Positions 1 to 64,000 of a stretch of DNA of 64,000 nt are shown here, piece by piece. A program made the position numbers and the translations under genes. Positions within the stretch are counted from its first letter, which is position 1. Each line of letters begins with the position of its first letter. Where the stretch lies: IMG/VR virus record IMGVR_UViG_3300030041_000009, positions 1-64,000 of that record, one strand, 5' to 3'. The notes beneath the pieces are model-generated. The model saw only the letters and a list, made by a program, of their open reading frames with translations, had not been told where the DNA came from and ran no database searches.

Positions 1-264
1 GTTTGTTTCATATTTTTTTAAATTGTTTAATTTTTGTTTTCTTTCAAATTTCAATGATGTTTCAAATAATCCTATATAATATATTTGATATGGTTCTTCT
101 TTTAATCCAACACGTATAATTGAATTGTCTACTATTGAATTGACTAATTGATCTACAGTATAAATTTCATTAAAATTTAATGTTTTTGGTACACCCATTT
201 CTTCAAATATATTTGTAGGTTGTTTAAGTACAATTTTATCACCAATTTTCAAAGATGTTATCAT
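1..264 (-). CDS. Small KOW/SH3-like hypothetical protein with RxxKLxxL C-terminal tag (runs off the window edge)
   Basis: Own translation MITSLKIGDKIVL...FERKQKLNNL; no stop before position 1. Confidence 0.6.
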   Translation of the reverse strand, partial: MITSLKIGDKIVLKQPTNIFEEMGVPKTLNFNEIYTVDQLVNSIVDNSIIRVGLKEEPYQIYYIGLFETSLKFERKQKLNNLKKYETN

Positions 265-275
265 TATTATATCAT

Positions 276-530
276 TTAGCATTCAAATTTTTCTTTTTCA
301 TCTATTTCATTTACATCACAAAAATGAGTTTTTAATACATATAATGCTTTATTAAAATTATTTTCAGTAGTATCTATAACATCTTTATATTCTGATGAAC
401 TATCAGCAAATAAAATTGTCCAACCATTTTCACCTGCTTGAATTGTTACTGTTAATTGTCCAACACCAACTTTAAAGCTTTTACTTTTTTTTACCTCACT
501 TGAAGGCATCATTCCAAAAAATCTATTCAT
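276..530 (-). CDS. Hypothetical phage protein
   Basis: 84 aa ORF in a co-oriented run. Confidence 0.6.
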   Translation of the reverse strand: MNRFFGMMPSSEVKKSKSFKVGVGQLTVTIQAGENGWTILFADSSSEYKDVIDTTENNFNKALYVLKTHFCDVNEIDEKEKFEC

Positions 531-547
531 ATTATTTATTTTTAAAA

Positions 548-967
548 TTAGTCCATCTCTGAAATTTCATCTTCTGAAATTTCAATACAATCAATATCTT
601 TTCTACAATCTTCAAGAAAAATATGAATAAATGTTTCATTTTTTCTTGGCATAATACCTCTTACTATAGTATGTCCATTTTTATTATAATGTTTCCAAAT
701 AGGAACATTAAATTTATCAAATTTCCAATCTGATTTTTCATATGATTCAAAAATTATTGGTTTTAAATCATTTTGTTTTCCTACTCTATTAAATCCATTA
801 GGAAGTCCTAATAATATATGCCCTATTCCAAATATCATAGTTCCTATTACATGTTTTCCACATCCAACTCCTGCTATTGTATTAGGTTCAAAACATTTAA
901 TGTTTGATCCACATACGCAACCAGGACATTGATATTCTTGAATTGCTAATTTAAATTTTTTTTCCAT
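548..967 (-). CDS. Cys-rich hypothetical protein
   Basis: CPGCVCG and CGKH, possible metal binding. Confidence 0.6.
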   Translation of the reverse strand: MEKKFKLAIQEYQCPGCVCGSNIKCFEPNTIAGVGCGKHVIGTMIFGIGHILLGLPNGFNRVGKQNDLKPIIFESYEKSDWKFDKFNVPIWKHYNKNGHTIVRGIMPRKNETFIHIFLEDCRKDIDCIEISEDEISEMD

Positions 968-1230
968 TATTTATTTTAATAAATTTTTAATTTTTTCAGG
1001 TATTTTGTTATTATTTATTTTTTTTAAATTTTTTATATAATGATCATATGATATTTTTTCATCAATACATCTCTTAATTTGATTATAAAATGTATCAATT
1101 ATTTCATCTGGTATTAGTTCTAAGTAATTATAAATCATAATTTTTAATTATTATCATTGGGTATAATATTATATATTTCATCTAATAATTTATATAAATC
1201 TTTTTCAGTTTTCAATAATTTTTTTTCATA

Positions 1231-1545
1231 TTATTTTTTCACAGCTAAAATTGAACTACCACAAGAATTATAAACTTCAATACCAACAAATACTGTATCT
1301 TCATATAGAGTAAAATAATCATTACTGCAACCTACTGTATAAATACCGTTAATACCAGTTTTATAGTAATTAGTTTTATCTATAATAGATGTTTCTTTCC
1401 AACTATTATCATGACATTCTTCAACACAATCTGTCATTCCATCAAATGAACTAATATTTTTTACAAATAGTTTATCACTATTCCTTTTTGCAAAACTTTT
1501 TAATGTAGCAAGTGTAATTTTTTTTGTGCCTATTAACTGTTTCAT
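1231..1545 (-). CDS. Hypothetical phage protein
   Basis: 104 aa ORF preceded by TATCTTTG. Confidence 0.65.
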   Translation of the reverse strand: MKQLIGTKKITLATLKSFAKRNSDKLFVKNISSFDGMTDCVEECHDNSWKETSIIDKTNYYKTGINGIYTVGCSNDYFTLYEDTVFVGIEVYNSCGSSILAVKK

Positions 1546-1568
1546 ATTGGTTATGTTTTAATTAGATA

Positions 1569-1576
1569 CAAAGATA
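1569..1576 (-). promoter_or_regulatory. Bacteroidota-type -7 promoter element TAnnTTTG (representative site)
   Basis: Same motif on the minus strand at 2021, 2897, 8294, 8652, 12153, 18529, 20037, 23502, 34236, 40528 and 41279, mostly 15-60 nt upstream of a start codon. Confidence 0.75.
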
Positions 1577-1599
1577 CTAATTATTTATCAGATTAATAG

Positions 1600-2001
1600 T
1601 TATTTGACAAAATCTTTAATGATTTTTAATCTTTCTTCATCTGACATAGATTTTTTTATATCATAAGAATATTTTTCTGATATTAATCTTAATCTTTCAC
1701 TTTCAGAATAGTTATATAGATTATCAATATTAGAGCAATCTGTTATAATATTATCATTTTCATCATAAATGATATAATTATCTTTATTTTTTATTAATAT
1801 ATCATCTATACTATCATATATAAAATCATTTATAATATCATAAAATGTTTCACCATAAATAGATTTTAATAAAATATTATTGATTTTATTATAATCTTCT
1901 AAAAAATCAAATAAATCTAATCCATTATCATGAATATTATTTTCTTTTTTACCTTTTTCTATAGATAATTCTATAAATTTTATGAATGCATTTTTTGTCA
2001 T
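1600..2001 (-). CDS. Hypothetical protein (likely start MTKNAF)
   Basis: ORF; TATATTTG at 2021-2028 favours the ATG at 2001. Confidence 0.6.
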   Translation of the reverse strand: MTKNAFIKFIELSIEKGKKENNIHDNGLDLFDFLEDYNKINNILLKSIYGETFYDIINDFIYDSIDDILIKNKDNYIIYDENDNIITDCSNIDNLYNYSESERLRLISEKYSYDIKKSMSDEERLKIIKDFVK

Positions 2002-2067
2002 AATTATGTTATTTAGAGTACAAATATACAAAATAAATTTGGAATAAAAAAATTAATATATAAATAT

Positions 2068-2691
2068 ATGAAAATAAAATTTGAAGAATTTATATTAGAA
2101 TCAAAAAATTATAACCTTTATAAAGGAGTAGGTAATTTAAAACAAATTTTACTTGATGGTAAAATAAAATTACTAAAAGGTGAATGGGGTTATCAATGGA
2201 GTTCAGATATGAGAAGAAATTTAGGAATAAAAGATGAAGTTGGCATATCAGTAACTAGAAATTTTTCAACTGCTGTTGGTTATGGTGATGCTGTAATAGA
2301 ATTTGATACTCAAAAATTGAGTGATAAATATAAAATTATTCCAATAATAGAAAATTTAGACTATTATTTGAATTTACCAAAAGAAAAAACTAAAAAATTA
2401 TCAATATCAAAACAACTTAGATTAAAAGAATTTGGTAAAGAATATTGGAACATCAAAACAAATAAAGATGCATTCGATTTTGGTATTGCAGAAGAGATAA
2501 TAGTATCAAATGAAGTTTCAATAAAATATATAAAAAAAGTATATATTATTTATAGTAATAGAGATATAACAAAAAAAATTGAATTGCTAAAATTGAATAA
2601 TATTCCTTACGAAATAATATCAAAAGATGATAAATATTTATCTAACGTTAAATATAGAAAAAATAAGATTAATACTTATTCACAGATGTGA
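2068..2691 (+). CDS. Putative ADP-ribosyltransferase-fold protein with CTS-like N-terminus
   Basis: MKIKFEEFILE leader; LYKG...ISVTR...AEE spacing resembles ART strands; TTAATATATAAATA upstream. Confidence 0.4.
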   Translation: MKIKFEEFILESKNYNLYKGVGNLKQILLDGKIKLLKGEWGYQWSSDMRRNLGIKDEVGISVTRNFSTAVGYGDAVIEFDTQKLSDKYKIIPIIENLDYYLNLPKEKTKKLSISKQLRLKEFGKEYWNIKTNKDAFDFGIAEEIIVSNEVSIKYIKKVYIIYSNRDITKKIELLKLNNIPYEIISKDDKYLSNVKYRKNKINTYSQM

Positions 2692-2866
2692 TATTATTAT
2701 CTTTAAATTCTATTTCTAAATTATTTGAGAATATTTCTACAACCTCATCATCTTTCATATAAACATAATCTTCACTTGAAGGCAGCCAACCATTTAAAGA
2801 TTCATTTAATCTACAAGATTTTTTTAATCTTAATTGTAAAATTTCGTCCAATTCTTTAAATTTCAT
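2669..2866 (-). CDS. Hypothetical protein
   Basis: 65 aa ORF with TATCTTTG upstream. Confidence 0.5.
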   Translation of the reverse strand: MKFKELDEILQLRLKKSCRLNESLNGWLPSSEDYVYMKDDEVVEIFSNNLEIEFKDNNITSVNKY

Positions 2867-3135
2867 ATCATTTATATTTATATAAGTTTATAAATACAAA
2901 GATACTACATTATTAATCATATGTCAATAATATAAAGTATATTTTCAATTATTTATATATTTTTAACTTATTATCATAATTTGCTGATTATAAGTACATT
3001 AAAATAAAAATAAACTAATTATTTAATTTTTACTATATAACAATGAGAATAATTTAATTTTAGTAATAAAGAATTACTATATAATAACATAACTAATAAT
3101 TATAAATCAAATTAGATAACCTAATTTTATAATTA

Positions 3136-3242
3136 ATTGATGAATTAATCCGCTGATTTTCTTACTGTAAATCCTATCTTATAAGCGGAATTTATTACCA
3201 TTTGGATATATTTATTTTTATCCTATTTACTGATTCATCAAT
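3136..3242 (+). ncRNA. Candidate structured 5' leader (three-way junction)
   Basis: Pairings 3136-3145/3233-3242 (10 bp), TCCGCT/AGCGGA and GGATA/TATCC. Confidence 0.3.
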
Positions 3243-3261
3243 AAAAAAACAATTTAAAGAC

Positions 3262-3732
3262 ATGAGAAAAATTTTACTAGGCATAATAATGCTATTCGCT
3301 TTTAGTGTATATTCAAATACTCAAAACATTACAACAAGATTTATTGATAAATATAATGCATTAACTATATCATTAAGCAACGAATATAAAATCCCTGCTA
3401 GCGTAATTCTTTCAATTTCAATATGGGAAAGTGGTTCTGGAACAAGTAAATTGAGTAGAACTAAACATAATTATTTTGGAGTTAAACAAGGAAAACATTA
3501 TAGAAGTTATGAAAATGATTCTATATCATTTAGGCATTTTTGTGAGTTTACTTCAAAAAGAAAATATTATTCTAAATTAATAAATAATAATGTTACAGAT
3601 TATAATATATGGGTACATAACATTCAAAGAGGTGGATATTCGCAAACAAAAAATTGGGGTAAACATATCGTTGACATGATTAAAATATACAATTTAAATA
3701 AAATTGATAATCAATATGTTTTTATTGATTAA
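3262..3732 (+). CDS. GH73 glucosaminidase (FlgJ-like peptidoglycan hydrolase) with signal peptide
   Basis: IPASVILSISIWESGSG, HNYFGVK, GGYSQ; hydrophobic N-terminus MRKILLGIIMLFAF. Confidence 0.85.
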   Translation: MRKILLGIIMLFAFSVYSNTQNITTRFIDKYNALTISLSNEYKIPASVILSISIWESGSGTSKLSRTKHNYFGVKQGKHYRSYENDSISFRHFCEFTSKRKYYSKLINNNVTDYNIWVHNIQRGGYSQTKNWGKHIVDMIKIYNLNKIDNQYVFID

Positions 3733-3889
3733 TTTGAAAATTATTTAATTTATTGAGTTTTTCAATTCTATCATCTTTCAATTTTTTTCTTTCTGCTTCT
3801 CTATCATATTTATATGATAGTTTTGCGTTTGAAAAACTTGGATCTGCTACTAAATCATAAGTAAATAGTTTATTTAAAATTATTTTCAA
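3722..3889 (-). CDS. 55 aa mini-protein: prohead-protease-like motif plus RxxKLxxL tag
   Basis: Own translation (TTG start): MKIILNKLFTYDLVADPSFSNAKLSYKYDREAERKKLKDDRIEKLNKLNNFQINQ. Confidence 0.6.
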   Translation of the reverse strand: MKIILNKLFTYDLVADPSFSNAKLSYKYDREAERKKLKDDRIEKLNKLNNFQINQ

Positions 3890-4181
3890 TTGATTTTAAT
3901 TTCTTTTTTCTTAAATGCTTAACATATTCATTTGGAAAATTATCATAGTCTAATACAGGTTTATCAGATGCTTTTTTTATCATATCTAATTGCCATTGTA
4001 TAGATTCTATTGGATCCTCACATTCACTTTCATATGAAAAAATGTTTATTGAATTTTCTGTACAAGATTCAGGTATATCACTTTCATCATTGTAATATAC
4101 TTCATAAACACCAAATTCGACTTCAGAGTCAAAATCTGTTACCATTCTTTTTGCTAAAATTCTATAATTCCAATACGACAT
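3870..4181 (-). CDS. Phage protein (WNYR type) with RxxKLxxI tag
   Basis: MSYWNYRIL...YEVYY...LRKKKLKSI. Confidence 0.7.
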   Translation of the reverse strand: MSYWNYRILAKRMVTDFDSEVEFGVYEVYYNDESDIPESCTENSINIFSYESECEDPIESIQWQLDMIKKASDKPVLDYDNFPNEYVKHLRKKKLKSIENNFK

Positions 4182-4217
4182 AATATATTTATATCACATG
4201 ATAAAAAAAAGTTTAAT

Positions 4218-4247
4218 AAAAAAGTCAGAATAATTATTCTGACTTTT
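4218..4247. terminator. Bidirectional intrinsic terminator; identical copy at 15732-15761
   Basis: Palindrome AAAAAAGTCAGAATAATTATTCTGACTTTT. Confidence 0.75.
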
Positions 4248-5691
4248 CTATTGTATCTAATTTAATTAATTTGTTTGTTTTTATAGCTGATCGTATGTCA
4301 AACTTATCAGAATGACAACCATTTTGAAATGGTACTTTTTTTCTCCATAAGAATTCGTCTGATATAATATTTTCAAATGATTTTCTCAAAATATACTTCA
4401 AGTGTTTTCCTTTACCGTTATTTTCATCACGATATTTTGGAGGTATTCTTAAACAAAAATTCACAAAATTATAATCAGCAAATGGAGTTCTTGCTTCAAT
4501 TGTACCTCCATACATCATAGATTTATTTAATGTACTCAGATTTTTATGATTTACATTTTTAACTAATGATATTCTTCTGTTATGATATTTTGTTTCATCA
4601 TTCCAGCACCACCTTTTAACATCATCATATGATCCAAATATTTCATCACTAACATCTCCACCAAATACTACTTTAAATCCTCTATTTGATATTTCTTTAG
4701 CTAATAATATTTGTGCAATAGCAAATGATAATTGAATATAATTTTCACTTTCTATCGCATAAATTGTTTCTTGCAATTTTTCTTTCATTACATCAAATGG
4801 AATATCAATAATAACTAATTTTATATTATTTTCTTCTGAGAATTTTTTTGCAAAATATAAATCATCTTTTAATATTTTTTTTGAATTTGTGGTGCCAGAT
4901 ATATTTATAACAAAACTTGTAATATTTTGTATTCTTTTAGATAATAAATATGTTATTAATGTAGAATCTATTCCACCACTTAATATTGTGCATATGGGTA
5001 CATCTGATACTAATTCATTATCAATAGCGGCATTTAGTAATCTTCTTATATTCGTTGTATAATAATTTTCACCTTTGTCAATTTTGTCATAATTAATATT
5101 ATCAAATGTAAAATATTTTGACATTTTTAATTCATTAGTATCTAAAAAATATTCTAATACTGTACCAGGCTGAACATCACAAATATTATCATTGGTATCA
5201 AAACATTTTTTTTCACTGGCAAATATCAGTTTACTATCATACTTATAATGAAATGGTAATCTTCCAATATAATCCCTACCTAAAACCAATTTATTTTTAA
5301 TTTTATCCAAGATACAAAAACAAAACATACCGTCTAATGATGACATAAATTTTATTAAATCGTCAGAATATTCTATATAAATTAATAATAATAATTCTAC
5401 ATCTGATTTATAATTATTAATATTGTATTTTTTTCTCAAATATGAAAAGTTATCAATAGTTCTATTAAATAATTCACCGTTAAAAACAATAACATAATTA
5501 TCATCTTTACTATGAAATGGCTGATTTGAATAATCTGACAAATCAACAATAGATAATCTATTATGACCCATAAATATATTTTTATATTCGTATATTTCTT
5601 GATAATCTCTTCCTCTGTGCTTAATTTTATCTAATGATATCTGAATATCTTCTTTAGATCCGAAACCATTTCCACCTACAATTCCACACAT
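4234..5691 (-). CDS. asnB: Asparagine synthetase B-like glutamine amidotransferase
   Basis: MCGI Ntn start, HRG, HNRLSIVD, FNGE, LSGGIDS PP-loop, SDEIFGSY, EARTPF. Confidence 0.85.
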   Translation of the reverse strand: MCGIVGGNGFGSKEDIQISLDKIKHRGRDYQEIYEYKNIFMGHNRLSIVDLSDYSNQPFHSKDDNYVIVFNGELFNRTIDNFSYLRKKYNINNYKSDVELLLLIYIEYSDDLIKFMSSLDGMFCFCILDKIKNKLVLGRDYIGRLPFHYKYDSKLIFASEKKCFDTNDNICDVQPGTVLEYFLDTNELKMSKYFTFDNINYDKIDKGENYYTTNIRRLLNAAIDNELVSDVPICTILSGGIDSTLITYLLSKRIQNITSFVINISGTTNSKKILKDDLYFAKKFSEENNIKLVIIDIPFDVMKEKLQETIYAIESENYIQLSFAIAQILLAKEISNRGFKVVFGGDVSDEIFGSYDDVKRWCWNDETKYHNRRISLVKNVNHKNLSTLNKSMMYGGTIEARTPFADYNFVNFCLRIPPKYRDENNGKGKHLKYILRKSFENIISDEFLWRKKVPFQNGCHSDKFDIRSAIKTNKLIKLDTIEKSE

Positions 5692-5858
5692 AAATTTAGT
5701 TTGTTTAATTTATTTCTTCTTGTAACATTCTTTATTGCTATATCAATAAGCTTGTTTGTGATATCTTTTTTATAATATCTGAAATAATAATCTCGTTTAA
5801 GTAATTCTAATTGAGATATACTAGCTGTCATTAATTTATTAAGAATACCATCTTCCAT
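5676..5858 (-). CDS. Small protein with RxxKLxxL tag
   Basis: Ends RRNKLNKLNL. Confidence 0.55.
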   Translation of the reverse strand: MEDGILNKLMTASISQLELLKRDYYFRYYKKDITNKLIDIAIKNVTRRNKLNKLNLCVEL

Positions 5859-5981
5859 TTTTTTTATATAATAGCATTTCTCCTACTACCTGAATATCTT
5901 TATATTTTAAAGTAAGTTCAGTAATTAATTCTAATTCTTCACAAGAATTATTTAACATTTTAATTAACTCTTCCATATTTT

Positions 5982-8071
5982 CTACATTATTTTTTTACTT
6001 AATTTATTAAATATTGGAGAACAGTGTTTTAATTTGCACCATTGAACAGATTTAAATGTTTTTATGTCGTATAATCTACCTGTATCCTCACCATTATATG
6101 AAATGTCATGATAATATGCCTTACCCCAATGATAGACAAGGATCATCTCTGCTTTATAACCAAAATATTCAGATTGAATTATGTGATGATATGGTATTTC
6201 TTTTCCAAGGATATAATTAGCAGATAAATTACCATCCTTAAATTCAAAGTTATCTAAACTCTGATATTCACTTCCTTCAAATATCCAAGTTTCTTTAATG
6301 CTATTGAAATAAATATTCATTAATCTACTAAACTCTTGAGTATTAATAATCTTAACATTAAAAAGCATAAATTCATTAAATGATAATCTTTTATCTACTT
6401 TTTTTATATCATTTCTTATAGAATATGTATCAGTATCTCTATTATATTGTATTAATTTACCACACTCTGATTTATAATATACTTTTTTATTCATGTTTAT
6501 TTTTTAAGAGTTAGTAGATAATATTTATCTTTATTAATCATAGATTTATATGTTAATTCAGATTTACATTGATAATTTCCAGAAGGTAACATCATCAATA
6601 TATCCTGTTCTTCAATAGGCAAATCAAGTTGCTCATAATCACCATCTAAGAACACTGGAATATCAAATTTTGCTAATTCTTCTGCATCATTATCAATATA
6701 AGCTCCTACTCCTTTAGGTAAATAATTACTTAATTCTCCTAAATTTATATTATCAGTTGATATTAATAATTCACTTTCACTTGAAGAGAACATTCCATAA
6801 GGATGAGTTGTAGTAAATCTTAATTGCTTCATAAATATATTATTTTTTTTATATTATTTCTAATCTATAAGCTTTTCCTTCATTATTATCTTCACATTTA
6901 CTATCATATTCAAATTTATCAAAGTTTTTTATGATAAATTTCTTACATTTAGTTTTTCTCATTATTCTATTTTTAAATTACCAAAAATATCTTTATTAAA
7001 ATATATAATTTCTTGTAGCTGTTTTGTTCTTGATTCCATTTTAATGTTATTTAAATAAAATTGAGCAACATTATTTAAATCTATAACAATTAAGTGTGTA
7101 TATAGTAAATCAATTCTCATTTCTTCTATACTTATACTACCAACCTTATGATTTATAATACTATCAGATAACAATTTAATAATAGCAAATTCTCCACAAA
7201 TTGACTTAATTAATATAGAAAGTGCAGAATTGTACACTTTTTCTTTGTTACATCTTGTGATTATAGCATCAGCTTTTTCTCTAAATAATTCTAATACTGA
7301 TTTGAAATTACCAATTGGTTTAATATCTTCAATTTTCATTATTAATGATTTAATTTTGAATCATATTCCATTCCAATTGATATTAACCAATCATTAGCAG
7401 ATTCAATTGTAGTAAAATGAATTGTTTCAAATATATTCTCCTCTATACAATCCCAATATCTATTAAAATCTGAATTATTAACATTTTCAATATCATCATA
7501 TGATTCATCTTCTTCTTTATAATCAATAACACAAGTAACGACATCATCTTCAATATAACATAAAAATACAGCTTCATCAGGATTTATAGTGCTCCTATTT
7601 CTATTTTTATATTTTTTTTCAATTCTATCATTTTTTATTGACATAACTTCATTATCATTAATATCAGTAACTAATGGAGTCCATATTTCAGTACCATTAA
7701 TTACTGTCACAAATGCTTCATAACCATCTTTATTTTTGAATCTATAATGCGTAACTACGTTATTATCAGGTTGTTCTACTACAAATTCCCAATCTATAAT
7801 ACCAAAATCTTCTTCTATTTTTTTCTTACAACGTTCTAATATGTTCATTATTATTTATTTTTTTAGATTCGATTTCTTTTTCTTTTTTCTTTACTTCTTC
7901 AATATTTTTATTCATATTTTGAATAATAGAACGAATTTCTTCTTCTTTCTGTTCAGATCCACTAAGATGACTATATTCATCATATCTAAAATTATATTTA
8001 GGATGATAAATTTTAGCAATACTATTCAATGCTTCATTCTTATACTGTTGTATGATTTGATTTTTTGTCAT
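5982..8071 (-). CDS. Run of five hypothetical ORFs (5982-6494, 6497-6832, 6962-7339, 7342-7848, 7826-8071)
   Basis: Tightly packed co-oriented ORFs with no recognised motifs. Confidence 0.6.
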
Positions 8072-8305
8072 GATTTTATATTTTATATTGTTTATAACTT
8101 AAGCCCAGAAATTTCAATCACAATATCTTCTTTTAATTTACCAGTACAAATTGCAAGAACTTCACTAATTTCAAAAATTGAAATTCTATCGACATCTTCT
8201 TGATTTTTGCTTGATCTAACAAATGCTCTTGCATTGTTTATCATCATTTTATAATACGGATTTTCCATTTGATTTAGTTTTATAATTTTGATACAAAGAT
8301 ATATA

Positions 8306-8363
8306 AAAAAATCCAGAACTAATCTGGATTTATTGTTTATTTAAAAAGATTAATATTATTTAA
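8306..8363 (+). repeat. Imperfect direct repeat (terminator plus flank); second copy at 11471-11524
   Basis: AAAAAA(T/G)CCAGAACTAATCTG...TTTATTTAAAAAGATTAATAT(T/C)ATTTAA in both copies. Confidence 0.7.
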
Positions 8364-8602
8364 CTTATTTCATATTCACTTTTTATTTTTAATAACTTAA
8401 GTTTTCTCTGTTCTTGAAGTGTACAGAAATATTCATAGAAATTAGGATAATCTCCTACAAATTTAGTTTTATTAAGAGAAAATATTCCAAAATTATACAA
8501 ATAAACTATATAATCATCATAAAATATAATATAATAATATTCACCTTCAATATAATTATTATATGCCTTTTTACAAATATATTTTGTATTTTTATTTAAC
8601 AT
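8360..8602 (-). CDS. Small protein with RKLKLLKI tag
   Basis: Ends FCTLQEQRKLKLLKIK. Confidence 0.6.
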   Translation of the reverse strand: MLNKNTKYICKKAYNNYIEGEYYYIIFYDDYIVYLYNFGIFSLNKTKFVGDYPNFYEYFCTLQEQRKLKLLKIKSEYEIS

Positions 8603-8728
8603 TATTTATATTTTTAAATTGAAGCATCATTTTCATGATTTTTAATTTTTACAAAGATAATGAAATTATTTGATATTACAAAAAAATAATAAATATTTTT
8701 ATATATAGTAGAAATAAATATTTTAAAT

Positions 8729-9388
8729 ATGAGTAGAATTAATAAATTTGATGAGTTTGTAAATGAGTATAATTATAAATTTGATGATTCAGAATTTTAT
8801 GATTCAGAATTTGATGACCCTGAATTCTATGACCCTGATTATGATGACTCTGTATTTGATGACCCAACAATGGGTGGTTTAAGTATTGATACTTTACAAA
8901 TTGCCGCAGATAAATATAAAACAAAAGAAGAATTTATTAAAAATGATCCAAGAGCTTATGATATTGCTCTTAAAAGTAATTTATTAGATTACTTATTCAA
9001 TAAACAATCTAAACAAGTGCCAAAAGGATATTGGACAGAAGAAAACCTTCAAAAAGAAGCTGATAAATATGAATTACGAAATGATTTCAAAGATAATAAT
9101 GCTTCAGCATATAATATTGCTTGTGATAAAGACATATTAGATAAATTGTTTAACGATCATGAGAATCAAGGATATGCGGAAAAACATAATCCTAATAAAG
9201 TTTTTACGAAAAAACAATTACAAAATATAGTAAATAAATATAAAACACGAAGAGAATTTCAAAAAAATGATTCAGAAGCATATTCTAATGCTGTTAGAAA
9301 TAGTTTACTAGATGAATTGTTCAAAGATAAACCAAACCAAGGATATAAAGGAAATCAAAGACAAAATAATAAAAATGACATCAGATGA
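8729..9388 (+). CDS. CTS-like leader, acidic repeats and three HEG-type helical repeats; no nuclease domain
   Basis: MSRINKFDEFVNE; (D)DSEFY repeats; WTEENLQKEADKY repeats like those in 14449-15747. Confidence 0.7.
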   Translation: MSRINKFDEFVNEYNYKFDDSEFYDSEFDDPEFYDPDYDDSVFDDPTMGGLSIDTLQIAADKYKTKEEFIKNDPRAYDIALKSNLLDYLFNKQSKQVPKGYWTEENLQKEADKYELRNDFKDNNASAYNIACDKDILDKLFNDHENQGYAEKHNPNKVFTKKQLQNIVNKYKTRREFQKNDSEAYSNAVRNSLLDELFKDKPNQGYKGNQRQNNKNDIR

Positions 9389-9522
9389 TGTCATTTTTAT
9401 TTTTAGTAATTTAAATTTTATTTCTTCTATTCTACTGTAAAAATAATCCGTAATTCTACTATCACAAGTTAATATAGAAATATTATAGAAACATTTAGAT
9501 TTCAATGTATCTATATATTTTT

Positions 9523-10455
9523 TTATTCATATTTTTGTTTAAAAATGAATTTTTTATGAATATAAAGAAGTAAATCTTTTATATTAATTGTATCTGATTT
9601 GTTATTTTTAAATTCATTTATAGATAAAATATCATCCAAAACTTTATATCCTTCTATTATATATTCATCAGATTTAGTAATAAAATATTTTTTCCAATTT
9701 TCAAAAAATATAAATATATCATTTTTATCTGCACATAAATTACCACCAAAATAATTTATAAAAATATTTACTTTATCTATAATATCTTGCTCATTAATTA
9801 ATTTATTATAATCAAATGATTTTAAAATATTAAAAGATTTATACATGTAAGAATCATGATATAACCTATATAATTCTTCTTTAGAACACTTACAATTTAT
9901 AAACATCTCCCATATCATAGTATTTCTAGCTATTAATTCGTGTTCTAATGATAAATAAATTAATTGTAAAAAATCTATAAAATATTTATTGCTTTCATTT
10001 TTAAGTAACTCAGTATAAAATAAAGAATTTGTGAATGATTTCATATCACTTTCTTCATTTATAGTGTAAACATCATAGATATGTCTTATTTCATGACTTA
10101 TAACTGAACATAATTTATCTACATTTAAATTTATATCATCAATTATAATTGGTATTATTGTTCTATCTTTTCCTGTTACTAAATCATTTATATTTACATT
10201 TGAATAGTAAATAATATCTTTATCCTCATATCTTATTTCAGAATTCAATTTGTTAAATTTAACATCTAATTCTATGATCAAATTACAAAATTCTAATGAA
10301 TTTAAATCTATATTTTTTTTAAATGATTTCGTTTGATTGCCTATAATTTGCCTTATTTCATTAAATAACTTTTTTAATTCATCTGGAATTTCTTTATTGA
10401 ATGATTCATATGTTTTTATGTATTTATTCCATAAATTTTTATTTAATATTTTCAT
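9523..10455 (-). CDS. HExxH (gluzincin-like) metallopeptidase, paralogue 1
   Basis: SHEIRH...YLSLEHELIAR. Confidence 0.7.
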   Translation of the reverse strand: MKILNKNLWNKYIKTYESFNKEIPDELKKLFNEIRQIIGNQTKSFKKNIDLNSLEFCNLIIELDVKFNKLNSEIRYEDKDIIYYSNVNINDLVTGKDRTIIPIIIDDINLNVDKLCSVISHEIRHIYDVYTINEESDMKSFTNSLFYTELLKNESNKYFIDFLQLIYLSLEHELIARNTMIWEMFINCKCSKEELYRLYHDSYMYKSFNILKSFDYNKLINEQDIIDKVNIFINYFGGNLCADKNDIFIFFENWKKYFITKSDEYIIEGYKVLDDILSINEFKNNKSDTINIKDLLLYIHKKFIFKQKYE

Positions 10456-10537
10456 ATAAAGTTTTTATTTATATATAAAAAGATAATAAATCTAATATTA
10501 ATTTTTAATATATAAACGAAATAAAATTTTTAAAATT

Positions 10538-11452
10538 ATGAAATATGTAAAAACATTTGAATTATATCGTGACTATGATATAGATTCTGTTGGTAATCTT
10601 GCTGTTGGTAATCTTGGTGGCTATCCTAATAATAAAAAACAATTATTAGCTTATATAGAAGCTGGCGGCGATATTGATGTTATAGATAAAAATGGAAACA
10701 CTCCTTTAATTAGATCTGTTACAAATAGCAAGAGTGAACTGACAAATATTTTAATTAAAAGTGGAGCAGATTTAAATATTCAAAATAATAATGGAGAAAC
10801 AGCATTAATGAAAGCAACAAAAAATAGAGATGTCATGAGATACATTAGTTTATTGATAGATGCTGGTGCAGATTGGAATATAGAAAAATATGACAAATTT
10901 TTATCATCTGTAGAAAATCCTATCTCTTATAGAGACAAATTATTAGCTAATATTGATTTTTTTGAGATGTTAACACCAAAATATCAAGAATTAACAAAAG
11001 AAAAATATCCAGAAAAATATAACTATTATTTAAGTAAAAAAGAAAGTTCAAATTCAAATTCAAATTCAAATTCACAGAATAATAAAGGAGATACAGCATT
11101 AATTTATGCAGTGAAAGATAGAAACATTAAACGTGTAGAATCTTTAATAAAATCTGGTGCAAATTTGAATATACAGAATAATAAAGGTGAAACAGCATTA
11201 ATTATTGCTGCTCGTTATCTAAATATGAATATAATTTATAAATTGATAGAAGCTGGATCAGATTGGAATATAACTAAATATAAAGATAATACTATTCTTT
11301 CATTTAATTCTATTAATGGTGGTAAACCTTATACGCCGAGAGGTAAATTTTATGAAGAAAAAGATTTTTTTGAAATATTATCACCAAAATATCAAGAAAT
11401 ATTAAAAGAGAAATATCCAGAAAAATATGCTAAATATTTGGCAAAAAAATAA
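10538..11452 (+). CDS. Ankyrin-repeat protein, internally duplicated, CTS-like leader
   Basis: GNTPLI/GETALM/GDTALI/GETALI repeats; duplicated DFFExLxPKYQExxKEKYPEKY; (AATTCA)n linker. Confidence 0.85.
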   Translation: MKYVKTFELYRDYDIDSVGNLAVGNLGGYPNNKKQLLAYIEAGGDIDVIDKNGNTPLIRSVTNSKSELTNILIKSGADLNIQNNNGETALMKATKNRDVMRYISLLIDAGADWNIEKYDKFLSSVENPISYRDKLLANIDFFEMLTPKYQELTKEKYPEKYNYYLSKKESSNSNSNSNSQNNKGDTALIYAVKDRNIKRVESLIKSGANLNIQNNKGETALIIAARYLNMNIIYKLIEAGSDWNITKYKDNTILSFNSINGGKPYTPRGKFYEEKDFFEILSPKYQEILKEKYPEKYAKYLAKK

Positions 11453-11530
11453 TATTCAAATTGAAAAATAAAAAAAGCCAGAACTAATCTGACTTTTTTA
11501 TTTAAAAAGATTAATATCATTTAATATCAT

Positions 11531-12094
11531 TCAATTTAAAATATTAAATAATATATATTCATTTGACATTATCAACTTAAATGAATAATTTCCATAATCT
11601 AAATTTTCAAGTTCAATTAAATATGAACTATCGCCGTATTTTGTAGCTTTATATTCAATTGTGTTTGGATTTTTTGATTCACCTCCACCAAAAACACTAC
11701 CAGTTGCTATTACAATAGATAGATATTTTTCACCTTCTGGTTCTAATTTTATAATCTTTATAATAGTAGTAGGATCAATTGTATTATTAAAACATTTAAT
11801 GATAAATTTATTGTTTTTATTTTTGAATGTGTATGAACCATTATCATGTGATAAAAATCTCAATCTTATTGTAGCTTTACCAGCAAATAACCCAACATAT
11901 GGTATATAAGATGCAGCATTTGCATTATTTTTATATGTTGGTATTTGTTTTTTTAATAATATACCGTCGCCAATTGTGTCATTGACATATACAACATTAT
12001 TTAAAAATTCAGGTTCTTTTATTTTTATTGTTTGTGTGAAAGAATTAATGCTAAAAATAATTAACATTATTAAAAATAATATATTTTTTTTCAT
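11531..12094 (-). CDS. Secreted/periplasmic protein with signal peptide
   Basis: MKKNILFLIMLIIFSINSFTQ Sec signal with +1 Gln, typical of Bacteroidota. Confidence 0.65.
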   Translation of the reverse strand: MKKNILFLIMLIIFSINSFTQTIKIKEPEFLNNVVYVNDTIGDGILLKKQIPTYKNNANAASYIPYVGLFAGKATIRLRFLSHDNGSYTFKNKNNKFIIKCFNNTIDPTTIIKIIKLEPEGEKYLSIVIATGSVFGGGESKNPNTIEYKATKYGDSSYLIELENLDYGNYSFKLIMSNEYILFNILN

Positions 12095-12273
12095 ATTTGT
12101 TAGACGATAACCTATACATCGTGAGGTTTTGGATTTTAAGATTTTTGAAAAACAAATATACAAAAAAAGTTTGGATTAACCAAACTTTTTTAAATATTTT
12201 TAATAAATTACTATACTAAAAATTATAAATATTACAATCCATATACTATTATCTTCTCAATATTTTTAAAATT

Positions 12274-13116
12274 TTATTTTTTAAAATTATTAAAATCAGA
12301 TATATATTTATTATAATCAATAACTTTTGATTTATTATATGTATTTGAAACATAAGTCTCAAAAATTTCCCAGTCTTTTTCTATTTCATTCAAAATTCTT
12401 TCAGAATTTTTTAAAAAAACATCTGATTTTAATTTAAATATTTTAAACCAGAAATTTAGCCAAGTTTCAATACTATTTGAAGTTATTGTTTTAACATCGT
12501 TTTTAATAAGTATATCATTAAAATCATCAACTTCTTTTTGTTTTAATTGTGAAACAAGAATACTCATTTTTATATTTTTTATATTATCATATAATTTATA
12601 TGTTTCCCAATCTTTTAATCTTAATATAGCATCATCTTTTGAACATCTACCTTCACTTTTAATATAAATATAAGTTTGAGCAACATTAGCATTAACTTCA
12701 TTGTCCAATGTTTTATAAAAAATATCAGTAATAAATTCCATTGCATTAGACATAGAATAATTTTTAAATTTTAATAAAGATGTTTTTATTTTATTATATT
12801 TTGGATAGTCCTTATCTCCAATACCTAAAATTTCTATAACATGAGTTAGCTCATGCGATATATTTTCCTTAACTCTATTTTCATTACCATTTGTTGGTAT
12901 TCCAATATTAACTATAATATTATTAGGTTTAATAATTTTAATGTTTGAGTAATAACTATTTATATTGTTAAAAATTATTGTAATATCTCTATATCCAATA
13001 TCATCACGTCCAAATTTTAATATGTGAGATGAATATGAATTATTAATAAATAATTTCCATATATTGTTTACTTCGTTCTTTATTATATCTGATATACCTT
13101 TACCCTCATTTAACAT
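12274..13116 (-). CDS. HExxH metallopeptidase, paralogue 2
   Basis: LNEGKGIS leader; SHELTH...YKTLDNEVNAN. Confidence 0.7.
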   Translation of the reverse strand: MLNEGKGISDIIKNEVNNIWKLFINNSYSSHILKFGRDDIGYRDITIIFNNINSYYSNIKIIKPNNIIVNIGIPTNGNENRVKENISHELTHVIEILGIGDKDYPKYNKIKTSLLKFKNYSMSNAMEFITDIFYKTLDNEVNANVAQTYIYIKSEGRCSKDDAILRLKDWETYKLYDNIKNIKMSILVSQLKQKEVDDFNDILIKNDVKTITSNSIETWLNFWFKIFKLKSDVFLKNSERILNEIEKDWEIFETYVSNTYNKSKVIDYNKYISDFNNFKK

Positions 13117-13236
13117 ATACTTATTCTATTTTTATTATATATTAAAGAATATATGTTATATTATTAAAAAATCAGAATAATTACTATTGATTTTTAATTT
13201 TACTAATTATTCTCAATACTAATATCTTCACAATAT

Positions 13237-13500
13237 TTATATCATTTCATATGTTTTTTGATACATATGTTCAATTTTATTAAGTTCTAATATATCATAA
13301 ATATCATCAGTTTCCATAGATATAAATGAAGTATCATCTTCATTTAATAATGATAATAATTTTTCAAATTTTATTTTGAAAAAATCACGAGTTTTTTCAT
13401 TAACATCTAAGACATCCCAATAAAAATCCCAAGTATCATTAGTTTTAACTAATGCAGAACAACAAAATTCAAATTCTTTTTTTAATTCTTTTTTATTCAT
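13237..13500 (-). CDS. Hypothetical protein (possible immunity partner of 13497-13958)
   Basis: Acidic 87 aa ORF overlapping the upstream stop. Confidence 0.5.
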   Translation of the reverse strand: MNKKELKKEFEFCCSALVKTNDTWDFYWDVLDVNEKTRDFFKIKFEKLLSLLNEDDTSFISMETDDIYDILELNKIEHMYQKTYEMI

Positions 13501-13958
13501 ATTTTTGTTTTTAATTCTATTATATTTTTTACATCAATAGTTTTTTGACCTGGTAATATTGTTATTATATTAATATTCAAATTATTAGAAATATTAACAA
13601 TTATAGTAAAATTATATTCTGAAAACCATAATGAGTATTTTCCATTATTCTTAATATAATCATAATTATTAATAAATAATTCATCTAATCCTTTACTAAT
13701 TAATGTATTTAATTCTGTTATATTTTTTAACGAAGTTCTTTCTTTAAATCTTTTTATTAAATCATGCTTAATTGTGTGATTCCAATTTATATTCAACCTA
13801 ATCTTTTTATTATCTATTCTTTTAGAGATAGTTTTATTTTTTATAAAATTATCTGTATTAATAATTTCTTGATCACTAAAAGTGACTCCAGTACCTTTAA
13901 TTATAGATATATCTGATAATCTTGCTTCATTAAATAATTTAAAATTTAATATCCTCAA
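13497..13958 (-). CDS. CTS-like leader plus possible BECR/RelE-like RNase fold
   Basis: MRILNFKLFNE; HDLIKRFKER...IITIL pattern. Confidence 0.35.
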   Translation of the reverse strand: MRILNFKLFNEARLSDISIIKGTGVTFSDQEIINTDNFIKNKTISKRIDNKKIRLNINWNHTIKHDLIKRFKERTSLKNITELNTLISKGLDELFINNYDYIKNNGKYSLWFSEYNFTIIVNISNNLNINIITILPGQKTIDVKNIIELKTKI

Positions 13959-13979
13959 AGTACGATTTTTAAGTATATA

Positions 13980-14138
13980 TTATTTTTTTATTTTACTAAT
14001 TATTATTTTCTCAATATATTCAGAATAATTCTCAATCCCATTATCCTCACAATATTTTTGCCAAAGTTCATACACTTCAGGATCAATAGATACTGATAAC
14101 TTTTTTCTTTTCTTATCTTCTGGCACAGTCTTTCTCAT
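13980..14138 (-). CDS. Ribbon-helix-helix (CopG-like) protein, not in the ORF track
   Basis: MRKTVPEDKKRKKLSVSIDPEVYELWQKYCEDNGIENYSEYIEKII. Confidence 0.7.
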   Translation of the reverse strand: MRKTVPEDKKRKKLSVSIDPEVYELWQKYCEDNGIENYSEYIEKIIISKIKK

Positions 14139-14269
14139 GACATATATAATAAAATTATTTTAAAATGTTTTATTTTTATTAAACTTTTTCTTAATAATTA
14201 ACTACAATTATTATAAAATTGTCAAAAAATGATTTTTGTATATTAATATATACAATAAAAATAATAATT

Positions 14270-14452
14270 ATGAGAAGAAAAATAGAAAAAAAGAAAATGA
14301 CATTTTCAATATCATTTGATCCAGATATATTAAATACTGTAAATAATACAATAGCAAATAGATCAAAATATATACAAAATATTATGATAGATGAAATGTG
14401 CAAAAATTATGAAATAAAAGAAGAACTAAAAAATAAACATATTATATTATGA
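14270..14452 (+). CDS. Ribbon-helix-helix protein
   Basis: KKMTFSISFDPDIL...NRSKYIQNIM. Confidence 0.7.
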   Translation: MRRKIEKKKMTFSISFDPDILNTVNNTIANRSKYIQNIMIDEMCKNYEIKEELKNKHIIL

Positions 14453-15747
14453 AGTGGACTAAGGAAATGTTGCAGGAAGAAGCAAACAAATATACAAATA
14501 GAATGGAATTTAGAGAAAATAGCAAAGCGGCTTACAGATATTCATATAGAAATCATATAATGAATGAATTATTCGAAAAACATATAAATAAAGGATATAT
14601 TATAACATGGACTAAAAAAAAATTAAAATATACCAACAAGCAGTTACAAGAAGAGGCTAATAAGTATTTTACTCGTGGAGAATTTATTAAAAATAATAAA
14701 CCTGCGTATCAATATTCATGTAGCAAAAATATGATAGATGATTTGTTTAAAAATCATAAAAATAATGGATATTATATAAAATGGACTGATGAAAAATTAC
14801 AAGAAGAGTCTAATAAATATTGTACTAGATGTGAATTTCAACAAAAATCGAATGGTGCATATTTATCTGCAGTTAGAAGAAATCTGATGGATGATTTATT
14901 TAAAAATCATAATAATAATGGATATTCAGATAAATACTCTAAAAATTATATTTATTTTGTTTATGTTTATGAATTGATAGATTATAATAAAGCTTATATT
15001 GGATTGACTATTAATATTGATAGAAGAGACAAAGAGCACGTATTTGATCAAAATGAAAAATTAAATAAATTTTGTAAAGAATCTAATATTTCATATCCAA
15101 AATATAAAATATTAGATTCTAATTTAAATTCAATAGATGCTAAAGAAGCTGAAATATTTTGGATTGATTATTATAAACAAAATAATTGGAAATTATTTAA
15201 TATTGCGAAAGGAGGTTCTTTAGGTGGCAAACCTTTTAAATGGACCGAAAATAAATTAATAAAATACGTTAAAAAATATAAAACTAGAGGAGATTTTTGT
15301 AATGATAACGAATCTGCATATAATTCTGCAAATAGATTAAAAATAATGGACAAATTATTCGAAAATCATATAAATAGTGGTTATACTAATAGACAAGTTA
15401 AAGAAGGATATTGGACGAAAGAAAAAATACAAGAAGAAGCTAACAAATATAATACTATAATGCAATTTAGAAAAGAATGTAGTAAAGCATATCATGCGGC
15501 AAGTAATTTAAAAATAATTGATGAATTATTTAAAAATCATATTAATCAAGGCAGGACAGCAAAGCATAAATATTATTGGACAACAGAAAGATTACAAGAA
15601 GAAGCTAACAAATATAAAACAAGAAATGATTTTAGAAAAAATGATATAAACTCTTATAGTTATTCTAAAACTAAAAAAATATTAAATGAATTATTTAAAA
15701 ATCATATAAATCAAGGATATATTCAAAAACAAAAAAAGTCAGAATAA
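14449..15747 (+). CDS. GIY-YIG homing endonuclease flanked by six helical repeats
   Basis: VYVY...YIGLT...RRDKEH...E...N; WTxEKLQEEANKY repeats on both sides. Confidence 0.8.
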   Translation: MKWTKEMLQEEANKYTNRMEFRENSKAAYRYSYRNHIMNELFEKHINKGYIITWTKKKLKYTNKQLQEEANKYFTRGEFIKNNKPAYQYSCSKNMIDDLFKNHKNNGYYIKWTDEKLQEESNKYCTRCEFQQKSNGAYLSAVRRNLMDDLFKNHNNNGYSDKYSKNYIYFVYVYELIDYNKAYIGLTINIDRRDKEHVFDQNEKLNKFCKESNISYPKYKILDSNLNSIDAKEAEIFWIDYYKQNNWKLFNIAKGGSLGGKPFKWTENKLIKYVKKYKTRGDFCNDNESAYNSANRLKIMDKLFENHINSGYTNRQVKEGYWTKEKIQEEANKYNTIMQFRKECSKAYHAASNLKIIDELFKNHINQGRTAKHKYYWTTERLQEEANKYKTRNDFRKNDINSYSYSKTKKILNELFKNHINQGYIQKQKKSE

Positions 15748-15783
15748 TTATTCTGACTTTTTGTTTTTGAATTATTTTAAAAA

Positions 15784-17655
15784 TTAGTGAACTTCTTCGA
15801 AATCCACGTCATTTATGTTTTCAGATTCATCTTTATTAGTTGATGTACTTTCATTAGTTGATTGATTATTATTCTCTTCGTAAAGCTTAGAACTTATATT
15901 TTGCCAAGTATCATTCAATTCTTTACTATATTTATCAATATCATCCAGATTTTGAGTTTTGTGAGCTTCTTTAAGATTATCAAGCTTAGAATTCAATTCA
16001 GTTTTATTTGATTCATTCAATTTATCGCCATATTCTTCAATTTGTTTTTCAGTTTGAAAAATCATAGCATCTGCTTGATTAAGTTTATCAATCTTTTCTT
16101 TTTCTTTTTTATCTGATTCCGCATTTTGCTCAGCTTCCATCTTCATTTTTTCAATTTCTTCTTTTGTTAAAGATGATTTACCTTCTATTCTAATATCATT
16201 AGATTTACCAGTTGCTTTATCAACTGCTTTAACTGTCAAAATTGAATTGCTATCTAAACTGAATGTAATTTCAATCTGTGGTGTGCCTCTACGAGCAGGT
16301 GGAACATCAAGTGAAAATGTGCCTAAATGTTTATTGTTTTTGTATAGAGGTCTATCTCCAGTACAAACATTTACCTGTACGCTTGGTTGTGAATCTGATG
16401 CTGTACTAAATACTTGACTCTTAGATGTCGGGATCGTAGTATTTGCGGGAATCATGATAGTAGCAATTTCACCCATTGTCTCAATAGAAAAGTTCAACGC
16501 TGTTACATCAAGTAATAATATATCTGTATTATCTCCATTTAATACAGAACCTTGAATAGCGGCTCCAGATGCAATTGCAGTATCAGCATTTAGAGATTTA
16601 TTTGCTTTTTTACCAAAGTATTTTTCAATACTTTCTACCAAATAAGGTATCCTGGTGCTACCCCCCACTAAAATTATATCATCAAATTGTGAAATTTGTT
16701 TGTTACTTTTCTTAAGTGATGACATAATTAATTTCATTGTTTTATCAACATAAAATTGAATTAATTGCTCAAATTTAGCACGAGTAATAATTTTATTTAA
16801 ATGTCGTGGTTGTCCATCTACCGCCGTGATGTACGGTAAGTTGATTTCAGTTTGTGTTACACTAGATAATTCTATTTTTGCTTTTTCTGCGGATTCAGTA
16901 ATACGTTGTAGTGCCATTGAATCTTTACGAATATCTACACCAGTTTCTTTTAAAAATTCTTCAGAAACATAATCAACAATTGCATCATCAATCAAATTTC
17001 CGCCTAAATCTAAATTACCGTCTGTTGATAGTACTTCATATAAACCATCTGATACCGTAATTGCTGAGCTATCCGTTGTACAACCACCAGCATCTATGAC
17101 CATATATAGTTTATCTGTCTTATCTTTAATATTTAATGCTGCTGCTGTTGGCTCTGAAATAATTCTATCTACTTGAAACCCAGCTATTTCACCTGCTACC
17201 TTAGTGCAACTTCTTTCATCCGAATTGAAATAAGCTGGAGTCGTTATAATTACCGAGTCTATTTTACAAGATAGATAATCTTCTGCTGTTTTTTTCATTT
17301 TTTGAAGAATCATTGCTGAAATTTCTTCTGGCGAATATACTCTATCACCAATTTTTACTGCTGCCTTACCATTATTATCAACTATATCATAAGGACGTTT
17401 TAGATGTTTAACTTCATCATATGTTCTACCAATAAGTCGTTTAATATTAAAAATGGTATTTTTAGGATTTAATGCTGCTTGGCGTTTAGCAGACTCTCCA
17501 ACTTTAATTTCTCCTGTTTTTTGATCAAATGCTACGATAGAAGGAGTTGTTAAATTTCCTTCTGCGTTTGGTATAACAACTGCTACACCTCCCTCAATGA
17601 TGCTTACTACCGAATTGTATGATCCAAGATCTACTCCAATAATTTTTTTACTCAT
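15784..17655 (-). CDS. dnaK: Hsp70 chaperone DnaK (divergent)
   Basis: GVDLGSYNS, TPSIVAF, TTPAYFN, EPTAAA, LVGGSTRIP, PQIEITF, C-terminal DVDFEEV. Confidence 0.95.
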   Translation of the reverse strand: MSKKIIGVDLGSYNSVVSIIEGGVAVVIPNAEGNLTTPSIVAFDQKTGEIKVGESAKRQAALNPKNTIFNIKRLIGRTYDEVKHLKRPYDIVDNNGKAAVKIGDRVYSPEEISAMILQKMKKTAEDYLSCKIDSVIITTPAYFNSDERSCTKVAGEIAGFQVDRIISEPTAAALNIKDKTDKLYMVIDAGGCTTDSSAITVSDGLYEVLSTDGNLDLGGNLIDDAIVDYVSEEFLKETGVDIRKDSMALQRITESAEKAKIELSSVTQTEINLPYITAVDGQPRHLNKIITRAKFEQLIQFYVDKTMKLIMSSLKKSNKQISQFDDIILVGGSTRIPYLVESIEKYFGKKANKSLNADTAIASGAAIQGSVLNGDNTDILLLDVTALNFSIETMGEIATIMIPANTTIPTSKSQVFSTASDSQPSVQVNVCTGDRPLYKNNKHLGTFSLDVPPARRGTPQIEITFSLDSNSILTVKAVDKATGKSNDIRIEGKSSLTKEEIEKMKMEAEQNAESDKKEKEKIDKLNQADAMIFQTEKQIEEYGDKLNESNKTELNSKLDNLKEAHKTQNLDDIDKYSKELNDTWQNISSKLYEENNNQSTNESTSTNKDESENINDVDFEEVH

Positions 17656-17658
17656 AAT

Positions 17659-18230
17659 TTACTTTAATTTTTTTTTTGAATTATTAATTTTTTTTAATTT
17701 TAATTTTCTATATTCTTTTAGTGATATGAATCTTTTAACATCTAATGAAAATGAACTATTACCAAATTCTTCAAATGATAAATTTATATATATGTAATCT
17801 AAATTACCAAAAGTTTTATAATAATCTGTTGTAAAATAATCATTATCTGATGAATACCACACTCTTCTGACTGTTAATATATCATATTTTTTAATATTAA
17901 TATTATCTTTTTCAAATAATTTATTATTTTTTAAAAGTTTCAAATAATCATCAAATGAAAATATATTATAATCTACAATTACTACTTTATCTCCTGATTT
18001 AAACACAACTTTTCAAGTTTTAATTTTCTATATTCTTTTAGTGATATGAATCTGTCTGCTCTGAAATTTCCTCCTATATTAATTAATTTTATATATTGAT
18101 TAAGCATATAATAATGACCATAACTTTCTATTTTATACGTAGAATATTTTTTCAAATTCTTATATGGTTCAAATGTTTTAGTATCATTACTATCATCAAT
18201 ACAAACTATTATATTTCCTTCTTTAAACAT
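17659..18230 (-). CDS. Two small FKxGD (KOW/SH3-like) proteins with an identical RFISLKEYRKLKL tail
   Basis: ORFs 17659-18006 and 17982-18230 share about 35 bp of identical DNA at the tail. Confidence 0.7.
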
Positions 18231-18327
18231 AATTAATATATTAATTACTTTTTATTATTATTCAAATGTTATGCCAAACCAAAAATAATGTCAATTTGTC
18301 ATATAATATGACACAATGACATCATAA

Positions 18328-18510
18328 TTAATAATACCAGCAATTTAAGCATTCATCAATACTATCATCAATATGAATCAATGATTGTATATCTTGTTTT
18401 CCTTCTGGAAAATATACATTATTAGAAATTTTTTCTCTTAAATCATCAATATGTTTTAAAATATCTTCTCTAATTGTATGCTCATAAATTTTTATTTCTT
18501 CGTTTTCCAT
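18328..18510 (-). CDS. Hypothetical protein
   Basis: Start MENEE, downstream of TATCTTTG. Confidence 0.5.
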   Translation of the reverse strand: MENEEIKIYEHTIREDILKHIDDLREKISNNVYFPEGKQDIQSLIHIDDSIDECLNCWYY

Positions 18511-18570
18511 ATTTTTATAATTTTGATGCAAAGATAATACATTTTTAGATATTTACCAAATTTTATAATG

Positions 18571-18607
18571 AAAAAAGGATGAAAAATAATTATTTTTCAT
18601 CCTTTTT
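18571..18607. terminator. Intrinsic terminator after rtcB
   Basis: AAAAAGGATGAAAAATAATTATTTTTCATCCTTTTT. Confidence 0.75.
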
Positions 18608-18611
18608 GTTA

Positions 18612-20006
18612 TTAAAACTTTTTCATTTTTTGATAAGAAATAGCATTTCTTTCATTGCTACGTTGTTTATCTTTCTTTTTTTGTTCTTTTCTATCTTTCC
18701 ATGAAGTACCTTCAGATTTATCTTTGATGTTTAAGATTGGTTTAATTTTATCAAGAATTAATGCAGTAGGTTCAATAGCTTTTTCAATCATTTCTGAGTT
18801 TTTGTAAGCAAATGGAGATTCATCAATTGTACTTTTACATACAGATGTTGAATAAACATTTTTCATTACTCTCTGAAAATCTTTTAAATCAATTGACTCT
18901 TTTGCTTTTGATCTTGACATCAATCTACCACTACCATGCGGAGCTGAATTATTCCAGTCTTCATTCGATTTCCCTTCACATATAAGTATTCCATCTCTCA
19001 TATTGAATGGTATAATCATTTTTTCTCCAAGATAAGATGATATTGCTCCTTTTCTTATGATAAAGTCTTTAAAGTCGACATAGTTATGTATTGAATTTAT
19101 TTCTTCATCAAATTTTTTGATATTTAATGCTTTTTTTATCAAAGATAACATAGTTTTTCTATTCCATAGAGCATATTGTTGTGCAAAAATCATATCAAAT
19201 AGATATCCAATAAGATTTTCACCGTCTAAATATTCTTTATTAATATTAAGACTATATCTTGTTCTTAAATCTTTTATTTTTTTATCAATATCAGATTTTG
19301 GATAAGTGTTCATAACAATATCATCTAATTCCATATTATATTCTTTGGTAGCAACAAATACTTTACCTCTTGCTACATTAGTCCAATATTCAGCAATTTT
19401 CAAACCAAAATTTCTTGAGCCAGAGTGAACTGTTATCCAATAATCATTAGTTTTATCTGATTTGCCAAGTTCAATAAAGTGATTGCCTCCTCCTAATGTA
19501 CCAATTGATTGAAAAAATTTACCTTCATCCATATTAATATCTTTCAATTTAGCTGTTAACCATTTTTCATTATATGTTGGTGACTCATAAGAAGTTCCAA
19601 ATTTCTCATTAAATTTTGCAGCAAATTTATCAGCAATTACTTGTACATCATCAAAAGGAATATTTTTGAATACTATATCTTCATGCATATCAAATCCCAT
19701 AGGAACATTTTCACGTATCAGATTATCAATTTTCTCTAAATCTAATGAAGTTTTACCTGAAAATCTTGCAGACAACATGCCACATCCGATATCTGTTCCG
19801 ATCGTACTTGGTTTGATGTATTTTCCTAATTCCATGGAAAATCCAATGCAGATATCCGATCCAACATGTGCATCTGGCATTATTCTAATTTTCAATCCAT
19901 TAGATGTTTCTGAGTTTATAACATTGTATATTTGAGTAAATACTCCTTCTTCAACTTCATCTATAAATATTTTAGCATCTGTATATTTACCTTTTAATTC
20001 TATCAT
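18612..20006 (-). CDS. rtcB: RtcB RNA 3'-phosphate/5'-OH ligase
   Basis: MPDAHVG, DIGCGM, GTLGGGNHFIE, VHSGSR, HNY, RKGA, PHGSGR, DESPFAYK. Confidence 0.95.
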   Translation of the reverse strand: MIELKGKYTDAKIFIDEVEEGVFTQIYNVINSETSNGLKIRIMPDAHVGSDICIGFSMELGKYIKPSTIGTDIGCGMLSARFSGKTSLDLEKIDNLIRENVPMGFDMHEDIVFKNIPFDDVQVIADKFAAKFNEKFGTSYESPTYNEKWLTAKLKDINMDEGKFFQSIGTLGGGNHFIELGKSDKTNDYWITVHSGSRNFGLKIAEYWTNVARGKVFVATKEYNMELDDIVMNTYPKSDIDKKIKDLRTRYSLNINKEYLDGENLIGYLFDMIFAQQYALWNRKTMLSLIKKALNIKKFDEEINSIHNYVDFKDFIIRKGAISSYLGEKMIIPFNMRDGILICEGKSNEDWNNSAPHGSGRLMSRSKAKESIDLKDFQRVMKNVYSTSVCKSTIDESPFAYKNSEMIEKAIEPTALILDKIKPILNIKDKSEGTSWKDRKEQKKKDKQRSNERNAISYQKMKKF

Positions 20007-20062
20007 AATTTTACTTTTTTATTTATATTTAATTTGCAAATGTACAACAATTATTTTAATTA

Positions 20063-22420
20063 TTAAAATGTTTCACTAATTTCTTTCAATTTATTTTTTC
20101 TTTCAATTCTTTTACTAATAAAAAATGTTTTAATAATTATATAGCAATCAACGTTAACATCAGTCATTATTAATATAGAACTATTTTTTTCATCTTCATA
20201 AATGTTTAATATTCTATATTCTTTACCTACTGTTATTAATAAATCATTTGTATTATCATTTTTTATACAAATAGCTAATTCTCCAACTTTAAATTTGTTG
20301 TTTGATTTCATTTATTTTCATTTTTCTAAGTTTTTGTTTACTAATGAAATAAGATTCAGGTACAAAAAAATTATAATTATTATTACATATCATATACATA
20401 TTACTTGAATTACAATTACTTAATTGAAGTACTTTATATTCGTTATTTATTGTCAATAATAGTTCAGTAAAAGTATCATTTTTTATACAAATAACTAATT
20501 CACCAACTTTAAATTTGTTTTTTGATTTCATTTATTTTCATTTTTCTAAGTTCTTTTTTACTAGCAAAACAGGATTTAGGTACAAAATAATTAATATTTA
20601 TATCGCATGTTACGCATATATTATCAGTATTAAATATTCCCATTGCTGATATTTTATATTCTTTATTTATTGTCAATATATTTGAATATTCAAAGGTTTT
20701 TATACAAACAATGGTATCATTTGTTTTGAACATATTTATTTAGTTTTTCAAGTTTAAATTTTCTTAAATCTTTTAAATTCTTTTTATTTATAAAATATGA
20801 ATCAGGTAACGGCATTATAAGATTATTATCGCATATTATATTTAAATATCCGCTATTTTTATATATCCATAATATTTTATATTCTTTATCTACTGTTATT
20901 AATTGATTGCTATTTTTTATACAAATAGCATAATCATCAATTTCAAATTTATTATTTTTAACTAATTTCATTTAGTTTATTTAATTTTAATTTTCTATAT
21001 CCTTTTACACTTATAAATCTCGTCATATCATAAACTGAATATCCATATTTATTTTCAATTTCATCTAATATATATGAAGTGCTTTCATATCGACTACTAG
21101 TATCATCAAGTGATTCATAACAATTTCCATCATCTCCCCAATATGATAGAATTTTTTTAATTGTGTAAGTTTTATTTATTTCTAATGGATTTATTTTATG
21201 AAATTCTAACATATATGATACGAAATCATAAAAAACATAATCTTGTTTAGGTTCATTATCTATACAAACAACTACATCACCTATTTTGTACATATTTATT
21301 TAGTTTTTTTAATTTTAATTTTCTGATTGATTTAATATCAGTAAAAAAACTTATTGGTACAAATTGGCTGAATTTTTTAGTGTCACTTTTTACTACAATT
21401 TTATTTTGAAAATACCAATCAATATATTCAATTTTATATTTTTTACCTATTGTTAAATGTTGATCCCAATAATCATTATCATCAATTTTTACACAAGTGA
21501 CAATTTGGCCAATTTTAAAATCATAATTTGTCAATTCATTTTCTTTCATTTAGTTTATTTAGTTTAACTTTTCTTAAAATTAAAATTAATTGATTTTCGG
21601 GTAAAGATAATAATCTAAATCTCATATTTGTATTCACTATATGATTATAATGAATAGTTACAACATAATTATCATTATTACAATCATATCTTATTTCACG
21701 TATATAAAAATCACTGTCTGGTATTTGTTCATCATAATATTTTTTCAGTTCTCTTAATAACAATAAATATGATTTGGTATCTAAGTTTGAAACTATATTG
21801 GTTGGCATAATTTATTTAGTTTATTTAGTTTATTTATTCTGGATATATTATTTAATTTGCATTCAGATAAATAATGATGTTCAGTAGTATAAAAATATCC
21901 TGATAATCTATATTTTTTTCTCATTTTAACAGAAATAACATACTCAGAATTATTATGATAACTTTTTCTAAATCCTGATATATCATATACAGTATATTTA
22001 AAATTATCATTTAGTATATTTGAATAATATATTTTTAATTCTTTGAGTAAATTTTCATATGATTGCGTATTTTCTTTATATTTATACATTATTAATTTTT
22101 TCTAATTTTTGTTTTCTTAAAAAAATATTATGTTCTTTATCATCATTAAATTGATATAATATATCATTAACTACTTCATATTTAGAGTATGTAATAACAA
22201 ATGGCAAATAATCATCAAATTTAATATAGAAAGAATATTCACTTGACATAAAAATTGAAAAACTTAAATTAAATTTCTCAGTCATTGCAATTATTGCGCC
22301 AGATCTAATTAATTCATTTTTTTCATTCAATTGAATATATTTATCCATAGAATAACAGTTTTTAGGCATACCCCATAACCCGTTATCTTGTTTTTTAGAA
22401 TTTATTTTTATTATTTGCAT
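20063..22420 (-). CDS. Tandem array of nine small overlapping ORFs, all ending in the RxxK[LI]xx[LI] tag
   Basis: ORFs at 20063, 20289, 20509, 20717, 20958, 21277, 21536, 21793 and 22082; the first six are [FY]KxG[DE]-xxCI paralogues; near-identical junction DNA at about 20282-20332 and 20502-20552. Confidence 0.75.
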
Positions 22421-22428
22421 AATACTGA

Positions 22429-22932
22429 TTATAAATTGCCTAATTTACTTACTTCGTCATTTAATTTAGTTCCAAGTGATTCTAAATTTATCATTTGCTT
22501 TTTTATTTGTTCTATACTATTATTAAATTCTTCTTTAATATCTTCTTCAGATATATCTTCGCTTGTCATTAGTTCATCAAATTTTTTAAATAATTCTTGA
22601 CTTTCTATATTATTTGATACAAATTCGAATGAATCATAATCTATATTTTGATCAATTTGATATTCATTTTCAGTTATTTTTTTATCTATGGTAAGTATAT
22701 CATTTTTCCTTTTATCTGAAAATTCTTTAAAGTTAAAAACATATTCTTCATTTTTAAGAGGACACCATTCTGCAGTGTAAAAACTAACATTATCATTAAA
22801 ATTAATAAAATATTCATCATTTTTTAAAAATTTTGATAGTATACATTCACTTATTGGTTCATCTCCTGATTCATAATAATATTCAGTATTACAAAATGGA
22901 CAATTTCCACAGCAATTTACGGTTTTTTTCAT
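22429..22932 (-). CDS. CxxCPFC zinc-finger plus coiled-coil protein
   Basis: CCGNCPFC...C...WCPL. Confidence 0.6.
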   Translation of the reverse strand: MKKTVNCCGNCPFCNTEYYYESGDEPISECILSKFLKNDEYFINFNDNVSFYTAEWCPLKNEEYVFNFKEFSDKRKNDILTIDKKITENEYQIDQNIDYDSFEFVSNNIESQELFKKFDELMTSEDISEEDIKEEFNNSIEQIKKQMINLESLGTKLNDEVSKLGNL

Positions 22933-23093
22933 TTTAAATTATTTATTTTTTCGATTTTTTCTTTTCTTTTCTTATTGAGTTCTTTTCTTTTAATTTCTCT
23001 CATAAATTCGTCATCAAATATAATATGTTTAGGATATAAGTTTGCATAATCCATATTTACTATCTGATATTCAAATTTATAATTTTTCTTCAT
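22929..23093 (-). CDS. 54 aa mini-protein: PolB motif A-like segment plus tag
   Basis: Own translation: MKKNYKFEYQIVNMDYANLYPKHIIFDDEFMREIKRKELNKKRKEKIEKINNLK. Confidence 0.6.
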   Translation of the reverse strand: MKKNYKFEYQIVNMDYANLYPKHIIFDDEFMREIKRKELNKKRKEKIEKINNLK

Positions 23094-23095
23094 AA

Positions 23096-23314
23096 TTATT
23101 TATATTGTTTATTTCTATTATGCTTCCAAGTTTTATACATTCTTATTTGATACATCAATAATTGTTTCTTTTTATATTTTTTTGTTATTCTTGAATATTC
23201 TGGATAAAAGTGTAAACCTTCGTCCCAATACGGATCTGTATCATCTTTTGTTAAGATGTTATAAGTTTTGTTGTCAGTTACAACTTCTGATTTTTTACAT
23301 TTGAATTTTTTCAT
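23096..23314 (-). CDS. Basic hypothetical protein
   Basis: Ends YKTWKHNRNKQYK. Confidence 0.55.
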   Translation of the reverse strand: MKKFKCKKSEVVTDNKTYNILTKDDTDPYWDEGLHFYPEYSRITKKYKKKQLLMYQIRMYKTWKHNRNKQYK

Positions 23315-23539
23315 TTTTATTAGATTATTTTTTAATAATCTAATATTTATCTAATTTTTTCTTCATTTTTGATATATTATGCTAATTTATTTTTTATATA
23401 TATGTTTTTTAAATAAATGTTTTTTAAAAATATAAAACTTTTTTTATTTATAATATATAAGTGATATAATTTTAAATGAACTATACTCAACTAGATTTTT
23501 ACAAAGATAACAAAAATATTTAATAATACAAATTTTTAT

Positions 23540-23830
23540 ATGATAAATAATAAAGTTGAAAGACTTTTAGCTGGAGAAACTATTATTAGTAAAGAACCAG
23601 GAAACTCAATGCTTCCAATAATCAAATCAAAACAGCCTGTAACATTAGAACCTGCAACTTGGGAATCAGTTGAAGTGGGAGATATTGTATATGCTAAATA
23701 TCACGGAAAATTATATACACACTTAGTAAAATCAAAAAACTCAGAACAAGGTGTTCTTATTGGTAACAATAAAGGACATATAAATGGATGGACCAAAAAT
23801 GTTTATGGTAAAGTAATAAACATTTTATAA
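23540..23830 (+). CDS. S24/S26 peptidase-like protein
   Basis: GNSMLP, VGDIV, THLVK, IGNN. Confidence 0.7.
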   Translation: MINNKVERLLAGETIISKEPGNSMLPIIKSKQPVTLEPATWESVEVGDIVYAKYHGKLYTHLVKSKNSEQGVLIGNNKGHINGWTKNVYGKVINIL

Positions 23831-23846
23831 AAAATAAATAAATATA

Positions 23847-25879
23847 ATGATGAGAGCAATATGTAAGCTAGATTACGGACAGTTTGAAAATAACAAAACC
23901 TACAATTATTCATGCACTAACGACAATAAATTCCACGTTGATGGTCAATATGGAAAAACAGAATTTAATAAAAGACAATTTAATGCATTATTTACATTAG
24001 AAAGAACAAAAAACCCAAACAAATCATTTAATTTTTAATATCTAATTTATGAAATTTAATATCGGAGATAATGTTATATTCATAAATAATTCTAAAACTA
24101 TTTATGCTTGGGATCTTGTTGATTATAAAATCTATAAAATTGAGAATTTTTCAATTCGTTCGTCTGAATTTATGTATTCGGTGAGTGATAATGATAGTAA
24201 TACAACTCAAAGTTGGTATTTTGAATGTGATTTTATTTCATTGCAAGAATATAGAAAAATTAAATTAAACGAAATAAAACAATTATCATGAGAAGATTTA
24301 GTAAAAAATTAAAAAATATATTTAATTCTATTAATCCATATTACGAAATTAATAAAGAATCCGATAGATTTCAAGAACTCAGAATAAAATTGAATGAAAA
24401 TCGATTAGATTATATAATAAAAGAGTTTGAAAGAATAGAAAATATGAGTGATGAAGAAAGAATAGAATATAAAAAAAATTTATTGAAAGAAGAAGCAAAT
24501 AATATAATTGATAAATTAGAATCAAATTCAGAATTATATAAAGAATATAATAATATTATGAGGAGAAAGAAAATTAAAAAATTAGAAAGTAATGAGTAAT
24601 TTAGTAGAACATGCAAAAAGAGAATTTCTTAAATTAGGTTATAAACCAATTGATAAATGCGAAAATGATCCAAATAAATGGATACAAGAAAATATATTAG
24701 AATTACTTGAAATATTTTCTAAACAAGGTCATTCTGGATTTTCAGCATCATATGTACTTAGTTATTTTAATAAATTGGCTAATTTTGAACCAATTGCTCC
24801 GATTATGTGTACCGATGATGAATGGAATGATATAGCAGATGAATGTTATCAAAATAATCGTTGTTCTGCAGTATTTAAAGAAAAAATTGATAGTAATCCA
24901 TATTATTTGGATGCTATTATTTTTGTTGATGAAAATAATTCATCTTTTACTGGTAGAGCATATAATAATAGTCATGATAGTATAACAAGTAGGCAAACAA
25001 TTAAATTACCATTTACACCTAAACGTTTTTATGTTGATGTAGTTTATTATAATGATGAAAATCATATTAAAGATGAATCCCAATTAAAAGAAGTTTGGAA
25101 ATATTATGAGCATCAAGAAACTAAGTCATATATTAGATTACAAAAATTAAAATCAATAGAATGAAAATTGGAGATGTTCAAGTTTATTTAGGAGATACTA
25201 ATATGTATTATACTAAAAATAAAAAATATTATGTATATAGGATAAATTCTCATTTTATACCTGGAACTATTTGTGGACATATAATGAATGATATAGGAGA
25301 TAGTGTTTATTTTCGTGATGATGATATCGACAGGAATTGGATAGATTTAAAAAAATATAGAAAAGAAAAAATTAATAATTTAAATAATATTTATGAAAAA
25401 AACTTTGAATGATTTTGATTATAGTTTTAAATTTCCTGATAATGATTTTAATAATTTATCGTTAGAAATGCTACAAAAATGGAAAACATTAATCAATCAA
25501 GATAAAATAAAATTAAAAAAAGAAGAAAGAATTGCTAAATTAAATGAAATAAATTCTAAATAAAATGACAATACAAAATTATAAGAAAAAATATTTAATA
25601 TGTAAAGATGATTTTGGTAAAAATATTTATGTTGGAGATACTGTGGAATTATTTTGTCCACTTGAATTTTCAACTACATGGAAATCAATTGTTTATTGGA
25701 GTATGTTATCTGGAGCGTGGGTAGATTTTCCTACTATATTTATTGATACTCCAAATCCTCAAAGAATTTTATATTCATTACTTAATCAGCAAGAATATAA
25801 TATTTGTGATGTAGATAGTGATATTCCAATAAAATATAAAGGATATTGTAAAAAAATAAAATCTTTTTATACAAAATAA
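23847..25879 (+). CDS. Run of small ORFs (23847, 24049, 24288, 24592, 25161, 25393, 25565); five carry the C-terminal tag
   Basis: Tails YRKIKLNEI, RRKKIKKL, RLQKLKSI, RKEKINNL, RIAKLNEI. Confidence 0.65.
25393..25563 (+). CDS. 56 aa mini-protein: LxKWxxLI segment plus tag
   Basis: Own translation: MKKTLNDFDYSFKFPDNDFNNLSLEMLQKWKTLINQDKIKLKKEERIAKLNEINSK. Confidence 0.55.
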   Translation: MKKTLNDFDYSFKFPDNDFNNLSLEMLQKWKTLINQDKIKLKKEERIAKLNEINSK

Positions 25880-25880
25880 T

Positions 25881-25914
25881 AAAAAAAGACTGAAATAATT
25901 ATTTCAGTCTTTTT
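25881..25914. terminator. Bidirectional terminator between convergent units
   Basis: AAAAAAAGACTGAAATAATTATTTCAGTCTTTTT. Confidence 0.8.
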
Positions 25915-25933
25915 ATTATATAATAAATGTTAT

Positions 25934-26308
25934 TTACTTTGAATCGTTTCCTATAGTATTAGTTTTTGTAGTATTCGTATCAGTAGTATTTTCTCCTGTA
26001 TTATCATTAGTAATATTACTAGTATTTGTATCAGTAGTGTTAATTATTTTTTTACCTTTTTCTATATAATTAATAATATATCCAGCAACCGCAAATTCTA
26101 TTCCAGCCCATATTGCGAAATCACCTGCTGATATTGTACTTAATGAGTGTAATAAAAAATAAATCATACCCCATTGACCAATTATAAACGCAATCGAAGA
26201 TTCAATCCTTTTCTTAGAAAAAAATGATGGTTGATTTGAATAAATTTTTAATATTTCCATGACAAATCTTTTTATATTAGTCCATCCAAAAAAATATGTT
26301 TTATTCAT
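25934..26308 (-). CDS. Two-TM membrane protein (holin-like?)
   Basis: Two hydrophobic segments and a Thr/Asn-rich tail. Confidence 0.4.
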   Translation of the reverse strand: MNKTYFFGWTNIKRFVMEILKIYSNQPSFFSKKRIESSIAFIIGQWGMIYFLLHSLSTISAGDFAIWAGIEFAVAGYIINYIEKGKKIINTTDTNTSNITNDNTGENTTDTNTTKTNTIGNDSK

Positions 26309-26319
26309 AAATTATATTA

Positions 26320-26841
26320 TTATTTTTTACCTTGTCTTTTTAATATGGCTTGCTGCAATGCAGTTGGTAGTTTCTTTTGGGCTGCAGAAAGACCAGTTTT
26401 TTCTTCTTTTTCATCATCGTCTTTAGAAAACTTTTTTATTGCCCCTTTTTTATCTTTACATTCTTTTTCATCATCTTTACATTTTTTTACGACTTTACCT
26501 TTTTTCTCATATTTATCATCGTCATCATCGTCATCATCTTTGATGTTTTTGAATTCTTTAAGAATATCTTTACCTACATTTGTGCGTTTAGTTGGACCAG
26601 AACTTTTAAAAAATTCTTTATCTGTAAAATTATCAAGATCACAAAGATTATTCAATTTACCAAATACGTGTTCTTCTTTACTTTTTGGTTTTTCTGTAAT
26701 ACATTTACCACCAGATTCTTCTTTATTTTCAAAAATATCTTTAGCAACTTCAGTTCTTTTAGTCACTTTTGCATTTTTGAAAATTTCTTTTTCTGTAAAA
26801 TCATCAATACTAAGTAGATTATTTAATTTATTATCTTTCAT
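26320..26841 (-). CDS. Charged head-core-like protein with two TKRT(E/N)V[AG]KD repeats
   Basis: Internal repeat shared with 37727-38578. Confidence 0.6.
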   Translation of the reverse strand: MKDNKLNNLLSIDDFTEKEIFKNAKVTKRTEVAKDIFENKEESGGKCITEKPKSKEEHVFGKLNNLCDLDNFTDKEFFKSSGPTKRTNVGKDILKEFKNIKDDDDDDDDKYEKKGKVVKKCKDDEKECKDKKGAIKKFSKDDDEKEEKTGLSAAQKKLPTALQQAILKRQGKK

Positions 26842-26864
26842 ATTATTTTATTTTTATTTTTATA

Positions 26865-28258
26865 TTATTTTATTGTTTTGTATTCTATATATTTTTTATA
26901 AAAAATGTCGTGATATATACTATTAAAATTTTTAGCAGATTTCATGTTTTGGGTTAAATGATTATCTGTTTCAGTTCTCAAATCATTTAACATTTTTATG
27001 CCTTGTTCATTCTTTCCATTTTTAAAATAATTATTAGCAGTTTCATCTAATAGTTTAGATTGTATATTAAGATAATTAACTAATTCAGTTTCAGCATTTT
27101 TATCTTGTGTTATTCCGTTTTCTGAATATCCAGCATAATCATCATCATTATTTTCGTTGTTTTCATTAACGAACATATCAAAAATCTTTAAGTGATTCAT
27201 ACATTTATTTTTTTTTTATATACTATATATATTATTTTTTATTTGTTTTTTCTTCACCGCAAATATCAATTTTAATTTTTTCTAAATCTTTAGTTGCACC
27301 TTTTCCTTTTGTCCAATATTTGTTTACATTATCAAAAAATTCACTTTTCTTTTCATCTGATAATTTAGCAGGAGATTTAACATCATAACAATCAAGTATG
27401 AATTTAAAATATTCTCTATATTCTATTTGTAAATCTGATAATTTTTCATTTAATGATAAACTTTCATTATATTGTTTGAAATTTTTAATTTTATTCATTG
27501 ATATTATTAGTTTTTTATATATATATTAAATAATAAAAATCATTTTTTATTATTTTAATGTAAATTGTCTTTTAATTAAATTTCCTTTTAATTTAACAGA
27601 TTTTTTAGTACCATCTTCAAAATAAATTATAATCTCAAAATTATCAAAAATTAAACCAAAGTCTTGATATTCAATCATATCATAACTACTTGATAGAATG
27701 ACAACATTTTTATTATGATAAAATCCTTTTCTTCCTATATAATATTCTTTAAACATTTATAAATTTAATTTATCTTGGATTAATTCTATTCGCAACTTGC
27801 ATCATAGAATTATATCTTGCTTTTTCAAACATTTCTAATGATACATAATCAGTATTAGTGAAATCTACTGTTTCATTTAAACTTTGACGTTCTTGCGCTT
27901 GTTTAACTTCATTTAGTCTTTCATCATGAAGTTTTTGCATAACTTCATTTAATTTATTTTCTTTTGCTTCTTGTTTAACTTCATTAATATTAAATCCATT
28001 TACTTTTGTTTCAATGTTAAATTCATTAATGTTAAAGTCTTGTGAGTATTCTTGACGTCTTACTTCATTTATATTTTGTTGACTATAATTACTATAATTA
28101 GTATTATAATTAGTATAATCAGGAGTTTCTTTTAACATTTGTCCATTAAAAGAATTATCATTACCTCTTAATTGCTCGTATGTGTAATCTGTTGTTTCTA
28201 TTTTTTTAGCATTTACTTGTTTGAATAAATCTAAATACGATTGATCATAATATTCCAT
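26865..28258 (-). CDS. Four late-type hypothetical ORFs (26865, 27232, 27550, 27770)
   Basis: CTS-like leaders MNHLKIFDMFVNE and MNKIKNFKQYNE; TAATATATA motifs upstream. Confidence 0.6.
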
Positions 28259-28508
28259 AAAAATTTATTATTTTTTGTTATATATTAATAATTAAGTATA
28301 TATTAATATTTACATATTGAATTTATTTGATTTATTTTTAATTTTTTGAATTTCTATTGCTTCTTTCGTAGCTAATATTAATTCATCTTCTGCTCCAGTA
28401 AAAATTTCACCTTCCCTTTTTAATCCGTTTTTTGGTTCAGATCCCATATATCTGGTAAACATAATAAGATTATTAGGTACATTATCATACTTAACATCAT
28501 AATAGCAT

Positions 28509-30001
28509 ATAGTTTCTAATTTCGATGAAAAACAATGAAATCAGTTTAAAATTAAGTTAATAATTTTTGGGGTAACTACAAACCCCTCTATTCCGTCAAT
28601 AAATATATTCGGAAATGCTTTTCTTAAAATGTTATAACTACCATTTACATCTGCGTTAATTATCACATTTGAATTTTTTATTTTATATAAACCTCTACTT
28701 TGACGATATCCACTGAATATTTTTTCGGTTTTGTCTCCGTAAACTGGTATTAAATCTAAATTCAAAAATGAAGATTTGCTAGTATAACTTTCTTCTTGTA
28801 ATATAACTCTTATTCCTTCTTTTTCGCACTTATACGATAACATCGATATAAATCTACTATGTGGAATCTGTATGAAATTCTGGTTGTTCTGTTTTGACAT
28901 GTTGCATTCTTGTTTCCAACCATCATTTTTACCAATAACTAATTTTGATATGTTATTGATAATTAATTCTTTAACTATTTGATTACTTGCTTTGTGTAGG
29001 TAATCATCTACTTTATTGTTTCGTTTATTTGTTAACTTCCTTATTCCTTTACTTGACTTCTTTTTATTAGTGATTTCAAGAACTGATTTCATTTCTGCTA
29101 AACGTTTATTGTAATATTGATTTGTAGATTTAAGTGGTCTACCATTAAAAATTAATGGTTGAAATCCTTTAATACTGGTCGTTAATGTCGCTAAATTATT
29201 TACACCTAAATCAATTGAAGCGTATCGTTTGTTGTCTCTGACTTGTTTCTTTTCATTATAGGTATAACACACTTCAATCACGTATTGATCAAGCCTTGGT
29301 ATTATCCGAACGCAATCTATTGAATTAATATCAGTTAACTTGGTATAGAATTCTATTTTAGTACCTGATAACTTGATTTTGTTTGTTTTCTTGAATACTT
29401 TTCTTGATATCGCTTGATAATTATATGAAATAATAAATCTTCCTTTAATCTTATGAAGAAATCCTGGTTGCTCTGGATAACTTTTATACTTTGATTTATT
29501 TTTACCATAATCTTTACATGAATTAAAGAAACTTTTGTAATTTCGTTGAACCTGAATGATAGTTCCAGTCGCAACTTTCATTGGTAATCTCTGAAAGCAC
29601 TCTTCAGACTTCATTACTTGATATAACTTATTTAAAGGATTATAATCAGTTGTTTCTAAACCTTGTCTGATTAAATAAACTGATCGATTATAGATGTTCT
29701 TTGATTTAAAACATAATTCATCACACTCTTTATAATTTGAATGTGATTTAGTAATTATATGTCTTTCCGTCAATTTCATGTATTAATACCTAATTTTAAT
29801 GTATATATTAATAAAAATATATTATTTATTTATATTTTATAGAAATTAAATCATTAAAAGTTTAAATTAATTTATTATTTTTATTTAACTATTTATTTTA
29901 ATTTATATGATAAATATTTACTATCTTAGTTTATTAAATCATTTGATGAAATAATTTCATTGAAATTCATTATTTTTCATTCATTTATATGAAGATTTTG
30001 A
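28509..30001 (-). mobile_element. Non-autonomous TnpB-only IS200/IS605/IS607-type element, about 1.49 kb
   Basis: Ends inferred from in-frame reconstitution at a shared TAT; TTCATTRTTTTTCAT inverted motifs near both ends; no tnpA. Confidence 0.75.
28541..29779 (-). CDS. tnpB: RNA-guided endonuclease TnpB
   Basis: SKNIYN, IDLGVNNL (RuvC-I), YLHKAS, EESYTSK, NADVNGSYNI (RuvC-III). Confidence 0.92.
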   Translation of the reverse strand: MKLTERHIITKSHSNYKECDELCFKSKNIYNRSVYLIRQGLETTDYNPLNKLYQVMKSEECFQRLPMKVATGTIIQVQRNYKSFFNSCKDYGKNKSKYKSYPEQPGFLHKIKGRFIISYNYQAISRKVFKKTNKIKLSGTKIEFYTKLTDINSIDCVRIIPRLDQYVIEVCYTYNEKKQVRDNKRYASIDLGVNNLATLTTSIKGFQPLIFNGRPLKSTNQYYNKRLAEMKSVLEITNKKKSSKGIRKLTNKRNNKVDDYLHKASNQIVKELIINNISKLVIGKNDGWKQECNMSKQNNQNFIQIPHSRFISMLSYKCEKEGIRVILQEESYTSKSSFLNLDLIPVYGDKTEKIFSGYRQSRGLYKIKNSNVIINADVNGSYNILRKAFPNIFIDGIEGFVVTPKIINLILN

Positions 30002-30212
30002 ATACCTTTATCATATTCAAAGTCAGCAATGATACCTACATTATTATCTAAAAAATCAACAATAGATTCATATTTATTTTGTCTATCTTTGATGTCAATT
30101 ATAACATAATCACCAATTTTAAATTTAGTATTTATATTTTCAAAAAATCTAATATATTTCATTTATAACTTATATTTATTTATATATATTAAAAAAATAA
30201 AGTTATTTTTGT

Positions 30213-30839
30213 ATGTCAAAAAGTGAAACACCAACAGCAAAAGATTATAAAGAATCTTTTCAAGATAATATAGATAAATTAAAAAGTGAAATTGAAGATG
30301 CCCAAGAAGAATTAGATTTTGATCCAACAGAATTTTTTCCAGTAAATAATAATATTGATCTAAATTTCAAAATTGAAATGCATGATTATGAAAAAGATTT
30401 GGAAGTAATTAGAGAAGAGTCAAAAGAAACTCTTGAATGTATAGCAAATTTGTATTTATCTGAGGATATTATGTTAAATAAAAACATAAATAATATAATT
30501 AAAAATGATGCACTTGCAATTTCGGATTTAAAATTTTCAATATCATGTTCAAAAAGAGGATTGATTAATTTAATGAAGCAAATAGATAATGGTAGCTCTG
30601 ATGCAGATTTGTTTCAAGCAGTATCAATGTTTCAAAGAGAGATGAAAGATTGTATTGAAACTTTATATAAATTACAAAAGAGTATGAAAGAGTTCTTTAA
30701 AGATCTTAAAGAAGAATTAAAAGAAATAAATATCGGAGATGCTGATTTAGAAATACATGATAAATATAAAGATATGAGAATTTCGGATAGAGATATAAAT
30801 AAATCAATTGATGCTGCATTAGCAAATAAGAAAAAATAA
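30213..30839 (+). CDS. Acidic coiled-coil hypothetical protein
   Basis: 208 aa ORF followed by a terminator at about 30840-30870. Confidence 0.65.
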   Translation: MSKSETPTAKDYKESFQDNIDKLKSEIEDAQEELDFDPTEFFPVNNNIDLNFKIEMHDYEKDLEVIREESKETLECIANLYLSEDIMLNKNINNIIKNDALAISDLKFSISCSKRGLINLMKQIDNGSSDADLFQAVSMFQREMKDCIETLYKLQKSMKEFFKDLKEELKEINIGDADLEIHDKYKDMRISDRDINKSIDAALANKKK

Positions 30840-31150
30840 AAAAATTCAGTAGATTTATACTGAATTTTTTTAAATGTTTCTGATTTAACTTTGTATATTG
30901 CTGCTATAATAATATTAACATATTGAGTTTTTTTATTATCCAACAAATTATACATTTTCTTTGTACTATCAGACAATCCTTTTAATTTATTATATTCTTA
31001 TTCTGTTAAATAAACAATTTTAGAATTTTTGTTTCTAACTTCAAATTCCTGAGTTTTAGTTAATTCTCCATTTTCAGATAACTCATATATATTTCTAATT
31101 TTAGACGTATCAAATTATTCATTAATTTTTTCTATTTTCATTTAATTTTT

Positions 31151-31876
31151 TTAATTTTTTTTATATTTATTTAATATAGATAATATTTGTTTATTATATT
31201 TATTAGAATAAAAATAATCATTTTTATTTACAATATCAAATACATTAAGTCCATCATCATTAGGTTCTGGTTTAAAATTATAGTCTTTAGCATATAAATT
31301 TGCACCTTTCTGTAAAAGTTCATCAATAATTTTCAATCTCATATCAACATTATGATTTTCACCAGAAAGTATATGATCTTTTCTTTTTAAATTTTCGACT
31401 GCTAGTATTAATGGAGTAGATCCATCTCTACTTATAGAATTAATATCAATATTAGGCTGTTCTAATAATAGTTCAAATACCTTAAATCCTTCTTCATTTA
31501 AACGTTTCTCATACACAATACTAGATAGTGGGCTAAAATTTGCATGTCCTTTTAAATTAATATCAGCTCCTTTATCAATTAAATACTTACATACATCATA
31601 ATTCTGATATGAACTTGATAAATTAAGTATATTATCACCAGCCAATTCAACATTTATTATTTCAGGATGCGCATCAATAAGACTTATAACATTATTTGTT
31701 TCTTTATTCATAAGATATGTTCTACACTCATAATAATAACTATGAATATTTTTTTCTAAATCTTTTTTCTGTTTTCTGCCGTCACTGTATTTCGTGAATG
31801 TTGATGTATAATCATCACCATAAAAATGTTCATCATTTGTAAATCCTTCAAATGATTTTAAATGTTTATTTTTCAT
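31151..31876 (-). CDS. Ankyrin-repeat protein with CTS-like leader
   Basis: MKNKHLKSFEGF; LIDKGADIN, GSTPLILAV, LLQKGANL. Confidence 0.8.
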   Translation of the reverse strand: MKNKHLKSFEGFTNDEHFYGDDYTSTFTKYSDGRKQKKDLEKNIHSYYYECRTYLMNKETNNVISLIDAHPEIINVELAGDNILNLSSSYQNYDVCKYLIDKGADINLKGHANFSPLSSIVYEKRLNEEGFKVFELLLEQPNIDINSISRDGSTPLILAVENLKRKDHILSGENHNVDMRLKIIDELLQKGANLYAKDYNFKPEPNDDGLNVFDIVNKNDYFYSNKYNKQILSILNKYKKN

Positions 31877-31891
31877 AATATCTATTTTTTT

Positions 31892-31975
31892 TTATAAATT
31901 AAATTTATCTGTTGTTCTATTAAATTCAGAATCATCTTTAACTCTTAAATATTCTTCAAATTTATTTACTTTCAT
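31892..31975 (-). CDS. 27 aa peptide made of a CTS-like leader and a KFNL tail
   Basis: MKVNKFEEYLRVKDDSEFNRTTDKFNL. Confidence 0.4.
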   Translation of the reverse strand: MKVNKFEEYLRVKDDSEFNRTTDKFNL

Positions 31976-31978
31976 ATA

Positions 31979-32287
31979 TCAATTTTTATTTTTAATATAT
32001 TTATCATAAATAACTTCTGCAGTATATTCTTTTCTTTTATCTTTAAGATTATTAATTTCTTTTATTATTTCTGGATTATTATCAAAAATATTTCTAATAA
32101 ATAATACAGCGTCATCTGATTGCTTAAATGATTTTTCACTTATATTGTGTTCATTACAATATATGTAGTCAATATGATCAAATACATCATCAACATAATT
32201 TCTTATAGGTACTTTCCATCCAAATGAATTTATTTCATGATCTGGATTTTTATTGTACATCTCTGTTATTAATTTTATGTGATTCAT
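31979..32287 (-). CDS. Hypothetical protein with CTS-like leader
   Basis: MNHIKLITE; TTTATATATA upstream. Confidence 0.6.
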   Translation of the reverse strand: MNHIKLITEMYNKNPDHEINSFGWKVPIRNYVDDVFDHIDYIYCNEHNISEKSFKQSDDAVLFIRNIFDNNPEIIKEINNLKDKRKEYTAEVIYDKYIKNKN

Positions 32288-32360
32288 TGAAATAATTTTT
32301 TTATTATATATAAAAAATTAAATAATTTAATTTTTTTATTATATATAAAAAATTAAATAA

Positions 32361-34208
32361 TTATTTTATAAATTTTTCAACCTTTTTATTAGTATCTTCT
32401 TTTAAGTATATTTTATTCATTATATTAAATATATATTTAAAAAATTTTTTAAGTTCTTTTCGTTGAAATTTTCTTGAATCAATAAGAATATCACTATGTA
32501 TATTATTTAATTCAAATTTAGTATATATTGCTTTAAATAATATACTATTTTCTATAACACTATTATTTTTGAAATATATTCTTTCTAAATCATTACATTT
32601 TATTGTTCTATTTTTTATTTCATTAAATTCAGTCTCAATATAAATTTCATAAATTTTTCTTATTGTATTATTTTTAAATTTTGAAATAATATCTTTATCT
32701 ATAATATTATTAATCACAAGATAATTTAATATTTCTCTTTCATCATTTTCAATTAAAATATCATTTTCACTACTAATATTATTGATATCAAGTAGTTTTT
32801 TATTAACTTCATCAGGTGCAAATACTTTACCTTTTTCATCTGATTCATTCCATAGCATAGTTATTCCCCATTTAACTCCTGATATATCATTAATGATTTT
32901 ATTTCTAAATAAATCTAAAAACTTAATATCTTTATATGATTCTAATTTACATTTATTGAATATATTAGAGCAAGAACCTATACCATCATGCCCCCCTGCA
33001 ACAGTTCTATCATCATTATATCCCATATGAGTTTGAAAATTTTTTAATAAACCATCCATATATTTACCTAAATTATTAATCGGTAATCCTAATTTATCTT
33101 TTGGTAAATCTTCTTCTAACATATCTGACATTTTAGTTGTTAAATTTGCAAGTTGAAGAGTATTACCATATTGTAATAATACAAAATTTATTTTAGTATC
33201 ATTAGGTATGATGCCAGATTTTACATCTTGTGCAAAAATTGCTTTTGCTCTTAGAGCATTAGACCATGTACCAGATGGAACATACATAAGATTTACAATA
33301 ATTTGATATACAACTGGTTTAACTTGTAATTTTACTACATCTGAATTTATAATATTACCATCATTGTCATAATCTATATATGAAATATTTTGTGCGAATT
33401 TTTTCCAAAATTGTTCTTGTGAAGTGAATATAATTTTTTTACCATCTTCTGAGAATCCTTGATATTTTTCTCCAATACCTTTTGTTTTTATTTTCATTTG
33501 TGCTAATCTTAAATATGCATCAGATACAAAATCAGGTTCATCACCATTTTTGAAATTAGGATTGTTTTTAGGATAGAATATTTTAAATAACCTGAATATA
33601 TTATAAATTGATGGCTCTTGAGATGCATTTATAACTTCAATAAATGTTTTATGATCAGAACGTTTTAACATTTGATTAAATGATGCTGCAAAATTTAATT
33701 TTGCATTAGGCCCGCTAGCAATTTTTTTTAAATCAAAATCTAATATTCCTTTGATATCAACGTTATATTCTTCATATTTAGCAGAATCAACCATATCAAT
33801 CCAATCTTTAGTATCATTTGAAAACGGTATTCCTAATTGTAACGCTAAACCTTCAGCAGCAGAACCTGTATCAGTTTTTATGCTACCTTTCTTTTGAGCT
33901 ATTATTTTATCTTCTTCTGAAAAAACACCGTGATGATCAACGTAATAATTAAATATTTCGTCATCTGATGCAAAATCTAAAGTTATATTAATCAACGAGT
34001 CATCAAGTTTAAATGCTGAAACACCTTCTTGATAATCAATCAATCCATATTTGATAATTTTAAAATCATGATTAATTAAATAATTTTTCATTATTATTGC
34101 GGAAACAATTCCGTCTAAATCGTTGTGTGTAATTAAACATACATTTTTTCCAGATTTTCCTTTTTTAATCCAATAATTTATATTATTTGGAAGTCTTGGC
34201 GCTGCCAT
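32361..34208 (-). CDS. DHH-family phosphoesterase
   Basis: THNDLDG, LDF, VDHH, GSAA, AGGH. Confidence 0.8.
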   Translation of the reverse strand: MAAPRLPNNINYWIKKGKSGKNVCLITHNDLDGIVSAIIMKNYLINHDFKIIKYGLIDYQEGVSAFKLDDSLINITLDFASDDEIFNYYVDHHGVFSEEDKIIAQKKGSIKTDTGSAAEGLALQLGIPFSNDTKDWIDMVDSAKYEEYNVDIKGILDFDLKKIASGPNAKLNFAASFNQMLKRSDHKTFIEVINASQEPSIYNIFRLFKIFYPKNNPNFKNGDEPDFVSDAYLRLAQMKIKTKGIGEKYQGFSEDGKKIIFTSQEQFWKKFAQNISYIDYDNDGNIINSDVVKLQVKPVVYQIIVNLMYVPSGTWSNALRAKAIFAQDVKSGIIPNDTKINFVLLQYGNTLQLANLTTKMSDMLEEDLPKDKLGLPINNLGKYMDGLLKNFQTHMGYNDDRTVAGGHDGIGSCSNIFNKCKLESYKDIKFLDLFRNKIINDISGVKWGITMLWNESDEKGKVFAPDEVNKKLLDINNISSENDILIENDEREILNYLVINNIIDKDIISKFKNNTIRKIYEIYIETEFNEIKNRTIKCNDLERIYFKNNSVIENSILFKAIYTKFELNNIHSDILIDSRKFQRKELKKFFKYIFNIMNKIYLKEDTNKKVEKFIK

Positions 34209-34276
34209 ATTTTTATATCTTTAATAATTAGATTACAAAGATACAAAATATTTTTTATATACAACTATTTAAGTGA

Positions 34277-34774
34277 TTATTTTTTCTTTGATAGTAAAGA
34301 TGTTATATCATTAATAAATTTCTCAGAATTTTTTGGATTCATATTTTCAATTATAGTAAAATTTTGATTCCCTTTAATTTTTATTCCTTCTGTAATTTTT
34401 CTTAATTCAGGTTTTGTTGAATAATATTTTAATAAAGTATTGACGAATTCATTAATATTCATTTTTAATTTTTCATTATATTTAACAATATGTAATTGAT
34501 TATCTTTTTTTCTAATAAAGTAATCAGTATCTGAATATTTATTTTTTATAGTTTCTAATATATCAGTTATATGTCCGCTATTAAATTTTATAATTTTTTC
34601 CTCTAATATTTCAATACTCAACATAGAGTCATCTTTAGGAGCTAGTAAAACTTCTTCTTTTATAGGTTTAATAACCTTTTCAATAGTTTCATCTACTGCA
34701 TTATTTGATGAAATATTATCAGATTCTATTTTTGTATCAATTATATTAAAATCTGTATATTTTTTAATAGGCAT
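34277..34774 (-). CDS. Hypothetical protein, paralogue of 48550-48936
   Basis: Shared LxxxKYN...YY...KIxGNxxFxII. Confidence 0.65.
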   Translation of the reverse strand: MPIKKYTDFNIIDTKIESDNISSNNAVDETIEKVIKPIKEEVLLAPKDDSMLSIEILEEKIIKFNSGHITDILETIKNKYSDTDYFIRKKDNQLHIVKYNEKLKMNINEFVNTLLKYYSTKPELRKITEGIKIKGNQNFTIIENMNPKNSEKFINDITSLLSKKK

Positions 34775-34904
34775 ATTATATTGTTATTTTTTATTATATA
34801 TTAATAAATTAAAGTCATTTTTATTTTTTATTGAATAAAAGTTAATTATATAAAAAAAGATTATTACTTTATAGTAATAATCTTTTTTTGTGTTAAATAA
34901 TTAA

Positions 34905-35414
34905 TTAAATTTCTTGTGCTGGTACTTGAGATGCAGCAGATTGAGCACTTGGTTGAATAGTTGCTTGAACTTGTCCTTGTGCTGAGCCTGCAGGTTGAGC
35001 TTGTGCAGTTCTTGGTTGAACTTGTGCTTGTGCACCTTGTGCCTGTGGTTGAGCTTGTGAATCATCATTAAATTCATCTTGTGCACCTTGAGCTTGTGGT
35101 TGAGCCTGAACTGGTCCTTTATCTGAACCTGTTACTATTTCAACAGGAAGATTTTCTATGTTCAAATAATTTTCATTTGCCCATTGTACTAATCTTTCAG
35201 CTAATCTTTTTTCACCCATTTCTGCTCTTAAATCTTTACCAGAGCTTTCTTTTACTTTTTTGATGAATGATCCAACTAAAGATTTAGGAAGATCAACATC
35301 AACACTAACTCTATAAAAATCATCAATAGCATCTACCATTTCATTTATTGCTGAATCTTGTGTAATAGATTTCTTACCTTTGAAATCGTTTAAACTTAAA
35401 ATATTTTTTGTCAT
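34905..35414 (-). CDS. Hypothetical late protein with QAQPQ low-complexity tail
   Basis: ORF; two TTAATATATAAATAAAA copies upstream. Confidence 0.7.
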   Translation of the reverse strand: MTKNILSLNDFKGKKSITQDSAINEMVDAIDDFYRVSVDVDLPKSLVGSFIKKVKESSGKDLRAEMGEKRLAERLVQWANENYLNIENLPVEIVTGSDKGPVQAQPQAQGAQDEFNDDSQAQPQAQGAQAQVQPRTAQAQPAGSAQGQVQATIQPSAQSAASQVPAQEI

Positions 35415-35432
35415 TTTGTTGATATTATTTTT

Positions 35433-35466
35433 TTTTATTTATATATTAATTTTATTTATATATTAA
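35433..35466 (-). promoter_or_regulatory. Late-type promoter motif TT[AT]ATATATA (tandem copy; representative site)
   Basis: Motif recurs about 5-30 nt upstream of starts at 2068, 8729, 10455, 10538, 14270, 27498, 28258, 29779, 30162, 32287, 34774, 38578, 45309, 47111, 48550, 56208 and 59638; resembles T4 late TATAAATA. Confidence 0.6.
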
Positions 35467-35599
35467 AATTCATATGCCTATTTTTATTCAAGTATATATA
35501 TTAAATAAAAAAACTCATTTTTTGATTTTTTTATACTAAATAATTAATTAAACTTTATAAGAAAAATATTATAAATAAATCAAATTGAATAATTAAAAT

Positions 35600-36091
35600 A
35601 TGAAAATAAATATTATTGTAGCAGCATCAGAAAATTGGGTTATCGGTAATGATAATAAATTATTATGGAAACTTAGTAATGATCTTAAAAAATTTAAAGA
35701 ATTAACTCTAAATAAACCTATTATAATGGGTGATAAAACATTTTACTCTTTACCAAAAGGCGCATTACCAAATAGAATAAACATTATACTGACATTAGAT
35801 GAGAGTTTTAATGAACCTAATACAATTGCTGCATATTCAATAGAAGATGCTTTAAAAACAGCCGAAATGTATGGAGATGATGTTTTTATAACAGGCGGAG
35901 GTGGTATATATAAACAATTTTTAAATATTTCAGATACTGTATATTTAACTGTAGTTCATACAATTATAGATGGAGATACTAAATTTCCAGAACTTGATGA
36001 TAAATGGATTTGTATATCTGAAAAATTTGAATCAAAAGATGAAAAAAATGATTACGACCATACTTATAAAATATATAATAGAAAGATATGA
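35600..36091 (+). CDS. folA: Dihydrofolate reductase
   Basis: IVAASENWVIG, LLWKLSNDLKKFK, IIMG, LPNR, GGGGIY, GDTKFP. Confidence 0.95.
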   Translation: MKINIIVAASENWVIGNDNKLLWKLSNDLKKFKELTLNKPIIMGDKTFYSLPKGALPNRINIILTLDESFNEPNTIAAYSIEDALKTAEMYGDDVFITGGGGIYKQFLNISDTVYLTVVHTIIDGDTKFPELDDKWICISEKFESKDEKNDYDHTYKIYNRKI

Positions 36092-36339
36092 TAATATTAA
36101 AACGTAGTAAAATAAATGCGATGATAGAATTATTAAATCATAATAATTCATACATAGAAAATGATGATACTGAATATCTAATGAGTCACATATATAAAAC
36201 TTTAGAAATAAGAAAGAAAATTTCTATTAATAATAATTTTACTTCTGATGAATTTAAAGAAACTGCAAATTTTGTGAAATTATTGAACAATGAAGAATAT
36301 GAAAAATTAACAAATTATTACGTTGATGAAAATCAATAA
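36088..36339 (+). CDS. Hypothetical protein
   Basis: 83 aa ORF in the operon. Confidence 0.5.
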   Translation: MIILKRSKINAMIELLNHNNSYIENDDTEYLMSHIYKTLEIRKKISINNNFTSDEFKETANFVKLLNNEEYEKLTNYYVDENQ

Positions 36340-36359
36340 AACAAAAAAAATTAAAATTA

Positions 36360-37694
36360 ATGGCTAAAAAAGAAAAAAGTGATAAAATATTTGTACTCGA
36401 TACAAGTGTAATACTTTATGATCACAATGCAATTTACAATTTCGAAGAAAATGATGTCGCAATTCCTATTACAGTTTTTGAAGAATTAGACGATTTTAAA
36501 AAAGGTAACGATACAATTAATTACGAAGCAAGAGAATTTATTAGAAAAACAGACAAATTAGCAGCAAAAAATAATTTGAGTGATTGGATTTCTATTGGTA
36601 AAGGTAAAGGAAATTTGAAAGTTGTGATGAATGAAACTACTGGAACAACAGATGCTTGCGTAGTTTTTAAAACTACAAAACCAGATCATTTGATTTTAAA
36701 TACAGCAATCTCATTATCAGAAGAATATCCTAATAAAAAGATTATACTTGTATCAAAAGATATAAATCTGAGATTAAAAGCTAAATCATTAAATATTAAC
36801 GCAGAAGATTATTTAACAGGTAAAATCAAAGATACTGATAAATTATTTACAGGTAGATCAACAATAGAACTTGACGACGATGAAATAATTACAAAATTAT
36901 ATCAAAATAAAGTTTGTACACCTCAAGAATTAGGTATCACAGATCTATTAAATAATAAATATTTAATTATTAAATCTTCAACATCATCTGCATTAGCATA
37001 TTACAATTCTTTAACTCAACAAGTAGAAAGAATTGATAAAGAAACTTGTTATAAAATAACTCCAAGAAATTCAGAACAAATTTTTGCTCTACACGCATTA
37101 TTAAATCCTGATGTTAAATTAGTTTCATTACAAGGAGTCGCCGGTACAGGTAAAACATTGCTAGCATTGGCTGCAGCACTTCAGCAAAAAAGAAATTTTA
37201 AACAAATATTTTTGGCAAGACCAATTATACCTCTAAGTAACTCATCAATAGGCTATTTACCTGGCGATGTGTCGGAAAAAATATCCCCATATATGCTTGC
37301 ATTGTTCGATAACTTAAAATTTATACAAAGTCAGTTTAAAGATACTGATAAAGAATATAAATTTATTCAAGATTGTGTTAAAGAAGAAAAATTAGTAATT
37401 ACTCCGTTAGCATATATTCGTGGACGTAGTATTTCAAATGTATTTTTTATAGTAGACGAATCCCAAAATCTAACTCCTCACGAAATTAAGACTATTATAA
37501 CTAGAGCAGGAGAAGGAACTAAAATAGTATTCACTGGAGATATAAATCAAATTGATACTCCTTATTTAGATGCACAAAGTAATGGATTATCACATATGAT
37601 TGCTAAAATAAAAGGACAACCTATTTATTCTCACGTAACATTGGTAAAAGGAGAAAGATCCGAATTAGCAAATATCGCAAATGAATTATTATAA
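36360..37694 (+). CDS. phoH: PIN-PhoH (PhoH2-type) protein
   Basis: VLDTSV...EELD...SKDINLR PIN domain; GVAGTGKT, GYLPG, RGRS, DESQN, GDxxQID. Confidence 0.92.
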   Translation: MAKKEKSDKIFVLDTSVILYDHNAIYNFEENDVAIPITVFEELDDFKKGNDTINYEAREFIRKTDKLAAKNNLSDWISIGKGKGNLKVVMNETTGTTDACVVFKTTKPDHLILNTAISLSEEYPNKKIILVSKDINLRLKAKSLNINAEDYLTGKIKDTDKLFTGRSTIELDDDEIITKLYQNKVCTPQELGITDLLNNKYLIIKSSTSSALAYYNSLTQQVERIDKETCYKITPRNSEQIFALHALLNPDVKLVSLQGVAGTGKTLLALAAALQQKRNFKQIFLARPIIPLSNSSIGYLPGDVSEKISPYMLALFDNLKFIQSQFKDTDKEYKFIQDCVKEEKLVITPLAYIRGRSISNVFFIVDESQNLTPHEIKTIITRAGEGTKIVFTGDINQIDTPYLDAQSNGLSHMIAKIKGQPIYSHVTLVKGERSELANIANELL

Positions 37695-37695
37695 A

Positions 37696-37726
37696 TAAAA
37701 AAGCTACTCATTTGAGTAGCTTTTTT
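37696..37726. terminator. Bidirectional terminator
   Basis: AAAAAAGCTACTCATTTGAGTAGCTTTTTT. Confidence 0.8.
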
Positions 37727-38578
37727 TTATTTTTCTTTTTTAAGTTTAACAGCATCTTTAATACTAAATTTTTTAATTACTAGAGGATCATCAGGAGATT
37801 CAATATAAACATCTTTACCGTCAATTCTATTCACACGTCCATTCATAATATCATTATCTATGTATACACCAGCATTAAGAATTGATCTTTCTTTTGGTGT
37901 TTGTGGATCGATAACATTAAAGTCTGATATTTTTTTAACCCATTGTGCTTTTACTGCACCTATGCCGAAGTTTGGATCAGATTTAGGTTCTTCTTCTTGA
38001 CCTAACATAGTATATTTAGGCATTTCATTTGATTCTGTTATTTCATCAATTTTTAAATAATCATACAAATCTTCAACTTCTTTATCACTAATTGAATTTA
38101 ATGCATCTTCATCAATATCTGAGTTACTATTAAGTATTTCTTTTTTTAAAGTTTCAATATATTCACTATATTCGTCATATGCAGGTTTAGCTTCTACAGA
38201 ATCTCTACTATAATATTCTTTTATTACATCTTTTGCTACATCAGTTCTTTTTGTCTTTGTTACATTTTCTTCTTTCCAATTATCATCAAAATCTTTAAAT
38301 TTTAATACATTTTCAATATTTTTCATATTACTATAATTATTTTCTTTTATTGATTGATTTACTAATTTAGATTTGAACGCAATTGTTTGTAGTTTACTAT
38401 CCTTTGCAGCAAATTCATCCCAGCTTTCTATATGATGATCAACTGCATTACCTATATATTGAAGATTTGGAATGCCTTTATTCATTCTATCATTGGTTGT
38501 TAAATCTCCGATATCTTTTCCTTTGGTCTCTGCTCTTAATTTTTTTAATTGTCGAATACTAGTTTCTCTTGGTAACAT
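37727..38578 (-). CDS. Hypothetical late protein with TKRTDVAKD motif
   Basis: ORF; late-type motif upstream. Confidence 0.65.
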   Translation of the reverse strand: MLPRETSIRQLKKLRAETKGKDIGDLTTNDRMNKGIPNLQYIGNAVDHHIESWDEFAAKDSKLQTIAFKSKLVNQSIKENNYSNMKNIENVLKFKDFDDNWKEENVTKTKRTDVAKDVIKEYYSRDSVEAKPAYDEYSEYIETLKKEILNSNSDIDEDALNSISDKEVEDLYDYLKIDEITESNEMPKYTMLGQEEEPKSDPNFGIGAVKAQWVKKISDFNVIDPQTPKERSILNAGVYIDNDIMNGRVNRIDGKDVYIESPDDPLVIKKFSIKDAVKLKKEK

Positions 38579-38649
38579 ATTAAGTTGTTATTTTTTATGT
38601 ATATATTAAAAACCGTTTTCCGTTTTTTTATAAAAAAATGTTGTGAAAA

Positions 38650-40498
38650 TTAATTCACAACATTATCATTTTTCTTTTCCATTATTTTTATTAATTCAAG
38701 AATTTTTGTTTTTTCATTAAATGTTTGAATTTCTTTATCAGAAATTTCTAATGGTTTAAAATGTAAAACTATTTCACCTCCTGCTAATTTGTGTAATTTA
38801 CCTTCAACAGTATGCCAATCTAAAATTCTGTGAATTCCTTCTATATGTGAAATTACATTTTCATTTTTTGATATTTTAATAGCATGTTTTTTATTTCTTT
38901 TATAAATTTCAATCGAAGGACATCCTTGATTACTAATAATACCAATCTCTTTAGAATTTTCATCAAATAATTTAGAATAAATAGTGAACTCTATGTTACA
39001 ACGCTTTGTTGTATATCCAAGTGATATACATATATCTTCCATAAAATTAATATTAAATACATCATTTATGACATAGTATTCCATTATACCATATTTTTCA
39101 ATTATTGGATTTTTAATATTATTATTTTTTCCTATCCATTCTTCTTTTGTCATATTTGTCATTTTACCAACAATCATAATCAGTTATATTTTCTTCTTTT
39201 TTTAAAAGATTATCAATTATAATTACTGCAGTTCCTATTCCTGTTGGAGTAAATCTATAACTAAATCTACCGCCTATTGCTGTTTTCGGTGATTTTTTCT
39301 TTTTCTCTTGTTTTTTGATCCATTCATTTGCAGATTTTTCTTCTTTTTCATTTAAATAATATGTTATCATAATTTAATATATTTTTAATTGTTCAAGTTT
39401 TTGCTTACGAATATCTTGTTTACAAAAATGATGATAATCTATTAATCTAATAGTAATTAATTTCATTCTATTTTTTGCAAGTTCTATATCAAAATATTTT
39501 ACTGAATAACAAGCTAAATCATCAGTATACGTAGATAATTTTATATCTTTTATTATATTTTCACCTAATGAATTTATAGATTTTAAATAATTTTTAACTG
39601 ATGTATTTTTCATTATTTTAATTTCTTAATTGTTTTAATTTTTATATCTATCATTGATATCAATCTATTTATTTCTTGAGAATGAATGCCACCCTGTGAT
39701 ATTTTAATTAAATATTGAATATTTATATTATATAAATCTTCTAATATGGTAATTGTATCAGAATTATTTATCAAAGTTTCAAGTTCTGTACTATCATTCC
39801 AAAAAATTTTATTTTTCCTTGTAGAATTAGTAGTAATTATTATTAATGAAGAAAATAAAAAAGATATATAAAGCGCCAATTTAAGCATAATATTAACTGA
39901 AATATCTTTATCTATAGTAATAAAATAAACCATCGAATAAATAATAATAAAATATATCACGAATGATATACCAAAAATAATCCATAAAGAACATTTACTA
40001 AAAAATTTAGTTATTGCTTTCATAATTTTATTTTTTTAAACTGAAATAATATAGAATTAACCATGATAAAACTAATATAATAAAAATAATTAACAAATAA
40101 TATTTACTAAAAAAATTATTTATTGCTTTCATAATTTTATTTTTTAAATGTAAATACTAAAAAGTTTATAAACCTATGCTTATGAATAATATCAAACAAT
40201 TACTTTTAAATTTATTTGAGAAAATAGAATACATATTTAAAAATATAGTAAATTCGCTAATCAATTCTTTAAATTTTATATCTGCATCTTCTTGACTCAT
40301 TTTATTATCAAGTACATAATTTTTAATATCAATCATTCTATTTGATAAACTAAATACTTTTTCGACCATTTTGTCAGAAAAAACTCCAATCAAATCAAAT
40401 GTTTCCATTAATTTGTTGAAAGATTTATAATTATCAATATTATTATCATTTATCCAAGAATTTTCTAAATTAAAACTATAGTCTGATTTCATTTCCAT
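38650..40498 (-). CDS. Five hypothetical ORFs (38650, 39164, 39374 tagged, 39613 two-TM, 40166)
   Basis: Co-oriented packed ORFs. Confidence 0.6.
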
Positions 40499-40565
40499 TT
40501 ACATTTGTTTGTTTAATTAATAATGTACAAAGATAATAAAAATAATATGTAGTTCATTACATTTT

Positions 40566-40793
40566 TTATTTATTTAATTTTTTTTTAATGTTTTTTGAAT
40601 TAGATATTTTTTCAAGATTTTTTAATTTTTTAATTCTTTCTTCCTTTTTCTTTCTTTTGTTTTCGTATTTTTTTAATATTTCTGCAGTTTTAAAATTAAT
40701 AATTATAAAATCTCCTGATCCTGAAAGTTTTTTATTATGTATCAGATTAGATGCATCTAATAATTTTTGATAAAGTTCATTATTAATCGACAT
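40566..40793 (-). CDS. 75 aa mini-protein: major-capsid-like segment plus tag
   Basis: KLLDASNLIHNKKLSGSGDFIIINFKTAEIL...EERIKKLKNL. Confidence 0.6.
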   Translation of the reverse strand: MSINNELYQKLLDASNLIHNKKLSGSGDFIIINFKTAEILKKYENKRKKKEERIKKLKNLEKISNSKNIKKKLNK

Positions 40794-41265
40794 TTAATTT
40801 TTTTAATTTTTTGCTTCTTATATATTTAACAATATTAGAATTTTTATTAATTATATCATTACTAATATAACGAATACAATTTTCTTCTACTTCACAATAA
40901 TTATTGTAACAATTTTTTAATTTACATGCATCATATTTATCATAAGAATCCCATTCAATTCTTTTATTCGGACAATTTTCATCAATAAAATTAATAAATT
41001 TTTTCTTATTTTCAATATTAATATATCTATTCTTTGATGTTTTTATATCTGTTTTTATTGTGAAAGTTTTTAATGCACTTGATGATATAGTTAATTCTAT
41101 TTCAGCCTCATTATCTCTTATGGTGTATCCCGTTATTGAATCATAATCAATTATTGTGAATTCATGATAACAACTAAATTTACAATAACTTAAAGTTATT
41201 TCAGTTAATGATACAATTATATCTCTTACTTTAAATTCTGGATTTAAATAAATTGGAATTACCAT
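40783..41265 (-). CDS. Cys-containing hypothetical protein with tag
   Basis: Ends YIRSKKLKKL. Confidence 0.6.
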   Translation of the reverse strand: MVIPIYLNPEFKVRDIIVSLTEITLSYCKFSCYHEFTIIDYDSITGYTIRDNEAEIELTISSSALKTFTIKTDIKTSKNRYINIENKKKFINFIDENCPNKRIEWDSYDKYDACKLKNCYNNYCEVEENCIRYISNDIINKNSNIVKYIRSKKLKKLNVD

Positions 41266-41360
41266 ATTATATTTTTTTCAAAGATAATAAAAAAAAATTG
41301 AATTACCTACTATTTTAAAAATATTTATATAAAAAAAGTCCCATAAAGAGACTTTTTAAT

Positions 41361-41432
41361 TTGAGCAAGTGGTCTGATTTGAACAGAATCCTTTAACTGG
41401 AAGCTAAACGCATTAACATATGCTACCACTGC
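41361..41432 (-). tRNA. tRNA-Gly(TCC)-like, atypical (copy 1)
   Basis: GCAGTGG...TTTAG-CTTCCAG-TTAAA...TCTG-TTCAAAT-CAGA-CCACTTGC-TCAA; bulged acceptor stem, 4 bp T stem. Confidence 0.7.
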
Positions 41433-41435
41433 ATT

Positions 41436-42293
41436 TTAATAATATCTATATTTTTCATTCATATTTCCTTGATCCTTAATAACTTCATTAATTATAGATA
41501 ATAACTTTTTTTTATTTTTAATACATTTATTTTTAAATATATTTTCCCATTTTTTAAAATAATCTATTAATGGTAAATTTGAATCTATAAAATCTAAATT
41601 GTAATTATTTTTAATAATTTGTTCATTTAAATGATTAATTAAAACTATTAACGCTGGCTCTGATATTTTTTCTAACATATAATTATAAAATTTTTCAGCA
41701 TTAAAACTATCCAATTCTTCATATTTTTTCCATGATTCACATTCTTTAATTTTTTCTAATAAAATATTTTTATCTATGCTATTAAATTTCATTAAAAAAT
41801 GATACGCTTCTGAAACTCTAGCGTTTAATTCATTATCCAAAGATAAATAAATAAAATATGTAAAATCATTTAAAGGTGTCTCGATTTTGTTAAAATTTGT
41901 TATAATTTTTTGTAAATTAACATGAGTAGGTAAATCTCTTTGATTCTTAACCAAATTATAAAATTCTAAAACATGAGTCAATTCATGAGATATTTTACTT
42001 TTTATGATGTAATCATCAGTTCCAATAGGAACAAAAAAGTATAAATTTATATTTTTTAATATATTATTTGAAAAAGTATAATTTATAGGATCAAATTTAG
42101 CATAACAATCTAATCTTTTTTCAAAATTAATAGTCAATTTAATATTATATAAAGGAAATAAAATATCTTTTAAATCTAAAAAAATAATCTTATCTTCATA
42201 GTCTAAAAAATTAGTATAAATAATATCAGAATATGTTTTAATAATGTTAGAAATACCATTACCTTCATTGATAAAATTTAAATACTTTTTCAT
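41436..42293 (-). CDS. HExxH metallopeptidase, paralogue 3
   Basis: MKKYLNFINEGNGIS; SHELTH...YLSLDNELNAR. Confidence 0.7.
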   Translation of the reverse strand: MKKYLNFINEGNGISNIIKTYSDIIYTNFLDYEDKIIFLDLKDILFPLYNIKLTINFEKRLDCYAKFDPINYTFSNNILKNINLYFFVPIGTDDYIIKSKISHELTHVLEFYNLVKNQRDLPTHVNLQKIITNFNKIETPLNDFTYFIYLSLDNELNARVSEAYHFLMKFNSIDKNILLEKIKECESWKKYEELDSFNAEKFYNYMLEKISEPALIVLINHLNEQIIKNNYNLDFIDSNLPLIDYFKKWENIFKNKCIKNKKKLLSIINEVIKDQGNMNEKYRYY

Positions 42294-43264
42294 ATTGGTA
42301 TATTAAAATTTTCATTTAATAAATTTTTAAAAAATATAGGATCATATAAATACATTCTATTAAAATCTTTATGAAATATTGCAGATGGTATCGATGAGAA
42401 CTCTAAATTACCCTCATTAATCCTATTATCAACACTTGATATTTTACTTTTTATATATTTTAACCTAATATCAAATAATTCTTTAAGATCAATTAAAAAT
42501 TTATCATTATTAGTTTCTTTCCATATAGATTTATTTAATTTCTTAATATATTTCTTATTTTTTGAATAATAATAAATACTCTGATATATTTTATCTTTTA
42601 ATAAATTTAATTCAATTTCTTCTATATTACTAAGCTTTTTTATATTAAATTTTTCAATATCTTTAATATTATCAAATATTTTATTGTATTTTTTACCAAT
42701 CTTACTAAAATAATAATATTGATGTATTTGAGCATCGATTTCATGACTTAAAGTTTTATATAATAATTCAATTATATTATTAATATAATCTGATTTAAAA
42801 TTGTTTCTAAATTGACTCAAAATAACTCCGATAGACCAAGAAGATGACCTAAATTTATTATTTTTAGAAATATTGTAATATTGAAAAATGTGTAAACATT
42901 CATGTAAAATGACAGAATCTATATAATCATTAAAATATATCTCATCTTTATCAGAAATATAAATATCTAAAACTATTTCAATATTAGATAAAATATCATT
43001 ACTCATTTTAGAGTTATTAAATCTAGCAACAGAGTTGCAAACATTTTCTTTATATTTATATAAATTAAATATTACTTTAATATTATCTAATTTTAAGTCA
43101 TTTTCAGATAATTCATAAGTAAACTCATTACTTAAATTAATATTATTAAAATTAATTAATATATTATGCAAATCTTTTGATATAGTCTCCTGTAAAATTT
43201 CACAAGAATCAGATATCGATTTTCTTTCTAATAAATATGTGTTGTAATTGTTTAAATAATCCAT
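42290..43264 (-). CDS. HExxH metallopeptidase, paralogue 4 (start MDYLNNY)
   Basis: LHECLH...YKTLSHEIDAQ; the longer track ORF extends into the tRNA. Confidence 0.7.
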   Translation of the reverse strand: MDYLNNYNTYLLERKSISDSCEILQETISKDLHNILINFNNINLSNEFTYELSENDLKLDNIKVIFNLYKYKENVCNSVARFNNSKMSNDILSNIEIVLDIYISDKDEIYFNDYIDSVILHECLHIFQYYNISKNNKFRSSSWSIGVILSQFRNNFKSDYINNIIELLYKTLSHEIDAQIHQYYYFSKIGKKYNKIFDNIKDIEKFNIKKLSNIEEIELNLLKDKIYQSIYYYSKNKKYIKKLNKSIWKETNNDKFLIDLKELFDIRLKYIKSKISSVDNRINEGNLEFSSIPSAIFHKDFNRMYLYDPIFFKNLLNENFNIPI

Positions 43265-43273
43265 AATATAAAT

Positions 43274-43345
43274 TTGAGCAAGTGGTCTGATTTGAACAGA
43301 ATCCTTTAACTGGAAGCTAAACGCATTAACATATGCTACCACTGC
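43274..43345 (-). tRNA. tRNA-Gly(TCC)-like (copy 2, identical)
   Basis: Inside the 88 bp perfect direct repeat 43271-43358 = 41358-41445. Confidence 0.7.
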
Positions 43346-43379
43346 ATTTTAATAATATAGTAATTAAATATTAAAAAGT

Positions 43380-43706
43380 TTATAAATTAAATTTTTTAAT
43401 ATCATATTTTATTTGTATTTCTGGATCTAATTTTACATCATTTAAAACCTTAGCAGTATCTAAATAAATTTTTTTATCTAAATCACATACATTAAAATTC
43501 TCAATTAATGTATCAATATCAAAAATATCTTCAATTTCATAATCTATATCATTGTCTTTATATTCATTGCAAATATGATTTATAGTAAAATTATTTCTGC
43601 TTAATTTATCATCAAATGAATACATATCATTTATACCACAATCTGATATAGTACAAAGATAAATTATTGTTCCAGTATTATTTTCAAATAATTTTAAATG
43701 CTTCAT
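43380..43706 (-). CDS. Hypothetical protein with CTS-like leader and KKFNL tail
   Basis: MKHLKLFE...DIKKFNL. Confidence 0.6.
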   Translation of the reverse strand: MKHLKLFENNTGTIIYLCTISDCGINDMYSFDDKLSRNNFTINHICNEYKDNDIDYEIEDIFDIDTLIENFNVCDLDKKIYLDTAKVLNDVKLDPEIQIKYDIKKFNL

Positions 43707-43707
43707 A

Positions 43708-45309
43708 TTATTTTTTTAAAGTATATATAAATTTTAAAAATCCAGAATCATATATGCGATATACCTTCCGTTCTAACATAATTTCATGCTCTGTTTTATT
43801 TATATCAAATCCTTCTGTTACTAATTTATTTTTACGAAAATTACATTTATTATGCCTAATATTATCAATAATATATTGATAATCTGGCTTAACTTTATCG
43901 ACAAAATCAAATCCTATTTTTTTATATAAATTAATTTGACTAAAACTTCTATCAAAATAACATACTATTTCTTTCGCACTATATTTATTTATAAAATAAT
44001 TTAATAACGTAATTTCACTATCAATAATATTAGTATTTATTTTATTACTAAAACTTATCATCTCATAATTATTATTCTTAATATTAAATGTCATTAAACT
44101 AATTAATTCATTACCTAAATATAAACCAATTTTTATATTAGATTTAATATATCCATGTATATCATTTTTTTCTAAATAACTTTTAATTAAATTTATATCT
44201 AAAACTTCTCTTATTTCACAATCTTTTGAATCAATTACGTTTTCAAAAATATTTAATTTACTTAATATTATAGATTTTATAATTTCATTATTATAAATCC
44301 AGTCATCTTCATAAATATGAATCAATTGAATGCCTTGTTTTTCACATTCTTCAGTTTTATTTAAATGATAATCTTTATCTTTATTTAATTCATTGTGCCA
44401 CCATAAACCATTAAATTCAAATGCTAATTTCAAATTAGGTAAATAAATATCTAATTCTAAAGGATTTAAAATTTTTCTATCATTCAAAATTATCTCATCA
44501 TTATAATTTTCTTTAATAAAACCTAATAATTGTAACTCTAACCCACTAACATTTTTTGAAATTGGATTGCATTCTGTACATAATATTGTTTTATTATTTA
44601 TCCTATTCCACAATAATTTATAATCAATATTAAAATGATGATCTTTATGTAAATCACATTTAAATTCATATTGACCATTTGATAAATATCCAACAAATAT
44701 ATCTTTTCTATCTCTAATAATTTCAGATTTATATAATCCTTTATCAAAATTTTTCTTAAAACTAATAAATTGATTTTCTCTCATTTTAATAGATATTTCT
44801 GCATTTTGACTAGCATATTCTACTCCATATCTTTCTAAATTCGTTGATTTCATTTTATATGGATTTGTATAGTTAGCATCTCCATATTTTTCTAATTTAC
44901 TTACATGTCCTTTTTTGTTAATTTCTTTAGATTGCTGAGGATATTCGACACCAAAATTTTTTAAACAAGTTTCTACTTTTTTATCTTTAATAATTTGAGA
45001 ATTTGAAACATTTTCTACTCCATATTTTTCTAAATTTGTATTTTTTGATTTTTGTTCAGAACATTTTCTACTACAAGCATAATATGTTGTTGAATTTTTT
45101 GTGTTATAATTATATCTACTATATGAAATAATAGTTTCTTCGCCACAAACATCACATTTTGCTTTAATTTTTGATACACTTCTTGTAGGTAAATCTATTG
45201 CAAGTATAGAAATAATTTCATTTCCTCCTTTTACTTCATACCCTTTTTCTTTATAATATTTAATTTGATTATTAGATATTTTTACATCGACATACTTTGT
45301 CAAAATCAT
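43708..45309 (-). CDS. Hef-like homing endonuclease (Vsr/PD-(D/E)xK type)
   Basis: CDVCG, KYGV repeats, ELDIYLP...AFEFNGLWWH...IHIYEDDW. Confidence 0.75.
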   Translation of the reverse strand: MILTKYVDVKISNNQIKYYKEKGYEVKGGNEIISILAIDLPTRSVSKIKAKCDVCGEETIISYSRYNYNTKNSTTYYACSRKCSEQKSKNTNLEKYGVENVSNSQIIKDKKVETCLKNFGVEYPQQSKEINKKGHVSKLEKYGDANYTNPYKMKSTNLERYGVEYASQNAEISIKMRENQFISFKKNFDKGLYKSEIIRDRKDIFVGYLSNGQYEFKCDLHKDHHFNIDYKLLWNRINNKTILCTECNPISKNVSGLELQLLGFIKENYNDEIILNDRKILNPLELDIYLPNLKLAFEFNGLWWHNELNKDKDYHLNKTEECEKQGIQLIHIYEDDWIYNNEIIKSIILSKLNIFENVIDSKDCEIREVLDINLIKSYLEKNDIHGYIKSNIKIGLYLGNELISLMTFNIKNNNYEMISFSNKINTNIIDSEITLLNYFINKYSAKEIVCYFDRSFSQINLYKKIGFDFVDKVKPDYQYIIDNIRHNKCNFRKNKLVTEGFDINKTEHEIMLERKVYRIYDSGFLKFIYTLKK

Positions 45310-45371
45310 AACATTTTTTATTTTATATATAAAAATAAAAATATAAAAAAATTATATTTTTATTTATTATT

Positions 45372-46856
45372 TCATAAAGGAGTTCCCTCTAATTTTTTAA
45401 GCTCATTTTGTAATTTATCAAGTTCTTCATGTTTTTCCATCATCACGTTTTTCCACTTTTTTCTATCAGAATATACTTCTCTCATTACACTACTAACAAC
45501 TCCTTCCTCATTCTTAAATACTGATCCATTTAAAGTTATGATATCATCAGGCTCAATTGTTAATTGATGTCCATTAAATATGGAATAATCTTTACCTTTT
45601 ACTTTTTGACCTTTATATGAATCTGCAGATATGTTAAATTCTCTCATAGTAGTAGGATACAAGGAACTAAAGTCAAAACAGCATGTCCATTCTGCCATAC
45701 CTCTTACAGGTTCTTTAACCCATCCTCCTTTTATAGATTCAGTTTCAGTATCTCCGTATTCACTATCTTCATTTCTAACAAGAACAATATTTTTTTGATC
45801 TCTTAATTTTTCTCTTAAAATTCCTTCTGTTAATGCAAGAGTTGAAATTGCATCTTTAATCTTAATTTTACCCAATACAGCCATGCCATAAAGTATGTCT
45901 ACATATTTCATTTTTTTATGTATCTGTTGAACTAAGCAACTATCTACAGCATTATAGAATACAAATTTCTTATAGTCCTCTTTATGCAATTTTTTTAAAT
46001 CTCCATCGTAATTAATTTTCTTAATTTCTTTTCCTAGTAATTTTTCAGAAGCGAAATCTAAAGATAAACTTTCCTTTACTTTAACTGATTGATCCCATTT
46101 TTTAAATAATTCCATATAATCAACTATAACCCTATGCGCTGGCATTTCTGCGTAACTTGGATTAATAGCATTAGGAGGATTAAATGGTTTATTAAGTTTT
46201 TTTGTGAATGAGGCAACCTCAGGTTCAAGTCCAATTCTTCTTGCTCTTGCAACTAAATATGTCCAGTCATAATTAATGAAATTCCAACCAGTTATTACTG
46301 GCATTTTAGGAACTAATTTGTTAAAAAAACTATGAAGCATATCATATTCAGTTTTGTACTGAACATATTTAAATTTATAATTTGTTCCAAATTTTTGAAA
46401 ATGAGTATTGATATCATTACCAATTGATTCAATTTGTGCAGCATCTAAAAACTGAGTTCCAATTACCAACACTTTATCTTTATTTACTATTGATATTGTT
46501 TGTATCTCACCCTCAGCAAGTTGTGGTTGTGGTTTACCAGTATTAAGAATCTCGTTCTCAATATCAACGAAGAATATATCTGGTTCTGCATATGAATATA
46601 TTTCATCTCGTTCTTCTTTATCAAAACTATCTATGAAATCATAAATGGAATACCGATTTGGGTATTTTGTATAAATCTCTTTAACATTTTCTCCTGACCA
46701 TGTGACAAATCTACCACTTTTTTCTTTATCATCATCAGTAGTTTTTATAAATTTTGTTGGGCGACTCCAATTTTTATATTTTAGTTTGATCTGACCAGAA
46801 CTATCTATATATGAGATAATTAGGTTATTATTTTTATATTCAGTATCTACAATCAT
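45372..46856 (-). CDS. Family B DNA polymerase, N-terminal subunit only (exonuclease plus motif A)
   Basis: VDIE (ExoI), GWNFINYD (ExoII), YNAVD (ExoIII), GGWV, DFSSLYP; motifs B and C absent. Confidence 0.9.
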   Translation of the reverse strand: MIVDTEYKNNNLIISYIDSSGQIKLKYKNWSRPTKFIKTTDDDKEKSGRFVTWSGENVKEIYTKYPNRYSIYDFIDSFDKEERDEIYSYAEPDIFFVDIENEILNTGKPQPQLAEGEIQTISIVNKDKVLVIGTQFLDAAQIESIGNDINTHFQKFGTNYKFKYVQYKTEYDMLHSFFNKLVPKMPVITGWNFINYDWTYLVARARRIGLEPEVASFTKKLNKPFNPPNAINPSYAEMPAHRVIVDYMELFKKWDQSVKVKESLSLDFASEKLLGKEIKKINYDGDLKKLHKEDYKKFVFYNAVDSCLVQQIHKKMKYVDILYGMAVLGKIKIKDAISTLALTEGILREKLRDQKNIVLVRNEDSEYGDTETESIKGGWVKEPVRGMAEWTCCFDFSSLYPTTMREFNISADSYKGQKVKGKDYSIFNGHQLTIEPDDIITLNGSVFKNEEGVVSSVMREVYSDRKKWKNVMMEKHEELDKLQNELKKLEGTPL

Positions 46857-47005
46857 ATATTATTTTTTAATTTATTTTTTAATAAAGTTTCAATGAATTT
46901 TGATTTAGATTTTTTAATATATTTATCTAATAATTCATAAATATATGGATTTAGTGAAAAACTCACTGTAATTTTTTTTTCACTATCTAACATTTTTTTC
47001 TTCAT
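46853..47005 (-). CDS. Ribbon-helix-helix protein, not in the ORF track
   Basis: MKKKMLDSEKKITVSFSLNPYIYELLDKYIKKSKSKFIETLL. Confidence 0.65.
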   Translation of the reverse strand: MKKKMLDSEKKITVSFSLNPYIYELLDKYIKKSKSKFIETLLKNKLKNNI

Positions 47006-47110
47006 ATAATTTATATATGTTTTTATATTATTTGTTTGTTATTTTATAAATAAGATATATTCTTGTGTTATGACTTGAAATTATTTATATATAGAATAAA
47101 AATAAAAGTT

Positions 47111-47275
47111 ATGAAAAAAGTTGAAGAAAAAAAGAGGAAAATAACAATAACATTAAGTCCTGACATACTTATATTATTAGATGATAAAACATCTAATAGA
47201 TCTAATTATGTAGATAATTTATTATTAGAATATTTTAATAAATTAGGAGAAGATGTATCAAAAATAAAATTATAA
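47111..47275 (+). CDS. Ribbon-helix-helix protein
   Basis: KRKITITLSPDIL...NRSNYVDNLL. Confidence 0.7.
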   Translation: MKKVEEKKRKITITLSPDILILLDDKTSNRSNYVDNLLLEYFNKLGEDVSKIKL

Positions 47276-47277
47276 TA

Positions 47278-48492
47278 ATGAGAAAATTAACTACAAATGA
47301 ATTTATAGAAAAATCAAATGAGATACATAATAATAGATATGATTATTCAAATACTATTTATACTGGTTGTAAAAATGATGTCGAAATAATTTGTTCAATA
47401 CACGGAAAATTTACTCAAAATGCTCAATCTCATTTAAATGGGCATGAATGTACGAAATGTTCTGGTCATTATATATATTCTAAAATAGAATTTATTGAAA
47501 AAGCTAATATTGTACATAATAAATATGACTATAGTTTAACGAATTATATAAATAGTAGAAATAAGATTAAAATAATATGTCCGATTCACGGAGAATTTAT
47601 CATAAGGGCGAATAATCATTTACTTGGAATAGGATGTTCAAAATGTAGTGGAAAAAATAAAAATATATCTGAAATAATTGATGATTTTAATAAAATATAT
47701 GATTATAAATATGATTATAGTTTAGTTAATAATTATAAAGATAAACATTCTATAATTAAAATAATATGTCCAATTCACGGAGAATTCGAAAAAATTGCAT
47801 ATGCTCATAACAATGGTCACGGATGTCCAAAATGCGGCATAAATACATTATCTACTTCTAAATTTATAGAATTATCAAAATTAAATCATAATAATAAATA
47901 TGATTATAGTTTAGTTAAATATAATGGTGTTATGAATACTGTAAAAATAATATGTCCAATACATGGTATGTTTGAACAGATTAGTAGATTTCATTTAAAT
48001 GGTAGTGATTGTCCAAACTGTTCAGAATCTAAAGGTGAAAAAGAAATCAGAAATTATTTAGATAATAATAATATAACTGAGAATGAATTTAATAAATTAT
48101 TTAAAAAATATTATAAACAATGTTACATATATGATGCTTCTATAATGTTAGATAAATTTAATTTAAAAAATTTTAGTAGATTAAATTCTAATAATTTGGT
48201 TATATTTTTTAATGTTTTAAATGATAAAAAGAATTTATTGAAAATACATCAAAAAAGTGGAAAATTTAAAAAATTTTTATTAGATATTTATGATGTGTTA
48301 ACTAACCGTTATTTTAATGATTATTATTATAAAAAAATAGATAAGAGTATTAAAATAGAAAATTTGGATAATATATTAGAAATTTATGATAAAAGATTTA
48401 AGAATGCATCAAAAACTATTAAAAATAAGTTATCTAAATTATATAGTTTAATATTAGATGAATTAAAACATGAAAATTTAATAAAAAATTAA
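47278..48492 (+). CDS. Chimera: four C[PS]IHG zinc repeats (HEG type) fused to a metallopeptidase C-terminal domain
   Basis: C[PS]IHG..F...H..G..CxxC four times, SKGE, then about 140 aa matching the end of 49934-50866. Confidence 0.75.
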   Translation: MRKLTTNEFIEKSNEIHNNRYDYSNTIYTGCKNDVEIICSIHGKFTQNAQSHLNGHECTKCSGHYIYSKIEFIEKANIVHNKYDYSLTNYINSRNKIKIICPIHGEFIIRANNHLLGIGCSKCSGKNKNISEIIDDFNKIYDYKYDYSLVNNYKDKHSIIKIICPIHGEFEKIAYAHNNGHGCPKCGINTLSTSKFIELSKLNHNNKYDYSLVKYNGVMNTVKIICPIHGMFEQISRFHLNGSDCPNCSESKGEKEIRNYLDNNNITENEFNKLFKKYYKQCYIYDASIMLDKFNLKNFSRLNSNNLVIFFNVLNDKKNLLKIHQKSGKFKKFLLDIYDVLTNRYFNDYYYKKIDKSIKIENLDNILEIYDKRFKNASKTIKNKLSKLYSLILDELKHENLIKN

Positions 48493-48549
48493 TTATAAAA
48501 TTGAATCTTTTAATATTAATATATAAAAGTATAAAAATTTAAATTAAAA

Positions 48550-48936
48550 ATGGAAGATAAAGATAAAAAACTAGAATTTATCGGTAAAGTGGTTAAAATG
48601 CCAAAAAACACTAAAGCAAAAAATGCATACAATTTTTTAGAAAACATAAAAGTTTCAAAAAGTAAATTGTGGTATATTCTTATTGAAAAAGATGAGAATA
48701 AGTTACAATGTATTAAATATAATAATAAAATGGGTGTTAATTTAACTTTATTAATAGAAGGAATGAAGAATTATTATGAAAAGGATGAGAACATTCAGAA
48801 ATATATTAATGAGCTTAAAATTGAAGGTAATGATAAATTTAGTATAATTACAGCTATTCCTGATGTAGAAATTTTACCAGGTAAAAAAATGATAACGTTT
48901 TTAACAGAGAATTTAATACAGTTATTATATAAATAA
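48550..48936 (+). CDS. Hypothetical protein, paralogue of 34277-34774
   Basis: Shared motifs. Confidence 0.65.
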   Translation: MEDKDKKLEFIGKVVKMPKNTKAKNAYNFLENIKVSKSKLWYILIEKDENKLQCIKYNNKMGVNLTLLIEGMKNYYEKDENIQKYINELKIEGNDKFSIITAIPDVEILPGKKMITFLTENLIQLLYK

Positions 48937-48948
48937 AAAATTAAATAT

Positions 48949-49893
48949 ATGATAAATAATTACGATGAATATATATTAGAAAATAGAGGAATATCAAATA
49001 TTATAAAACAATATACAGATATAATATTTATAGAAATTAAAAAAAATATAGAAGATAATATTTCAGATGAAATAATATTAGATTTAGATGCTCAGAATGA
49101 TTTTATTTTAAAAAATATGTTAATTGATTATAAATTATCTAATAGAAATTATGGATTATTTGATTCATCTCATATTATATTTAAAGATGATATATTATAT
49201 AATGTTATAATTAGAATTGAAATAGATCAAAATAAATTCAACGACGTAAAAATAAAGGAAATAATAACTCACGAATTGACTCACATTTTAGAATATTTTA
49301 GAATAAAACAAAATGATGTAAAATTAAATTTAAATATTAACGTTGATCCGAACTATATTTCAGTTCGTAAATCTATAAACTATATTAATTTTGATAATGA
49401 GTGGAATAGTTTTAAAACTCTGATTTATTTATCTTTAGATACTGAATATAACGCAAGGATTGCACAACTTTATCAATTTTTAATAGATTTTAATTCAAAA
49501 GATAGTGATTTTTTAATGAATAAATTTTTAAATAGTGAAACTTATAAATGTTACAGTTATTTAGATGAATTTAATGCAGAACTATTTTTGATAAAATTAA
49601 AAATGAATATTGGAGAAAATACATTAATATCGGAAATTAATAGATTGAATCAGGAATTAATAAATAGTGGTGTAAACAAACTTAATGGTTATAAATTTAT
49701 AAAAATTGTTGATATAGATAATGTTGAAGCATATTTAAACAATTGGAAAAATTTATTTAAGAATAAAAATAAAAAACACATAAAAAAAATAAATTTGATT
49801 ATCAAAGAAGTTATATCCGATGTTAAAGATAATAAAAAATGGTGTGATAATTTTGAAATTGATGAGAGTTATAAAAATAGATTATTAGAATAA
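48949..49893 (+). CDS. HExxH metallopeptidase, paralogue 5
   Basis: MINNYDEYILENRGIS; THELTH...YLSLDTEYNAR. Confidence 0.7.
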   Translation: MINNYDEYILENRGISNIIKQYTDIIFIEIKKNIEDNISDEIILDLDAQNDFILKNMLIDYKLSNRNYGLFDSSHIIFKDDILYNVIIRIEIDQNKFNDVKIKEIITHELTHILEYFRIKQNDVKLNLNINVDPNYISVRKSINYINFDNEWNSFKTLIYLSLDTEYNARIAQLYQFLIDFNSKDSDFLMNKFLNSETYKCYSYLDEFNAELFLIKLKMNIGENTLISEINRLNQELINSGVNKLNGYKFIKIVDIDNVEAYLNNWKNLFKNKNKKHIKKINLIIKEVISDVKDNKKWCDNFEIDESYKNRLLE

Positions 49894-49933
49894 ATTATAT
49901 AATTAAAAAATAAATTGAATTATAAATAAAATA

Positions 49934-50866
49934 ATGATAATAAAAAATAAAATATTTAATTTAATAGTAGAGAAAGTTGGAATTGAGTTGGATATTAAAG
50001 ATTTAAGTGATCAAATTTATAAATTGATTATAAATGATAAAAAATTATATTATAAATTTGATGGTAAGTTATTTGATGTTAGAATTATGCACATTAATTC
50101 AATACTGATATTTATATCAAACAATGATTCTTCATTTGATGCATCATCTTCAACATTAACTGAAAAAGGATTTGATATTATATTGAATATAAATAAGAAT
50201 GATATAGAAACTAAAGTTATACATCACGAATTAAATCATGCTTTAAAATTTTATATGATAGGTAAAGAAAAATATATAGATAAAACTCGTGAATTAAAAA
50301 GTTATAAAATGAGTAGAACTTTTATTAAAAACCCAGATATTGAAGATTTTATAGATTTGGTTTATTATTCTGATTTAGAAGAAGTTGATTCTTTCATTAG
50401 TGAAGCATATTATGAAATTATGGAAAATTTTAAAAAAATTGGTAGAGTTATAACTAATATAGAATTTAATAAATATTTTAATTCATTTCACAAAGATACT
50501 TACATATATAAAATGTCTGATGTATTATATAATTATAATTTTAAAATATTAAAAAAATATAATTCTGATATGCTGGTTGTATTTTTTAATGTTTTAAATG
50601 ATAAAAAAAATTTATTAATAATATCAAAAAAAAGTGGAAAATTTAAAAAATTTTTATTGAATATTATAAATTTATTTAATGATAAATATTATATGAGTTG
50701 GTATTATAGTAGAATAGATAAAAACATTAAAATTGAGAATTTAGATGAGATATTAGAAATATATGATAAAAGATTTAAAAGTGCATCAAAAACTATTAAA
50801 AATAAATTATCTAAATTATATAGTTTAATCTTGGAAGAATTAAAGAATGAAAATTTAATAAAATAA
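49934..50866 (+). CDS. HExxH metallopeptidase, paralogue 6
   Basis: HHELNH...YYSDLEEVDSF. Confidence 0.65.
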   Translation: MIIKNKIFNLIVEKVGIELDIKDLSDQIYKLIINDKKLYYKFDGKLFDVRIMHINSILIFISNNDSSFDASSSTLTEKGFDIILNINKNDIETKVIHHELNHALKFYMIGKEKYIDKTRELKSYKMSRTFIKNPDIEDFIDLVYYSDLEEVDSFISEAYYEIMENFKKIGRVITNIEFNKYFNSFHKDTYIYKMSDVLYNYNFKILKKYNSDMLVVFFNVLNDKKNLLIISKKSGKFKKFLLNIINLFNDKYYMSWYYSRIDKNIKIENLDEILEIYDKRFKSASKTIKNKLSKLYSLILEELKNENLIK

Positions 50867-50919
50867 AAAATGTAGATATTAATATCTACATTTTTTATTT
50901 TCAAGGAAGTTGAGAGTAA

Positions 50920-51546
50920 TAATCTATTTTAAAATTAGGATATAATTCTATTATATAAATAATTCATCAACACTGACTAATTTAAGTAATTCTTTTCTAT
51001 TATAATTAAAATAATTCCAATCTGTTTGTAAATTATATTTTTTTGAACTAAAATTTATGTTTTCCTTATTTTTTTATAACTTCGACTCCCCAATCTGTAT
51101 CTACTGTAAAATAATTTAATTCAAAAGTAGTTACTGCATTAATATAACCACAATATACATTTCCATTCCAATCACCTCCATCTTTAATCCACAAAGTTGA
51201 AAATCACCTATCATATCAGAAAAAGAAAAATAATCAAAAATGTATAATATAAGAATTCATAACAACCCTAATATCACTTAAATCTTTTGATATATAATTA
51301 TCATAACAATATTGAAGAGCAGTTTTATGATGCATTGCTGTCATATTAATCTTATCGTTATTTTGTATAACTATTTCTTTAATATTTAATATATCACAAA
51401 AATCTCTTATTGTTTTTCTAAAATCATCATCAATTCCATTATTTACAATAACATAATTTATTTTTTTTACAATATTTCATTAATTGAAAATATTGTAAAT
51501 ATAGATGATCTAATTTATTATAATGAATAGAATATACTGTTATCAT
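50920..51546 (-). pseudogene. Frameshifted glycosyltransferase-like pseudogene
   Basis: MITVYSIHYN...LQY, frameshift, YVIVNNG...HHKTALQY...VVMNSYII, then further shifts; 3' end approximate. Confidence 0.5.
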
Positions 51547-51556
51547 AAATTATATA

Positions 51557-51608
51557 TTAGTTTATTATTTTGAATATTAATAAATTCATTCTTATATATT
51601 AATAATTC
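51557..51608 (-). repeat. Duplicated 3' end of the GT6 gene (identical to 52411-52462)
   Basis: 52 bp identity encoding ELLIYKNEFINIQNNKL. Confidence 0.85.
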
Positions 51609-51653
51609 ATTTTTAATATTTTGAATATCTAAATTTGTATATTAATTAAATAA

Positions 51654-52385
51654 TTATTTATAATATTTCAATCTAGATTTATTTAATCTTATATTAGTCA
51701 CCAAAGTAGAATATGTTAAATTTAAATCCTTTGCTGCTTGTCCTATGGTATCATAAATTTTATTAGTTAATGTATCAATAACTTTTTTTGATTTTTTGTG
51801 ATTTTTACCGGATTTTTTTTCTATTTGTTCAATGGTTTGTTTTATACCAAAAAACGGAGAAGTACTTCCTGTTTTACCATACCAATAATTATTTTCTCCA
51901 CTAGTTTTTAATATTCTTTCAATTGTTTGTTTTTTTCCAAAATTCGGATTTTTTTCTCCTTTATTACCAAAATTCGCATTACCTTCTCCTTTTATTTTTT
52001 CACAAAATTCTTTAGTTCTTTTTTTACCATAAGAAGGATGCAATACCCCTTTTCTATTTCTCATTTTTTCTTTTGATTCTTCACTATGCTTTCCTCTACT
52101 ACCACCTGATGCCAAATTTAACATATCAAATCCGTTATTTTTATATTCATTAATATAATATATTTCTTTTTGATCTAATATATCTTGTGTAATATCATCA
52201 TTAAATTCACATATTATTTCTACAATATGGTTTTCAAAACCATATTTAACTAATGAATTAAATAATTTTCTTTGTTTTTCACAATTTAGATTTTTATATT
52301 TATTAAATCTTTTTTTTAAATCCCAACTTTGTCCGATATATATTTTTCCTGATGGACTAATAATTTTATATATTCCTATGTTCAT
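51654..52385 (-). CDS. GIY-YIG homing endonuclease with NUMOD3-like repeats
   Basis: GIYKI...YIGQS; HSEESKEKM; GKK repeats. Confidence 0.9.
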   Translation of the reverse strand: MNIGIYKIISPSGKIYIGQSWDLKKRFNKYKNLNCEKQRKLFNSLVKYGFENHIVEIICEFNDDITQDILDQKEIYYINEYKNNGFDMLNLASGGSRGKHSEESKEKMRNRKGVLHPSYGKKRTKEFCEKIKGEGNANFGNKGEKNPNFGKKQTIERILKTSGENNYWYGKTGSTSPFFGIKQTIEQIEKKSGKNHKKSKKVIDTLTNKIYDTIGQAAKDLNLTYSTLVTNIRLNKSRLKYYK

Positions 52386-52402
52386 AATTATATATTAGTT
52401 TA

Positions 52403-53158
52403 TTAGTTTATTAGTTTATTATTTTGAATATTAATAAATTCATTCTTATATATTAATAATTCTTTTTTAAGTTCATCTACATTTAGATCTGGATATCTAG
52501 TTTCTCCTATTCCACCTTTATCACTAATAGCAAAAGCAAAGTCTTTACATAAAACTACTTTTGTTGGTGGATTAAAGTGTAAGTAGCAATTAATGTAACT
52601 TTCATCGTTTACCCCAGGTTCATATGGTATTTTTTTATCTTCCAATTGATAATATCTCATAGTTTTACAAAATTCAATCATATTTTCAGATGTACCACCA
52701 AAAAAAGCACCATAAAAATACATTTGATGTAATTTAGTATCAAATGGTACATATGCTTTTGATAACGGATTTCTATCAAATCCTTTTTCATTTTTCATCC
52801 AATCTTGATCTGCATAATGCTGGCCTCCAACTAAATCTCCAATAAACCAATCTTCAATAAAATCTTTATTTACATTAGTATCAGCATCAAAATAAAATAG
52901 ATAATCACTTTTTAATTTATCTTTAATTGATAATATAGATGTAAATTTTAAGTTTGTTCCATCTACCCAATTACTATTAGTCACATGAAAATATTCAACA
53001 TCAATATTATCAGGTATATAATTTTTTGGATCATTATCCGAGAAAAAATAGAATGTGATATTTTTATCACCTTTGTAAAATTTCATAAATCTTTTAATAA
53101 ATCTTATTCCTAACACAAAATAAGCATTTGTAGCTAATACAACTATTCCTATATTCAT
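52403..53158 (-). CDS. GT6 (ABO-like) glycosyltransferase
   Basis: IGIVVLATNAY, YLFYFDAD, GAFFGG, NDESYIN. Confidence 0.85.
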   Translation of the reverse strand: MNIGIVVLATNAYFVLGIRFIKRFMKFYKGDKNITFYFFSDNDPKNYIPDNIDVEYFHVTNSNWVDGTNLKFTSILSIKDKLKSDYLFYFDADTNVNKDFIEDWFIGDLVGGQHYADQDWMKNEKGFDRNPLSKAYVPFDTKLHQMYFYGAFFGGTSENMIEFCKTMRYYQLEDKKIPYEPGVNDESYINCYLHFNPPTKVVLCKDFAFAISDKGGIGETRYPDLNVDELKKELLIYKNEFINIQNNKLIN

Positions 53159-53173
53159 TTAATTTTTTATTTT

Positions 53174-54088
53174 TTACCAGATTATATCTTTGAAATTTTC
53201 TTCTGTCTCTTTTATTTCTTTTACATAATTATATGTACAATTATCATCATCACCGTTGAGTTCTTTATTAAATGGAGAAACTTGATATTCTATTTTACTA
53301 AAATGTGTATCACTTTTTCCAGCAATACCTGCATTATGAAAAATATAAGTTTCATTCCATCTATTTATTGAATCAGTAGCCCAACAAAAATCCAATTCTT
53401 TATTAATCTCAACTTCATGATTATAATAAACTGCATTCCATAGAACTGCCCACATATCAGATGTCCATGATTGAATAGGATGTTCAGGATTATATATACT
53501 TTCTGTTTTTTTCATATGAGAATATAAATTTTCACTATCATCATACACCTTTTTCCAATAATCAGAATTTATTCCTTTCATTAAATATTGTGCTCCTCCT
53601 GCATTTTCATCAATTGCTACAATATCTTCTGGTTTTACTTTAGATATTTCACACATCTCATTAAATAATTGTTCACTTTTACTTTTAATATACACTGTAT
53701 CAATATACGATTTTGTATCACTTAAATGCCATTTTTTATCATTTATCATTTCAGTGAAATCTAATTTTTTTGTGAAAACCATATCTGGATCACAATAAAA
53801 TAAAGTTTCATCATTATATTCAGGATGTTCATTAAAGAATTTTTCTAATATATGAGGTCTTAATGAAGATGGATATATTGGATTTACTCTTTCATCTTTA
53901 TAAATAAAAAATTTAGATTTAATTTTTTCATTATTCATTAATGATTTTAAAATTGGACTAGGATTTGAAGATGATACTACATAAATAGTGTCTTCATCAT
54001 ATCCATATTTCATAAAATTATTTATTTGTACAAGAACTTGCCATAAATAATAATTGTGATCAAAAGTTGCTACTAATATTTTCATTGA
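53174..54088 (-). CDS. GT-A glycosyltransferase, HPAT/peptidyl-serine galactosyltransferase-like
   Basis: YCDPDMVF, GGAQYL, WTSDMWAVLW, FHNAG. Confidence 0.55.
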   Translation of the reverse strand, partial: SMKILVATFDHNYYLWQVLVQINNFMKYGYDEDTIYVVSSSNPSPILKSLMNNEKIKSKFFIYKDERVNPIYPSSLRPHILEKFFNEHPEYNDETLFYCDPDMVFTKKLDFTEMINDKKWHLSDTKSYIDTVYIKSKSEQLFNEMCEISKVKPEDIVAIDENAGGAQYLMKGINSDYWKKVYDDSENLYSHMKKTESIYNPEHPIQSWTSDMWAVLWNAVYYNHEVEINKELDFCWATDSINRWNETYIFHNAGIAGKSDTHFSKIEYQVSPFNKELNGDDDNCTYNYVKEIKETEENFKDIIW

Positions 54089-54177
54089 TTTATTTGTTTT
54101 TTTTATTGTAGGCAAAATATATAAATAGGTTTATATTTTATAAAAAAAATGACTGATTAATCAGTCATTTTAATAAT

Positions 54178-56208
54178 TTATATAAAATTTAAATTTGTTT
54201 CTTGATCAACACCAGCGGAGGTTACTACTTTAATCATAGAAAGTCCAATATATGTAGTATTAGGTATAATTCCTTGTATTTCAGTACTAGATATAAATTT
54301 TTGAGAATCTAATACTAAATATTGAACTGTACTTCCTGTAATTATACTTACATAAACATCAGTATAATATTTAACAAAATTACTTCCAAGAATAGTAATT
54401 AATGTTCCTCCTGATACATTTACAGGACTATCTAATTTATTTATTATTGGAGATGATGATGCTTCTACATAAATTTCAAAAGGAGAATATGTACAAGATC
54501 CAGCTATTGTTGTAGCATAAATATTTATAATTTCATTAGAATCTATTGTAAATCCAGATGGTACATAAACACTTAAATGAGTATCATCTATTGTAGTTGT
54601 TTCTGCATAAGTTCCTGGATACGAAGTTCCAAAACTAATGGTACCTCCTGATAAATATGTACCATAGATATCAATAATATCATCATATTGACCATATATA
54701 GGACTTATTTTTGAAATTATTGGTGGATTTAAACCTGTATTAGGATCAACTGTAAATCCATTTAATGTATAACTTGAATTTATACTTTCTACTCTAATAT
54801 CAACTGGTCCAGTCGGAATTAAATCACTTGTTGATGAAGCATTTAATATTTGAACAGTTAATCCTGATTGATTATTATAAGAAAATCTTGATAATACATT
54901 TCCAATATAAACACTCATTGATGGACTATTAATAAACCCACTACCATATAATCCAATTGAATTATTTCCTCTTTGCATATGATTAATACTAAAACTTGTT
55001 ATAGTCAAACTACCAGGATTTAATACTGTATAAGAATAAGGTAATGATGATCCATATTTATTTATAACAATTACTGTATTTATACCTGGAATTACATTAG
55101 TTCCTATATAAATATAGCAACTACCTGAATCTATAGGTAAAGTATTACATATAACGCTACTAAAAGTAACTGTTAATGGTGAATCTAAATTTGTCCCTGT
55201 CATAATTACAGTATTCCCTGGATATACTGATGTCGATATACTTGATACTGTTGGAATTAATGTAGAAGTAGAGCCACAAACTGTAAATCCTGAAAATGTC
55301 ATATCATTAACGCTAATTAATGTATCTCCAATTGGAGTATCTCCTGATATTGTAACTGTTAACTGTCCTGAATTTATTATGCTAATATTTGATGATTGAT
55401 TAGGTCCAAAACGTACTAATAAATTATTAATATCTATAAAATTTTCGCCAAATATATTAATAGTATCTCCTAAATTTGCATATGTTGGGTAAAAATTAGT
55501 AACTATTGGAATTGTTCCGCCATTAATATTAATATTTGAAAGTAAACTTTGTCCAAAAGTTGTTTGAATATAAAATTGTGTTGATCCAGTTGGAATTATT
55601 GGAACTACTGCTGTTAACGTAGTTGAATTAATTACCGTTGTTGTTGAAATAGTAGATGCTGGATTAAAATATACAGAAGTTTGTCCAGCGATAAAATATA
55701 ATCCATTAATAGTTATTGTAGAATTTATATTAGCAATTGATGGATAACTAGTAATTACAGGCTTATTTATTTGCTGATATACTTTATATTTTACGGAAGT
55801 TCCTGTTCCTAATGAAGAAGTTATTACAACATCAACTTCATTATCATAATTAGGTAAATTAGGTATTATTACGGTCAATTGATTTGAATTCACTACTGTT
55901 GTTATTCCTGTAATTCCACTAAATGACGCCACTACAGCACCAAAGAAATTTATACCATATATTGTTATAGTATCACCATTAAATGCTGATGATGTTGGAT
56001 TAAAAGATATAATATTTGGCGCATTTGAATAACCTGCAAATAAATATGTTGCTCCGCTACCAGTATCATCTTTCATCCAAAATCCACCAGTTACTCCACT
56101 AGTTACTCCACTACCAACTGTTGAATCATCATAACCAAAATAAATATAACCTTCTTCAGGTGTTTCAACTTCTTCTTTAAGTATTTTTTGAATTTTTATA
56201 TAGCTCAT
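54178..56208 (-). CDS. IPT/TIG (Ig-like) repeat virion protein, Ser/Thr-rich
   Basis: About seven PxIxxxxP...GxxITIxGxNF repeats. Confidence 0.8.
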   Translation of the reverse strand: MSYIKIQKILKEEVETPEEGYIYFGYDDSTVGSGVTSGVTGGFWMKDDTGSGATYLFAGYSNAPNIISFNPTSSAFNGDTITIYGINFFGAVVASFSGITGITTVVNSNQLTVIIPNLPNYDNEVDVVITSSLGTGTSVKYKVYQQINKPVITSYPSIANINSTITINGLYFIAGQTSVYFNPASTISTTTVINSTTLTAVVPIIPTGSTQFYIQTTFGQSLLSNININGGTIPIVTNFYPTYANLGDTINIFGENFIDINNLLVRFGPNQSSNISIINSGQLTVTISGDTPIGDTLISVNDMTFSGFTVCGSTSTLIPTVSSISTSVYPGNTVIMTGTNLDSPLTVTFSSVICNTLPIDSGSCYIYIGTNVIPGINTVIVINKYGSSLPYSYTVLNPGSLTITSFSINHMQRGNNSIGLYGSGFINSPSMSVYIGNVLSRFSYNNQSGLTVQILNASSTSDLIPTGPVDIRVESINSSYTLNGFTVDPNTGLNPPIISKISPIYGQYDDIIDIYGTYLSGGTISFGTSYPGTYAETTTIDDTHLSVYVPSGFTIDSNEIINIYATTIAGSCTYSPFEIYVEASSSPIINKLDSPVNVSGGTLITILGSNFVKYYTDVYVSIITGSTVQYLVLDSQKFISSTEIQGIIPNTTYIGLSMIKVVTSAGVDQETNLNFI

Positions 56209-56243
56209 ATGTAACGATTTTTCTTTTCGTTATATATAAATTT

Positions 56244-58715
56244 TTAAATATCATATTGCAATTCTAATATTTTATTTTTTTCGTAAAATACTATAAGTAA
56301 CTTATTTGTTTCTTCAAACATTTTTTTCTCTGGTATACTCCAAATTATATTATTTTTACTTAATGATGTGTCAGATAATGTATAATATATCATATCTGAA
56401 TTATAATCTCTAATATCAATATTTAAAGGTTCAACATCATCACCTTTATAAATTATTGTAAATTTATTTTCATTTTTATCATATTTAAAGAAAATATCAT
56501 TTTTATTTAAATTATATTTTAAATTATATTTAGTAAAATTGAAATTATTAGGATTTTCAATGAGTTTACATTTAATAATTTTATCAGTTATCATTTTTGG
56601 CGTAATATTAGTTGAACATTCAAATTGATTATCTGTATTTTTATGTATAGGACACCAATTCCAATCTCCTGGATCAAATTGATGAGTATTAAAACAACCA
56701 TTACAAACATTAAAATTATGAACATTTATATTATTAGATTTAAATTCACAGAAAGGATTAGAAAATCCAGACATCATTACTACTTTTTTACCAACAGCCC
56801 AAGCTAACCAACTTAATCCAGAACCAACTCCAATATAAAATTCACACCATTTTAATTCATTTATTCTTTGCTCAATAGGAAAATCACCAGTTTTATTTAT
56901 TATATTTTTAAGAGTAGTTGACTGCTTACTTATTACCATAACTTTATAACCTTGAACATTAAGCCAATCAACTAAAATTTGCCAGCCTTTGTTGCTATCT
57001 TTACAAGGGTAATGCCAGTGTTTTGCATTCGCAGTAGAAAATTGTCCAATACAAACATATTTTTCTTTAATTGGTCTAACTCCTTCAGGAATTTCAATTT
57101 TTGGTACAATTTCTTTATATTCTAATCCAAGAATATCACATGCTGTTTTTTGCAAAGGAATAGTTTTATAATCAATTGGATTTTTATTTCTATCAAATGG
57201 TAAATACCATCCTATTTTATATTTAGCATATAAATCGTTAATATTTGATTGACCAGGCTTTAAAAATGTAATTTCAGGATATTGATTTATAAACCAATTA
57301 TTCCAAAATGTAGAACAATAAACTTTACAGTTATGAATTTTTCTAAATTCTTCTATATATGGAAACCACGCTAATGTATCACCAATAGATTTACTTTCTA
57401 ATGTTATTAATACATTTCTATTTGTTAAATCAAAATTATGATTAATTACTAATTTATTATTATGATAAATGTTAATTTTATATTCTTTATAACATTCATT
57501 ATTTGTTTTACACCAATTATTATTATTTATTAAATTTTTATATATGACTTCTTTGGTATTTTTATCTAATATCTCAACATAAAATTCTGATTTTTTTGTA
57601 CCAAGAATTTCAACTTTTGCACCTTCAATAAAATCAATATTATATTCATATTGAGCATCAATTGAATTTTGTTTTATTTTATCTATATTAAGTACTTCTT
57701 TATATTCATTTATTAATATATCTTCAAATGTATCATTATCATCTATAAGTTTTATATTAAAATTATCTAATATTCTTTTAGCATCTTTATCAACATCTCT
57801 TGTAAGATATTTTATATTTTTATAAGAATCATAAGTATCTAAATATGTACTAAGATTATTTAAATATATCGGTAAATCATAAGATGTTGCTTCTTTTACT
57901 GCTAACGGATTTAATTCATTTATAGATGAATGTATAAGTAAATTTGATGCCTGATAAAATAAATCAATATCATCTCTTTCACCGTGAATAATACAATTAT
58001 TTGGTTTATTTTCTAATAAAGGTTTCCAATAATCTGAAAAATTATCAGCTTGATTACCTACAAAATGAAATTGTATTTTATATTTTTCTAATCTTCTTGC
58101 TATTTCAAATACATAACCTTGATTTTTACCTGATGTGAATAATCCAACATTCAAAACATGAAAATATTCAGGATCAAAATTTAATTTTTTAATAGCATAT
58201 CCTTGATTTTTTTTTAATTTATTCATTGGATATTCAACCACAGATGAAGGAATATTAAATTTTTCATATTGTAATTGTGAAAATTTAGATACGAATAAAA
58301 ATTTATCAGGAAAATATACTTTCTTATTTACATCAAATGTTGATGTGTGAGTAGTTTCAATAATTTTATATGGTCTATCATTCCTATATAACCAATCTGA
58401 ATGTTCTTCCCTCATTCCATCATTGAACAGTTCAGGAATTTCTTCCATATGAATGATATCAGGATTAATATTTTCAATTATTTCTTGAAATTTGTCTCTA
58501 ACACTTTCATCTTTATCCCATGTATTACCTAATGATATAAATCTATCTCCTAATAATTCTATTATTTTATTTCGTTGTACAACAAAACTCCAAGAAATTT
58601 GTCTATATTCTATAAGATATACTTCATTATTTTTTATTAAATATTCAACTCTTTTTAAAGATACAGAAGGCATTCCTCCAGTACTAACATGAGGTAAAAT
58701 TAACAATATTCTCAT
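56244..58715 (-). CDS. Bifunctional glycosyltransferase: GT4 plus autotransporter O-heptosyltransferase-like domain
   Basis: PHVSTGGMP, NVGLFTSGKNQ, ELNPLAVKEA; SIGDTLAW, CSTFW, SGLSWLAW, SGFS, CNGC...WCP. Confidence 0.8.
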   Translation of the reverse strand: MRILLILPHVSTGGMPSVSLKRVEYLIKNNEVYLIEYRQISWSFVVQRNKIIELLGDRFISLGNTWDKDESVRDKFQEIIENINPDIIHMEEIPELFNDGMREEHSDWLYRNDRPYKIIETTHTSTFDVNKKVYFPDKFLFVSKFSQLQYEKFNIPSSVVEYPMNKLKKNQGYAIKKLNFDPEYFHVLNVGLFTSGKNQGYVFEIARRLEKYKIQFHFVGNQADNFSDYWKPLLENKPNNCIIHGERDDIDLFYQASNLLIHSSINELNPLAVKEATSYDLPIYLNNLSTYLDTYDSYKNIKYLTRDVDKDAKRILDNFNIKLIDDNDTFEDILINEYKEVLNIDKIKQNSIDAQYEYNIDFIEGAKVEILGTKKSEFYVEILDKNTKEVIYKNLINNNNWCKTNNECYKEYKINIYHNNKLVINHNFDLTNRNVLITLESKSIGDTLAWFPYIEEFRKIHNCKVYCSTFWNNWFINQYPEITFLKPGQSNINDLYAKYKIGWYLPFDRNKNPIDYKTIPLQKTACDILGLEYKEIVPKIEIPEGVRPIKEKYVCIGQFSTANAKHWHYPCKDSNKGWQILVDWLNVQGYKVMVISKQSTTLKNIINKTGDFPIEQRINELKWCEFYIGVGSGLSWLAWAVGKKVVMMSGFSNPFCEFKSNNINVHNFNVCNGCFNTHQFDPGDWNWCPIHKNTDNQFECSTNITPKMITDKIIKCKLIENPNNFNFTKYNLKYNLNKNDIFFKYDKNENKFTIIYKGDDVEPLNIDIRDYNSDMIYYTLSDTSLSKNNIIWSIPEKKMFEETNKLLIVFYEKNKILELQYDI

Positions 58716-59638
58716 TATAAATTATTTTTTTCTCTTTTTATAAGTTTATATCCCAAAAAATGTTTACATATAAAGAAATATAAACTGCAATCTAATTTTT
58801 TTATTATTTCACTTTTTTTATTAAATATTAATATTTCTCCATTAGGAGATTCAATAGTATAAATATAATATTCATCATCTTCTTTATTTATTATTATTTC
58901 TTTTTTATTTATTATTTCTTTTCTTATAAGTTTATATCCTTTATATTTTTTTAATGTAAAAAATCCCATGCTACATCCAATATATTCAATTACTTCTTTT
59001 CTACTATTAAATATTAATTCTTTTTTATCTGGTGTTTCAATATAATATCTAGTTGCAGCAGGATTATTAATACCTACATTTTTACCTTTTCTTATTTCAC
59101 TCCAATGTTTTTTAGTTTCTTCTGAATGAGTTTTACCGTAAAAAGTAGATTTTTCCCCATATCTATCTAATTCTTTTGCTGCATTTTTTATTTTTTCTAT
59201 TGTTTCATTTGATTTATTTTTGCCTGGATTAGCATTAGTTTTCCATAATTTTCTAAGTCTTTCTTTTTCAAAATTAGACATTTTTTGAAGTTTTCTTTTT
59301 TCTTTAATTATAGCTCTAGTTTCTTCTGTATGATGTTTACCAAAAAATGGATGATTTTCACCTTTCATTGTTCTATATGTTTTTCCTCCTTCACAAATAT
59401 TATAAGCTATTTTTTTATTTGTTGCATTAAGTTCTTTTATCCAAAATATTTCTCTTTCATCCATATGTTTTTCATCAGTACAATATTCTATTATCTCTTT
59501 TTTAAAATTTTCTTTACCATATTTTTTTATTGCAAATGTAATTAATTTACCAGAACCATAATATTTAGGATTATCATTAAAATCTTGCCCAATATAAAAT
59601 TTATTATTAATGAGATTTGTAGTTTTATATATTATCAT
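58715..59638 (-). CDS. GIY-YIG (Seg-like) homing endonuclease
   Basis: IIYKTTNLINNKFYIGQ, YYGSG, GKHHTEE NUMOD3. Confidence 0.9.
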   Translation of the reverse strand: MIIYKTTNLINNKFYIGQDFNDNPKYYGSGKLITFAIKKYGKENFKKEIIEYCTDEKHMDEREIFWIKELNATNKKIAYNICEGGKTYRTMKGENHPFFGKHHTEETRAIIKEKRKLQKMSNFEKERLRKLWKTNANPGKNKSNETIEKIKNAAKELDRYGEKSTFYGKTHSEETKKHWSEIRKGKNVGINNPAATRYYIETPDKKELIFNSRKEVIEYIGCSMGFFTLKKYKGYKLIRKEIINKKEIIINKEDDEYYIYTIESPNGEILIFNKKSEIIKKLDCSLYFFICKHFLGYKLIKREKNNL

Positions 59639-59817
59639 AATTTTTTTATTAATATATATAAAAAATGAACCGCCCGTCGTGAAATTGGTAGTTAGATTTA
59701 CATTATATTCTCATATTATAAATTATTTATTTTTTATGTAATTTTTTATTATATTTTTTATAATAAGTTTAAACTTTTTATTTATTTTGTTATAGATATA
59801 AACAAAAAAATATAGTT

Positions 59818-59997
59818 ATGGAAAATTTGAAATTTGAATTCACAGTAGAAGAAGTAAATTTAATATTGGGTGCATTATCTGAAATGCCTTATAAAGTAGT
59901 AAATACTCTTTTATTAAAAGTTACTAAGGAAGCTAATGATCAAGTAAACGCACAAAACATTGCTAATGCACCAAAAGAACAAGCTTCAATTCAATAA
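59818..59997 (+). CDS. Small phage protein (59 aa), not in the ORF track
   Basis: MENLKFEFTVEEVNLILGALSEMPYKVV... Confidence 0.6.
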   Translation: MENLKFEFTVEEVNLILGALSEMPYKVVNTLLLKVTKEANDQVNAQNIANAPKEQASIQ

Positions 59998-60078
59998 TTA
60001 AAAAATTTTGATCGTTTTATTGATAAGATGACCAAATTTTTTAATTTTAAAAAACTCATAAATATTTTTATGAGTTTT

Positions 60079-60110
60079 TTTGTTTATATCAATTGTTATA
60101 TGTATCTTTG
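60079..60110 (+). promoter_or_regulatory. Bacteroidota -33/-7 promoter of nadE
   Basis: TTTG (60079-60082), 20 nt spacer, TATCTTTG (60103-60110). Confidence 0.75.
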
Positions 60111-60137
60111 TACTCAAATTTAAAACATTTATATATT

Positions 60138-61919
60138 ATGATTGAAAATGCAAATATTTCAGTACACCAAATTAATACAGTTACAGGAGATTTAATCGGT
60201 AATACCAGAAAAATTTTAAATTGTTTAAAGTTGGATAAAAATCATGCTAGTTATGATGATAATGTAGATATATCAGTGTTTCCAGAAACAGCTATTAGTG
60301 GATATTGCTGTGGTTCTCTTTGGGATAGAGAGGATTTTATTCGTGACCAAATTTCAAGGTTGAAAAAAATTGAAGAATATAGAAAAGAATTAGGATTGTG
60401 TGGAATAATTGTAATTGGATTTGTATCATCTCATGGTATAAATAGAAATGGATTTCCAATTTTAAAAAATTCAGTAGCTGTAATTGATGATAATGGAATT
60501 CGTACATATGATAAACAATTATTAGCTGATACAGACCATCATGAAGATAGAAAATATTTTACAGAAGGAACTGAAACTAAAGTGTTCGAAGTTAATTTAC
60601 CAAGTATTGGTAAAACCATTATAGGTACACCAATTTGTGAAGATGCTTGGTTTATGAATCATAGTAGAGATATTTCACGAGAAATGGTTGATATGGGTGC
60701 TGAAATTTTGATTATACCTAATCAATCTTATTTTTATTATGGAAAGCAAAAAATTAGAAAAAATTTATTTTCTAAAATTGCCAAAAATAATATGGTTCCA
60801 GTTATTTCAGTAAATTCAGTTGGTTGCGGTGATATAGTTAAAAATATTATAATTTATGATGGTGCTTCTCTTGTATATAATAGTTATGGAAGATTAGTTA
60901 AAGAACTTCCTAAATTTGAAGAAAAAACTGAAACATTCAGATTAAAAGATTGTGAACCAATATTAGGCAGTAATGATAGTAAATATAAAGAAATAACTGA
61001 AGCTATTATATTTGAGCAGAAAGAATTTTTTAAATTATCAGGTATTGAAAATGCTCAGGTTCATGTATCTGGCGGACTTGATTCGTCTATTGTAGCAGCA
61101 TTGGTTTATCGTGCTATGGGCAAAGAACACACTATATTCATTTCAAATCCATCTTCATTGAATACTAAATCTAAAAGTTATGTAAATCAATTAGATGAAA
61201 AATTAGGAATGATTACATATTGGCAACCTATTCAATCAACAGTTGATGAAATATTAAATGTAGATGATGTACATATGAAAAATGCGCCTAAACTAAGTGA
61301 TACGGGTAAAGCTTCAATACATGCAGTATTAAGAACTGTATTAGGTTTAGAAGATACTCATAGATTTAAAAGTGGTATCGTTTCAACAGGCAATCAAACA
61401 GAAATAGTGCTTTCTTGGTCTTCCTTTCATGACATTGGAAGTATTGGCGTTCATGCTATTATTGGAGATTTAACTAAAGTTGAATTATATGAATTATCTG
61501 AATATATTAATAAAGAATTATATAATGATGAAATAGTACCATATGATTTATATAATGGTAAATTTAAACCCGCTGCAGAATTACCTGATGCAAATGAAGA
61601 TCCAATTGATTATTGGGTACAAAGTGGTATATGTGCTTCATTAATACGTGATAGAAAAACAAGAGATGATTTAATTTTAGATTATAAAAATAAATCTTTG
61701 AATATTGATTATTTTCCTAAAATGGATGAAGTATATAAATATGACATTAAACAATGGGATGAGCAAGTCAATTTTGCAGTTAATAAAATGAAAATTTCAG
61801 TTTATAAAGCTGCTCAAAGTTCACCAATTGTTATTATTAGTCCACGTAGTAGAGGATTTAGTAATCGTGAAACATTAATCAATAAATATAAATCTATTAA
61901 TAATATATCATTAGATTAA
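60138..61919 (+). CDS. nadE: Glutamine-dependent NAD+ synthetase
   Basis: Nitrilase triad FPE / YDK / ICED; SGGLDS, TGNxTE, IGDLTK, PAAEL. Confidence 0.9.
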   Translation: MIENANISVHQINTVTGDLIGNTRKILNCLKLDKNHASYDDNVDISVFPETAISGYCCGSLWDREDFIRDQISRLKKIEEYRKELGLCGIIVIGFVSSHGINRNGFPILKNSVAVIDDNGIRTYDKQLLADTDHHEDRKYFTEGTETKVFEVNLPSIGKTIIGTPICEDAWFMNHSRDISREMVDMGAEILIIPNQSYFYYGKQKIRKNLFSKIAKNNMVPVISVNSVGCGDIVKNIIIYDGASLVYNSYGRLVKELPKFEEKTETFRLKDCEPILGSNDSKYKEITEAIIFEQKEFFKLSGIENAQVHVSGGLDSSIVAALVYRAMGKEHTIFISNPSSLNTKSKSYVNQLDEKLGMITYWQPIQSTVDEILNVDDVHMKNAPKLSDTGKASIHAVLRTVLGLEDTHRFKSGIVSTGNQTEIVLSWSSFHDIGSIGVHAIIGDLTKVELYELSEYINKELYNDEIVPYDLYNGKFKPAAELPDANEDPIDYWVQSGICASLIRDRKTRDDLILDYKNKSLNIDYFPKMDEVYKYDIKQWDEQVNFAVNKMKISVYKAAQSSPIVIISPRSRGFSNRETLINKYKSINNISLD

Positions 61920-61926
61920 AAATTAT

Positions 61927-62427
61927 TTATAATAAAGCTATTGCAACCGTCCAAAACGCAATCCATTCTAGTATATACATCCATTGAGGTAATTTTTTAT
62001 TAAGTAAGTATAATATTACTGCACTTACTGCGGTAATAATAACTAAATAATATAAATGATAGAAAAATATTAATGATAGTTGACTTAATACTACTGCTCC
62101 TAACGCACTATATTGATGCATATTTGCTGTAAAACTATCAAGTCTGAATGCTGACGCTATGCCTACAAAACAAATTAACCCACAAGCAAAAAACATAAAT
62201 CCATCGGTTACTAAGAATAAGGTTGGTATTGCATATCCTAAGCAAAATAAAAGAAATAATGAATTATATTTAATAGGTAAAGTTAATACTACATTATTAT
62301 TCCATTTTATTTTTATATATTCATCAGGTAAACTGTAGTAGCTTGCTGATATCGAATTTAACCATCCATATTTTAAAAGAATGAATAAATTGTAAAGTAC
62401 AAAAACTGAAATCATTGTTATCCACAT
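61927..62427 (-). CDS. Multi-pass membrane protein
   Basis: Several hydrophobic helices; SISASYY. Confidence 0.65.
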   Translation of the reverse strand: MWITMISVFVLYNLFILLKYGWLNSISASYYSLPDEYIKIKWNNNVVLTLPIKYNSLFLLFCLGYAIPTLFLVTDGFMFFACGLICFVGIASAFRLDSFTANMHQYSALGAVVLSQLSLIFFYHLYYLVIITAVSAVILYLLNKKLPQWMYILEWIAFWTVAIALL

Positions 62428-62443
62428 AATATATTATTGTTTT

Positions 62444-64000
62444 TTATACGCTCGTAATCGTCTCCCAACCTGTTGCACCACCAATTCTCATCTTATTCAA
62501 GGTAGTATCGAAATACATTCCACCTTTAACATATGCTGGTGCTGCTGCAGTAGTTGCTTGTTGTGGCATTATTACTCCCTGAACTACTAAACTACCAGTT
62601 GCTCCAACATACGCTTTTTCAACCCCATTATTTCTGAATGAAAATAACTTAGCTGTTGCATTTGCTAAAGCACTTGATGTATCTGTAAATGCTCCTACTG
62701 CACTCGCTCCATCAACTACACGAGGATCAATTCTAAATCTTTCAGTAGATACTATTGTACCTGAAATTAATGCTCCTGAAACTGATGTACAGTTGGTTGG
62801 GTTATCAGTTATATTTAATAAATTACCACTTACTGCATATGTGGAGTTACCATCAACACGTCTTGACATTATAAGTACAGAACCAGTATTGTTTTGGGTT
62901 AATTTATCTACCCCATCACCTATATACATTGCTCCACCAGATGAATTTGTTGATATACCAATAAATCCAACTCCAGTTGTTGATATACCGCCTAATCCAT
63001 AAGAACTACTTGATTGTCCATAAACTCCATAATTATTTGTAGAGTTTCCATTAACTCCAGCACTATTTGTAGAGATTCCTTGAACTCCATAACTATTTGT
63101 AGAGTTTCCATTAACTCCAGTACTATTTGTAGAGTTTCCGTAAACTCCATAACTATTTGTAGAGATTCCATAAACTCCACCACTATTTGTAGAGATTCCT
63201 TGAACTCCATAACTATTTGTAGAGCTTCCATAAACTCCAACATAATTTGTAGAGGTTACATAAATACCCCTTGGAGTCTGTCCATAAATAATATATCTTC
63301 CTAAACCTGTATTTATTGTCCAATCTCCACTCGCAGGAGTTACAACATTTGTCGTACTTAAAGAATTAGAATTTCTATCAACTGTAATTGAACCTCCTCC
63401 TGTTACCGATGCACTTCTTTCAACTACTAACCAATATGAAGTACCATTAACCATCGTATAGTCTCCACCAAACAAGTATTCAACATAAGAAGTCGTTAAT
63501 GTGCCCATTTTAACCTGATCAGAAGTGTATAATAAAGCATTTGGGGCTGTACCTGTATCTGAATATAATTTAAGTCTAATATAATCTGTTGTATTTGTAA
63601 CAGTACCTATTTTCTTCAATCTAACTGATAACGAACCCATTGTGTTTGCAGCACTTGCGGTAAATTTCCAGGCATAGTATTGATTTAAAAGTGGTTCATC
63701 ATTACCTGTAGATACTATATCTTGTTGAAGATTAGTAGCATTCATCACCACGTTTAATCCATAAACAGTGCGTTGATTCTGAGTTTGAGTATTATCTAAG
63801 AAATGTAAAGGAGTTGTATATCCGCCAATACCAGTATTACCCTGTAAAATAGTTTTAGTAATTAATGTATTACCTAATGTTACTGAGTTACTTCCATTAC
63901 CAGTTGCGTTATATCCAATTACTATTTCATTTGAATTGCCATCAGCAGATGCCATTGTATTTGCTCCAATATAGACAGAATTATAAGAATTGATATTAGT
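62444..64000 (-). CDS. Tail fibre / receptor-binding protein (5' part beyond the window)
   Basis: NEIVIGYNATGNGSNSVTLGN; GVxGxSTN repeats; C-terminal GGMYFDTT; frame open to the window end. Confidence 0.75.
   Translation of the reverse strand, partial: TNINSYNSVYIGANTMASADGNSNEIVIGYNATGNGSNSVTLGNTLITKTILQGNTGIGGYTTPLHFLDNTQTQNQRTVYGLNVVMNATNLQQDIVSTGNDEPLLNQYYAWKFTASAANTMGSLSVRLKKIGTVTNTTDYIRLKLYSDTGTAPNALLYTSDQVKMGTLTTSYVEYLFGGDYTMVNGTSYWLVVERSASVTGGGSITVDRNSNSLSTTNVVTPASGDWTINTGLGRYIIYGQTPRGIYVTSTNYVGVYGSSTNSYGVQGISTNSGGVYGISTNSYGVYGNSTNSTGVNGNSTNSYGVQGISTNSAGVNGNSTNNYGVYGQSSSSYGLGGISTTGVGFIGISTNSSGGAMYIGDGVDKLTQNNTGSVLIMSRRVDGNSTYAVSGNLLNITDNPTNCTSVSGALISGTIVSTERFRIDPRVVDGASAVGAFTDTSSALANATAKLFSFRNNGVEKAYVGATGSLVVQGVIMPQQATTAAAPAYVKGGMYFDTTLNKMRIGGATGWETITSV
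62990..63260 (-). repeat. 30 bp tandem coding repeat (GVxGxSTNSx), about nine units
   Basis: AACTCCAnnACTATTTGTAGAG recurs every 30 bp. Confidence 0.85.

What the first reader, a model, noticed from the sequence alone, without database searches (positions are those of the whole stretch)
1..41265. Portable C-terminal RxxK[LI]xx[LI] tag on about 25 unrelated small proteins
Seen in ORFs at 1, 3722, 3870, 5676, 8360, 17659, 17982, nine ORFs within 20063-22420, 22929, 24049, 24288, 24592, 25161, 25393, 39374, 40566 and 40783. N-terminal domains vary (KOW/SH3-like, helical, core-protein fragments) while the tail stays constant. The tag is not seen on enzymes or on CTS-type genes. Inference: a variable-bait plus constant-docking architecture, analogous to F-box adaptors, binding one hub such as a protease, chaperone, RNA polymerase or membrane. 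It could alternatively be a degron or localisation signal.
Basis: partly seen in the sequence, partly recalled or inferred. Interest (0 to 1): 0.82.

Follow-up and report, generated by a model that had tools for sequence, protein, structure and literature searches.

The report
Shared C-terminal tag on phage proteins
About a quarter of the genes in this stretch of a huge peat-bog phage, from many unrelated protein families, end in the same short helix (R-K-x-K-L-x-K-L/I-N), which behaves like a portable address label whose receptor is still unknown.

Summary
All 25 ORFs named carry R..K[LI]..[LI] within about 15 residues of the C-terminus. That is 23 of 100 called genes against 0.37 expected, with 1 hit in 17,288 internal positions.

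The window is a Mahaphage-like huge phage (GC 21%) from peat metagenomes. Three related contigs carry the tag on 54 of 134 genes. A 642-kb relative carries a variant that keeps only R0, K3, phi4 and phi7. Two other huge phages carry none.

Selection acts on the protein, not the DNA:
- Codon use at motif positions equals genome usage.
- The 27-nt coding motif never occurs untranslated.
- Orthologues at about 50% identity keep the tag.
- In the Tad3 family, 85 tagged homologues sit on one side of the tree and 35 untagged homologues end just before the tag.

AlphaFold2 models the tag as a helix on two different folds. The invariant residues lie on one face and the variable ones on the opposite face.

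Best reading: a portable docking or address helix for one common receptor. The receptor and the consequence are unknown, and the phage Hsp70 test gave no answer.

"Unrelated" is overstated: 11 of the 25 are paralogues of one SH3-like family and 2 belong to a second family.

The parts
19..42 (-). Tag RKQKLNNL of truncated ORF 1-282 (SH3-like family A)
3746..3769 (-). Tag RIEKLNKL of ORF 3722-3889. This is the last gene of its strand run. It converges on the + strand gene 3202-3732, so there is no downstream gene to couple to.
3888..3911 (-). Tag RKKKLKSI of ORF 3870-4181 ('WNYR' family, phrog_21321). In the model the domain spans residues 1-85 and the tag helix residues 90-101.
5697..5720 (-). 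Tag RRNKLNKL of ORF 5676-5858
8384..8407 (-). Tag RKLKLLKI of ORF 8360-8602. No adjacent same-strand downstream gene was called.
17686..17709 (-). Tag RKLKLKKI of ORF 17659-18006 (family A), immediately upstream of Hsp70
18006..18029 (-). Tag RKLKLEKL of ORF 17982-18230 (family A). The AlphaFold2 model has an SH3-like barrel plus helix 64-78.
20078..20101 (-). Tag RKNKLKEI of ORF 20063-20311 (family A). The gap to the next gene is 56 nt.
20304..20327 (-). Tag RKMKINEI of ORF 20289-20531 (family A)
20524..20547 (-). Tag RKMKINEI of ORF 20509-20733 (family A)
20741..20764 (-). Tag RKFKLEKL of ORF 20717-20971 (family A)
20973..20996 (-). Tag RKLKLNKL of ORF 20958-21293 (family A)
21301..21324 (-). 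Tag RKLKLKKL of ORF 21277-21549 (family A)
21551..21574 (-). Tag RKVKLNKL of ORF 21536-21808 (family B)
21817..21840 (-). Tag RINKLNKL of ORF 21793-22089 (family B)
22094..22117 (-). Tag RKQKLEKI of ORF 22082-22420 (singleton)
22944..22967 (-). Tag RKEKIEKI of ORF 22929-23093 (singleton)
24253..24276 (+). Tag RKIKLNEI of ORF 24049-24291 (family A)
24561..24584 (+). Tag RRKKIKKL of ORF 24288-24599 (helical singleton)
25135..25158 (+). Tag RLQKLKSI of ORF 24592-25164. The N-terminal domain matches Pfam Tad3 (anti-Thoeris), residues 2-121, E 1.4e-35.
25359..25382 (+). Tag RKEKINNL of ORF 25161-25412 (probable family A)
25528..25551 (+). Tag RIAKLNEI of ORF 25393-25563 (singleton)
39386..39409 (-). 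Tag RKQKLEQL of ORF 39374-39613. Arg is encoded by CGT here, not AGA.
40614..40637 (-). Tag RIKKLKNL of ORF 40566-40793, 15 residues from the end
40795..40818 (-). Tag RSKKLKKL of ORF 40783-41265. A 60%-identical homologue keeps R-Y-I-K-V-K-K-L-N.
15784..17655 (-). Phage Hsp70/DnaK (context only). A tag-bearing gene lies directly upstream here and in three related contigs. It was tested as the receptor without result.

Best explanation
The tail is a portable C-terminal docking helix, a short linear motif. In this clade its consensus is phi-K-x-phi-R-K-x-K-[LI]-x-K-[LI]-N followed by 1-10 free residues. During the evolution of a lineage of huge (Mahaphage-like) phages it was appended to many different small, soluble accessory proteins.

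The folded N-terminal domain is the variable working part. Examples are a Tad3-type anti-Thoeris inhibitor and SH3-like modules. The tail projects as an amphipathic alpha-helix. Its conserved face (phi-4, phi-1, R0, K3, L4, L7, N8) binds a groove on one common receptor, so that many different effectors are brought to one place or machine.

Shown here:
- The motif is real and positioned at the C-terminus.
- It is selected as protein.
- It is modular (gained within a family).
- It is modelled as a helix with single-face conservation.
- Its core is conserved across two divergent phage lineages.

Inferred:
- That the conserved face binds one common protein receptor.
- What follows from binding. 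I rank timed turnover by an AAA+ protease or adaptor about equal to loading into the capsid or another phage structure, and both above chaperone recruitment.
For: (1) Enrichment. There are 23 tails against 0.37 expected, and 1 internal hit in 17,288 windows. Off-frame matches are at background level.

(2) The feature is clade-wide: 78 of 234 genes in the window plus three related contigs. SH3-like family A has 2,243 representative clusters, and 120 of its 130 small top hits carry the tag.

(3) Selection is on the protein.
- Codon use for R, K, L, I and N at motif positions matches genome-wide use, and L and I interchange.
- A PWM of the 27-nt coding site finds 71 true sites plus 9 others in 124 kb on both strands. 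Seven of the 9 trace to C-termini of ORFs my gene call missed or truncated. None was confirmed as an untranslated leader.
- Asn at +8 is as conserved without an overlapping downstream gene (18/28) as with one (26/50).

(4) Purifying selection in orthologues. In the WNYR family at about 50% identity, R91, K93 and K94 are at least 90% conserved. In the Tad3 family, 85 of 85 tagged homologues keep the core. A 60%-identical homologue of ORF 40783 also keeps it.

(5) Modularity.
- Thirty-five Tad3 homologues end at ...EYYxx without the tag. Presence or absence needs only 2 changes on the tree.
- A distant WNYR homologue lacks it.
- Multi-repeat SH3 proteins lack it.
- Two N-terminal domains have different predicted folds.

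(6) Helix with one conserved face.
- AlphaFold2 gives a helix at 90-101 on the WNYR fold and at 64-78 on the SH3-like fold.
- The information profile peaks at 90-100 degrees per residue.
- The least conserved positions (-2, 2, 5, 9) lie opposite R0, K3, L4 and L7.

(7) The LR756502 variant (31 tails) keeps R0, K3, phi4 and phi7. It replaces K1 by D/N/E and N8 by L/G, so the net charge is not what is conserved.
Against: - No receptor was found. The only complex prediction (phage Hsp70 with a tagged protein) returned 'no answer'.
- More than 100 different clients per genome would compete for one receptor.
- In the window clade the tag is associated with unusually long (8-23 nt) overlaps with the next gene (odds ratio 4-5, p about 1e-5). 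This leaves room for a role in cis during translation.
- Positions 0, 3, 4 and 7 were fixed by the search pattern. The periodicity argument therefore rests partly on selected columns; on the free positions alone the peak is at 90 degrees but weak.
- No expression timing, localisation or binding data exist.
Confidence: 0.55

Rival explanations
1. C-terminal degron. The tag is recognised by a host or phage AAA+ protease or its adaptor (ClpXP, Lon, FtsH), so that a whole class of small early or accessory proteins is cleared on schedule. This is a special case of the docking model with a defined receptor.
For: The position near the C-terminus is tightly kept: R0 lies 9-18 codons from the stop and 10-12 codons in LR756502. 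From my own knowledge, the basic-hydrophobic character recalls ClpX C-motif 2, the MuA C-terminus RRKKAI. Carriers are small soluble proteins in arrays of accessory genes.
Against: - The motif is not at the extreme C-terminus; 1-10 variable residues follow it.
- Helical single-face conservation is not expected for a pore-engaged degron.
- No protease gene was found in the window.
- There are no stability data.
Confidence: 0.15
2. Capsid or virion loading signal. The helix mimics a scaffold-type coat-binding helix, so tagged proteins are packed in the very large head and injected with the DNA.
For: From my own knowledge there is precedent for portable packaging peptides: the T4 capsid targeting sequence, encapsulin C-terminal cargo peptides, and the basic C-terminal coat-binding helix of P22 scaffolding protein. 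One carrier belongs to the Tad3 anti-defence family, a class of protein that profits from being present at entry. The tag is restricted to small proteins (0 of 38 over 250 aa).
Against: - The tagged genes sit in dense accessory-gene arrays co-oriented with RtcB and Hsp70, not with structural genes.
- The number of different carriers is very large.
- There is no conserved protease site before the tag: Glu at -2 occurs in only 18 of 78.
- No capsid or scaffold gene was available to test.
Confidence: 0.1
3. Non-specific electrostatic anchor. The tag would be a basic amphipathic helix that tethers proteins to nucleic acid or to the membrane rather than to one protein.
For: The mean net charge of the tail is +4 in the window clade, against +0.5 for the last 16 residues of untagged small proteins. 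Tag and TM-like segments hardly co-occur (3 of 78 against 19 of 118).
Against: - The LR756502 variant has D/N/E at +1 and little net charge, yet keeps R0, K3, phi4 and phi7.
- R0 and K3 lie in the middle of the hydrophobic face, which is unlike MinD- or FtsA-type membrane helices.
- R0 and K3 are nearly invariant rather than any basic residue.
Confidence: 0.1
4. Cis-acting nascent-chain element. While still in the ribosome tunnel at the stop codon, the peptide would slow termination and promote re-initiation at the overlapping start of the next gene, in hosts that do not use Shine-Dalgarno pairing.
For: - Tagged genes overlap the next gene far more often than untagged small genes (46/73 against 25/88 at 150 aa or less; odds ratio 4.3, p 1.4e-5).
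- The overlaps are long, 8-23 nt rather than 1 or 4 nt.
- The motif lies 2-18 codons before the stop.
- Action in cis removes the competition problem.
- The predicted hosts are Bacteroidetes (PMC7162821).
Against: - Twenty-eight of 78 tags have no overlapping downstream gene. Six of these have no adjacent same-strand gene at all, including the convergent ORF 3722-3889.
- In LR756502 the association is weak (odds ratio 2.1, p 0.07).
- The spacing to the stop varies by 9 codons.
- Asn +8 is equally conserved without overlap.
- The long overlaps are also explained if the residues after the motif are simply unconstrained.
Confidence: 0.07
5. Nucleotide-level signal (promoter, translation-initiation region, recombination site) or a compositional artefact of a 21% GC genome.
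For: The coding sequence is A/T-rich and lies just upstream of the next start in 50 of 78 cases. A tail-plus-next-start junction module is duplicated (20701-20764 against 21261-21324, 81% identity).
Against: - Codon use at the motif equals genome use.
- The DNA PWM finds no confirmed untranslated or out-of-frame copy.
- Off-frame peptide matches are at background level.
- Two AT-rich relatives have none.
- The distance to the next start ranges from 16 to 365 nt.
Confidence: 0.02

Closest known systems
T4 capsid targeting sequence (CTS) of internal proteins IPI-III and Alt
   Same: A short portable peptide on unrelated phage proteins that addresses them to one phage structure. It occurs in a T4-related lineage.
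   Different: The CTS is N-terminal, about 10 residues long, removed by the prohead protease at L/I-x-E, and present on a handful of proteins. Here the tag is C-terminal and helical, sits on a quarter to a half of the genes in these regions, and has no conserved cleavage site.
Encapsulin C-terminal cargo-loading peptides
   Same: A C-terminal 10-20 residue tag, transferable between cargo proteins, that docks to one receptor (an HK97-fold shell).
   Different: The sequence type differs (Gly/hydrophobic-rich, not R-x-x-K-L-x-x-L). There are few cargos, each next to the shell gene. No shell gene is linked here.
ESCRT-III MIM1 helix binding the Vps4 MIT domain; SspB XB peptide and the MuA C-terminus binding ClpX
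   Same: A C-terminal amphipathic or basic peptide with a few invariant Arg/Lys/Leu residues spaced i, i+3, i+4, i+7, used by several proteins to dock on an AAA+ machine.
   Different: The consensus differs. There is no AAA+ partner identified here, and the scale is hundreds of clients rather than a few.
RxLR (oomycete) and PEXEL (Plasmodium) effector motifs
   Same: One short motif shared by hundreds of fast-evolving, otherwise unrelated small effector proteins arranged in expanding gene families. It works as an address label.
   Different: These are N-terminal, eukaryotic and linked to secretion. The resemblance is analogy only.
F-box adaptor proteins
   Same: A variable target-binding part plus a constant docking part.
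   Different: The F-box is a folded domain of about 45 residues with a known receptor (Skp1). Here the constant part is a 12-16 residue helix with an unknown receptor, and there is no evidence that carriers act as adaptors.
DnaK/Hsp70 client motif (Leu-rich core flanked by basic residues)
   Same: The composition is basic plus Leu. A phage Hsp70 gene sits next to tagged genes in four genomes.
   Different: DnaK binds 4-5 consecutive hydrophobic residues in extended form. Here Lys alternates with Leu and conservation has helical periodicity. Hsp70 also occurs in the tag-free LR756501. The complex prediction gave no answer.

Membership tests
T4-type capsid targeting sequence | N-terminal position, about 10 residues | tested here: not met
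   The motif is always within about 15 residues of the C-terminus.
T4-type capsid targeting sequence | Removal by the prohead protease at L/I-x-E next to the tag | tested here: not met
   Glu at -2 occurs in 18 of 78 tails, and [LIV]-x-E is mainly confined to the SH3-like family.
Encapsulin cargo-loading peptide | C-terminal tag on cargo | tested here: met
   C-terminal position.
Encapsulin cargo-loading peptide | Encapsulin shell gene in the same operon | tested here: not met
   No such gene appeared among the window's annotated proteins.
ClpX C-motif-2 (MuA-like) degron | Basic-hydrophobic residues at the extreme C-terminus, dependent on ClpX | tested here: inconclusive
   The basic-hydrophobic character is present, but 1-10 further residues follow. 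Dependence on ClpX is not testable here.
DnaK/Hsp70 binding motif | Core of 4-5 consecutive hydrophobic residues flanked by basic ones, bound in extended form | tested here: not met
   The hydrophobic residues are spaced i, i+3 and separated by Lys, and the segment is modelled as a helix.
DnaK/Hsp70 binding motif | Physical binding to the phage Hsp70 | tested here: inconclusive
   Complex prediction gave score 0.00 with the verdict 'no answer'.
Membrane-targeting amphipathic helix (MinD/FtsA type) | Uninterrupted hydrophobic face flanked by basic residues | tested here: not met
   R0 and K3 lie in the centre of the face formed by phi-4, phi-1, L4 and L7. The variant in LR756502 has little charge.
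Tad3 (PF25185), for ORF 24592-25164 only | Match to the family profile above the curated cut-off | tested here: met
   122.1 bits against a cut-off of 27, residues 2-121. Binding of ThsB by this copy was not tested. The family's function is taken from PMC13728456.
SH3-like small phage domain (phrog_4927 and relatives), for family A | Small beta-barrel fold | tested here: met
   The AlphaFold2 model has five strands and mean pLDDT 88.5. There are weak Foldseek matches to SH3, Tudor and KOW folds, all with E of 0.085 or more, and weak PHROG matches to the N-terminal half only.

The most novel reading that the evidence does not exclude
A lineage of huge phages uses a proteome-wide C-terminal address code. 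One 9-residue helical motif, added to a hundred or more different small effector proteins per genome (thousands of protein clusters in metagenomes), routes them to a single, still unknown receptor. The receptor could be a phage-built compartment, the capsid interior or a dedicated unfoldase. It co-evolves with the tag, which would explain the clade-specific variants R-K-x-K-L-x-K-L-N and R-D-x-K-L-x-x-I-L.
Probability: 0.35. Interest if true: 0.9.

Novelty: new variant of a known kind. Interest (0 to 1): 0.8.

Why it matters
Huge phages carry hundreds of small genes of unknown function. A shared, transferable tag on a third of them gives a single experimental handle on the whole class. One peptide pull-down could reveal where these proteins go or how they are controlled.

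The tag would also mark candidate effector and anti-defence genes in metagenomes, since one carrier is Tad3-like. It would show how a virus adds new genes to an existing delivery or control route by appending a dozen residues. If the tag proves sufficient for targeting, it could serve as a tool for loading or timing proteins in phage-based systems.

Tried and rejected
- Compositional or AT-bias artefact: rejected.
- DNA or RNA motif such as a translation-initiation region, promoter or recombination site: rejected by codon usage and the PWM scan. The sigma-70 promoter scan of the arrays was uninformative in this AT-rich DNA, with fewer hits than in shuffles.
- One diverged family only: rejected, because Tad3 and WNYR homologues without the tag exist and two N-terminal domains have different folds.
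- Phage Hsp70 as receptor: the complex prediction gave no answer. The synteny is suggestive only, and Hsp70 is also present in tag-free LR756501.
- Protease site L/I-x-E before the tag: not general.
- Canonical coiled-coil heptad: the invariant R0 or K3 would fall in core positions, so I did not pursue it (reasoning).
- Searches with no result: tblastn of family A members against cultured and deposited phages; PDB sequence search; Foldseek against PDB; atlas search with the tail alone; Pfam on larger tagged proteins of related loci and LR756502; literature searches for a described motif.
- Read laying: the many 'joints' had sides of only 20-34 nt. They come from other contigs sharing short tail-coding stretches and are not evidence of cassette rearrangement.

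Full report
What the window is

The window has about 21% GC and is 91% coding under the standard bacterial code. It encodes:
- a split T4-type family-B DNA polymerase;
- Hsp70;
- RtcB;
- an asparagine-synthase-like protein and a glutamine-dependent NAD synthetase;
- a PIN-PhoH protein;
- TnpB;
- ankyrin-repeat proteins;
- GIY-YIG/NUMOD homing endonucleases.

The polymerase is 55% identical to that of the 735-kb 'uncultured phage' LR756501 and 43% identical to that of the 642-kb LR756502. These genomes belong to the Mahaphage clade, whose hosts are predicted to be Bacteroidetes (PMC7162821).

The same phage occurs on contigs of up to 346 kb. It is present in several peat metagenomes.

Check of the observation

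- Among 100 called genes, 23 have R..K[LI]..[LI] ending 12 residues or fewer from the C-terminus.
- One more has it 15 residues from the end, and the truncated ORF at the window's start also has it.
- The rate is 23 per 1,300 tail windows against 1 per 17,288 internal windows.
- The composition of the tails themselves predicts 0.37.
- Of 37 matches in all six frames, 25 are these tails. Of the other 12, seven contain stop codons.

Are the carriers unrelated?

Only partly.
- After removing the tail, 9 ORFs are clearly paralogues of one family with an N-terminal F-K-x-G-D-x-V-x-C-I signature. These are 17659, 17982, 20063, 20289, 20509, 20717, 20958, 21277 and 24049; ORFs 25161 and 1-282 probably belong too.
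- ORFs 21536 and 21793 form a second family.
- About 12 ORFs are singletons.
- ORF 24592-25164 matches Pfam Tad3 over residues 2-121 (E 1.4e-35). Studied members of that family inhibit Thoeris by binding ThsB (PMC13728456).
- ORF 3870-4181 matches phrog_21321 over residues 1-80.

AlphaFold2 models show two different folds.
- ORF 3870-4181 has a beta-sheet plus helix domain, followed by a separate, lower-confidence helix at 90-101 that is the tag.
- The paralogous family has a five-stranded SH3-like barrel, followed by a helix at 64-78 that is the tag.

Foldseek found no significant PDB match for either. The barrel resembles SH3, Tudor and KOW folds weakly.

The tag is a property of a phage lineage

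Orthologues of ORF 3870-4181 from other metagenomic contigs, about 50% identical, keep Y-x-R-K-K-K-L-x-x-I. R91, K93 and K94 are at least 90% conserved. A distant homologue ends in an unrelated acidic sequence.

Three such contigs (GC 24-27%) were fetched with 10-kb flanks. The tag ends 22 of 45, 12 of 34 and 20 of 52 genes, on many different N-termini. Taken together with the window:
- 78 of 234 genes carry it.
- None of the 38 proteins longer than 250 aa carries it.
- Only 3 of 78 carriers have a TM-like segment, against 19 of 118 untagged small proteins.

A profile of the SH3-like family finds 2,243 representative clusters (50% identity level) in public data. Of the 130 small top hits, 120 end in the tag. 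Long multi-repeat relatives of the same barrel do not.

No cultured or deposited phage outside the huge metagenomic genomes matched.

Protein or nucleic acid?

Five results point to selection on the amino acids.
1. Codon choice for Arg, Lys, Leu, Ile and Asn at the motif positions is the same as genome-wide. Leu and Ile, with unrelated codons, interchange at +4 and +7.
2. A weight matrix of the 27-nt coding site, set to recover 90% of true sites, finds only 9 further matches in 124 kb on both strands. All 9 translate to the motif without a stop. I could trace 7 to C-termini of ORFs that my crude gene call had missed or truncated. L005 699 and L007 17638 were not traced to an ORF. None was confirmed as an untranslated leader or an out-of-frame copy.
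3. The distance from Arg to the gene's own stop is 27-54 nt in 77 of 78 cases (one outlier at 69 nt). The distance to the next start ranges from 16 to 365 nt. Six tags have no adjacent same-strand downstream gene, among them ORF 3722-3889, which converges on a plus-strand gene.
4. Asn at +8 is as frequent without an overlapping downstream gene (18/28) as with one (26/50).
5. Related AT-rich genomes lack the motif: LR756501 has 1 of 273 genes in 200 kb, and LR756508 has 0 of 109.

Modular gain

Among the 120 best homologues of the Tad3-like ORF, 85 carry the tag after a short linker. The other 35 stop a few residues after the conserved ...E-Y-Y of the domain.

On a tree built from the domain alone, presence or absence needs two changes. 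One of them appears to be P0256, a tail that reads S instead of L/I at +4. The family therefore gained (or lost) the tag essentially once and has kept it down to about 50% identity.

Array dynamics are visible in two ways:
- fused double units exist in public data;
- a junction module, tail plus start of the next gene, is duplicated at 20701-20764 and 21261-21324.

Anatomy

Counting Arg as 0, the profile in the window clade is:
- -4: L or K
- -3: K
- -1: L, I or Y
- 0: R
- +1: K (57/78)
- +2: variable
- +3: K
- +4: L or I
- +5: variable
- +6: K (46/78)
- +7: L or I
- +8: N (44/78)
- then 1-10 unconserved residues.

On a helical wheel, R0, K3, L4 and L7 fall within a 100-degree arc together with phi-4. 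The least conserved positions (-2, 2, 5, 9) fall together on the opposite side. The information profile peaks at 90-100 degrees per residue. Four of the columns were fixed by the search pattern, which weakens this argument.

A profile search for variants found almost none. Arg at 0 and Lys at +3 are close to invariant.

A second lineage

In 200 kb of LR756502, 31 of 300 genes end in phi-R-[D/N/E]-x-K-[L/I]-x-x-[I/L]-[L/G] followed by only 1-3 residues. The carriers include proteins of 301 and 622 aa.

The core R0, K3, phi4, phi7 is kept. The extra lysines and Asn +8 are not. What is conserved is therefore a specific pattern, not charge. This argues against a purely electrostatic anchor to DNA or membrane and for recognition by a defined partner that differs slightly between lineages.

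By polymerase identity the tag-free LR756501 is closer to the window than LR756502 is. The system was therefore either lost or moved horizontally.

What it most likely does

The best-supported reading is a portable docking or address helix. The variable domain does the work and the tail brings it to one common receptor.

I could not identify the receptor. A tagged gene lies directly upstream of the phage Hsp70 in the window and in all three related contigs. However, the upstream genes are not orthologous, Hsp70 also exists in the tag-free relative, the motif does not look like an extended DnaK client, and the single co-folding job returned 'no answer'.

Degron, capsid loading and chaperone recruitment remain open sub-hypotheses.

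One rival deserves attention. In the window clade, tagged genes overlap the next gene far more often than untagged small genes, and by 8-23 nt instead of 1 or 4 nt (odds ratio 4-5). This could mean that the nascent peptide acts in cis on termination and re-initiation. Three points count against that:
- 36% of tags have no overlapping partner;
- the association is weak in LR756502;
- the long overlaps are expected anyway if the residues after the motif are unconstrained.

Other data

A permafrost metatranscriptome contains identical contigs of 151-161 nt over 23512-23662 and 24589-24871, the latter within the Tad3-like gene. This is compatible with expression but does not prove it.

I found no description of this motif in the searchable literature.

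Verdict

The finding is real, strongly non-random, selected at the protein level, and modular. The kind of thing (a transferable targeting or docking peptide) is known. This motif, its helical form, its scale (a quarter to a half of the genes in these regions and thousands of protein clusters) and its restriction to lineages of huge phages appear to be new. The mechanism beyond 'docking helix' is inference.

Noticed in passing
It could be a decaying or divergent copy.
   Followed up: partly
window 43708-46856 (-), 47278-48492 (+): The T4-type family-B DNA polymerase is split into two ORFs. ORF 45372-46856 holds the exonuclease and the start of the polymerase domain. ORF 43708-45309 matches DUF7487. 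A DUF723 gene sits next door. The arrangement is identical on other contigs.
   Followed up: partly
window 28541-29779 (-): A TnpB/OrfB_IS605 with a Cas12f-like TNB domain lies inside the phage genome.
   Followed up: no
window 51654-52385 (-), 58715-59638 (-): Two GIY-YIG/NUMOD3 homing-endonuclease-like genes. The second lies between a glycosyltransferase gene and the NAD synthetase region.
   Followed up: no
window 20701-20764 and 21261-21324: A 64-nt direct repeat (81% identity) spans the tag of one gene and the first codons of the next. The unit of duplication in the array is therefore shifted relative to gene boundaries.
   Followed up: partly
window 17600-25600; L005-L007: Tagged genes overlap the next gene by 8-23 nt, with the next start placed just after the motif. 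Untagged genes overlap mostly by 1 or 4 nt.
   Followed up: yes
L005 14223-14675, 15985-16374, 16394-16999, 17176-17565; L007 19905-20291: A further tagged paralogue family begins M-K-I-R-x-G-F-V-S-N-S-S-S-S. It has no Pfam match and is absent from the window.
   Followed up: partly
window 15784-17655; L005 7232-9118; L006 1280-3172; L007 3777-5663: The phage Hsp70 is always preceded by a tagged small gene, and the preceding genes are not orthologous. Hsp70 itself has an internal K-E-K-I-D-K-L-N-Q in its C-terminal region, which is probably coincidence.
   Followed up: partly
window 23512-23662 and 24589-24871: Identical short contigs occur in a permafrost metatranscriptome run (X20). They hint that the 23540-23830 gene and the Tad3-like gene are transcribed in nature.
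   Followed up: partly
P0041, P0093 (public proteins found): Proteins of 152-164 aa consist of two SH3-plus-tag units in tandem, each with its own tag. They look like fusions of neighbouring array genes.
   Followed up: no
window 10538-11452 (+), 31151-31876 (-); L006 17060-17551: Ankyrin-repeat proteins are encoded in this phage and a relative. They are peptide-binding modules and so untested receptor candidates.
   Followed up: no

What the first reader, a model, noticed from the sequence alone, without database searches (positions are those of the whole stretch)
2068..50866. About 20 genes with a T4 capsid-targeting-like leader: predicted injected-protein arsenal
Seen leaders: MKIKFEEFILE, MSRINKFDEFVNE, MKYVKTFE, MRILNFKLFNE, MNHLKIFDMFVNE, MNKIKNFKQYNE, MKYIRFFE, MKNKHLKSFE, MKKYLNFINE, MKHLKLFE, MINNYDEYILE and others, most after TT[AT]ATATATA. 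Established: T4 internal proteins use the CTS MKTYQEFIAE, which gp21 cleaves after Glu. Inference: these are packaged in the head and injected. Cargo includes metallopeptidases, ankyrin proteins, ART- and RNase-like folds and DNA-binding repeats, so they may act at time zero against host defences.
Basis: partly seen in the sequence, partly recalled or inferred. Interest (0 to 1): 0.75.

Follow-up and report, generated by a model that had tools for sequence, protein, structure and literature searches.

The report
Capsid-targeting-like leaders in a megaphage
A fragment of a huge peat bacteriophage carries dozens of small genes whose proteins start with a short tag closely resembling the signal phage T4 uses to load proteins into its head, so this virus may deliver an unusually large set of proteins into its host together with its DNA.

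Summary
The leaders are real and far from chance, but the window shows only the edge of the pattern. I count 16 leader genes in 2068-50866. The whole 256-kb record, a fragment of a huge phage estimated 36% complete, has 83 tagged genes out of 443.

There are two leader forms:
- **Type B**, [FY]xx[FY][ILV]xE within about 13 residues of the start. It has the T4 capsid-targeting determinants.
- **Type A**, MK[YH][ILV]Kx[FY]E. It usually comes with a conserved C-terminal helix ending NKFN[LI], in tandem arrays with ATGA overlaps.

The two forms replace each other among orthologues and are fused in a relative (MKYIKEYEEFILE).

Related contigs with the same gene junctions encode a T4-type portal, a gp23-type capsid protein and an S77/S80 prohead protease. 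That protease protein carries 12-14 tandem repeats (YSEYIAE) matching the type-B pattern. Leader genes lie almost only behind the AT-rich promoter that also precedes tail-fibre and head genes (62 to 1).

Confirmed cargo: ankyrin, LRR, HExxH proteins and an ADP-ribosyltransferase fold.

Loading into the head is the best explanation. It is inferred, not shown. Cleavage, presence in virions and injection are untested, and this contig lacks the head module.

The parts
2068..2691 (+). Type-B leader MKIKFEEFILE followed by an ADP-ribosyltransferase-fold domain (DarT/Tpt1-like)
   Evidence: Pattern match. AF2 model with pLDDT 74, residues 1-12 below 50. Foldseek hits to DarT at E 2e-4 and Tpt1 at 2.7e-4. 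Orthologues carry either a type-B or a type-A-like leader.
8729..9388 (+). Type-B leader MSRINKFDEFVNE; cargo unknown (phrog_20046)
   Evidence: The atlas gives weak leads to homing-endonuclease-associated DNA-binding repeats. P1 motif 30 nt upstream.
9523..10455 (-). Type-A core KYIKTYE displaced to residues 11-17; HExxH (HEIRH) protein
   Evidence: Weak metallopeptidase leads from the atlas. P1 motif 23 nt upstream.
10538..11452 (+). Type-A leader MKYVKTFE followed by ankyrin repeats
   Evidence: Pfam Ank_2 at 5.8e-25. P1 motif 32 nt upstream.
12274..13116 (-). HExxH family member with a minimal leader, MLNE
   Evidence: Alignment A2: the leader Glu and the HExxH motif are invariant. P1 motif 28 nt upstream.
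13497..13958 (-). TTG-start gene with leader MRILNFKLFNE
   Evidence: P1-like motif 24 nt upstream.
26865..27200 (-). Leader MNHLKIFDMFVNE, which fits both type A and type B
   Evidence: A metatranscriptome holds 40% of the sampled words of 26865-27530.
27232..27498 (-). Type-A-like leader MNKIKNFKQYNE
   Evidence: P1 motif 30 nt upstream.
28310..28462 (-). Small ORF with the C-terminal tag only (ends NKFNM)
29977..30162 (-). Type-A leader MKYIRFFE followed by a short SH3-like 'IGDYV' domain
   Evidence: P1 motif 29 nt upstream. Same family as alignment A1.
31151..31876 (-). Shifted type-A leader MKNKHLKSFE followed by ankyrin repeats
   Evidence: Pfam Ank at 2e-10.
41436..42293 (-). Type-B leader MKKYLNFINE, with its key residues at the same positions as in the T4 CTS; HExxH protein
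42290..43264 (-). Type-B leader MDYLNNYNTYLLE; HExxH protein
43380..43706 (-). Type-A leader MKHLKLFE plus the C-terminal tag KKFNL; first gene of a P1 unit that continues into 42290 and 41436
   Evidence: P1 motif 24 nt upstream.
48949..49893 (+). Type-B leader MINNYDEYILE; HExxH protein
49934..50866 (+). Degenerate leader MIIKNKIFNLIVE; HExxH protein
   Evidence: Weak Pfam hit to Tox-MPTase4 at 0.0085, below the family cut-off.
10505..10514 (+). Example of the P1 promoter-like motif TTAATATATA (34 copies in the window)
   Evidence: The motif peaks 25-35 nt before start codons and also precedes the tail-spike and tail-fibre genes.

Best explanation
The N-terminal leaders are prohead-core (capsid) targeting propeptides of the T4 kind.

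The proposed sequence is this. Leader genes are transcribed from the late-type promoter together with the virion genes. The 8-13-residue disordered leader, with its aromatic pair, co-assembles with the scaffold part of the prohead protease protein, which is itself a string of the same motif. The S77/S80 protease then cuts after the leader Glu, at least in the type-B form [ILV]-x-E. The cargo stays in the head and probably leaves with the DNA.

Shown here:
- The motif, its enrichment and its protein-level conservation.
- The T4-type head module in the lineage.
- The scaffold repeats.
- The promoter association.
- Several cargo folds: ankyrin, LRR, SH3-like barrels, HExxH proteins and an ADP-ribosyltransferase fold.

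Inferred: binding to the core, cleavage, packaging, ejection, and any role against host defences.

The C-terminal helix ending NKFN[LI] is a second, lineage-specific tag. Its role is open.
For: 1. The type-B leader has the T4 determinants: two aromatic residues three apart, then [ILV], then Glu two residues on. Several leaders have them at the same positions as in T4: MKKYLNFINE, MKNFIEFINE and MKTYLQYIKE against MKTYQEFIAE (PMC9026906).
2. Positive control. The same pattern and ORF caller on T4 hit 3 of 255 N-termini: ipII, ipIII and gp61.1. Inside T4 proteins the pattern also hits the gp23 maturation site FGSFLTE.
3. Contigs that carry the KFNx-stop/MKYIK junction encode a Portal_T4 portal (213-215 bits), a Gp23-type capsid protein (77-91 bits) and a prohead protease. 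The protease scores Peptidase_S80 27 bits, S77 22.5 bits and PHROG head maturation protease 4e-31. A gp55-like late sigma factor is a weak hit.
4. The leader pattern was fixed. It then hit the 781-793-aa protease protein 13-14 times, in 14-residue repeats. In G014, 22 of 26 motif hits are either N-terminal or in that protein, against 5.2 expected overall.
5. The constraint is on the protein. Synonymous codons vary about as in the rest of the genome. The motif recurs with many synonymous changes in LR756504 (16 copies) and LR756500 (8 copies), with none for the reversed-pattern control.
6. Leaders are disordered add-ons in two AF2 models. They sit on unrelated folds.
7. Types A and B exchange among orthologues and are fused in LR756500.
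8. Transcription units: 62 leader genes sit behind P1 and 1 behind the host-like promoter. Other genes split 124 to 91, Fisher p = 7e-12. P1 precedes tail-spike, tail-fibre and head genes.
Against: - There is no direct evidence of cleavage, packaging or ejection.
- The head module is not on this 256-kb record. The link is at lineage level, through contigs of related but not identical phages.
- The dominant type-A leader has a variable residue, mostly T, K or R, where T4 needs L or I.
- A scoring matrix built from the scaffold repeats alone does not pick out leaders: only 3 of the top 40 hits.
- The tagged proteins number 83 in about a third of the genome. They are on average mildly acidic (median pI 6.3), unlike the basic T4 internal proteins.
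- The C-terminal tag has no T4 counterpart and no enriched cleavage site.
- That P1 is 'late' is inferred only from the genes it precedes.
Confidence: 0.55

Rival explanations
1. The N- and C-terminal tags address the proteins to some other partner or fate inside the infected cell. They could, for example, dock binder modules (ankyrin, LRR, SH3-like) onto a common hub or protease, or set their stability. On this view the proteins are never packaged.
For: - The cargo is rich in protein-binding modules.
- The tag is two-ended, and the C-terminal helix is unlike anything in T4.
- The proteins are mildly acidic.
- The number of tagged genes is very large.
- A second, mutually exclusive C-terminal tag class of 83 genes suggests general sorting by terminal tags.
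Against: - It does not explain why the leader matches the T4 CTS determinants and the repeats in the protease-scaffold protein.
- It does not explain why these genes avoid host-type promoters, which one would expect for takeover factors.
- No PDZ-type reader of C-termini was found.
Confidence: 0.22
2. The conserved gene ends are mainly a nucleic-acid feature. The junction would serve translational coupling in a host without Shine-Dalgarno use, or act as a repeat for recombinational shuffling of cassettes, and the amino-acid motif would be a by-product.
For: - About 35 nt of junction is conserved, with ATGA overlaps.
- The Asn codon before the stop is AAC in 52% of cases, against 8% genome-wide.
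- The last codon always ends in TA.
- A diverged relative shows cassette-sized differences in one array.
Against: - Leaders also occur on stand-alone genes with their own promoter.
- Synonymous variation is normal, and the substitutions seen are conservative: Y/H, I/L/V, F/Y.
- The leader persists in relatives that lack the C-terminal tag and the arrays.
Confidence: 0.12
3. The pattern is a compositional artefact of a 22% GC genome rich in K, N, I, F, Y and E.
For: The amino-acid composition is very skewed.
Against: Controls on internal Met, shuffled sequences and the reversed pattern all give about zero.
Confidence: 0.01

Closest known systems
T4 internal proteins IPI/IPII/IPIII and their capsid targeting sequence
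   Same: - A short N-terminal propeptide with an aromatic pair and [IL]-x-Glu.
- Diverse cargo behind one conserved tag.
- A T4-type portal, capsid protein and prohead protease in the lineage.
- A late-type promoter.
   Different: - Tens to probably more than a hundred tagged genes, against three in T4.
- The main leader form lacks the L/I-X-E site.
- Many tagged proteins carry an extra C-terminal tag.
- The genes sit in tandem arrays with overlapping stop and start codons.
- The cargo is not basic.
- The scaffold is fused to the protease and built of CTS-like repeats.
- The hosts are Bacteroidota.
T4 Alt (packaged ADP-ribosyltransferase)
   Same: The window gene 2068-2691 joins a CTS-like leader to an ART fold. 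Alt is a head protein processed by gp21 at both termini (PMC9026906).
   Different: The fold matches DarT/Tpt1 rather than Alt. The protein is small (207 aa). No C-terminal tag is present in this copy. Neither activity nor packaging has been tested.
phiKZ / 201phi2-1 / SPN3US ejection and inner-body proteins cut by gp175-type (S80) proteases
   Same: Large phages with many head proteins processed after Glu. The protease here scores above the Peptidase_S80 cut-off.
   Different: Those phages have no short shared N-terminal leader, and their cleavage motif is S/A-X-E. They are chimalliviruses with unrelated genomes.
Encapsulin cargo-loading peptides (recalled from memory, not tested)
   Same: A short terminal peptide loads varied cargo into an HK97-fold shell. 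This is a possible analogy for the NKFN[LI] C-terminal tag.
   Different: There is no sequence similarity, and no evidence here that the C-terminal tag binds the capsid protein.

Membership tests
T4-type CTS-tagged internal head proteins | N-terminal propeptide of about 10 residues with targeting aromatics three apart and a processing site [L/I]-x-Glu | tested here: met
   Met for type B: 12 genes, 6 of them in the window. The same pattern recovers T4 ipII and ipIII. Not met in full by type A, whose P3 residue is variable.
T4-type CTS-tagged internal head proteins | A gp21-family prohead protease in the same phage | tested here: inconclusive
   Absent from this 36%-complete record. Present in four related contigs with the same gene junctions and in LR756504, LR756500 and Lak-B1.
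T4-type CTS-tagged internal head proteins | A scaffolding core that the tag can join | tested here: inconclusive
   The protease protein carries 12-14 repeats matching the leader pattern.
T4-type CTS-tagged internal head proteins | Late expression together with head genes | tested here: inconclusive
   Leader genes share the P1 motif with tail and head genes, 62 to 1 against the host-like promoter. There are no timing data. One metatranscriptome holds part of two leader genes.
T4-type CTS-tagged internal head proteins | Leader removed by the protease; mature protein present in virions and ejected | not testable with these tools
   The phage is uncultured and no proteome is available.
ADP-ribosyltransferase fold (gene 2068-2691) | ART fold with conserved Arg / Ser-Thr / acidic motif | tested here: met
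   Foldseek hits to DarT and Tpt1 at probability 1.00 and TM 0.41-0.46. R49, S61, R64, E78 and D80 are invariant in 27 homologues. Assigning these to catalytic roles is my inference.
Zinc metallopeptidase (HExxH) paralogues | HExxH motif plus a match to a peptidase family | tested here: inconclusive
   HExxH is invariant in 5 paralogues and present in a sixth gene. The only Pfam hit is below the cut-off.

The most novel reading that the evidence does not exclude
Megaphages of this clade sort much of their proteome by short terminal tags. One class combines the CTS-like N-terminal leader with a C-terminal helix ending NKFN[LI]; together these would form a two-ended cargo-loading system that fills the head with well over a hundred swappable small proteins held in cassette arrays. 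That would be the largest virion-delivered repertoire known for any phage. A second, mutually exclusive C-terminal tag (RKxKLxKL, another 19% of genes) would mark proteins with a different fate.
Probability: 0.25. Interest if true: 0.9.

Novelty: new variant of a known kind. Interest (0 to 1): 0.72.

Why it matters
Huge phages carry hundreds of small genes of unknown role. If a fifth of them are tagged for loading into the head, much of that dark matter becomes a virion-borne toolkit, and a short sequence tag would predict it directly from metagenomes.

It would also extend the T4 capsid-targeting mechanism to the Lak/Mahaphage clade of Bacteroidota phages. The scaffold built of the same motif suggests how the tag works. 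The tag is also a candidate signal for loading foreign proteins into large capsids.

Tried and rejected
- **Complex prediction.** I did not pursue it further.
- **Head genes on this contig.** PF03420 and PF07068 are absent from the record.
- **N-C strand clasp.** I considered that the N- and C-terminal tags pair with each other. AF2 leaves residues 1-9 disordered, so I rejected this.
- **Polyprotein by frameshift.** I considered frameshifting at AAATTTA. My own reading of the reading frame puts the heptamer in the wrong phase, so I rejected it.
- **PDZ-type reader of the C-terminus.** None was found.
- **C-terminal cleavage site.** [ILV]xE is not enriched near the C-terminal tag: 28% against 25%.
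- **Matrix from scaffold repeats.** It finds only 3 leaders among its top 40 hits. The link between leader and scaffold therefore rests on the degenerate pattern only.
- **Fold of the SH3-like cassette.** Only weak matches to BAH, chromo and KOW-type barrels, with E above 0.04.
- **Literature.** No paper contains the type-A motif, and none links capsid targeting to megaphages.
- **Capsid maturation site.** The peat capsid protein's site could not be aligned to the T4 site.
Full report
**What the sequence is.** The window is the first 64 kb of a 256,033-bp IMG/VR virus record. The record has linear ends, 22% GC, and CheckV puts it at 36% complete. It comes from peat metagenomes. Several contigs of 181-221 kb from other peat samples are identical to it where I compared them, so they are the same population and not independent support. 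Its nearest named relatives are the 462-735-kb 'uncultured phage' genomes LR756500-504 and the Lak phages. These belong to the Mahaphage clade, whose hosts are predicted to be Bacteroidetes (PMC7162821). Two upstream motifs recur. One resembles the Bacteroidota -7 element as I recall it (TAnnTTTG, often TATCTTTGTA). The other is TTWATATATA, which I call P1.

**The observation.** All the quoted leaders are present, and one of them starts with TTG. I count 16 tagged genes in 2068-50866. Type A, MK[YH][ILV]Kx[FY]E, stands at 54 of 443 gene starts in the whole record, against 2 of 1128 internal Met. Type B, [FY]xx[FY][ILV]xE beginning in the first 8 residues, stands at 12 starts (6 in the window), against 1 internal Met and a mean of 0.68 in shuffled N-termini. 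Most type-A genes lie at 80-224 kb, outside the window. Forty-five of them also end in a conserved C-terminal module, a helix of about 20 residues that ends NKFN[LI]. That ending occurs at 66 of 443 C-termini, against 69 hits in 75,378 internal positions. Many sit in tandem arrays where the stop of one gene overlaps the ATG of the next.

**Protein signal or nucleic-acid signal?** Within the leader, synonymous codons vary about as they do genome-wide, and the replacements seen are conservative. A back-translated pattern finds 56 copies in a 330-kb peat relative, 16 in LR756504 and 8 in LR756500, with many synonymous differences. It finds none in LR756501 or Lak-B1, and the reversed-pattern control finds none anywhere. 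The leader is therefore selected as protein. At the C-terminal tag some nucleotide-level bias does exist: AAC codes the Asn in 52% of cases against 8% genome-wide, and the last codon always ends in TA. F/Y exchange and conservation down to 33% identity still argue for a protein motif there too.

**The leader is a detachable add-on.** AF2 models of an SH3-like cassette protein and of the window protein 2068-2691 leave residues 1-9 and 1-12 below pLDDT 50. The tags sit on unrelated cargo. Of 75 tagged proteins, 9 are ankyrin, 3 are LRR and one has an ExoX-like_C match. Six window genes carry HExxH, and the leader Glu is invariant among the five aligned paralogues. Gene 2068-2691 has an ADP-ribosyltransferase fold, with Foldseek matches to DarT and Tpt1 at E around 2e-4. 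Among orthologues of that ART protein the leader is either type B (MKIKFEEFILE, MIKTFENFINE) or type-A-like (MKYLESFKLFE). In LR756500 the two forms are fused, as MKYIKEYEEFILE. Types A and B are therefore variants of one signal.

**Link to T4.** The T4 CTS is MKTYQEFIAE (PMC8442874). Residues 4 and 7 target, residues 8 and 10 govern processing, and gp21 cuts after L/I-X-E (PMC9026906). Type B has exactly these features, in several genes at the same positions. As a control I ran the same ORF caller and pattern on T4. It hits 3 of 255 N-termini: ipII, ipIII and the hypothetical gp61.1. Internally it also hits the gp23 maturation site FGSFLTE.

**The head module of the lineage.** This record has no gp21 or gp23 match. 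Four peat contigs that carry the same KFNx-stop/MKYIK junction do. They encode a protease 57-61% identical to that of LR756504, a Portal_T4 portal at 213-215 bits and a Gp23-type capsid protein at 77-91 bits. The protease scores above the Peptidase_S80 cut-off and just below the S77 cut-off, and it matches the PHROG 'head maturation protease' at 4e-31. A gp55-like late sigma factor is a weak hit. These contigs belong to related phages, not the same phage: nucleotide identity is 66-84% in the few stretches they share.

**Scaffold repeats.** The protease protein is 781-793 aa long. After its protease domain it has 12-14 tandem 14-residue repeats, YSEY[ILV]AENLDxxIx. I had fixed the type-B pattern, before seeing these repeats, and each repeat matches it. 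In contig G014, 13 of the 26 motif hits lie in this one protein and 9 at protein N-termini, against 5.2 expected overall. The motif thus occurs in two places only: the scaffold-like part of the protease, and the start of cargo proteins. This suggests that a leader is a single copy of the scaffold unit and joins the core by mimicry, and that [ILV]-A-Glu is the protease site. There is a caveat. A scoring matrix trained on the repeats alone does not rank leaders highly, with only 3 of the top 40, so the likeness is at the level of the degenerate pattern. The protease also starts MKPVLIVE, with Glu at position 8 as in type A, and it ends in ...DKLNS, faintly like the C-terminal tag. I treat both resemblances only as leads.

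**Timing.** P1 peaks 25-35 nt before start codons. It precedes the tail-spike and tail-fibre genes on this record and the head genes on the related contigs. When each gene is traced to its nearest upstream promoter motif, tagged genes fall 62 to P1 and 1 to the host-like motif. Other genes fall 124 to 91 (Fisher p = 7e-12). P1 also drives homing-endonuclease-like and TnpB genes, so it is a phage-specific class rather than a strictly virion class. One permafrost metatranscriptome holds 40% of the sampled words of two leader genes. That shows no more than probable transcription.

**What argues against packaging, or remains open.**
- Nothing here shows cleavage, packaging or ejection.
- Type A lacks L or I at P3.
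- There are 83 tagged proteins in about a third of a genome, with a median pI of 6.3. The T4 internal proteins are basic.
- The C-terminal tag is confined to the peat lineage. It has no enriched cleavage site, and no reader domain was found.

**Verdict.** It remains an inference. I rate it a new variant of a known kind: T4-type capsid targeting, greatly expanded, with a two-ended tag, in megaphages.

Noticed in passing
window 17982-23093(-), 24049-25563(+), 39374-41265(-); record-wide: A second terminal tag. 83 of 443 genes (median 87 aa) carry [RK][KR]x[KR][LIM]x[KEQN][LI] ('YRKLKLNKL') ending 4-7 residues before the C-terminus, against 3 hits in 64,746 other residues. None of them overlaps the 83 leader/KFN genes. 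Many have SH3-like 'IGDxVxCI' domains. Their promoter class is mixed. Unexplained.
   Followed up: partly
window 43708-45309(-) and 45372-46856(-): The 533-aa DUF7487 gene is a multi-copy, homing-endonuclease-like mobile gene. Six paralogues at about 45% identity sit among the head genes of related contigs. In the window it directly follows a gene holding only the exonuclease domain and the first part of the polymerase domain of a family-B DNA polymerase.
   Followed up: partly
L159:17146-19491 (G014), L160:13149-15530 (G015), L121:3343-5637 (LR756504): The prohead protease is fused to a long scaffold-like extension with 11-14 tandem 14-residue repeats (YSEYIAENLDxxIx), followed by an acidic, Pro-rich stretch and a conserved C-terminal domain.
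   Followed up: yes
T4 record AF158101 18966-19130(-): T4 gp61.1, an annotated hypothetical protein of 54 aa, starts MKTFKEFIKE. This is a CTS-like N-terminus found by the control scan.
   Followed up: no
gene junctions record-wide, e.g. G000 187044-187690: At the C-terminal tag the Asn codon is AAC in 52% of cases, against 8% genome-wide. The final codon is always TTA, ATA or another xTA, even when the stop is TAA and does not overlap a start.
   Followed up: partly
window 28541-29779(-): An IS605 OrfB/TnpB-like gene (OrfB_IS605 plus the Cas12f1-like TNB domain) lies behind a P1 motif. A similar gene lies next to a cassette array in a relative.
   Followed up: no
window 18612-20006(-), 60138-61919(+), 56244-58715(-), 54178-56208(-): Auxiliary genes: RtcB RNA ligase, a glutamine-dependent NAD synthase-like protein, a group-1 glycosyltransferase, and a protein with three TIG domains behind a P1 motif.
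   Followed up: no
G000 167695-168549(-): A 284-aa protein with weak similarity to the C-terminal half of the lineage's gp23-type capsid protein: 23% identity over 258 aa, E 9e-9. It has no leader.
   Followed up: no

What the first reader, a model, noticed from the sequence alone, without database searches (positions are those of the whole stretch)
3722..40793. Candidate decoy/mimic library: core phage protein motifs fused to a common C-terminal helix
Seen: four 54-75 aa ORFs, three absent from the ORF track, each with a short conserved-looking segment, a charged linker and the RxxK[LI]xx[LI] tail. These are 3722-3889 (KLFTYDLVADPSFSNA), 22929-23093 (IVNMDYANLYPKHI), 40566-40793 (KLLDASNLIHNKKLSGSGDFIIIN) and 25393-25563 (MLQKWKTLI). 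Established, recalled from memory: these resemble the DxVxxPS motif of gp21-type prohead proteases, PolB motif A (this phage's own polymerase has CFDFSSLYPTTM), the RGxGNFII region of gp23-type capsid proteins, and, weakly, the LxEKW N-terminus of gp23. Several host defences (Avs, CapRel) sense conserved phage proteins. Inference: these are not random debris but epitope decoys or adaptors. They could bind sensors that recognise core phage proteins and titrate them or deliver them to a hub bound by the tail. They could also poison competing phages.
Basis: partly seen in the sequence, partly recalled or inferred. Interest (0 to 1): 0.92.

Follow-up and report, generated by a model that had tools for sequence, protein, structure and literature searches.

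The report
Tagged mimic peptides in a megaphage
A peat megaphage labels over a third of its proteins with short shared end-tags, and four tiny tagged proteins carry pieces copied from the phage's own capsid protease, capsid protein and DNA polymerase; no such protein-labelling scheme turned up for phages in the libraries and papers searched.

Summary
All four ORFs exist, three of them on the minus strand. Three have orthologues in a relative that is about 65% identical, with dN/dS of 0.27-0.51.

The shared tail is real and far larger than reported. In this 256-kb contig, 120 ORFs carry R-K-x-K-[LI]-x-x-[LI] within 12 residues of the C-terminus, against 1.5-2 expected. The contig is a roughly 36% fragment of a ~710-kb Mahaphage-type megaphage from peat. 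The tail is selected at the protein level and is modelled as a helix. No Pfam or PHROG family covers it.

- It holds for 3722-3889 (prohead protease; hhalign 95.8%, z about 14-21).
- It holds for 22929-23093 (PolB motif A; hhalign 80.6%, 12 residues only).
- It holds for 40566-40793 (major capsid protein, z about 5, plus a tagged 284-aa capsid-protein half as paralogue).
- It fails for 25393-25563.

The 735-kb sister phage LR756501 carries a different tag, DPYGEExW, on the same kinds of cargo: capsid-protein fragments and a protease paralogue. A second tag, ...KFN[LI]-stop, marks 56 more genes in this contig.

What the tags and the fragments do is untested. A role as decoy or competitor peptides is plausible but not shown.

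The parts
3722..3889 (-). Mini-gene (55 aa, TTG start). Residues 3-27 copy a conserved strand at the end of the prohead-protease domain. A K/E/R-rich spacer and the tail RIEKLNKL follow.
   Evidence: Orthologue L145:18149-18304 is 62% identical, dN/dS 0.27. The database holds it as a called gene on 13 contigs.
22929..23093 (-). Mini-gene (54 aa). Its N-part holds N-x-D-[YF]-A-[NS]-L-Y-P, which resembles PolB motif A. A charged spacer and the tail RKEKIEKI follow. It overlaps the next gene by 4 nt.
   Evidence: Orthologues: L150:2004-2171(-) and L149:1334-1501(+). dN/dS 0.36.
40566..40793 (-). Mini-gene (75 aa). Residues 3-43 resemble capsid-protein residues 455-495 of LR756501 and residues 144-184 of the tagged 284-aa capsid-protein half at genome 167695-168549. 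A spacer and the tail RIKKLKNL follow.
   Evidence: Pfam Gp23 weakly hits the G005 orthologue at model positions 220-262 (E 0.002).
25393..25563 (+). Mini-gene (56 aa) with the same build: N-part, charged spacer, tail RIAKLNEI. No source was found for the N-part.
   Evidence: Orthologue L145:1266-1484 is 43% identical, dN/dS 0.51.
20063..22420 (-). Array of ten overlapping tail-carrying small genes (80-112 aa).
   Evidence: Orthologues in L145 keep the tails.
24049..25412 (+). Four tail-carrying genes upstream of 25393-25563. One is 24592-25164: a Tad3 domain (Thoeris ThsB inhibitor) plus a 70-aa extension ending in RLQKLKSIE.
   Evidence: Pfam Tad3, E 1.4e-35. Contigs from an RNA library, 100% identical, lie over 24589-24871.
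17659..18230 (-). Two tail-carrying genes of the SH3-like family. 17982-18230 was modelled as a beta-barrel followed by a C-terminal helix at residues 64-79, which is the tail.
   Evidence: (pLDDT 84.8).
3870..4181 (-). Tail-carrying gene (103 aa) just upstream of 3722-3889, overlapping it by 20 nt.
   Evidence: dN/dS 0.16.
40783..41265 (-). Tail-carrying gene (160 aa) just upstream of 40566-40793.
39374..39613 (-). Tail-carrying gene (79 aa).
5676..5858 (-). Tail-carrying gene (60 aa).
8360..8602 (-). Tail-carrying gene (80 aa).
45372..46856 (-). N-terminal half of the phage's PolB (exonuclease domain plus motif A, CFDFSSLYPTTM). It is the presumed source type for the motif in 22929-23093.
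43380..43706 (-). The only member in the window of the second tag class (ends ...KKFNL-stop).

Best explanation
Shown. The window comes from a ~710-kb Mahaphage-type megaphage found in peat and freshwater metagenomes. About 37% of its genes end in one of two lineage-specific tags. Tag A is a basic amphipathic C-terminal helix, F-x-x-x-K-E-Y-R-K-x-K-L-x-K-L, followed by 1-9 more residues. It sits on at least 120 proteins of unrelated N-terminal sequence. It is conserved as protein, not as DNA.

The four ORFs are real, conserved genes and form a small sub-class of tag-A proteins. Their cargo is not a folded domain. It is a 12-40 residue stretch copied from the most conserved part of a core phage protein: the prohead protease, the major capsid protein, or PolB motif A. 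The source of the fourth is unknown. A K/E/R-rich spacer, probably a stiff single helix, joins the cargo to the tag.

Inferred. The tag is an address or docking peptide for one common partner (a hub). The mini-proteins are tethered mimic peptides that compete with the parent protein for whatever binds that segment. My preferred target is a host immune sensor that watches conserved head and replication proteins. In that case the peptide acts as a decoy or blocker, held at or delivered to the hub. The alternative target, the parent protein's own assembly partner, is listed as a rival.
For: Tag is real.
- 120 ORFs against 1.5-2 expected.
- Lysine at motif position 2 in 95 of 120, although the search pattern did not require it.

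Selection acts on the protein.
- Arg is coded by AGA, CGA, AGG, CGT, CGC and CGG, and Leu by TTA, CTT, TTG, CTA and CTC. The exact DNA consensus fits only 11 of 120.
- In 71 orthologue pairs the motif codons have dS 0.49 and dN 0.15. The N-terminal parts have dS 0.63 and dN 0.33.
- 22 of 120 tagged genes have no downstream gene. The motif is placed more tightly relative to its own stop (SD 6.2 nt) than to the next start (SD 13.7 nt).

Tag is modular.
- The N-terminal parts fall into 77 BLAST clusters.
- The tag is attached to a Tad3 domain, to SH3-like barrels where it forms a helix, to a capsid-protein half and to a TerL ATPase fragment in G005.

Tag is lineage-specific and replaceable.
- Tail-profile hits at E <= 0.001 number 3-80 in 17 IMG/VR contigs, which are fragments of ~700-kb genomes. 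The own genome gives 112 at E <= 1.
- At E <= 1, LR756501 and Lak-B1 give none and LR756502, LR745206 and LR756500 give 8, 6 and 1 weak hits.
- LR756501 instead has 109 copies of DP[YF]GEE.W against 0.013 expected. These sit on the same cargo types: an SH3-like domain, three capsid-protein fragments and a protease paralogue.

Mini-genes are real.
- Orthologues have dN/dS 0.27-0.51, like their neighbours.
- The build is kept in G005 and G018.

Fragments come from core proteins.

The parent proteins are known immune triggers. The review PMC13728456 reports the prohead protease and capsid proteins as CBASS cues and the major capsid protein as the CapRel trigger.
Against: - No hub has been identified. 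The one complex prediction allowed gave no answer.
- No binding, localisation or expression data exist for the mini-genes. The RNA-library contigs cover only the Tad3 gene and one neighbour, and they could be DNA carry-over.
- The phage's own protease and capsid-protein genes are not on any contig I could read. Co-variation of mimic and parent could therefore not be tested.
- PolB motif A and the protease strand are buried core elements. They are not obvious surface epitopes for a sensor.
- The PolB match is 12 residues long, and the window copy alone is not significant.
- The fourth ORF has no identified source.
- Only a few of about 200 tagged small ORFs are core fragments.
Confidence: 0.4

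Rival explanations
1. The mimic peptides act on phage assembly, not on host immunity. They may be dominant-negative or timing regulators of the phage's own head assembly. They may also be weapons that poison the protease, capsid or polymerase of related co-infecting phages.
For: - The copied segments are the most conserved parts of the protease, the capsid protein and PolB, so they would cross-react with relatives.
- Larger tagged truncations exist that could co-assemble: the 284-aa capsid-protein half, a 178-aa protease paralogue and a 169-aa capsid-protein piece in LR756501.
- The protease pieces found are the first and last conserved strands and hold no catalytic residue.
Against: - Self-poisoning would have to be avoided, and no mechanism for that is seen.
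- A 12-residue motif-A peptide is unlikely to disturb a polymerase.
- No assembly data exist.
Confidence: 0.22
2. Tag A is a packaging and ejection signal. Tagged proteins are loaded into the very large capsid and injected with the DNA as a ready-made effector set. The core-protein pieces help dock them inside the prohead.
For: - The tag is short, C-terminal, basic and helical, as I recall for the P22 scaffold and encapsulin cargo tags (from memory, not checked here).
- Giant phages do package dozens of ejection proteins (SPN3US, PMC10052503).
- One cargo is Tad3, which binds ThsB directly and so could act at low copy number.
- The pieces come from head proteins (protease, capsid protein, possibly portal).
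Against: - More than 100 different cargos is far above any known case.
- No protease cleavage motif is linked to the tag.
- No virion proteome exists.
- LR756501's tag also occurs many times inside large proteins. That fits a hub-binding motif better than a loading signal.
Confidence: 0.15
3. The tail is mainly the coding shadow of a nucleotide signal: an A-rich translation-initiation or coupling region for the next, overlapping gene in a host without Shine-Dalgarno use. The four ORFs merely sit at such junctions.
For: - In 98 of 120 cases a same-strand gene starts nearby, with a mode of 24 cases in which the ATG begins 1 nt after the motif.
- The last Leu or Ile codon ends in TA in 90 of 120.
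- dS in the motif is slightly lower, 0.49 against 0.63.
- The second tag, KFN[LI]-stop, always ends in xTA and forms an ATGA overlap in 34 of 56 cases.
Against: - 22 tagged genes have no downstream gene, 3722-3889 among them.
- The offset to the next start is loose (SD 13.7 nt).
- Arg is invariant and uses six codons.
- dN is cut more than twofold while dS is nearly normal.
- Conservation extends about 16 residues upstream.
- The motif is internal in orthologues of 40566-40793.
- LR756501's tag is not A-rich and also occurs inside proteins.
Confidence: 0.1
4. The mini-ORFs are neutral debris. They are fragments left by partial gene duplication or homing-endonuclease traffic that happen to stay open and to end in a lysine-rich stretch.
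For: - Fresh partial duplications occur: 41325-41429 repeats 24 aa of 42290-43342 at 100%.
- Core genes in this clade are split by mobile ORFs: RtcB with a LAGLIDADG ORF in L145, and the PolB half followed by a DUF7487 ORF.
- Homing enzymes target conserved motifs (general knowledge).
Against: - dN/dS is 0.27-0.51, equal to neighbouring genes.
- Length, spacer and tail are kept in relatives that share only 43-62% identity.
- The regex arises by chance in 1-3% of shuffles per ORF.
- The same theme recurs with a different tag in LR756501.
Confidence: 0.08

Closest known systems
T4 capsid-targeting sequence (CTS) of internal proteins IPI-III and Alt
   Same: A short shared peptide on otherwise unrelated accessory phage proteins sends them to one destination. 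Some cargos are anti-defence proteins.
   Different: The CTS is N-terminal, about 10 residues long, removed by gp21 after L-x-E, and sits on a handful of proteins. Here the tag is a C-terminal helix on at least 120 proteins, no cleavage motif is linked to it, and no destination is known. (Details of T4 are from my own knowledge.)
Encapsulin cargo-loading peptides and the C-terminal coat-binding helices of the P22 scaffolding protein
   Same: Short C-terminal peptides or helices dock cargo to the inside of an HK97-fold shell. The P22 element is basic.
   Different: There is no sequence likeness and no evidence of loading. The number of cargos here is much larger.
C-terminal translocation signals of Dot/Icm and VirB/D4 type IV secretion effectors
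   Same: Hundreds of diverse proteins share a loose C-terminal signal, acidic in one system and basic in another. This parallels tag D against tag A.
   Different: Those are bacterial secretion systems. Here the tags are phage-encoded and no transporter has been identified.
Hub-binding short linear motifs (SSB C-terminal tail, clamp-binding motifs)
   Same: A short terminal motif is shared by many partners of one hub. LR756501's DPYGEExW, acidic with an aromatic residue and often repeated inside proteins, behaves like such a motif.
   Different: The sequences differ, the hub is unknown, and the share of the proteome involved (about 37%) has no precedent that I know of.
Phage proteins sensed by defence systems: T4 Gol peptide/Lit, major capsid protein/CapRel, prohead protease and capsid proteins/CBASS, terminase and portal/Avs
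   Same: The parent proteins of the fragments (protease, capsid protein, TerL, possibly portal, PolB) are classes reported as triggers (PMC13728456). Gol shows that a roughly 30-residue capsid peptide can be the sensed unit (my own knowledge).
   Different: I found no report of a natural phage-encoded decoy peptide cut from its own core protein. Nothing here shows that these peptides meet a sensor.
Tad3 (Pfam PF25185), inhibitor of Thoeris ThsB
   Same: Window 24592-25164 matches the family over residues 2-121 and scores above the cut-off.
   Different: It carries a 70-residue extension ending in tag A that the 119-position family model does not cover.

Membership tests
Tag-A proteins of this megaphage lineage (defined here) | Core motif R-x-x-K-[LI]-x-x-[LI] near the C-terminus, conserved in orthologues | tested here: met
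   All four ORFs have it. R, K and both hydrophobic positions are kept in every orthologue found. In 40566-40793 it lies 15 aa from the end, and about 37 aa from the end in the orthologues.
Tag-A proteins of this megaphage lineage (defined here) | Match to the 29-position profile of all tails, including the F-x-x-x-K-E-Y lead-in | tested here: inconclusive
   3722-3889 scores E 0.0098 and 25393-25563 scores E 0.084. 22929-23093 and 40566-40793 are not hit. Their lead-in is a K/E/R-rich spacer instead.
Peptidase_S77 / gp21-type prohead protease | Full protease domain with the catalytic His and Ser | tested here: not met
   3722-3889 aligns only to residues 144-169 of the LR756501 and LR756502 proteases, after the catalytic part. 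Pfam finds nothing at E <= 10. It is a derived fragment, not a member.
Gp23-type major capsid protein (PF07068) | Pfam match above the cut-off, covering the HK97-fold body | tested here: not met
   The window ORF has no hit at E <= 10. The G005 orthologue scores 14.6 bits against a cut-off of 24.4, over 43 model positions. A PDB profile search finds no capsid protein. Only a 40-residue stretch is alike.
Family B DNA polymerase | Exonuclease and polymerase domains with motifs A, B and C | tested here: not met
   Only a 12-residue motif-A-like stretch aligns. There is no Pfam hit.
Tad3 (PF25185) | Pfam match above the gathering score | tested here: met
   Window 24592-25164 scores 122 bits against a cut-off of 27. 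This concerns a neighbouring tagged gene, not one of the four ORFs.
T4-type capsid-targeting sequence | N-terminal position and L/I-x-E cleavage site | tested here: not met
   The tag is C-terminal. Glu at the matching position occurs in only 32 of 120.
Anti-defence decoy | Binds or blocks a host sensor of the parent protein | not testable with these tools
   The host and its defence systems are unknown.

The most novel reading that the evidence does not exclude
Mahaphage-type megaphages run a proteome-wide address code. Each lineage has its own short terminal peptide tags: RKxKLxKL and KFN[LI]-COOH here, DPYGEExW in the 735-kb phage LR756501. The tags dock a third or more of all phage proteins to dedicated hubs. 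Into this system the phages feed peptide copies of their own most conserved head and replication motifs. These act as decoys that blind host sensors of core phage proteins.
Probability: 0.2. Interest if true: 0.95.

Novelty: categorically new. Interest (0 to 1): 0.86.

Why it matters
If the tags are docking signals, they would be the first sign that the largest known phages organise hundreds of accessory proteins through a simple, lineage-specific peptide code. Such a code would give a handle for sorting thousands of 'hypothetical' megaphage genes into functional classes from sequence alone. It would also give portable tags for experiments.

The tagged fragments of protease, capsid protein, terminase and polymerase raise a directly testable idea. 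Phages may answer immune systems that sense conserved core proteins with self-derived peptide mimics, rather than by mutating essential genes. Even if the decoy reading is wrong, three facts need an explanation:
- Short pieces of essential proteins are under purifying selection.
- The same theme appears in two lineages with different tags.
- No family in Pfam or PHROGs covers the tail.

Tried and rejected
- DNA-level reading of the tail: rejected on codon diversity, near-normal dS and tagged genes without a downstream gene.
- Stop-codon recoding as the cause of 'C-terminal' tails: an amber-suppressor tRNA exists, but tagged genes stop at TAA 79, TGA 25 and TAG 15 times. Reading TAG as sense hardly changes the ORFs.
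- Pfam and PHROGs scans of all 117 tagged proteins: only Tad3 is significant, and no family covers the tail.
- Pfam on the four ORFs at E <= 10: nothing.
- PDB profile search with the 40566-40793 family: only spurious charged-helix hits.
- Proteome-wide blastp-short screen: swamped by low-complexity hits, as reversed queries showed. I replaced it with Smith-Waterman z-scores and phmmer runs that had reversed controls.
- 25393-25563 against the capsid protein, and against all large proteins: no signal.
- Search for the tail-clade's own protease and capsid protein in 19 contigs: not found.
- Database searches for the mini-ORFs: only near-identical copies returned.
- AlphaFold2 model of the 284-aa capsid-protein-like protein: failed, pLDDT 28.8 with two sequences, so no fold search was run.
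SH3-tagged protein with 3722-3889 gave no answer.
- Literature: nothing on DPYGEE in phages, on megaphage C-terminal motifs, or on capsid-derived decoys.

Full report
**What is there.** The four ORFs exist as described. Three are on the minus strand. Each has a short N-terminal part, a K/E/R-rich spacer and the motif R-x-x-K-[LI]-x-x-[LI]. The window is the first 64 kb of a 256,033-bp, 22% G+C viral contig that CheckV rates 36% complete.
- Its PolB half is closest to the 735-, 642-, 636- and 634-kb 'Mahaphage' genomes. Identity to LR756501 is 54.6%, and it is more distant from the Lak phages.
- Al-Shayeb et al. 2020 predicted Bacteroidetes hosts for those genomes (PMC7162821).
- Near-identical DNA occurs in peat, freshwater and permafrost metagenomes.
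- A homologue of one tagged gene lies on a 711,471-bp contig.

**The tail is a proteome-wide tag.** Across the contig, 120 ORFs carry the motif within 12 residues of the C-terminus. Residue shuffles give 1.5 and composition gives 1.9. Only 17 hits lie elsewhere in ORFs.
- The extended consensus is Y-F-[IY]-[TS]-[KL]-[KQ]-E-[ILY]-R-K-x-K-L-[KEN]-K-[LI]-[NK]-[EK], followed by 1-6 more residues.
- With tails removed, the proteins fall into 77 BLAST clusters and range from 33 to 353 aa.
- One is a Tad3 domain with a 70-residue extension ending in the tail.
- A 26-sequence family was modelled with pLDDT 84.8 as an SH3-like barrel whose last strand runs straight into the tail helix.
- No Pfam or PHROG family covers the tail.

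**The tail is selected as protein, not as nucleotide signal.**
- The conserved Arg and Leu use all their codons, and the exact DNA consensus fits 11 of 120.
- In 71 orthologue pairs between this genome and IMG/VR contig G005, the eight motif codons have dS 0.49 and dN 0.15. The N-terminal parts have dS 0.63 and dN 0.33.
- Twenty-two tagged genes have no downstream same-strand gene. The motif sits tighter to its own stop than to the next start.
- A minor nucleotide component cannot be excluded. In 24 cases the next ATG begins 1 nt after the motif, and the last codon ends in TA in 90 of 120.

**The tag is lineage-specific and replaceable.**
- A 29-position tail profile finds 112 sites in the own genome at E <= 1.
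- At E <= 0.001 it finds 3-80 sites in each of 17 IMG/VR contigs, all 4-46% complete. It finds none in nine unrelated phages picked up by the DNA pattern.
- The published relatives have none or only weak hits at E <= 1. LR756501 has 5 regex hits in 735 kb.
- LR756501 instead holds 109 copies of DP[YF]GEE.W against 0.013 expected. Forty-one lie 2-6 residues from the C-termini of small ORFs, and 68 lie inside larger proteins, up to four per protein.
- Homologous cargo carries either tag. An SH3-like domain is followed by DPYGEEDW in LR756501 and by the RKxKL helix here.

**The four mini-genes are real.** A relative at about 65% protein identity (L145, the same phage type as G005) keeps orthologues of 3722-3889, 22929-23093 and 25393-25563. 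Identities are 62, 57 and 43% and dN/dS values are 0.27, 0.36 and 0.51. Neighbouring accepted genes give 0.16-0.47. 40566-40793 has orthologues of 96 and 97 aa in G005 and G018, with the N-part and the tail core conserved. With a composition filter, this spacer-type build turns up only in these four gene families in both genomes.

**Test of the 'core motif' claim.** The contig has no capsid-protein or protease gene. I therefore located them in LR756501 and LR756502. There the genes run portal, then protease with a scaffold-like region, then major capsid protein.

| ORF | Tested against | Result |
|---|---|---|
| 3722-3889 | Prohead protease, residues 139-164 of LR756502 | 16 of 25 residues identical; SW 89 against shuffles of 28.8+-4.0. 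hhalign 95.8%, score 45.5 against 9.4+-1.7. phmmer E 8.8e-7. Untargeted z 13.7, where the reversed-sequence null reaches at most 4.6 |
| 40566-40793 | Major capsid protein, residues 455-495 | SW 50 against 28+-4.1, 0 of 1000 shuffles; hhalign score 25.3 against 12.0+-2.4 |
| 22929-23093 | PolB motif A | Orthologues keep N-x-D-[YF]-A-[NS]-L-Y-P and one reads DFASLYPS. Family profile against seven PolBs: 80.6%, score 34.8 against 12.8+-2.5, over 12 residues. Window copy alone not significant; untargeted z 2.8 |
| 25393-25563 | Major capsid protein and all large proteins | No detectable source |

40566-40793 also resembles residues 144-184 of a tagged 284-aa protein. That protein is itself a homologue of the C-terminal half of the capsid protein (SW 115 against 38+-5; phmmer E about 1e-7).

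**The theme recurs.**
- In G005, a 53-aa tagged ORF matches protease residues 40-60 (p 0.003; Pfam Peptidase_S77 E 0.07). A 221-aa tagged protein holds a TerL ATPase fragment (E 4.5e-6, z 8).
- A 120-aa tagged protein of this genome weakly resembles the portal (z 3.9).
- In LR756501 the DPYGEExW tag sits on a 178-aa protease paralogue (E 4e-26). It also sits on capsid-protein pieces of 169, 101 and 78 aa, on a scaffold-like protein, and on two pieces of a 1285-aa protein.
- Core fragments remain a small minority of tagged proteins.

**A second tag in this genome.** Fifty-six further ORFs end exactly in [AST]-[ND]-K-F-N-[LI]-stop against 0.25 expected. G005 has 94 and LR756501 has 1.
- They are separate from tag-A genes and clustered at 144-224 kb.
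- At least 19 are ankyrin-repeat paralogues of window 10538-11452.
- Their last codon is always xTA, and 34 form an ATGA overlap with the next gene. A nucleotide role is therefore more plausible here than for tag A.
- By greedy tiling, tags A and B together mark about 169 of about 460 genes.

**Interpretation.** Four points are shown:
- A protein-level C-terminal tag is shared by unrelated cargos.
- The tag is specific to the lineage and is swapped for another tag in a sister lineage.
- The four mini-genes are under purifying selection.
- Three of the four mini-genes derive from protease, capsid protein and PolB.

Two points are inferred. The tag docks to a common partner, and the mini-proteins act as tethered mimics of the parent segment. 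The parent proteins belong to classes reported as immune triggers (PMC13728456), which makes a decoy role attractive. However, the copied protease strand and motif A are buried elements, the hub is unknown, and no functional test was possible. The rivals are assembly control or anti-competitor poison, a packaging signal, an RNA-signal shadow, and neutral debris. Each is weighed in its own section.

**Limits.**
- All comparisons with parent proteins use relatives, not this phage's own genes.
- ORF calls are mechanical.
The untargeted screen supports only the protease case strongly and the capsid-protein case moderately.
- The contigs from an RNA library lie only over the Tad3 gene and one neighbour, and they do not prove transcription.

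Noticed in passing
window 43380-43706 (-); genome 80-220 kb (L001-L008): A second C-terminal tag. Fifty-six ORFs end exactly in [AST][ND]KFN[LI]-stop against 0.25 expected, and G005 has 94. The last codon is always xTA and 34 of 56 form an ATGA overlap with the next gene. At least 19 are ankyrin-repeat paralogues.
   Followed up: partly
LR756501 (loci L162-L200), e.g. L156:1228-1770 and L162:11317-11850: The 735-kb sister megaphage lacks both tags. It has 109 copies of DP[YF]GEE.W against 0.013 expected: 41 at C-termini and 68 inside proteins. Carriers include capsid-protein fragments and a protease paralogue.
   Followed up: partly
window 10538-11452 (+): A 304-aa ankyrin-repeat protein (Pfam Ank_2, E 5.8e-25). 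It is the untagged relative of a large family of shorter proteins that end in KFN[LI].
   Followed up: partly
window 43708-46856 (-): PolB is present only as an N-terminal half (exonuclease domain plus motif A). A 533-aa DUF7487 ORF follows directly. No C-terminal polymerase half was found on the contig.
   Followed up: partly
window 18612-20006 (-) and L145:6851-9339: RtcB is one ORF here. In the relative L145 it is split into two ORFs by an ORF with a faint LAGLIDADG hit.
   Followed up: no
genome 248960-249031 (-) and 145044-145207 (L010, L005): There is an amber-suppressor-type tRNA (anticodon CUA) and two tRNA-Gln genes. TAG ends only 4 of 164 long ORFs, but reading TAG as sense changes few ORFs in this fragment.
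   Followed up: partly
window 41325-41429 (-) and 42290-43342 (-): A 34-aa ORF repeats the first 24 residues of the 350-aa ORF upstream at 100% identity. This looks like a recent partial gene duplication.
   Followed up: no
window 15784-17655 (-): A phage-encoded Hsp70/DnaK-like protein (623 aa) sits among tagged genes. I considered it as a tag receptor but did not test it.
   Followed up: no
window 54178-61919: A TIG-domain protein, an 823-aa double glycosyltransferase and a fused CN-hydrolase/NAD-synthase gene (60093-61919). The last could serve NAD+ replenishment.
   Followed up: no
window 23512-23662 and 24589-24871: Contigs from a permafrost metatranscriptome library match at 100% over the 96-aa gene 23540-23830 and over the Tad3-tail gene. 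Nothing in that library matches the mini-genes.
   Followed up: partly

What the first reader, a model, noticed from the sequence alone, without database searches (positions are those of the whole stretch)
3722..3889. Unannotated mini-ORF carrying a prohead protease active-site motif
The TTG-start 55 aa ORF contains LFTYDLVADPSFSNA, a close match by recall to the Asp-containing motif of T4 gp21-like proteases. The rest of the catalytic domain is absent and the ORF ends in RIEKLNKL. This is the strongest single mimic example.
Basis: partly seen in the sequence, partly recalled or inferred. Interest (0 to 1): 0.75.

Follow-up and report, generated by a model that had tools for sequence, protein, structure and literature searches.

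The report
Protease-derived mini-protein of huge phages
The 55-codon ORF is a real, conserved small gene from a previously undescribed family in very AT-rich huge phages; it keeps only the last strand of the head-maturation protease plus a basic helix, so it cannot cut proteins and most likely acts by binding.

Summary
Window 3722..3889 (minus strand) is a TTG-start ORF of 55 codons. Residues 2-27 are homologous to the end of the catalytic domain of gp21-type prohead proteases. The rest of the protease is absent from the whole 256-kb contig.

The ORF is neither a chance match nor a lone relic:
- It is open, in the same place and with the same TTG start, in four diverged lineages of this phage (dN/dS 0.22-0.52).
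- A profile of it finds about 25 further clusters of short proteins (42-86 aa) among 1.84 billion representatives.
- That family aligns to the protease's Ser-strand/Asp-strand hairpin in a profile-profile comparison (probability 99.2%, E 1.6e-19). Every member ends in a long basic helix of the type R-x-E-K-I/L-N-x-L.

The family has no His. The window's short form also has no Ser, so it is not an enzyme.

The "mimic" idea (binding to the protease, the prohead or a host sensor) is plausible but untested. The co-folding job gave no answer, the RNA data are too sparse, and the phage's real protease is not on any contig I could reach.

The C-terminal tail belongs to a clade-wide R-K-x-K-L-x-K-L motif on about one gene in five. 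That motif remains unexplained.

The parts
3722..3889 (-). Mini-gene of 55 codons plus stop, with a TTG start. It is a short-form member of the protease-hairpin mini-protein family.
   Evidence: Searches show the ORF. The exact protein is called on 13 contigs. Orthologs occur in 4 lineages. The family was found and aligned.
3809..3886 (-). Codons 2-27, the protease-derived segment. It is homologous to the last core beta-strand and the invariant loop (..K-L-F-T-Y-D-L-V-A-D-P-G-F-x-N-A..) of gp21-type prohead proteases.
   Evidence: establish the match. The AF2 model of a protease domain places it at strand 143-155 plus the following loop. hhalign supports it at family level.
3740..3805 (-). Codons 29-50, a conserved charged segment predicted to be a long helix. 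It contains R-I-E-K-L-N-K-L (3746..3769), a slightly degenerate copy of the clade-wide R-K-x-K-L-x-K-L tail.
   Evidence: The columns are invariant in 3 orthologs. The family helix 48-74 has pLDDT 86-95. The tail PSSM score is 5.0 against 13.6-41 for strict tails, p about 0.01-0.03.
3870..4181 (-). Upstream 103-aa gene (N-terminus M-S-x-W-N-Y-R, phrog_21321). Its tail R-K-K-K-L-K-S-I lies at 3888..3911. Its Ile-Glu codons ATT GAA create the TTG start of the mini-gene in the +1 frame.
   Evidence: The same gene pair and the same TTG junction occur in distant relatives L258 and L262.
3202..3732 (+). Convergent glucosaminidase (endolysin-like) gene. Its 3' end overlaps the mini-gene's 3' end by 11 nt.
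   Evidence: Pfam PF01832, E 1.7e-23. The position is conserved in relatives.
4215..4252 (.). Terminator-like hairpin of 17 bp between the asparagine synthase gene and the 103-aa gene. It suggests that the 103-aa gene and the mini-gene form their own short transcription unit.
   Evidence: No such hairpin lies inside 3733..3869.

Best explanation
The ORF is a genuine small gene of a clade of very AT-rich (22-29% GC) huge phages from peat, permafrost and other metagenomes. It belongs to an undescribed family of 42-86-aa proteins with two parts. The N-terminal part descends from the C-terminal beta-hairpin of the gp21-type prohead protease: the catalytic-Ser strand is kept in the long form only, and the Asp strand and loop are kept in all members. 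The C-terminal part is a long basic amphipathic helix ending in R-x-x-K-I/L-x-x-I/L. The window's copy is the short form, starting right at the last strand. It has no His and no Ser, so it cannot be a protease. Shown: homology, family membership, conserved position, purifying selection, and loss of catalytic residues. Inferred: it works as a non-catalytic 'microprotein'. In this reading the retained strand needs a partner to fold. It would dock by strand pairing on the phage's own prohead protease, on a rival phage's protease, or on what that hairpin normally contacts in the prohead core, with the basic helix as a second contact or targeting element. It would thereby modulate where or when protease activity appears. 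It is translated from a weak TTG start placed exactly at the genome's usual gene junction.
For: - Homology.
- The parent family is gp21-like by Pfam S77/S80, by sequence to 5JBL and by fold.
- The rest of the protease is absent from the 256-kb contig and from a 330-kb relative.
- Four lineages keep a gapless open frame of 51-55 codons with the same TTG junction. dN/dS over codons 8-51 is 0.22-0.52, while the other frames carry 8-14 stops.
- Placing the observed substitutions at random keeps the frame open only 3-13% of the time for window-versus-relative pairs.
- Synonymous changes occur at conserved Leu, Phe, Tyr, Asp, Pro and Lys codons.
- Family: 29 hits at library-wide E<=1e-3, nearly all short and aligned end to end. 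Several short forms have ATG starts.
- The Ser-strand similarity of the long forms was never used as a search pattern, so it is independent support.
- The catalytic-type positions are relaxed: the Asp of A-D-P becomes N or S, the invariant Gly becomes S or A, and the Ser becomes Ala in 3 of 14 long forms.
- The upstream leader is A-rich and lacks a Shine-Dalgarno sequence, like real genes of this genome. Another junction start in this genome is GTG, on a 115-aa gene.
- Context: prohead proteases are known immune triggers (PMC12991175; the review PMC13728456 citing Richmond-Buccola 2024).
Against: - There is no evidence of expression. Two metatranscriptome runs give sparse contigs on neighbouring genes and none on 3742-4813.
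- The TTG start is partly forced by the upstream gene's own Ile-Glu codons.
- Third-position bias of substitutions is weak, and dN/dS is higher than for the neighbouring gene (0.11-0.23).
- Co-folding of the mini-protein with a relative's protease domain gave no answer: ipSAE 0.00, partner pLDDT about 40.
- The hairpin is modelled with low confidence in the monomer.
- The phage's own protease could not be found, so no cognate pair was tested.
- Nothing tested here links the family to protease regulation.
Confidence: 0.55

Rival explanations
1. The family is real, but its job has nothing to do with the protease. The hairpin is only a reused oligomerisation or folding module: for example, hairpins forming a small beta-barrel held by a helical bundle. 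The basic helix and tail would carry the function, such as targeting, nucleic-acid binding, or client binding to the phage Hsp70.
For: The best-predicted part is the helix, with pLDDT 86-95. The tail is shared with about 80-90 unrelated small proteins of the genome. An Hsp70 gene lies nearby in the window, L258 and L262. The catalytic-type residues are relaxed.
Against: The most conserved columns of the family are exactly those that are invariant in the proteases (Y-D-x-V-x-x-P-x-F). This argues that the protease-type contacts of that strand still matter.
Confidence: 0.2
2. The window's copy is a decaying remnant: a short form with a start-codon loss. It would be carried along as the 3' untranslated spacer between convergent genes, and only other family members would be functional.
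For: It has a TTG start where ATG is normal. It lacks the Ser strand. It evolves faster than its neighbour. There is no RNA evidence. The tail scores below strict tails.
Against: The frame is open in four lineages at 73-85% nt identity with dN/dS below 1. Short forms are a recurrent, ATG-started architecture elsewhere. The TTG junction is conserved even in distant relatives that carry the long form. No terminator occupies the region.
Confidence: 0.15
3. It is not initiated independently. Instead it is made as a C-terminal extension of the upstream 103-aa protein by a +1 ribosomal frameshift in the 20-44-nt overlap.
For: In all seven lineages where it follows that gene it lies in the +1 frame, overlaps the gene, and lacks an ATG.
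Against: No recognisable +1 shift site is present. Family members behind other genes have their own ATG. The +1 overlap is simply the commonest junction geometry in this genome.
Confidence: 0.07
4. It is a trans-acting piece of a split protease: the real enzyme of this clade would lack its last strand and receive it from this gene.
For: The clade's protease was not found, so its architecture is unknown.
Against: The catalytic-type Asp and Gly are not conserved in the mini-proteins. Ser is replaced in some long forms. All five near-complete huge-phage genomes examined carry one intact full-length protease.
Confidence: 0.03

Closest known systems
T4 gp21 / phiKZ gp175-type prohead (head maturation) proteases (Pfam Peptidase_S77, Peptidase_S80; PHROG 207)
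   Same: Residues 2-27 are homologous to the last strand and Asp loop. The long family members also match the catalytic-Ser strand. The parent proteins match T4 gp21 by sequence and fold.
   Different: Only about 25-40 of roughly 170 domain residues are present. There is no His, no Ser in the window's copy, no scaffold part, and the gene is not in the head module. The similarity is to a subfamily of protease-scaffold fusions, not to T4's own motif region.
SPN3US gp117, a diverged non-catalytic paralog of the prohead protease in giant phages (PMC5694885)
   Same: It is a protease-derived protein of a giant phage that has lost part of the catalytic triad.
   Different: gp117 keeps the whole domain fold. 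Here only a hairpin, or a single strand, is kept and is fused to an unrelated helix.
MicroProteins (small proteins derived from an interaction module of a larger protein that act by non-productive binding). This comparison rests on my own knowledge of the concept.
   Same: It is derived from a larger protein, lacks the functional residues, and is small.
   Different: Binding to the parent protein is not shown here. I know of no phage example built from a prohead protease, and none turned up in the three literature searches.
C-terminal capsid-targeting tails of proteases and scaffolds. These include the HK97 protease C-terminus (from my own knowledge) and the ...L-K-K-R-F-K-K ends of the protease-scaffold proteins seen here.
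   Same: They are basic-plus-hydrophobic C-terminal elements.
   Different: There is no detectable sequence homology between the mini-protein helix and those ends. Any targeting role is untested.

Membership tests
gp21-type prohead protease (Peptidase S77/S80) | His-Ser-Asp catalytic triad (as stated in PMC5694885) | tested here: not met
   The ORF has no segment homologous to the His or Ser regions. Of the two Asp in the motif, the A-D-P one becomes N, N and S in the orthologs.
gp21-type prohead protease (Peptidase S77/S80) | Complete herpesvirus-protease-like domain of about 170 residues | tested here: not met
   Only profile positions 140-167 of 216 are matched. Upstream in the same frame there are several stops.
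gp21-type prohead protease (Peptidase S77/S80) | Significant sequence homology to the family | tested here: met
   E 1.9e-7 against the whole contig. hhalign probability 99.2%, E 1.6e-19 at family level. PHROG 207 is matched by 18 of 27 members. Pfam S77 itself gives no hit for the ORF.
gp21-type prohead protease (Peptidase S77/S80) | Gene sits in the head module next to portal, scaffold and major capsid protein | tested here: not met
   Its neighbours are asparagine synthase, a 103-aa gene of unknown function and a glucosaminidase. In relatives the true protease sits between portal and capsid genes.
Protease-hairpin mini-protein family (new; alignment A4) | Y-D-x-V-x-x-P-x-F block near the N-terminus, a C-terminal helix with R-x-x-K-I/L-x-x-I/L, and a length of 42-86 aa | tested here: met
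   The block and helix are seen. D and P are invariant; V, F, R and K are at least 90% conserved.
Protease-hairpin mini-protein family (new; alignment A4) | Found in accessory regions of AT-rich huge phages rich in small overlapping genes | tested here: met
   Searches show the contexts. Hsp70, DUF7487, glucosaminidase and many tail-bearing small genes are nearby.
Clade-wide R-K-x-K-L-x-K-L tail proteins | Strict motif within 12 aa of the C-terminus | tested here: inconclusive
   The window has R-I-E-K-L-N-K-L, with I at position 2 where 89% of tails have K. The PSSM score is 5.0 against 13.6-41, p 0.014-0.034. Other family members carry the strict form, for example R-K-S-K-L-N-K-L.
MicroProtein / dominant-negative fragment | Binds the parent protein or its partners | tested here: inconclusive
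   Complex prediction with a relative's protease domain gave no answer. The cognate protease is not available.

The most novel reading that the evidence does not exclude
The family is a phage counter-measure built from the protease's own hairpin. By pairing with the prohead protease, or by occupying what recognises it, it would keep protease activity or exposure silent outside the prohead. It would thereby blunt host immunity that senses prohead proteases (CBASS). Alternatively it would poison head maturation of co-infecting phages that share the nearly invariant motif. The accompanying R-K-x-K-L-x-K-L tail would be a clade-wide targeting signal shared by about a fifth of the phage's proteins.
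Probability: 0.12. Interest if true: 0.85.

Novelty: new variant of a known kind. Interest (0 to 1): 0.55.

Why it matters
Prohead proteases are universal in tailed phages and herpesviruses, and they have recently been shown to be triggers of bacterial immunity. A conserved family of tiny proteins carved out of the protease's catalytic hairpin would be a natural, testable candidate for a regulator or decoy of that enzyme. It would also be a clear case of a new gene born from a fragment of an essential one. In addition, the family marks a clade of roughly 700-kb phages in which about one gene in five ends in the same basic tail. That feature has no explanation yet.

Tried and rejected
- Chance similarity is rejected.
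- A hidden full protease, another fragment, or an exon elsewhere in the contig: none was found.
- The region as a terminator for the convergent genes: no hairpin lies there.
- The tail as a by-product of AT-richness is rejected. A 24%-GC huge phage has 1 such tail in 400 kb, against 92 in 256 kb here.
- The tail as a pure DNA/RNA motif is not supported by codon usage. A dual role as leader of the next gene remains open.
- The mini-protein as an internal-deletion derivative joining the protease end to the scaffold's C-terminal tail: no homology between the helix and those ends.
- Other tail-bearing small proteins as fragments of larger proteins of the same contig: none.
- Finding the clade's real protease failed. 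It is absent from the 330-kb relative. The 346-kb and other metagenome records cannot be searched. AT-rich pattern scans gave only phages without the tail signature.
- PDB sequence search with the ORF gave noise only.
- The ESM Atlas feature search gave nothing above its chance level.
- The word-index protein search found only the protein itself.

Full report
**What is there.** Window 3722..3889 on the minus strand is an ORF of 55 codons that starts with TTG. It contains L-F-T-Y-D-L-V-A-D-P-S-F-S-N-A and, near its end, R-I-E-K-L-N-K-L. It lies between two convergent genes. Its first 20 nt overlap the end of a 103-aa gene (3870..4181, minus strand, phrog_21321, function unknown). Its last 11 nt overlap the end of a glucosaminidase gene (3202..3732, plus strand, PF01832). 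The window is the first 64 kb of a 256,033-bp IMG/VR virus contig with 22% GC. CheckV rates the contig 36% complete, which suggests a genome of roughly 700 kb. The contig encodes Hsp70, RtcB, PhoH-PIN, a split family-B DNA polymerase and TnpB. It shares 27 proteins at 24-63% identity with a 96%-complete 429-kb phage that has a portal-protease-capsid module. It is therefore a huge phage. Its genes lack Shine-Dalgarno sequences and have A-rich leaders.

**Is the protease similarity real?** Yes.
- tblastn of the ORF against GenBank phages hits only huge phages: LR756500-04, LR745206 and Lak phages.
- In those genomes the hit lies at about residue 150 of 635-811-aa proteins. Their first 170 residues or so are a gp21-like protease and the remainder is a repetitive scaffold-like region. 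In one genome the gene directly follows the portal gene.
- More than 550 IMG/VR contigs carry the same nearly invariant block (K-L-F-T-Y-D-L-V-A-D-P-G-F-x-N-A-x-L). In the 80 best loci that I examined the block was always inside a long ORF.
- These long proteins reach Pfam Peptidase_S77 (up to 40.7 bits) and Peptidase_S80.
- A profile of them finds T4 gp21 (5JBL) with E 4.3e-8.
- An AlphaFold model of one protease domain (pLDDT 79) has T4 gp21 as its top Foldseek match (E 8.5e-8), followed by herpesvirus proteases.
- A profile of 27 non-redundant protease domains scores the mini-ORF 29.9 bits, E 1.9e-7, against all 8912 open six-frame segments of the contig. The next best segment has E 0.5.

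The matched part is residues 2-27 of the ORF. It corresponds to the last core strand (143-155 in the model) and the invariant loop that follows. According to PMC5694885, gp21-type enzymes have a His-Ser-Asp triad with the Asp about 25 residues after the Ser, which places the Asp in this block.

The profile-to-T4 alignment stops at position 136, before the motif. The close match is therefore to this subfamily of proteases, not to T4's own motif sequence.

**Where is the rest of the protease?** It is not in the 256-kb contig, and not in a 330-kb contig of a related phage. The frame upstream of the TTG is full of stops. Five near-complete huge-phage genomes each contain exactly one copy of the motif, inside the full-length protease, and no extra fragment. 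I could not reach the head module of this clade. The suggested alignment to the genome's own protease could therefore not be done.

**Is it a gene?**
- The exact protein is called on 13 contigs from at least five samples, always in the same gene order.
- Three further diverged lineages keep an ORF of 51 codons at the same place. Their neighbouring 103-aa protein is 76-79% identical to the window's. The ORF aligns without gaps, has the same TTG start, and is 58-63% identical to the window's copy.
- Over codons 8-51, outside the overlap with the upstream gene, dN/dS is 0.22-0.52. The neighbouring gene has 0.11-0.23. The two other frames carry 8-14 stops.
- Placing the observed substitutions at random keeps the frame open in only 3-13% of trials for window-versus-relative pairs.
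- Conserved Leu, Phe, Tyr, Asp, Pro and Lys positions show synonymous changes.
- No terminator-like hairpin lies in the region. One lies at 4215-4252, upstream of the 103-aa gene.
- Two permafrost metatranscriptome runs give only sparse contigs on neighbouring genes and none over 3742-4813. This is not informative either way.

**The family.** This was the decisive result. A profile of three orthologs (the window's copy and two relatives) was searched against 1.84 billion representative proteins. It returned 29 hits at library-wide E<=1e-3. Two of the 29 are the query's own lineages. About 25 of the others are short proteins of 42-86 aa, most aligned over nearly the whole query; the best new one is 73 aa with E 7e-12. 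One hit is a full-length protease.

Aligned, the family has two forms:
- A long form (14 clusters) begins with I/V-S-x-R-x-x-G. This is the catalytic-Ser strand of the protease.
- A short form (12 clusters, including the window's lineages) begins directly at the last strand. Several short forms have ordinary ATG starts.

All members continue into a linker and a C-terminal helix of the type E-x-x-R-Q-x-L-L-x-x-R-x-E-K-I-N-x-L-N-x-L.

Support for homology to the protease:
- Profile-profile comparison of the family with the protease-domain alignment gives probability 99.2% and E 1.6e-19. It covers 39 columns, protease positions 126-165.
- The Ser-strand similarity was never used in any of my searches, so it confirms the homology independently.
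- 18 of 27 members hit PHROG 207 (head maturation protease), best E 2.7e-5.
- No Pfam family covers them.

An AlphaFold model of a long member shows a weakly predicted hairpin and a confidently predicted helix, residues 48-74 with pLDDT 86-95. The Asp of Y-D and the Pro are invariant in the family. The Asp of A-D-P, the invariant Gly and the Ser are not conserved. Together with the absence of any His region, this rules out catalysis.

**Context of the family.** The longer contigs that carry members (62 kb, 32 kb and 21.5 kb; 25-29% GC) show the same kind of accessory region as the window: Hsp70, a glucosaminidase, DUF7487, radical-SAM and methyltransferase genes, a Tad3-like gene, and many small overlapping genes. 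In two of these contigs the gene directly upstream is a clear homolog of the window's 103-aa protein. There the mini-gene again lies in the +1 frame, with a TTG formed by that protein's Ile-Glu codons (ATT GAR), exactly as in the window. Elsewhere the upstream gene is a different small gene and the start is ATG.

**The tail.** In the 256-kb contig, 82 ORFs (strict pattern) to 92 ORFs (loose pattern) end in R-K-x-K-L-x-K-L/I, 1-12 residues before the stop.
- Their N-terminal parts fall into 59 BLAST clusters, and no Pfam or PHROG family covers them.
- Synonymous codon use inside the motif equals the genome background, which points to selection on the protein.
- In 54 of 82 cases the next gene's ATG begins -1 to +14 nt after the motif. 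The motif-coding RNA therefore doubles as that gene's A-rich leader. In 21 cases there is no downstream gene at the junction.
- A control huge phage of 24% GC has a single such tail in 400 kb.
- Contigs that carry the mini-family are rich in these tails.
- The window's R-I-E-K-L-N-K-L is a degenerate instance (score 5.0 against 13.6-41; p about 0.01-0.03). Other family members carry the strict form.

I could not explain the tail.

**How it most likely works.** Homology, family membership, conservation and loss of catalytic residues are shown. The mechanism is inferred.

A lone strand or hairpin taken from the core of a beta-rich enzyme needs a partner to fold. The columns that the family conserves are those that are invariant in the proteases. 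The simplest reading is a non-catalytic microprotein that pairs with the prohead protease, or with what that hairpin contacts, and uses the basic helix as a second contact or targeting element.

T4 gp21 is a pentamer that is kept inactive until the prohead is complete (PMC9958956). Prohead proteases are now known to trigger CBASS immunity (PMC12991175; Richmond-Buccola 2024 as cited in PMC13728456). A protein that restrains or masks the protease is therefore biologically plausible. The single co-folding job, with a heterologous protease domain, gave no answer. This remains a hypothesis.

The rivals are a function unrelated to the protease, a decaying copy, a +1 frameshift fusion with the upstream protein, and a split enzyme. 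Each is listed with its evidence in the Rival explanations section.

**Verdict.** The feature is a new, non-catalytic, fragment-derived variant of the prohead protease family, conserved in a clade of AT-rich huge phages.

Noticed in passing
whole 256-kb contig; in the window e.g. 8360-8602, 17659-18230, 20063-22420, 24049-24291, 39374-39613: About 82-92 small ORFs (roughly one gene in five) end in R-K-x-K-L-x-K-L/I, 1-12 aa before the stop. Their N-terminal parts fall into 59 BLAST clusters. Codon use inside the motif equals the genome background. In 54 of 82 cases the next gene's ATG starts -1 to +14 nt after the motif. A control huge phage of similar GC has one such tail in 400 kb.
   Followed up: partly
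window 4215-4252: A strong terminator-like hairpin (17-bp stem followed by a T run) lies between the asparagine synthase gene and the 103-aa gene. It scores in both orientations (17-pair stem on the minus strand, 12-pair on the plus).
   Followed up: no
window 43708-45309 and 45372-46856 (minus strand): The family-B DNA polymerase is encoded as two adjacent ORFs of 494 aa and 533 aa. The second carries a DUF7487 match. Both halves have homologs about 11 kb apart in the 429-kb phage G006.
   Followed up: no
window 15784-17655 (minus strand): The phage encodes a full-length Hsp70 (641 bits). An Hsp70 gene also lies near the mini-gene in relatives L258 and L262.
   Followed up: no
window 3870-4181 (minus strand) and homologs in L258, L262, L095: The 103-aa protein (N-terminus M-S-x-W-N-Y-R) is conserved in distant relatives and matches phrog_21321. 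In seven lineages it is immediately followed by the mini-gene. In the 35%-GC relative L095 it is shorter, lacks the tail, and no mini-gene follows.
   Followed up: partly
G000 121730-125631 (outside the window): There is a tandem array of 12 paralogous genes of about 88 aa each. Each overlaps the next by 8-20 nt and ends in ..E-E-R-K-I-K-L-E-K-L.
   Followed up: no
window 28541-29779 (minus strand): A TnpB-like gene (OrfB_IS605 plus Cas12f1-like TNB domain) lies inside the phage genome. A homolog at 39% identity is present in G006.
   Followed up: no
loci L008-L215 (protease-scaffold proteins): The 600-830-aa protease-scaffold fusion proteins of hundreds of phages end in a conserved basic C-terminus (..L-K-K-R-F-K-K..M-K-F-R-L-N-R). 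They carry V-N-E-S just after the protease domain, which is likely a self-cleavage site of the L/I/V-x-E type.
   Followed up: no
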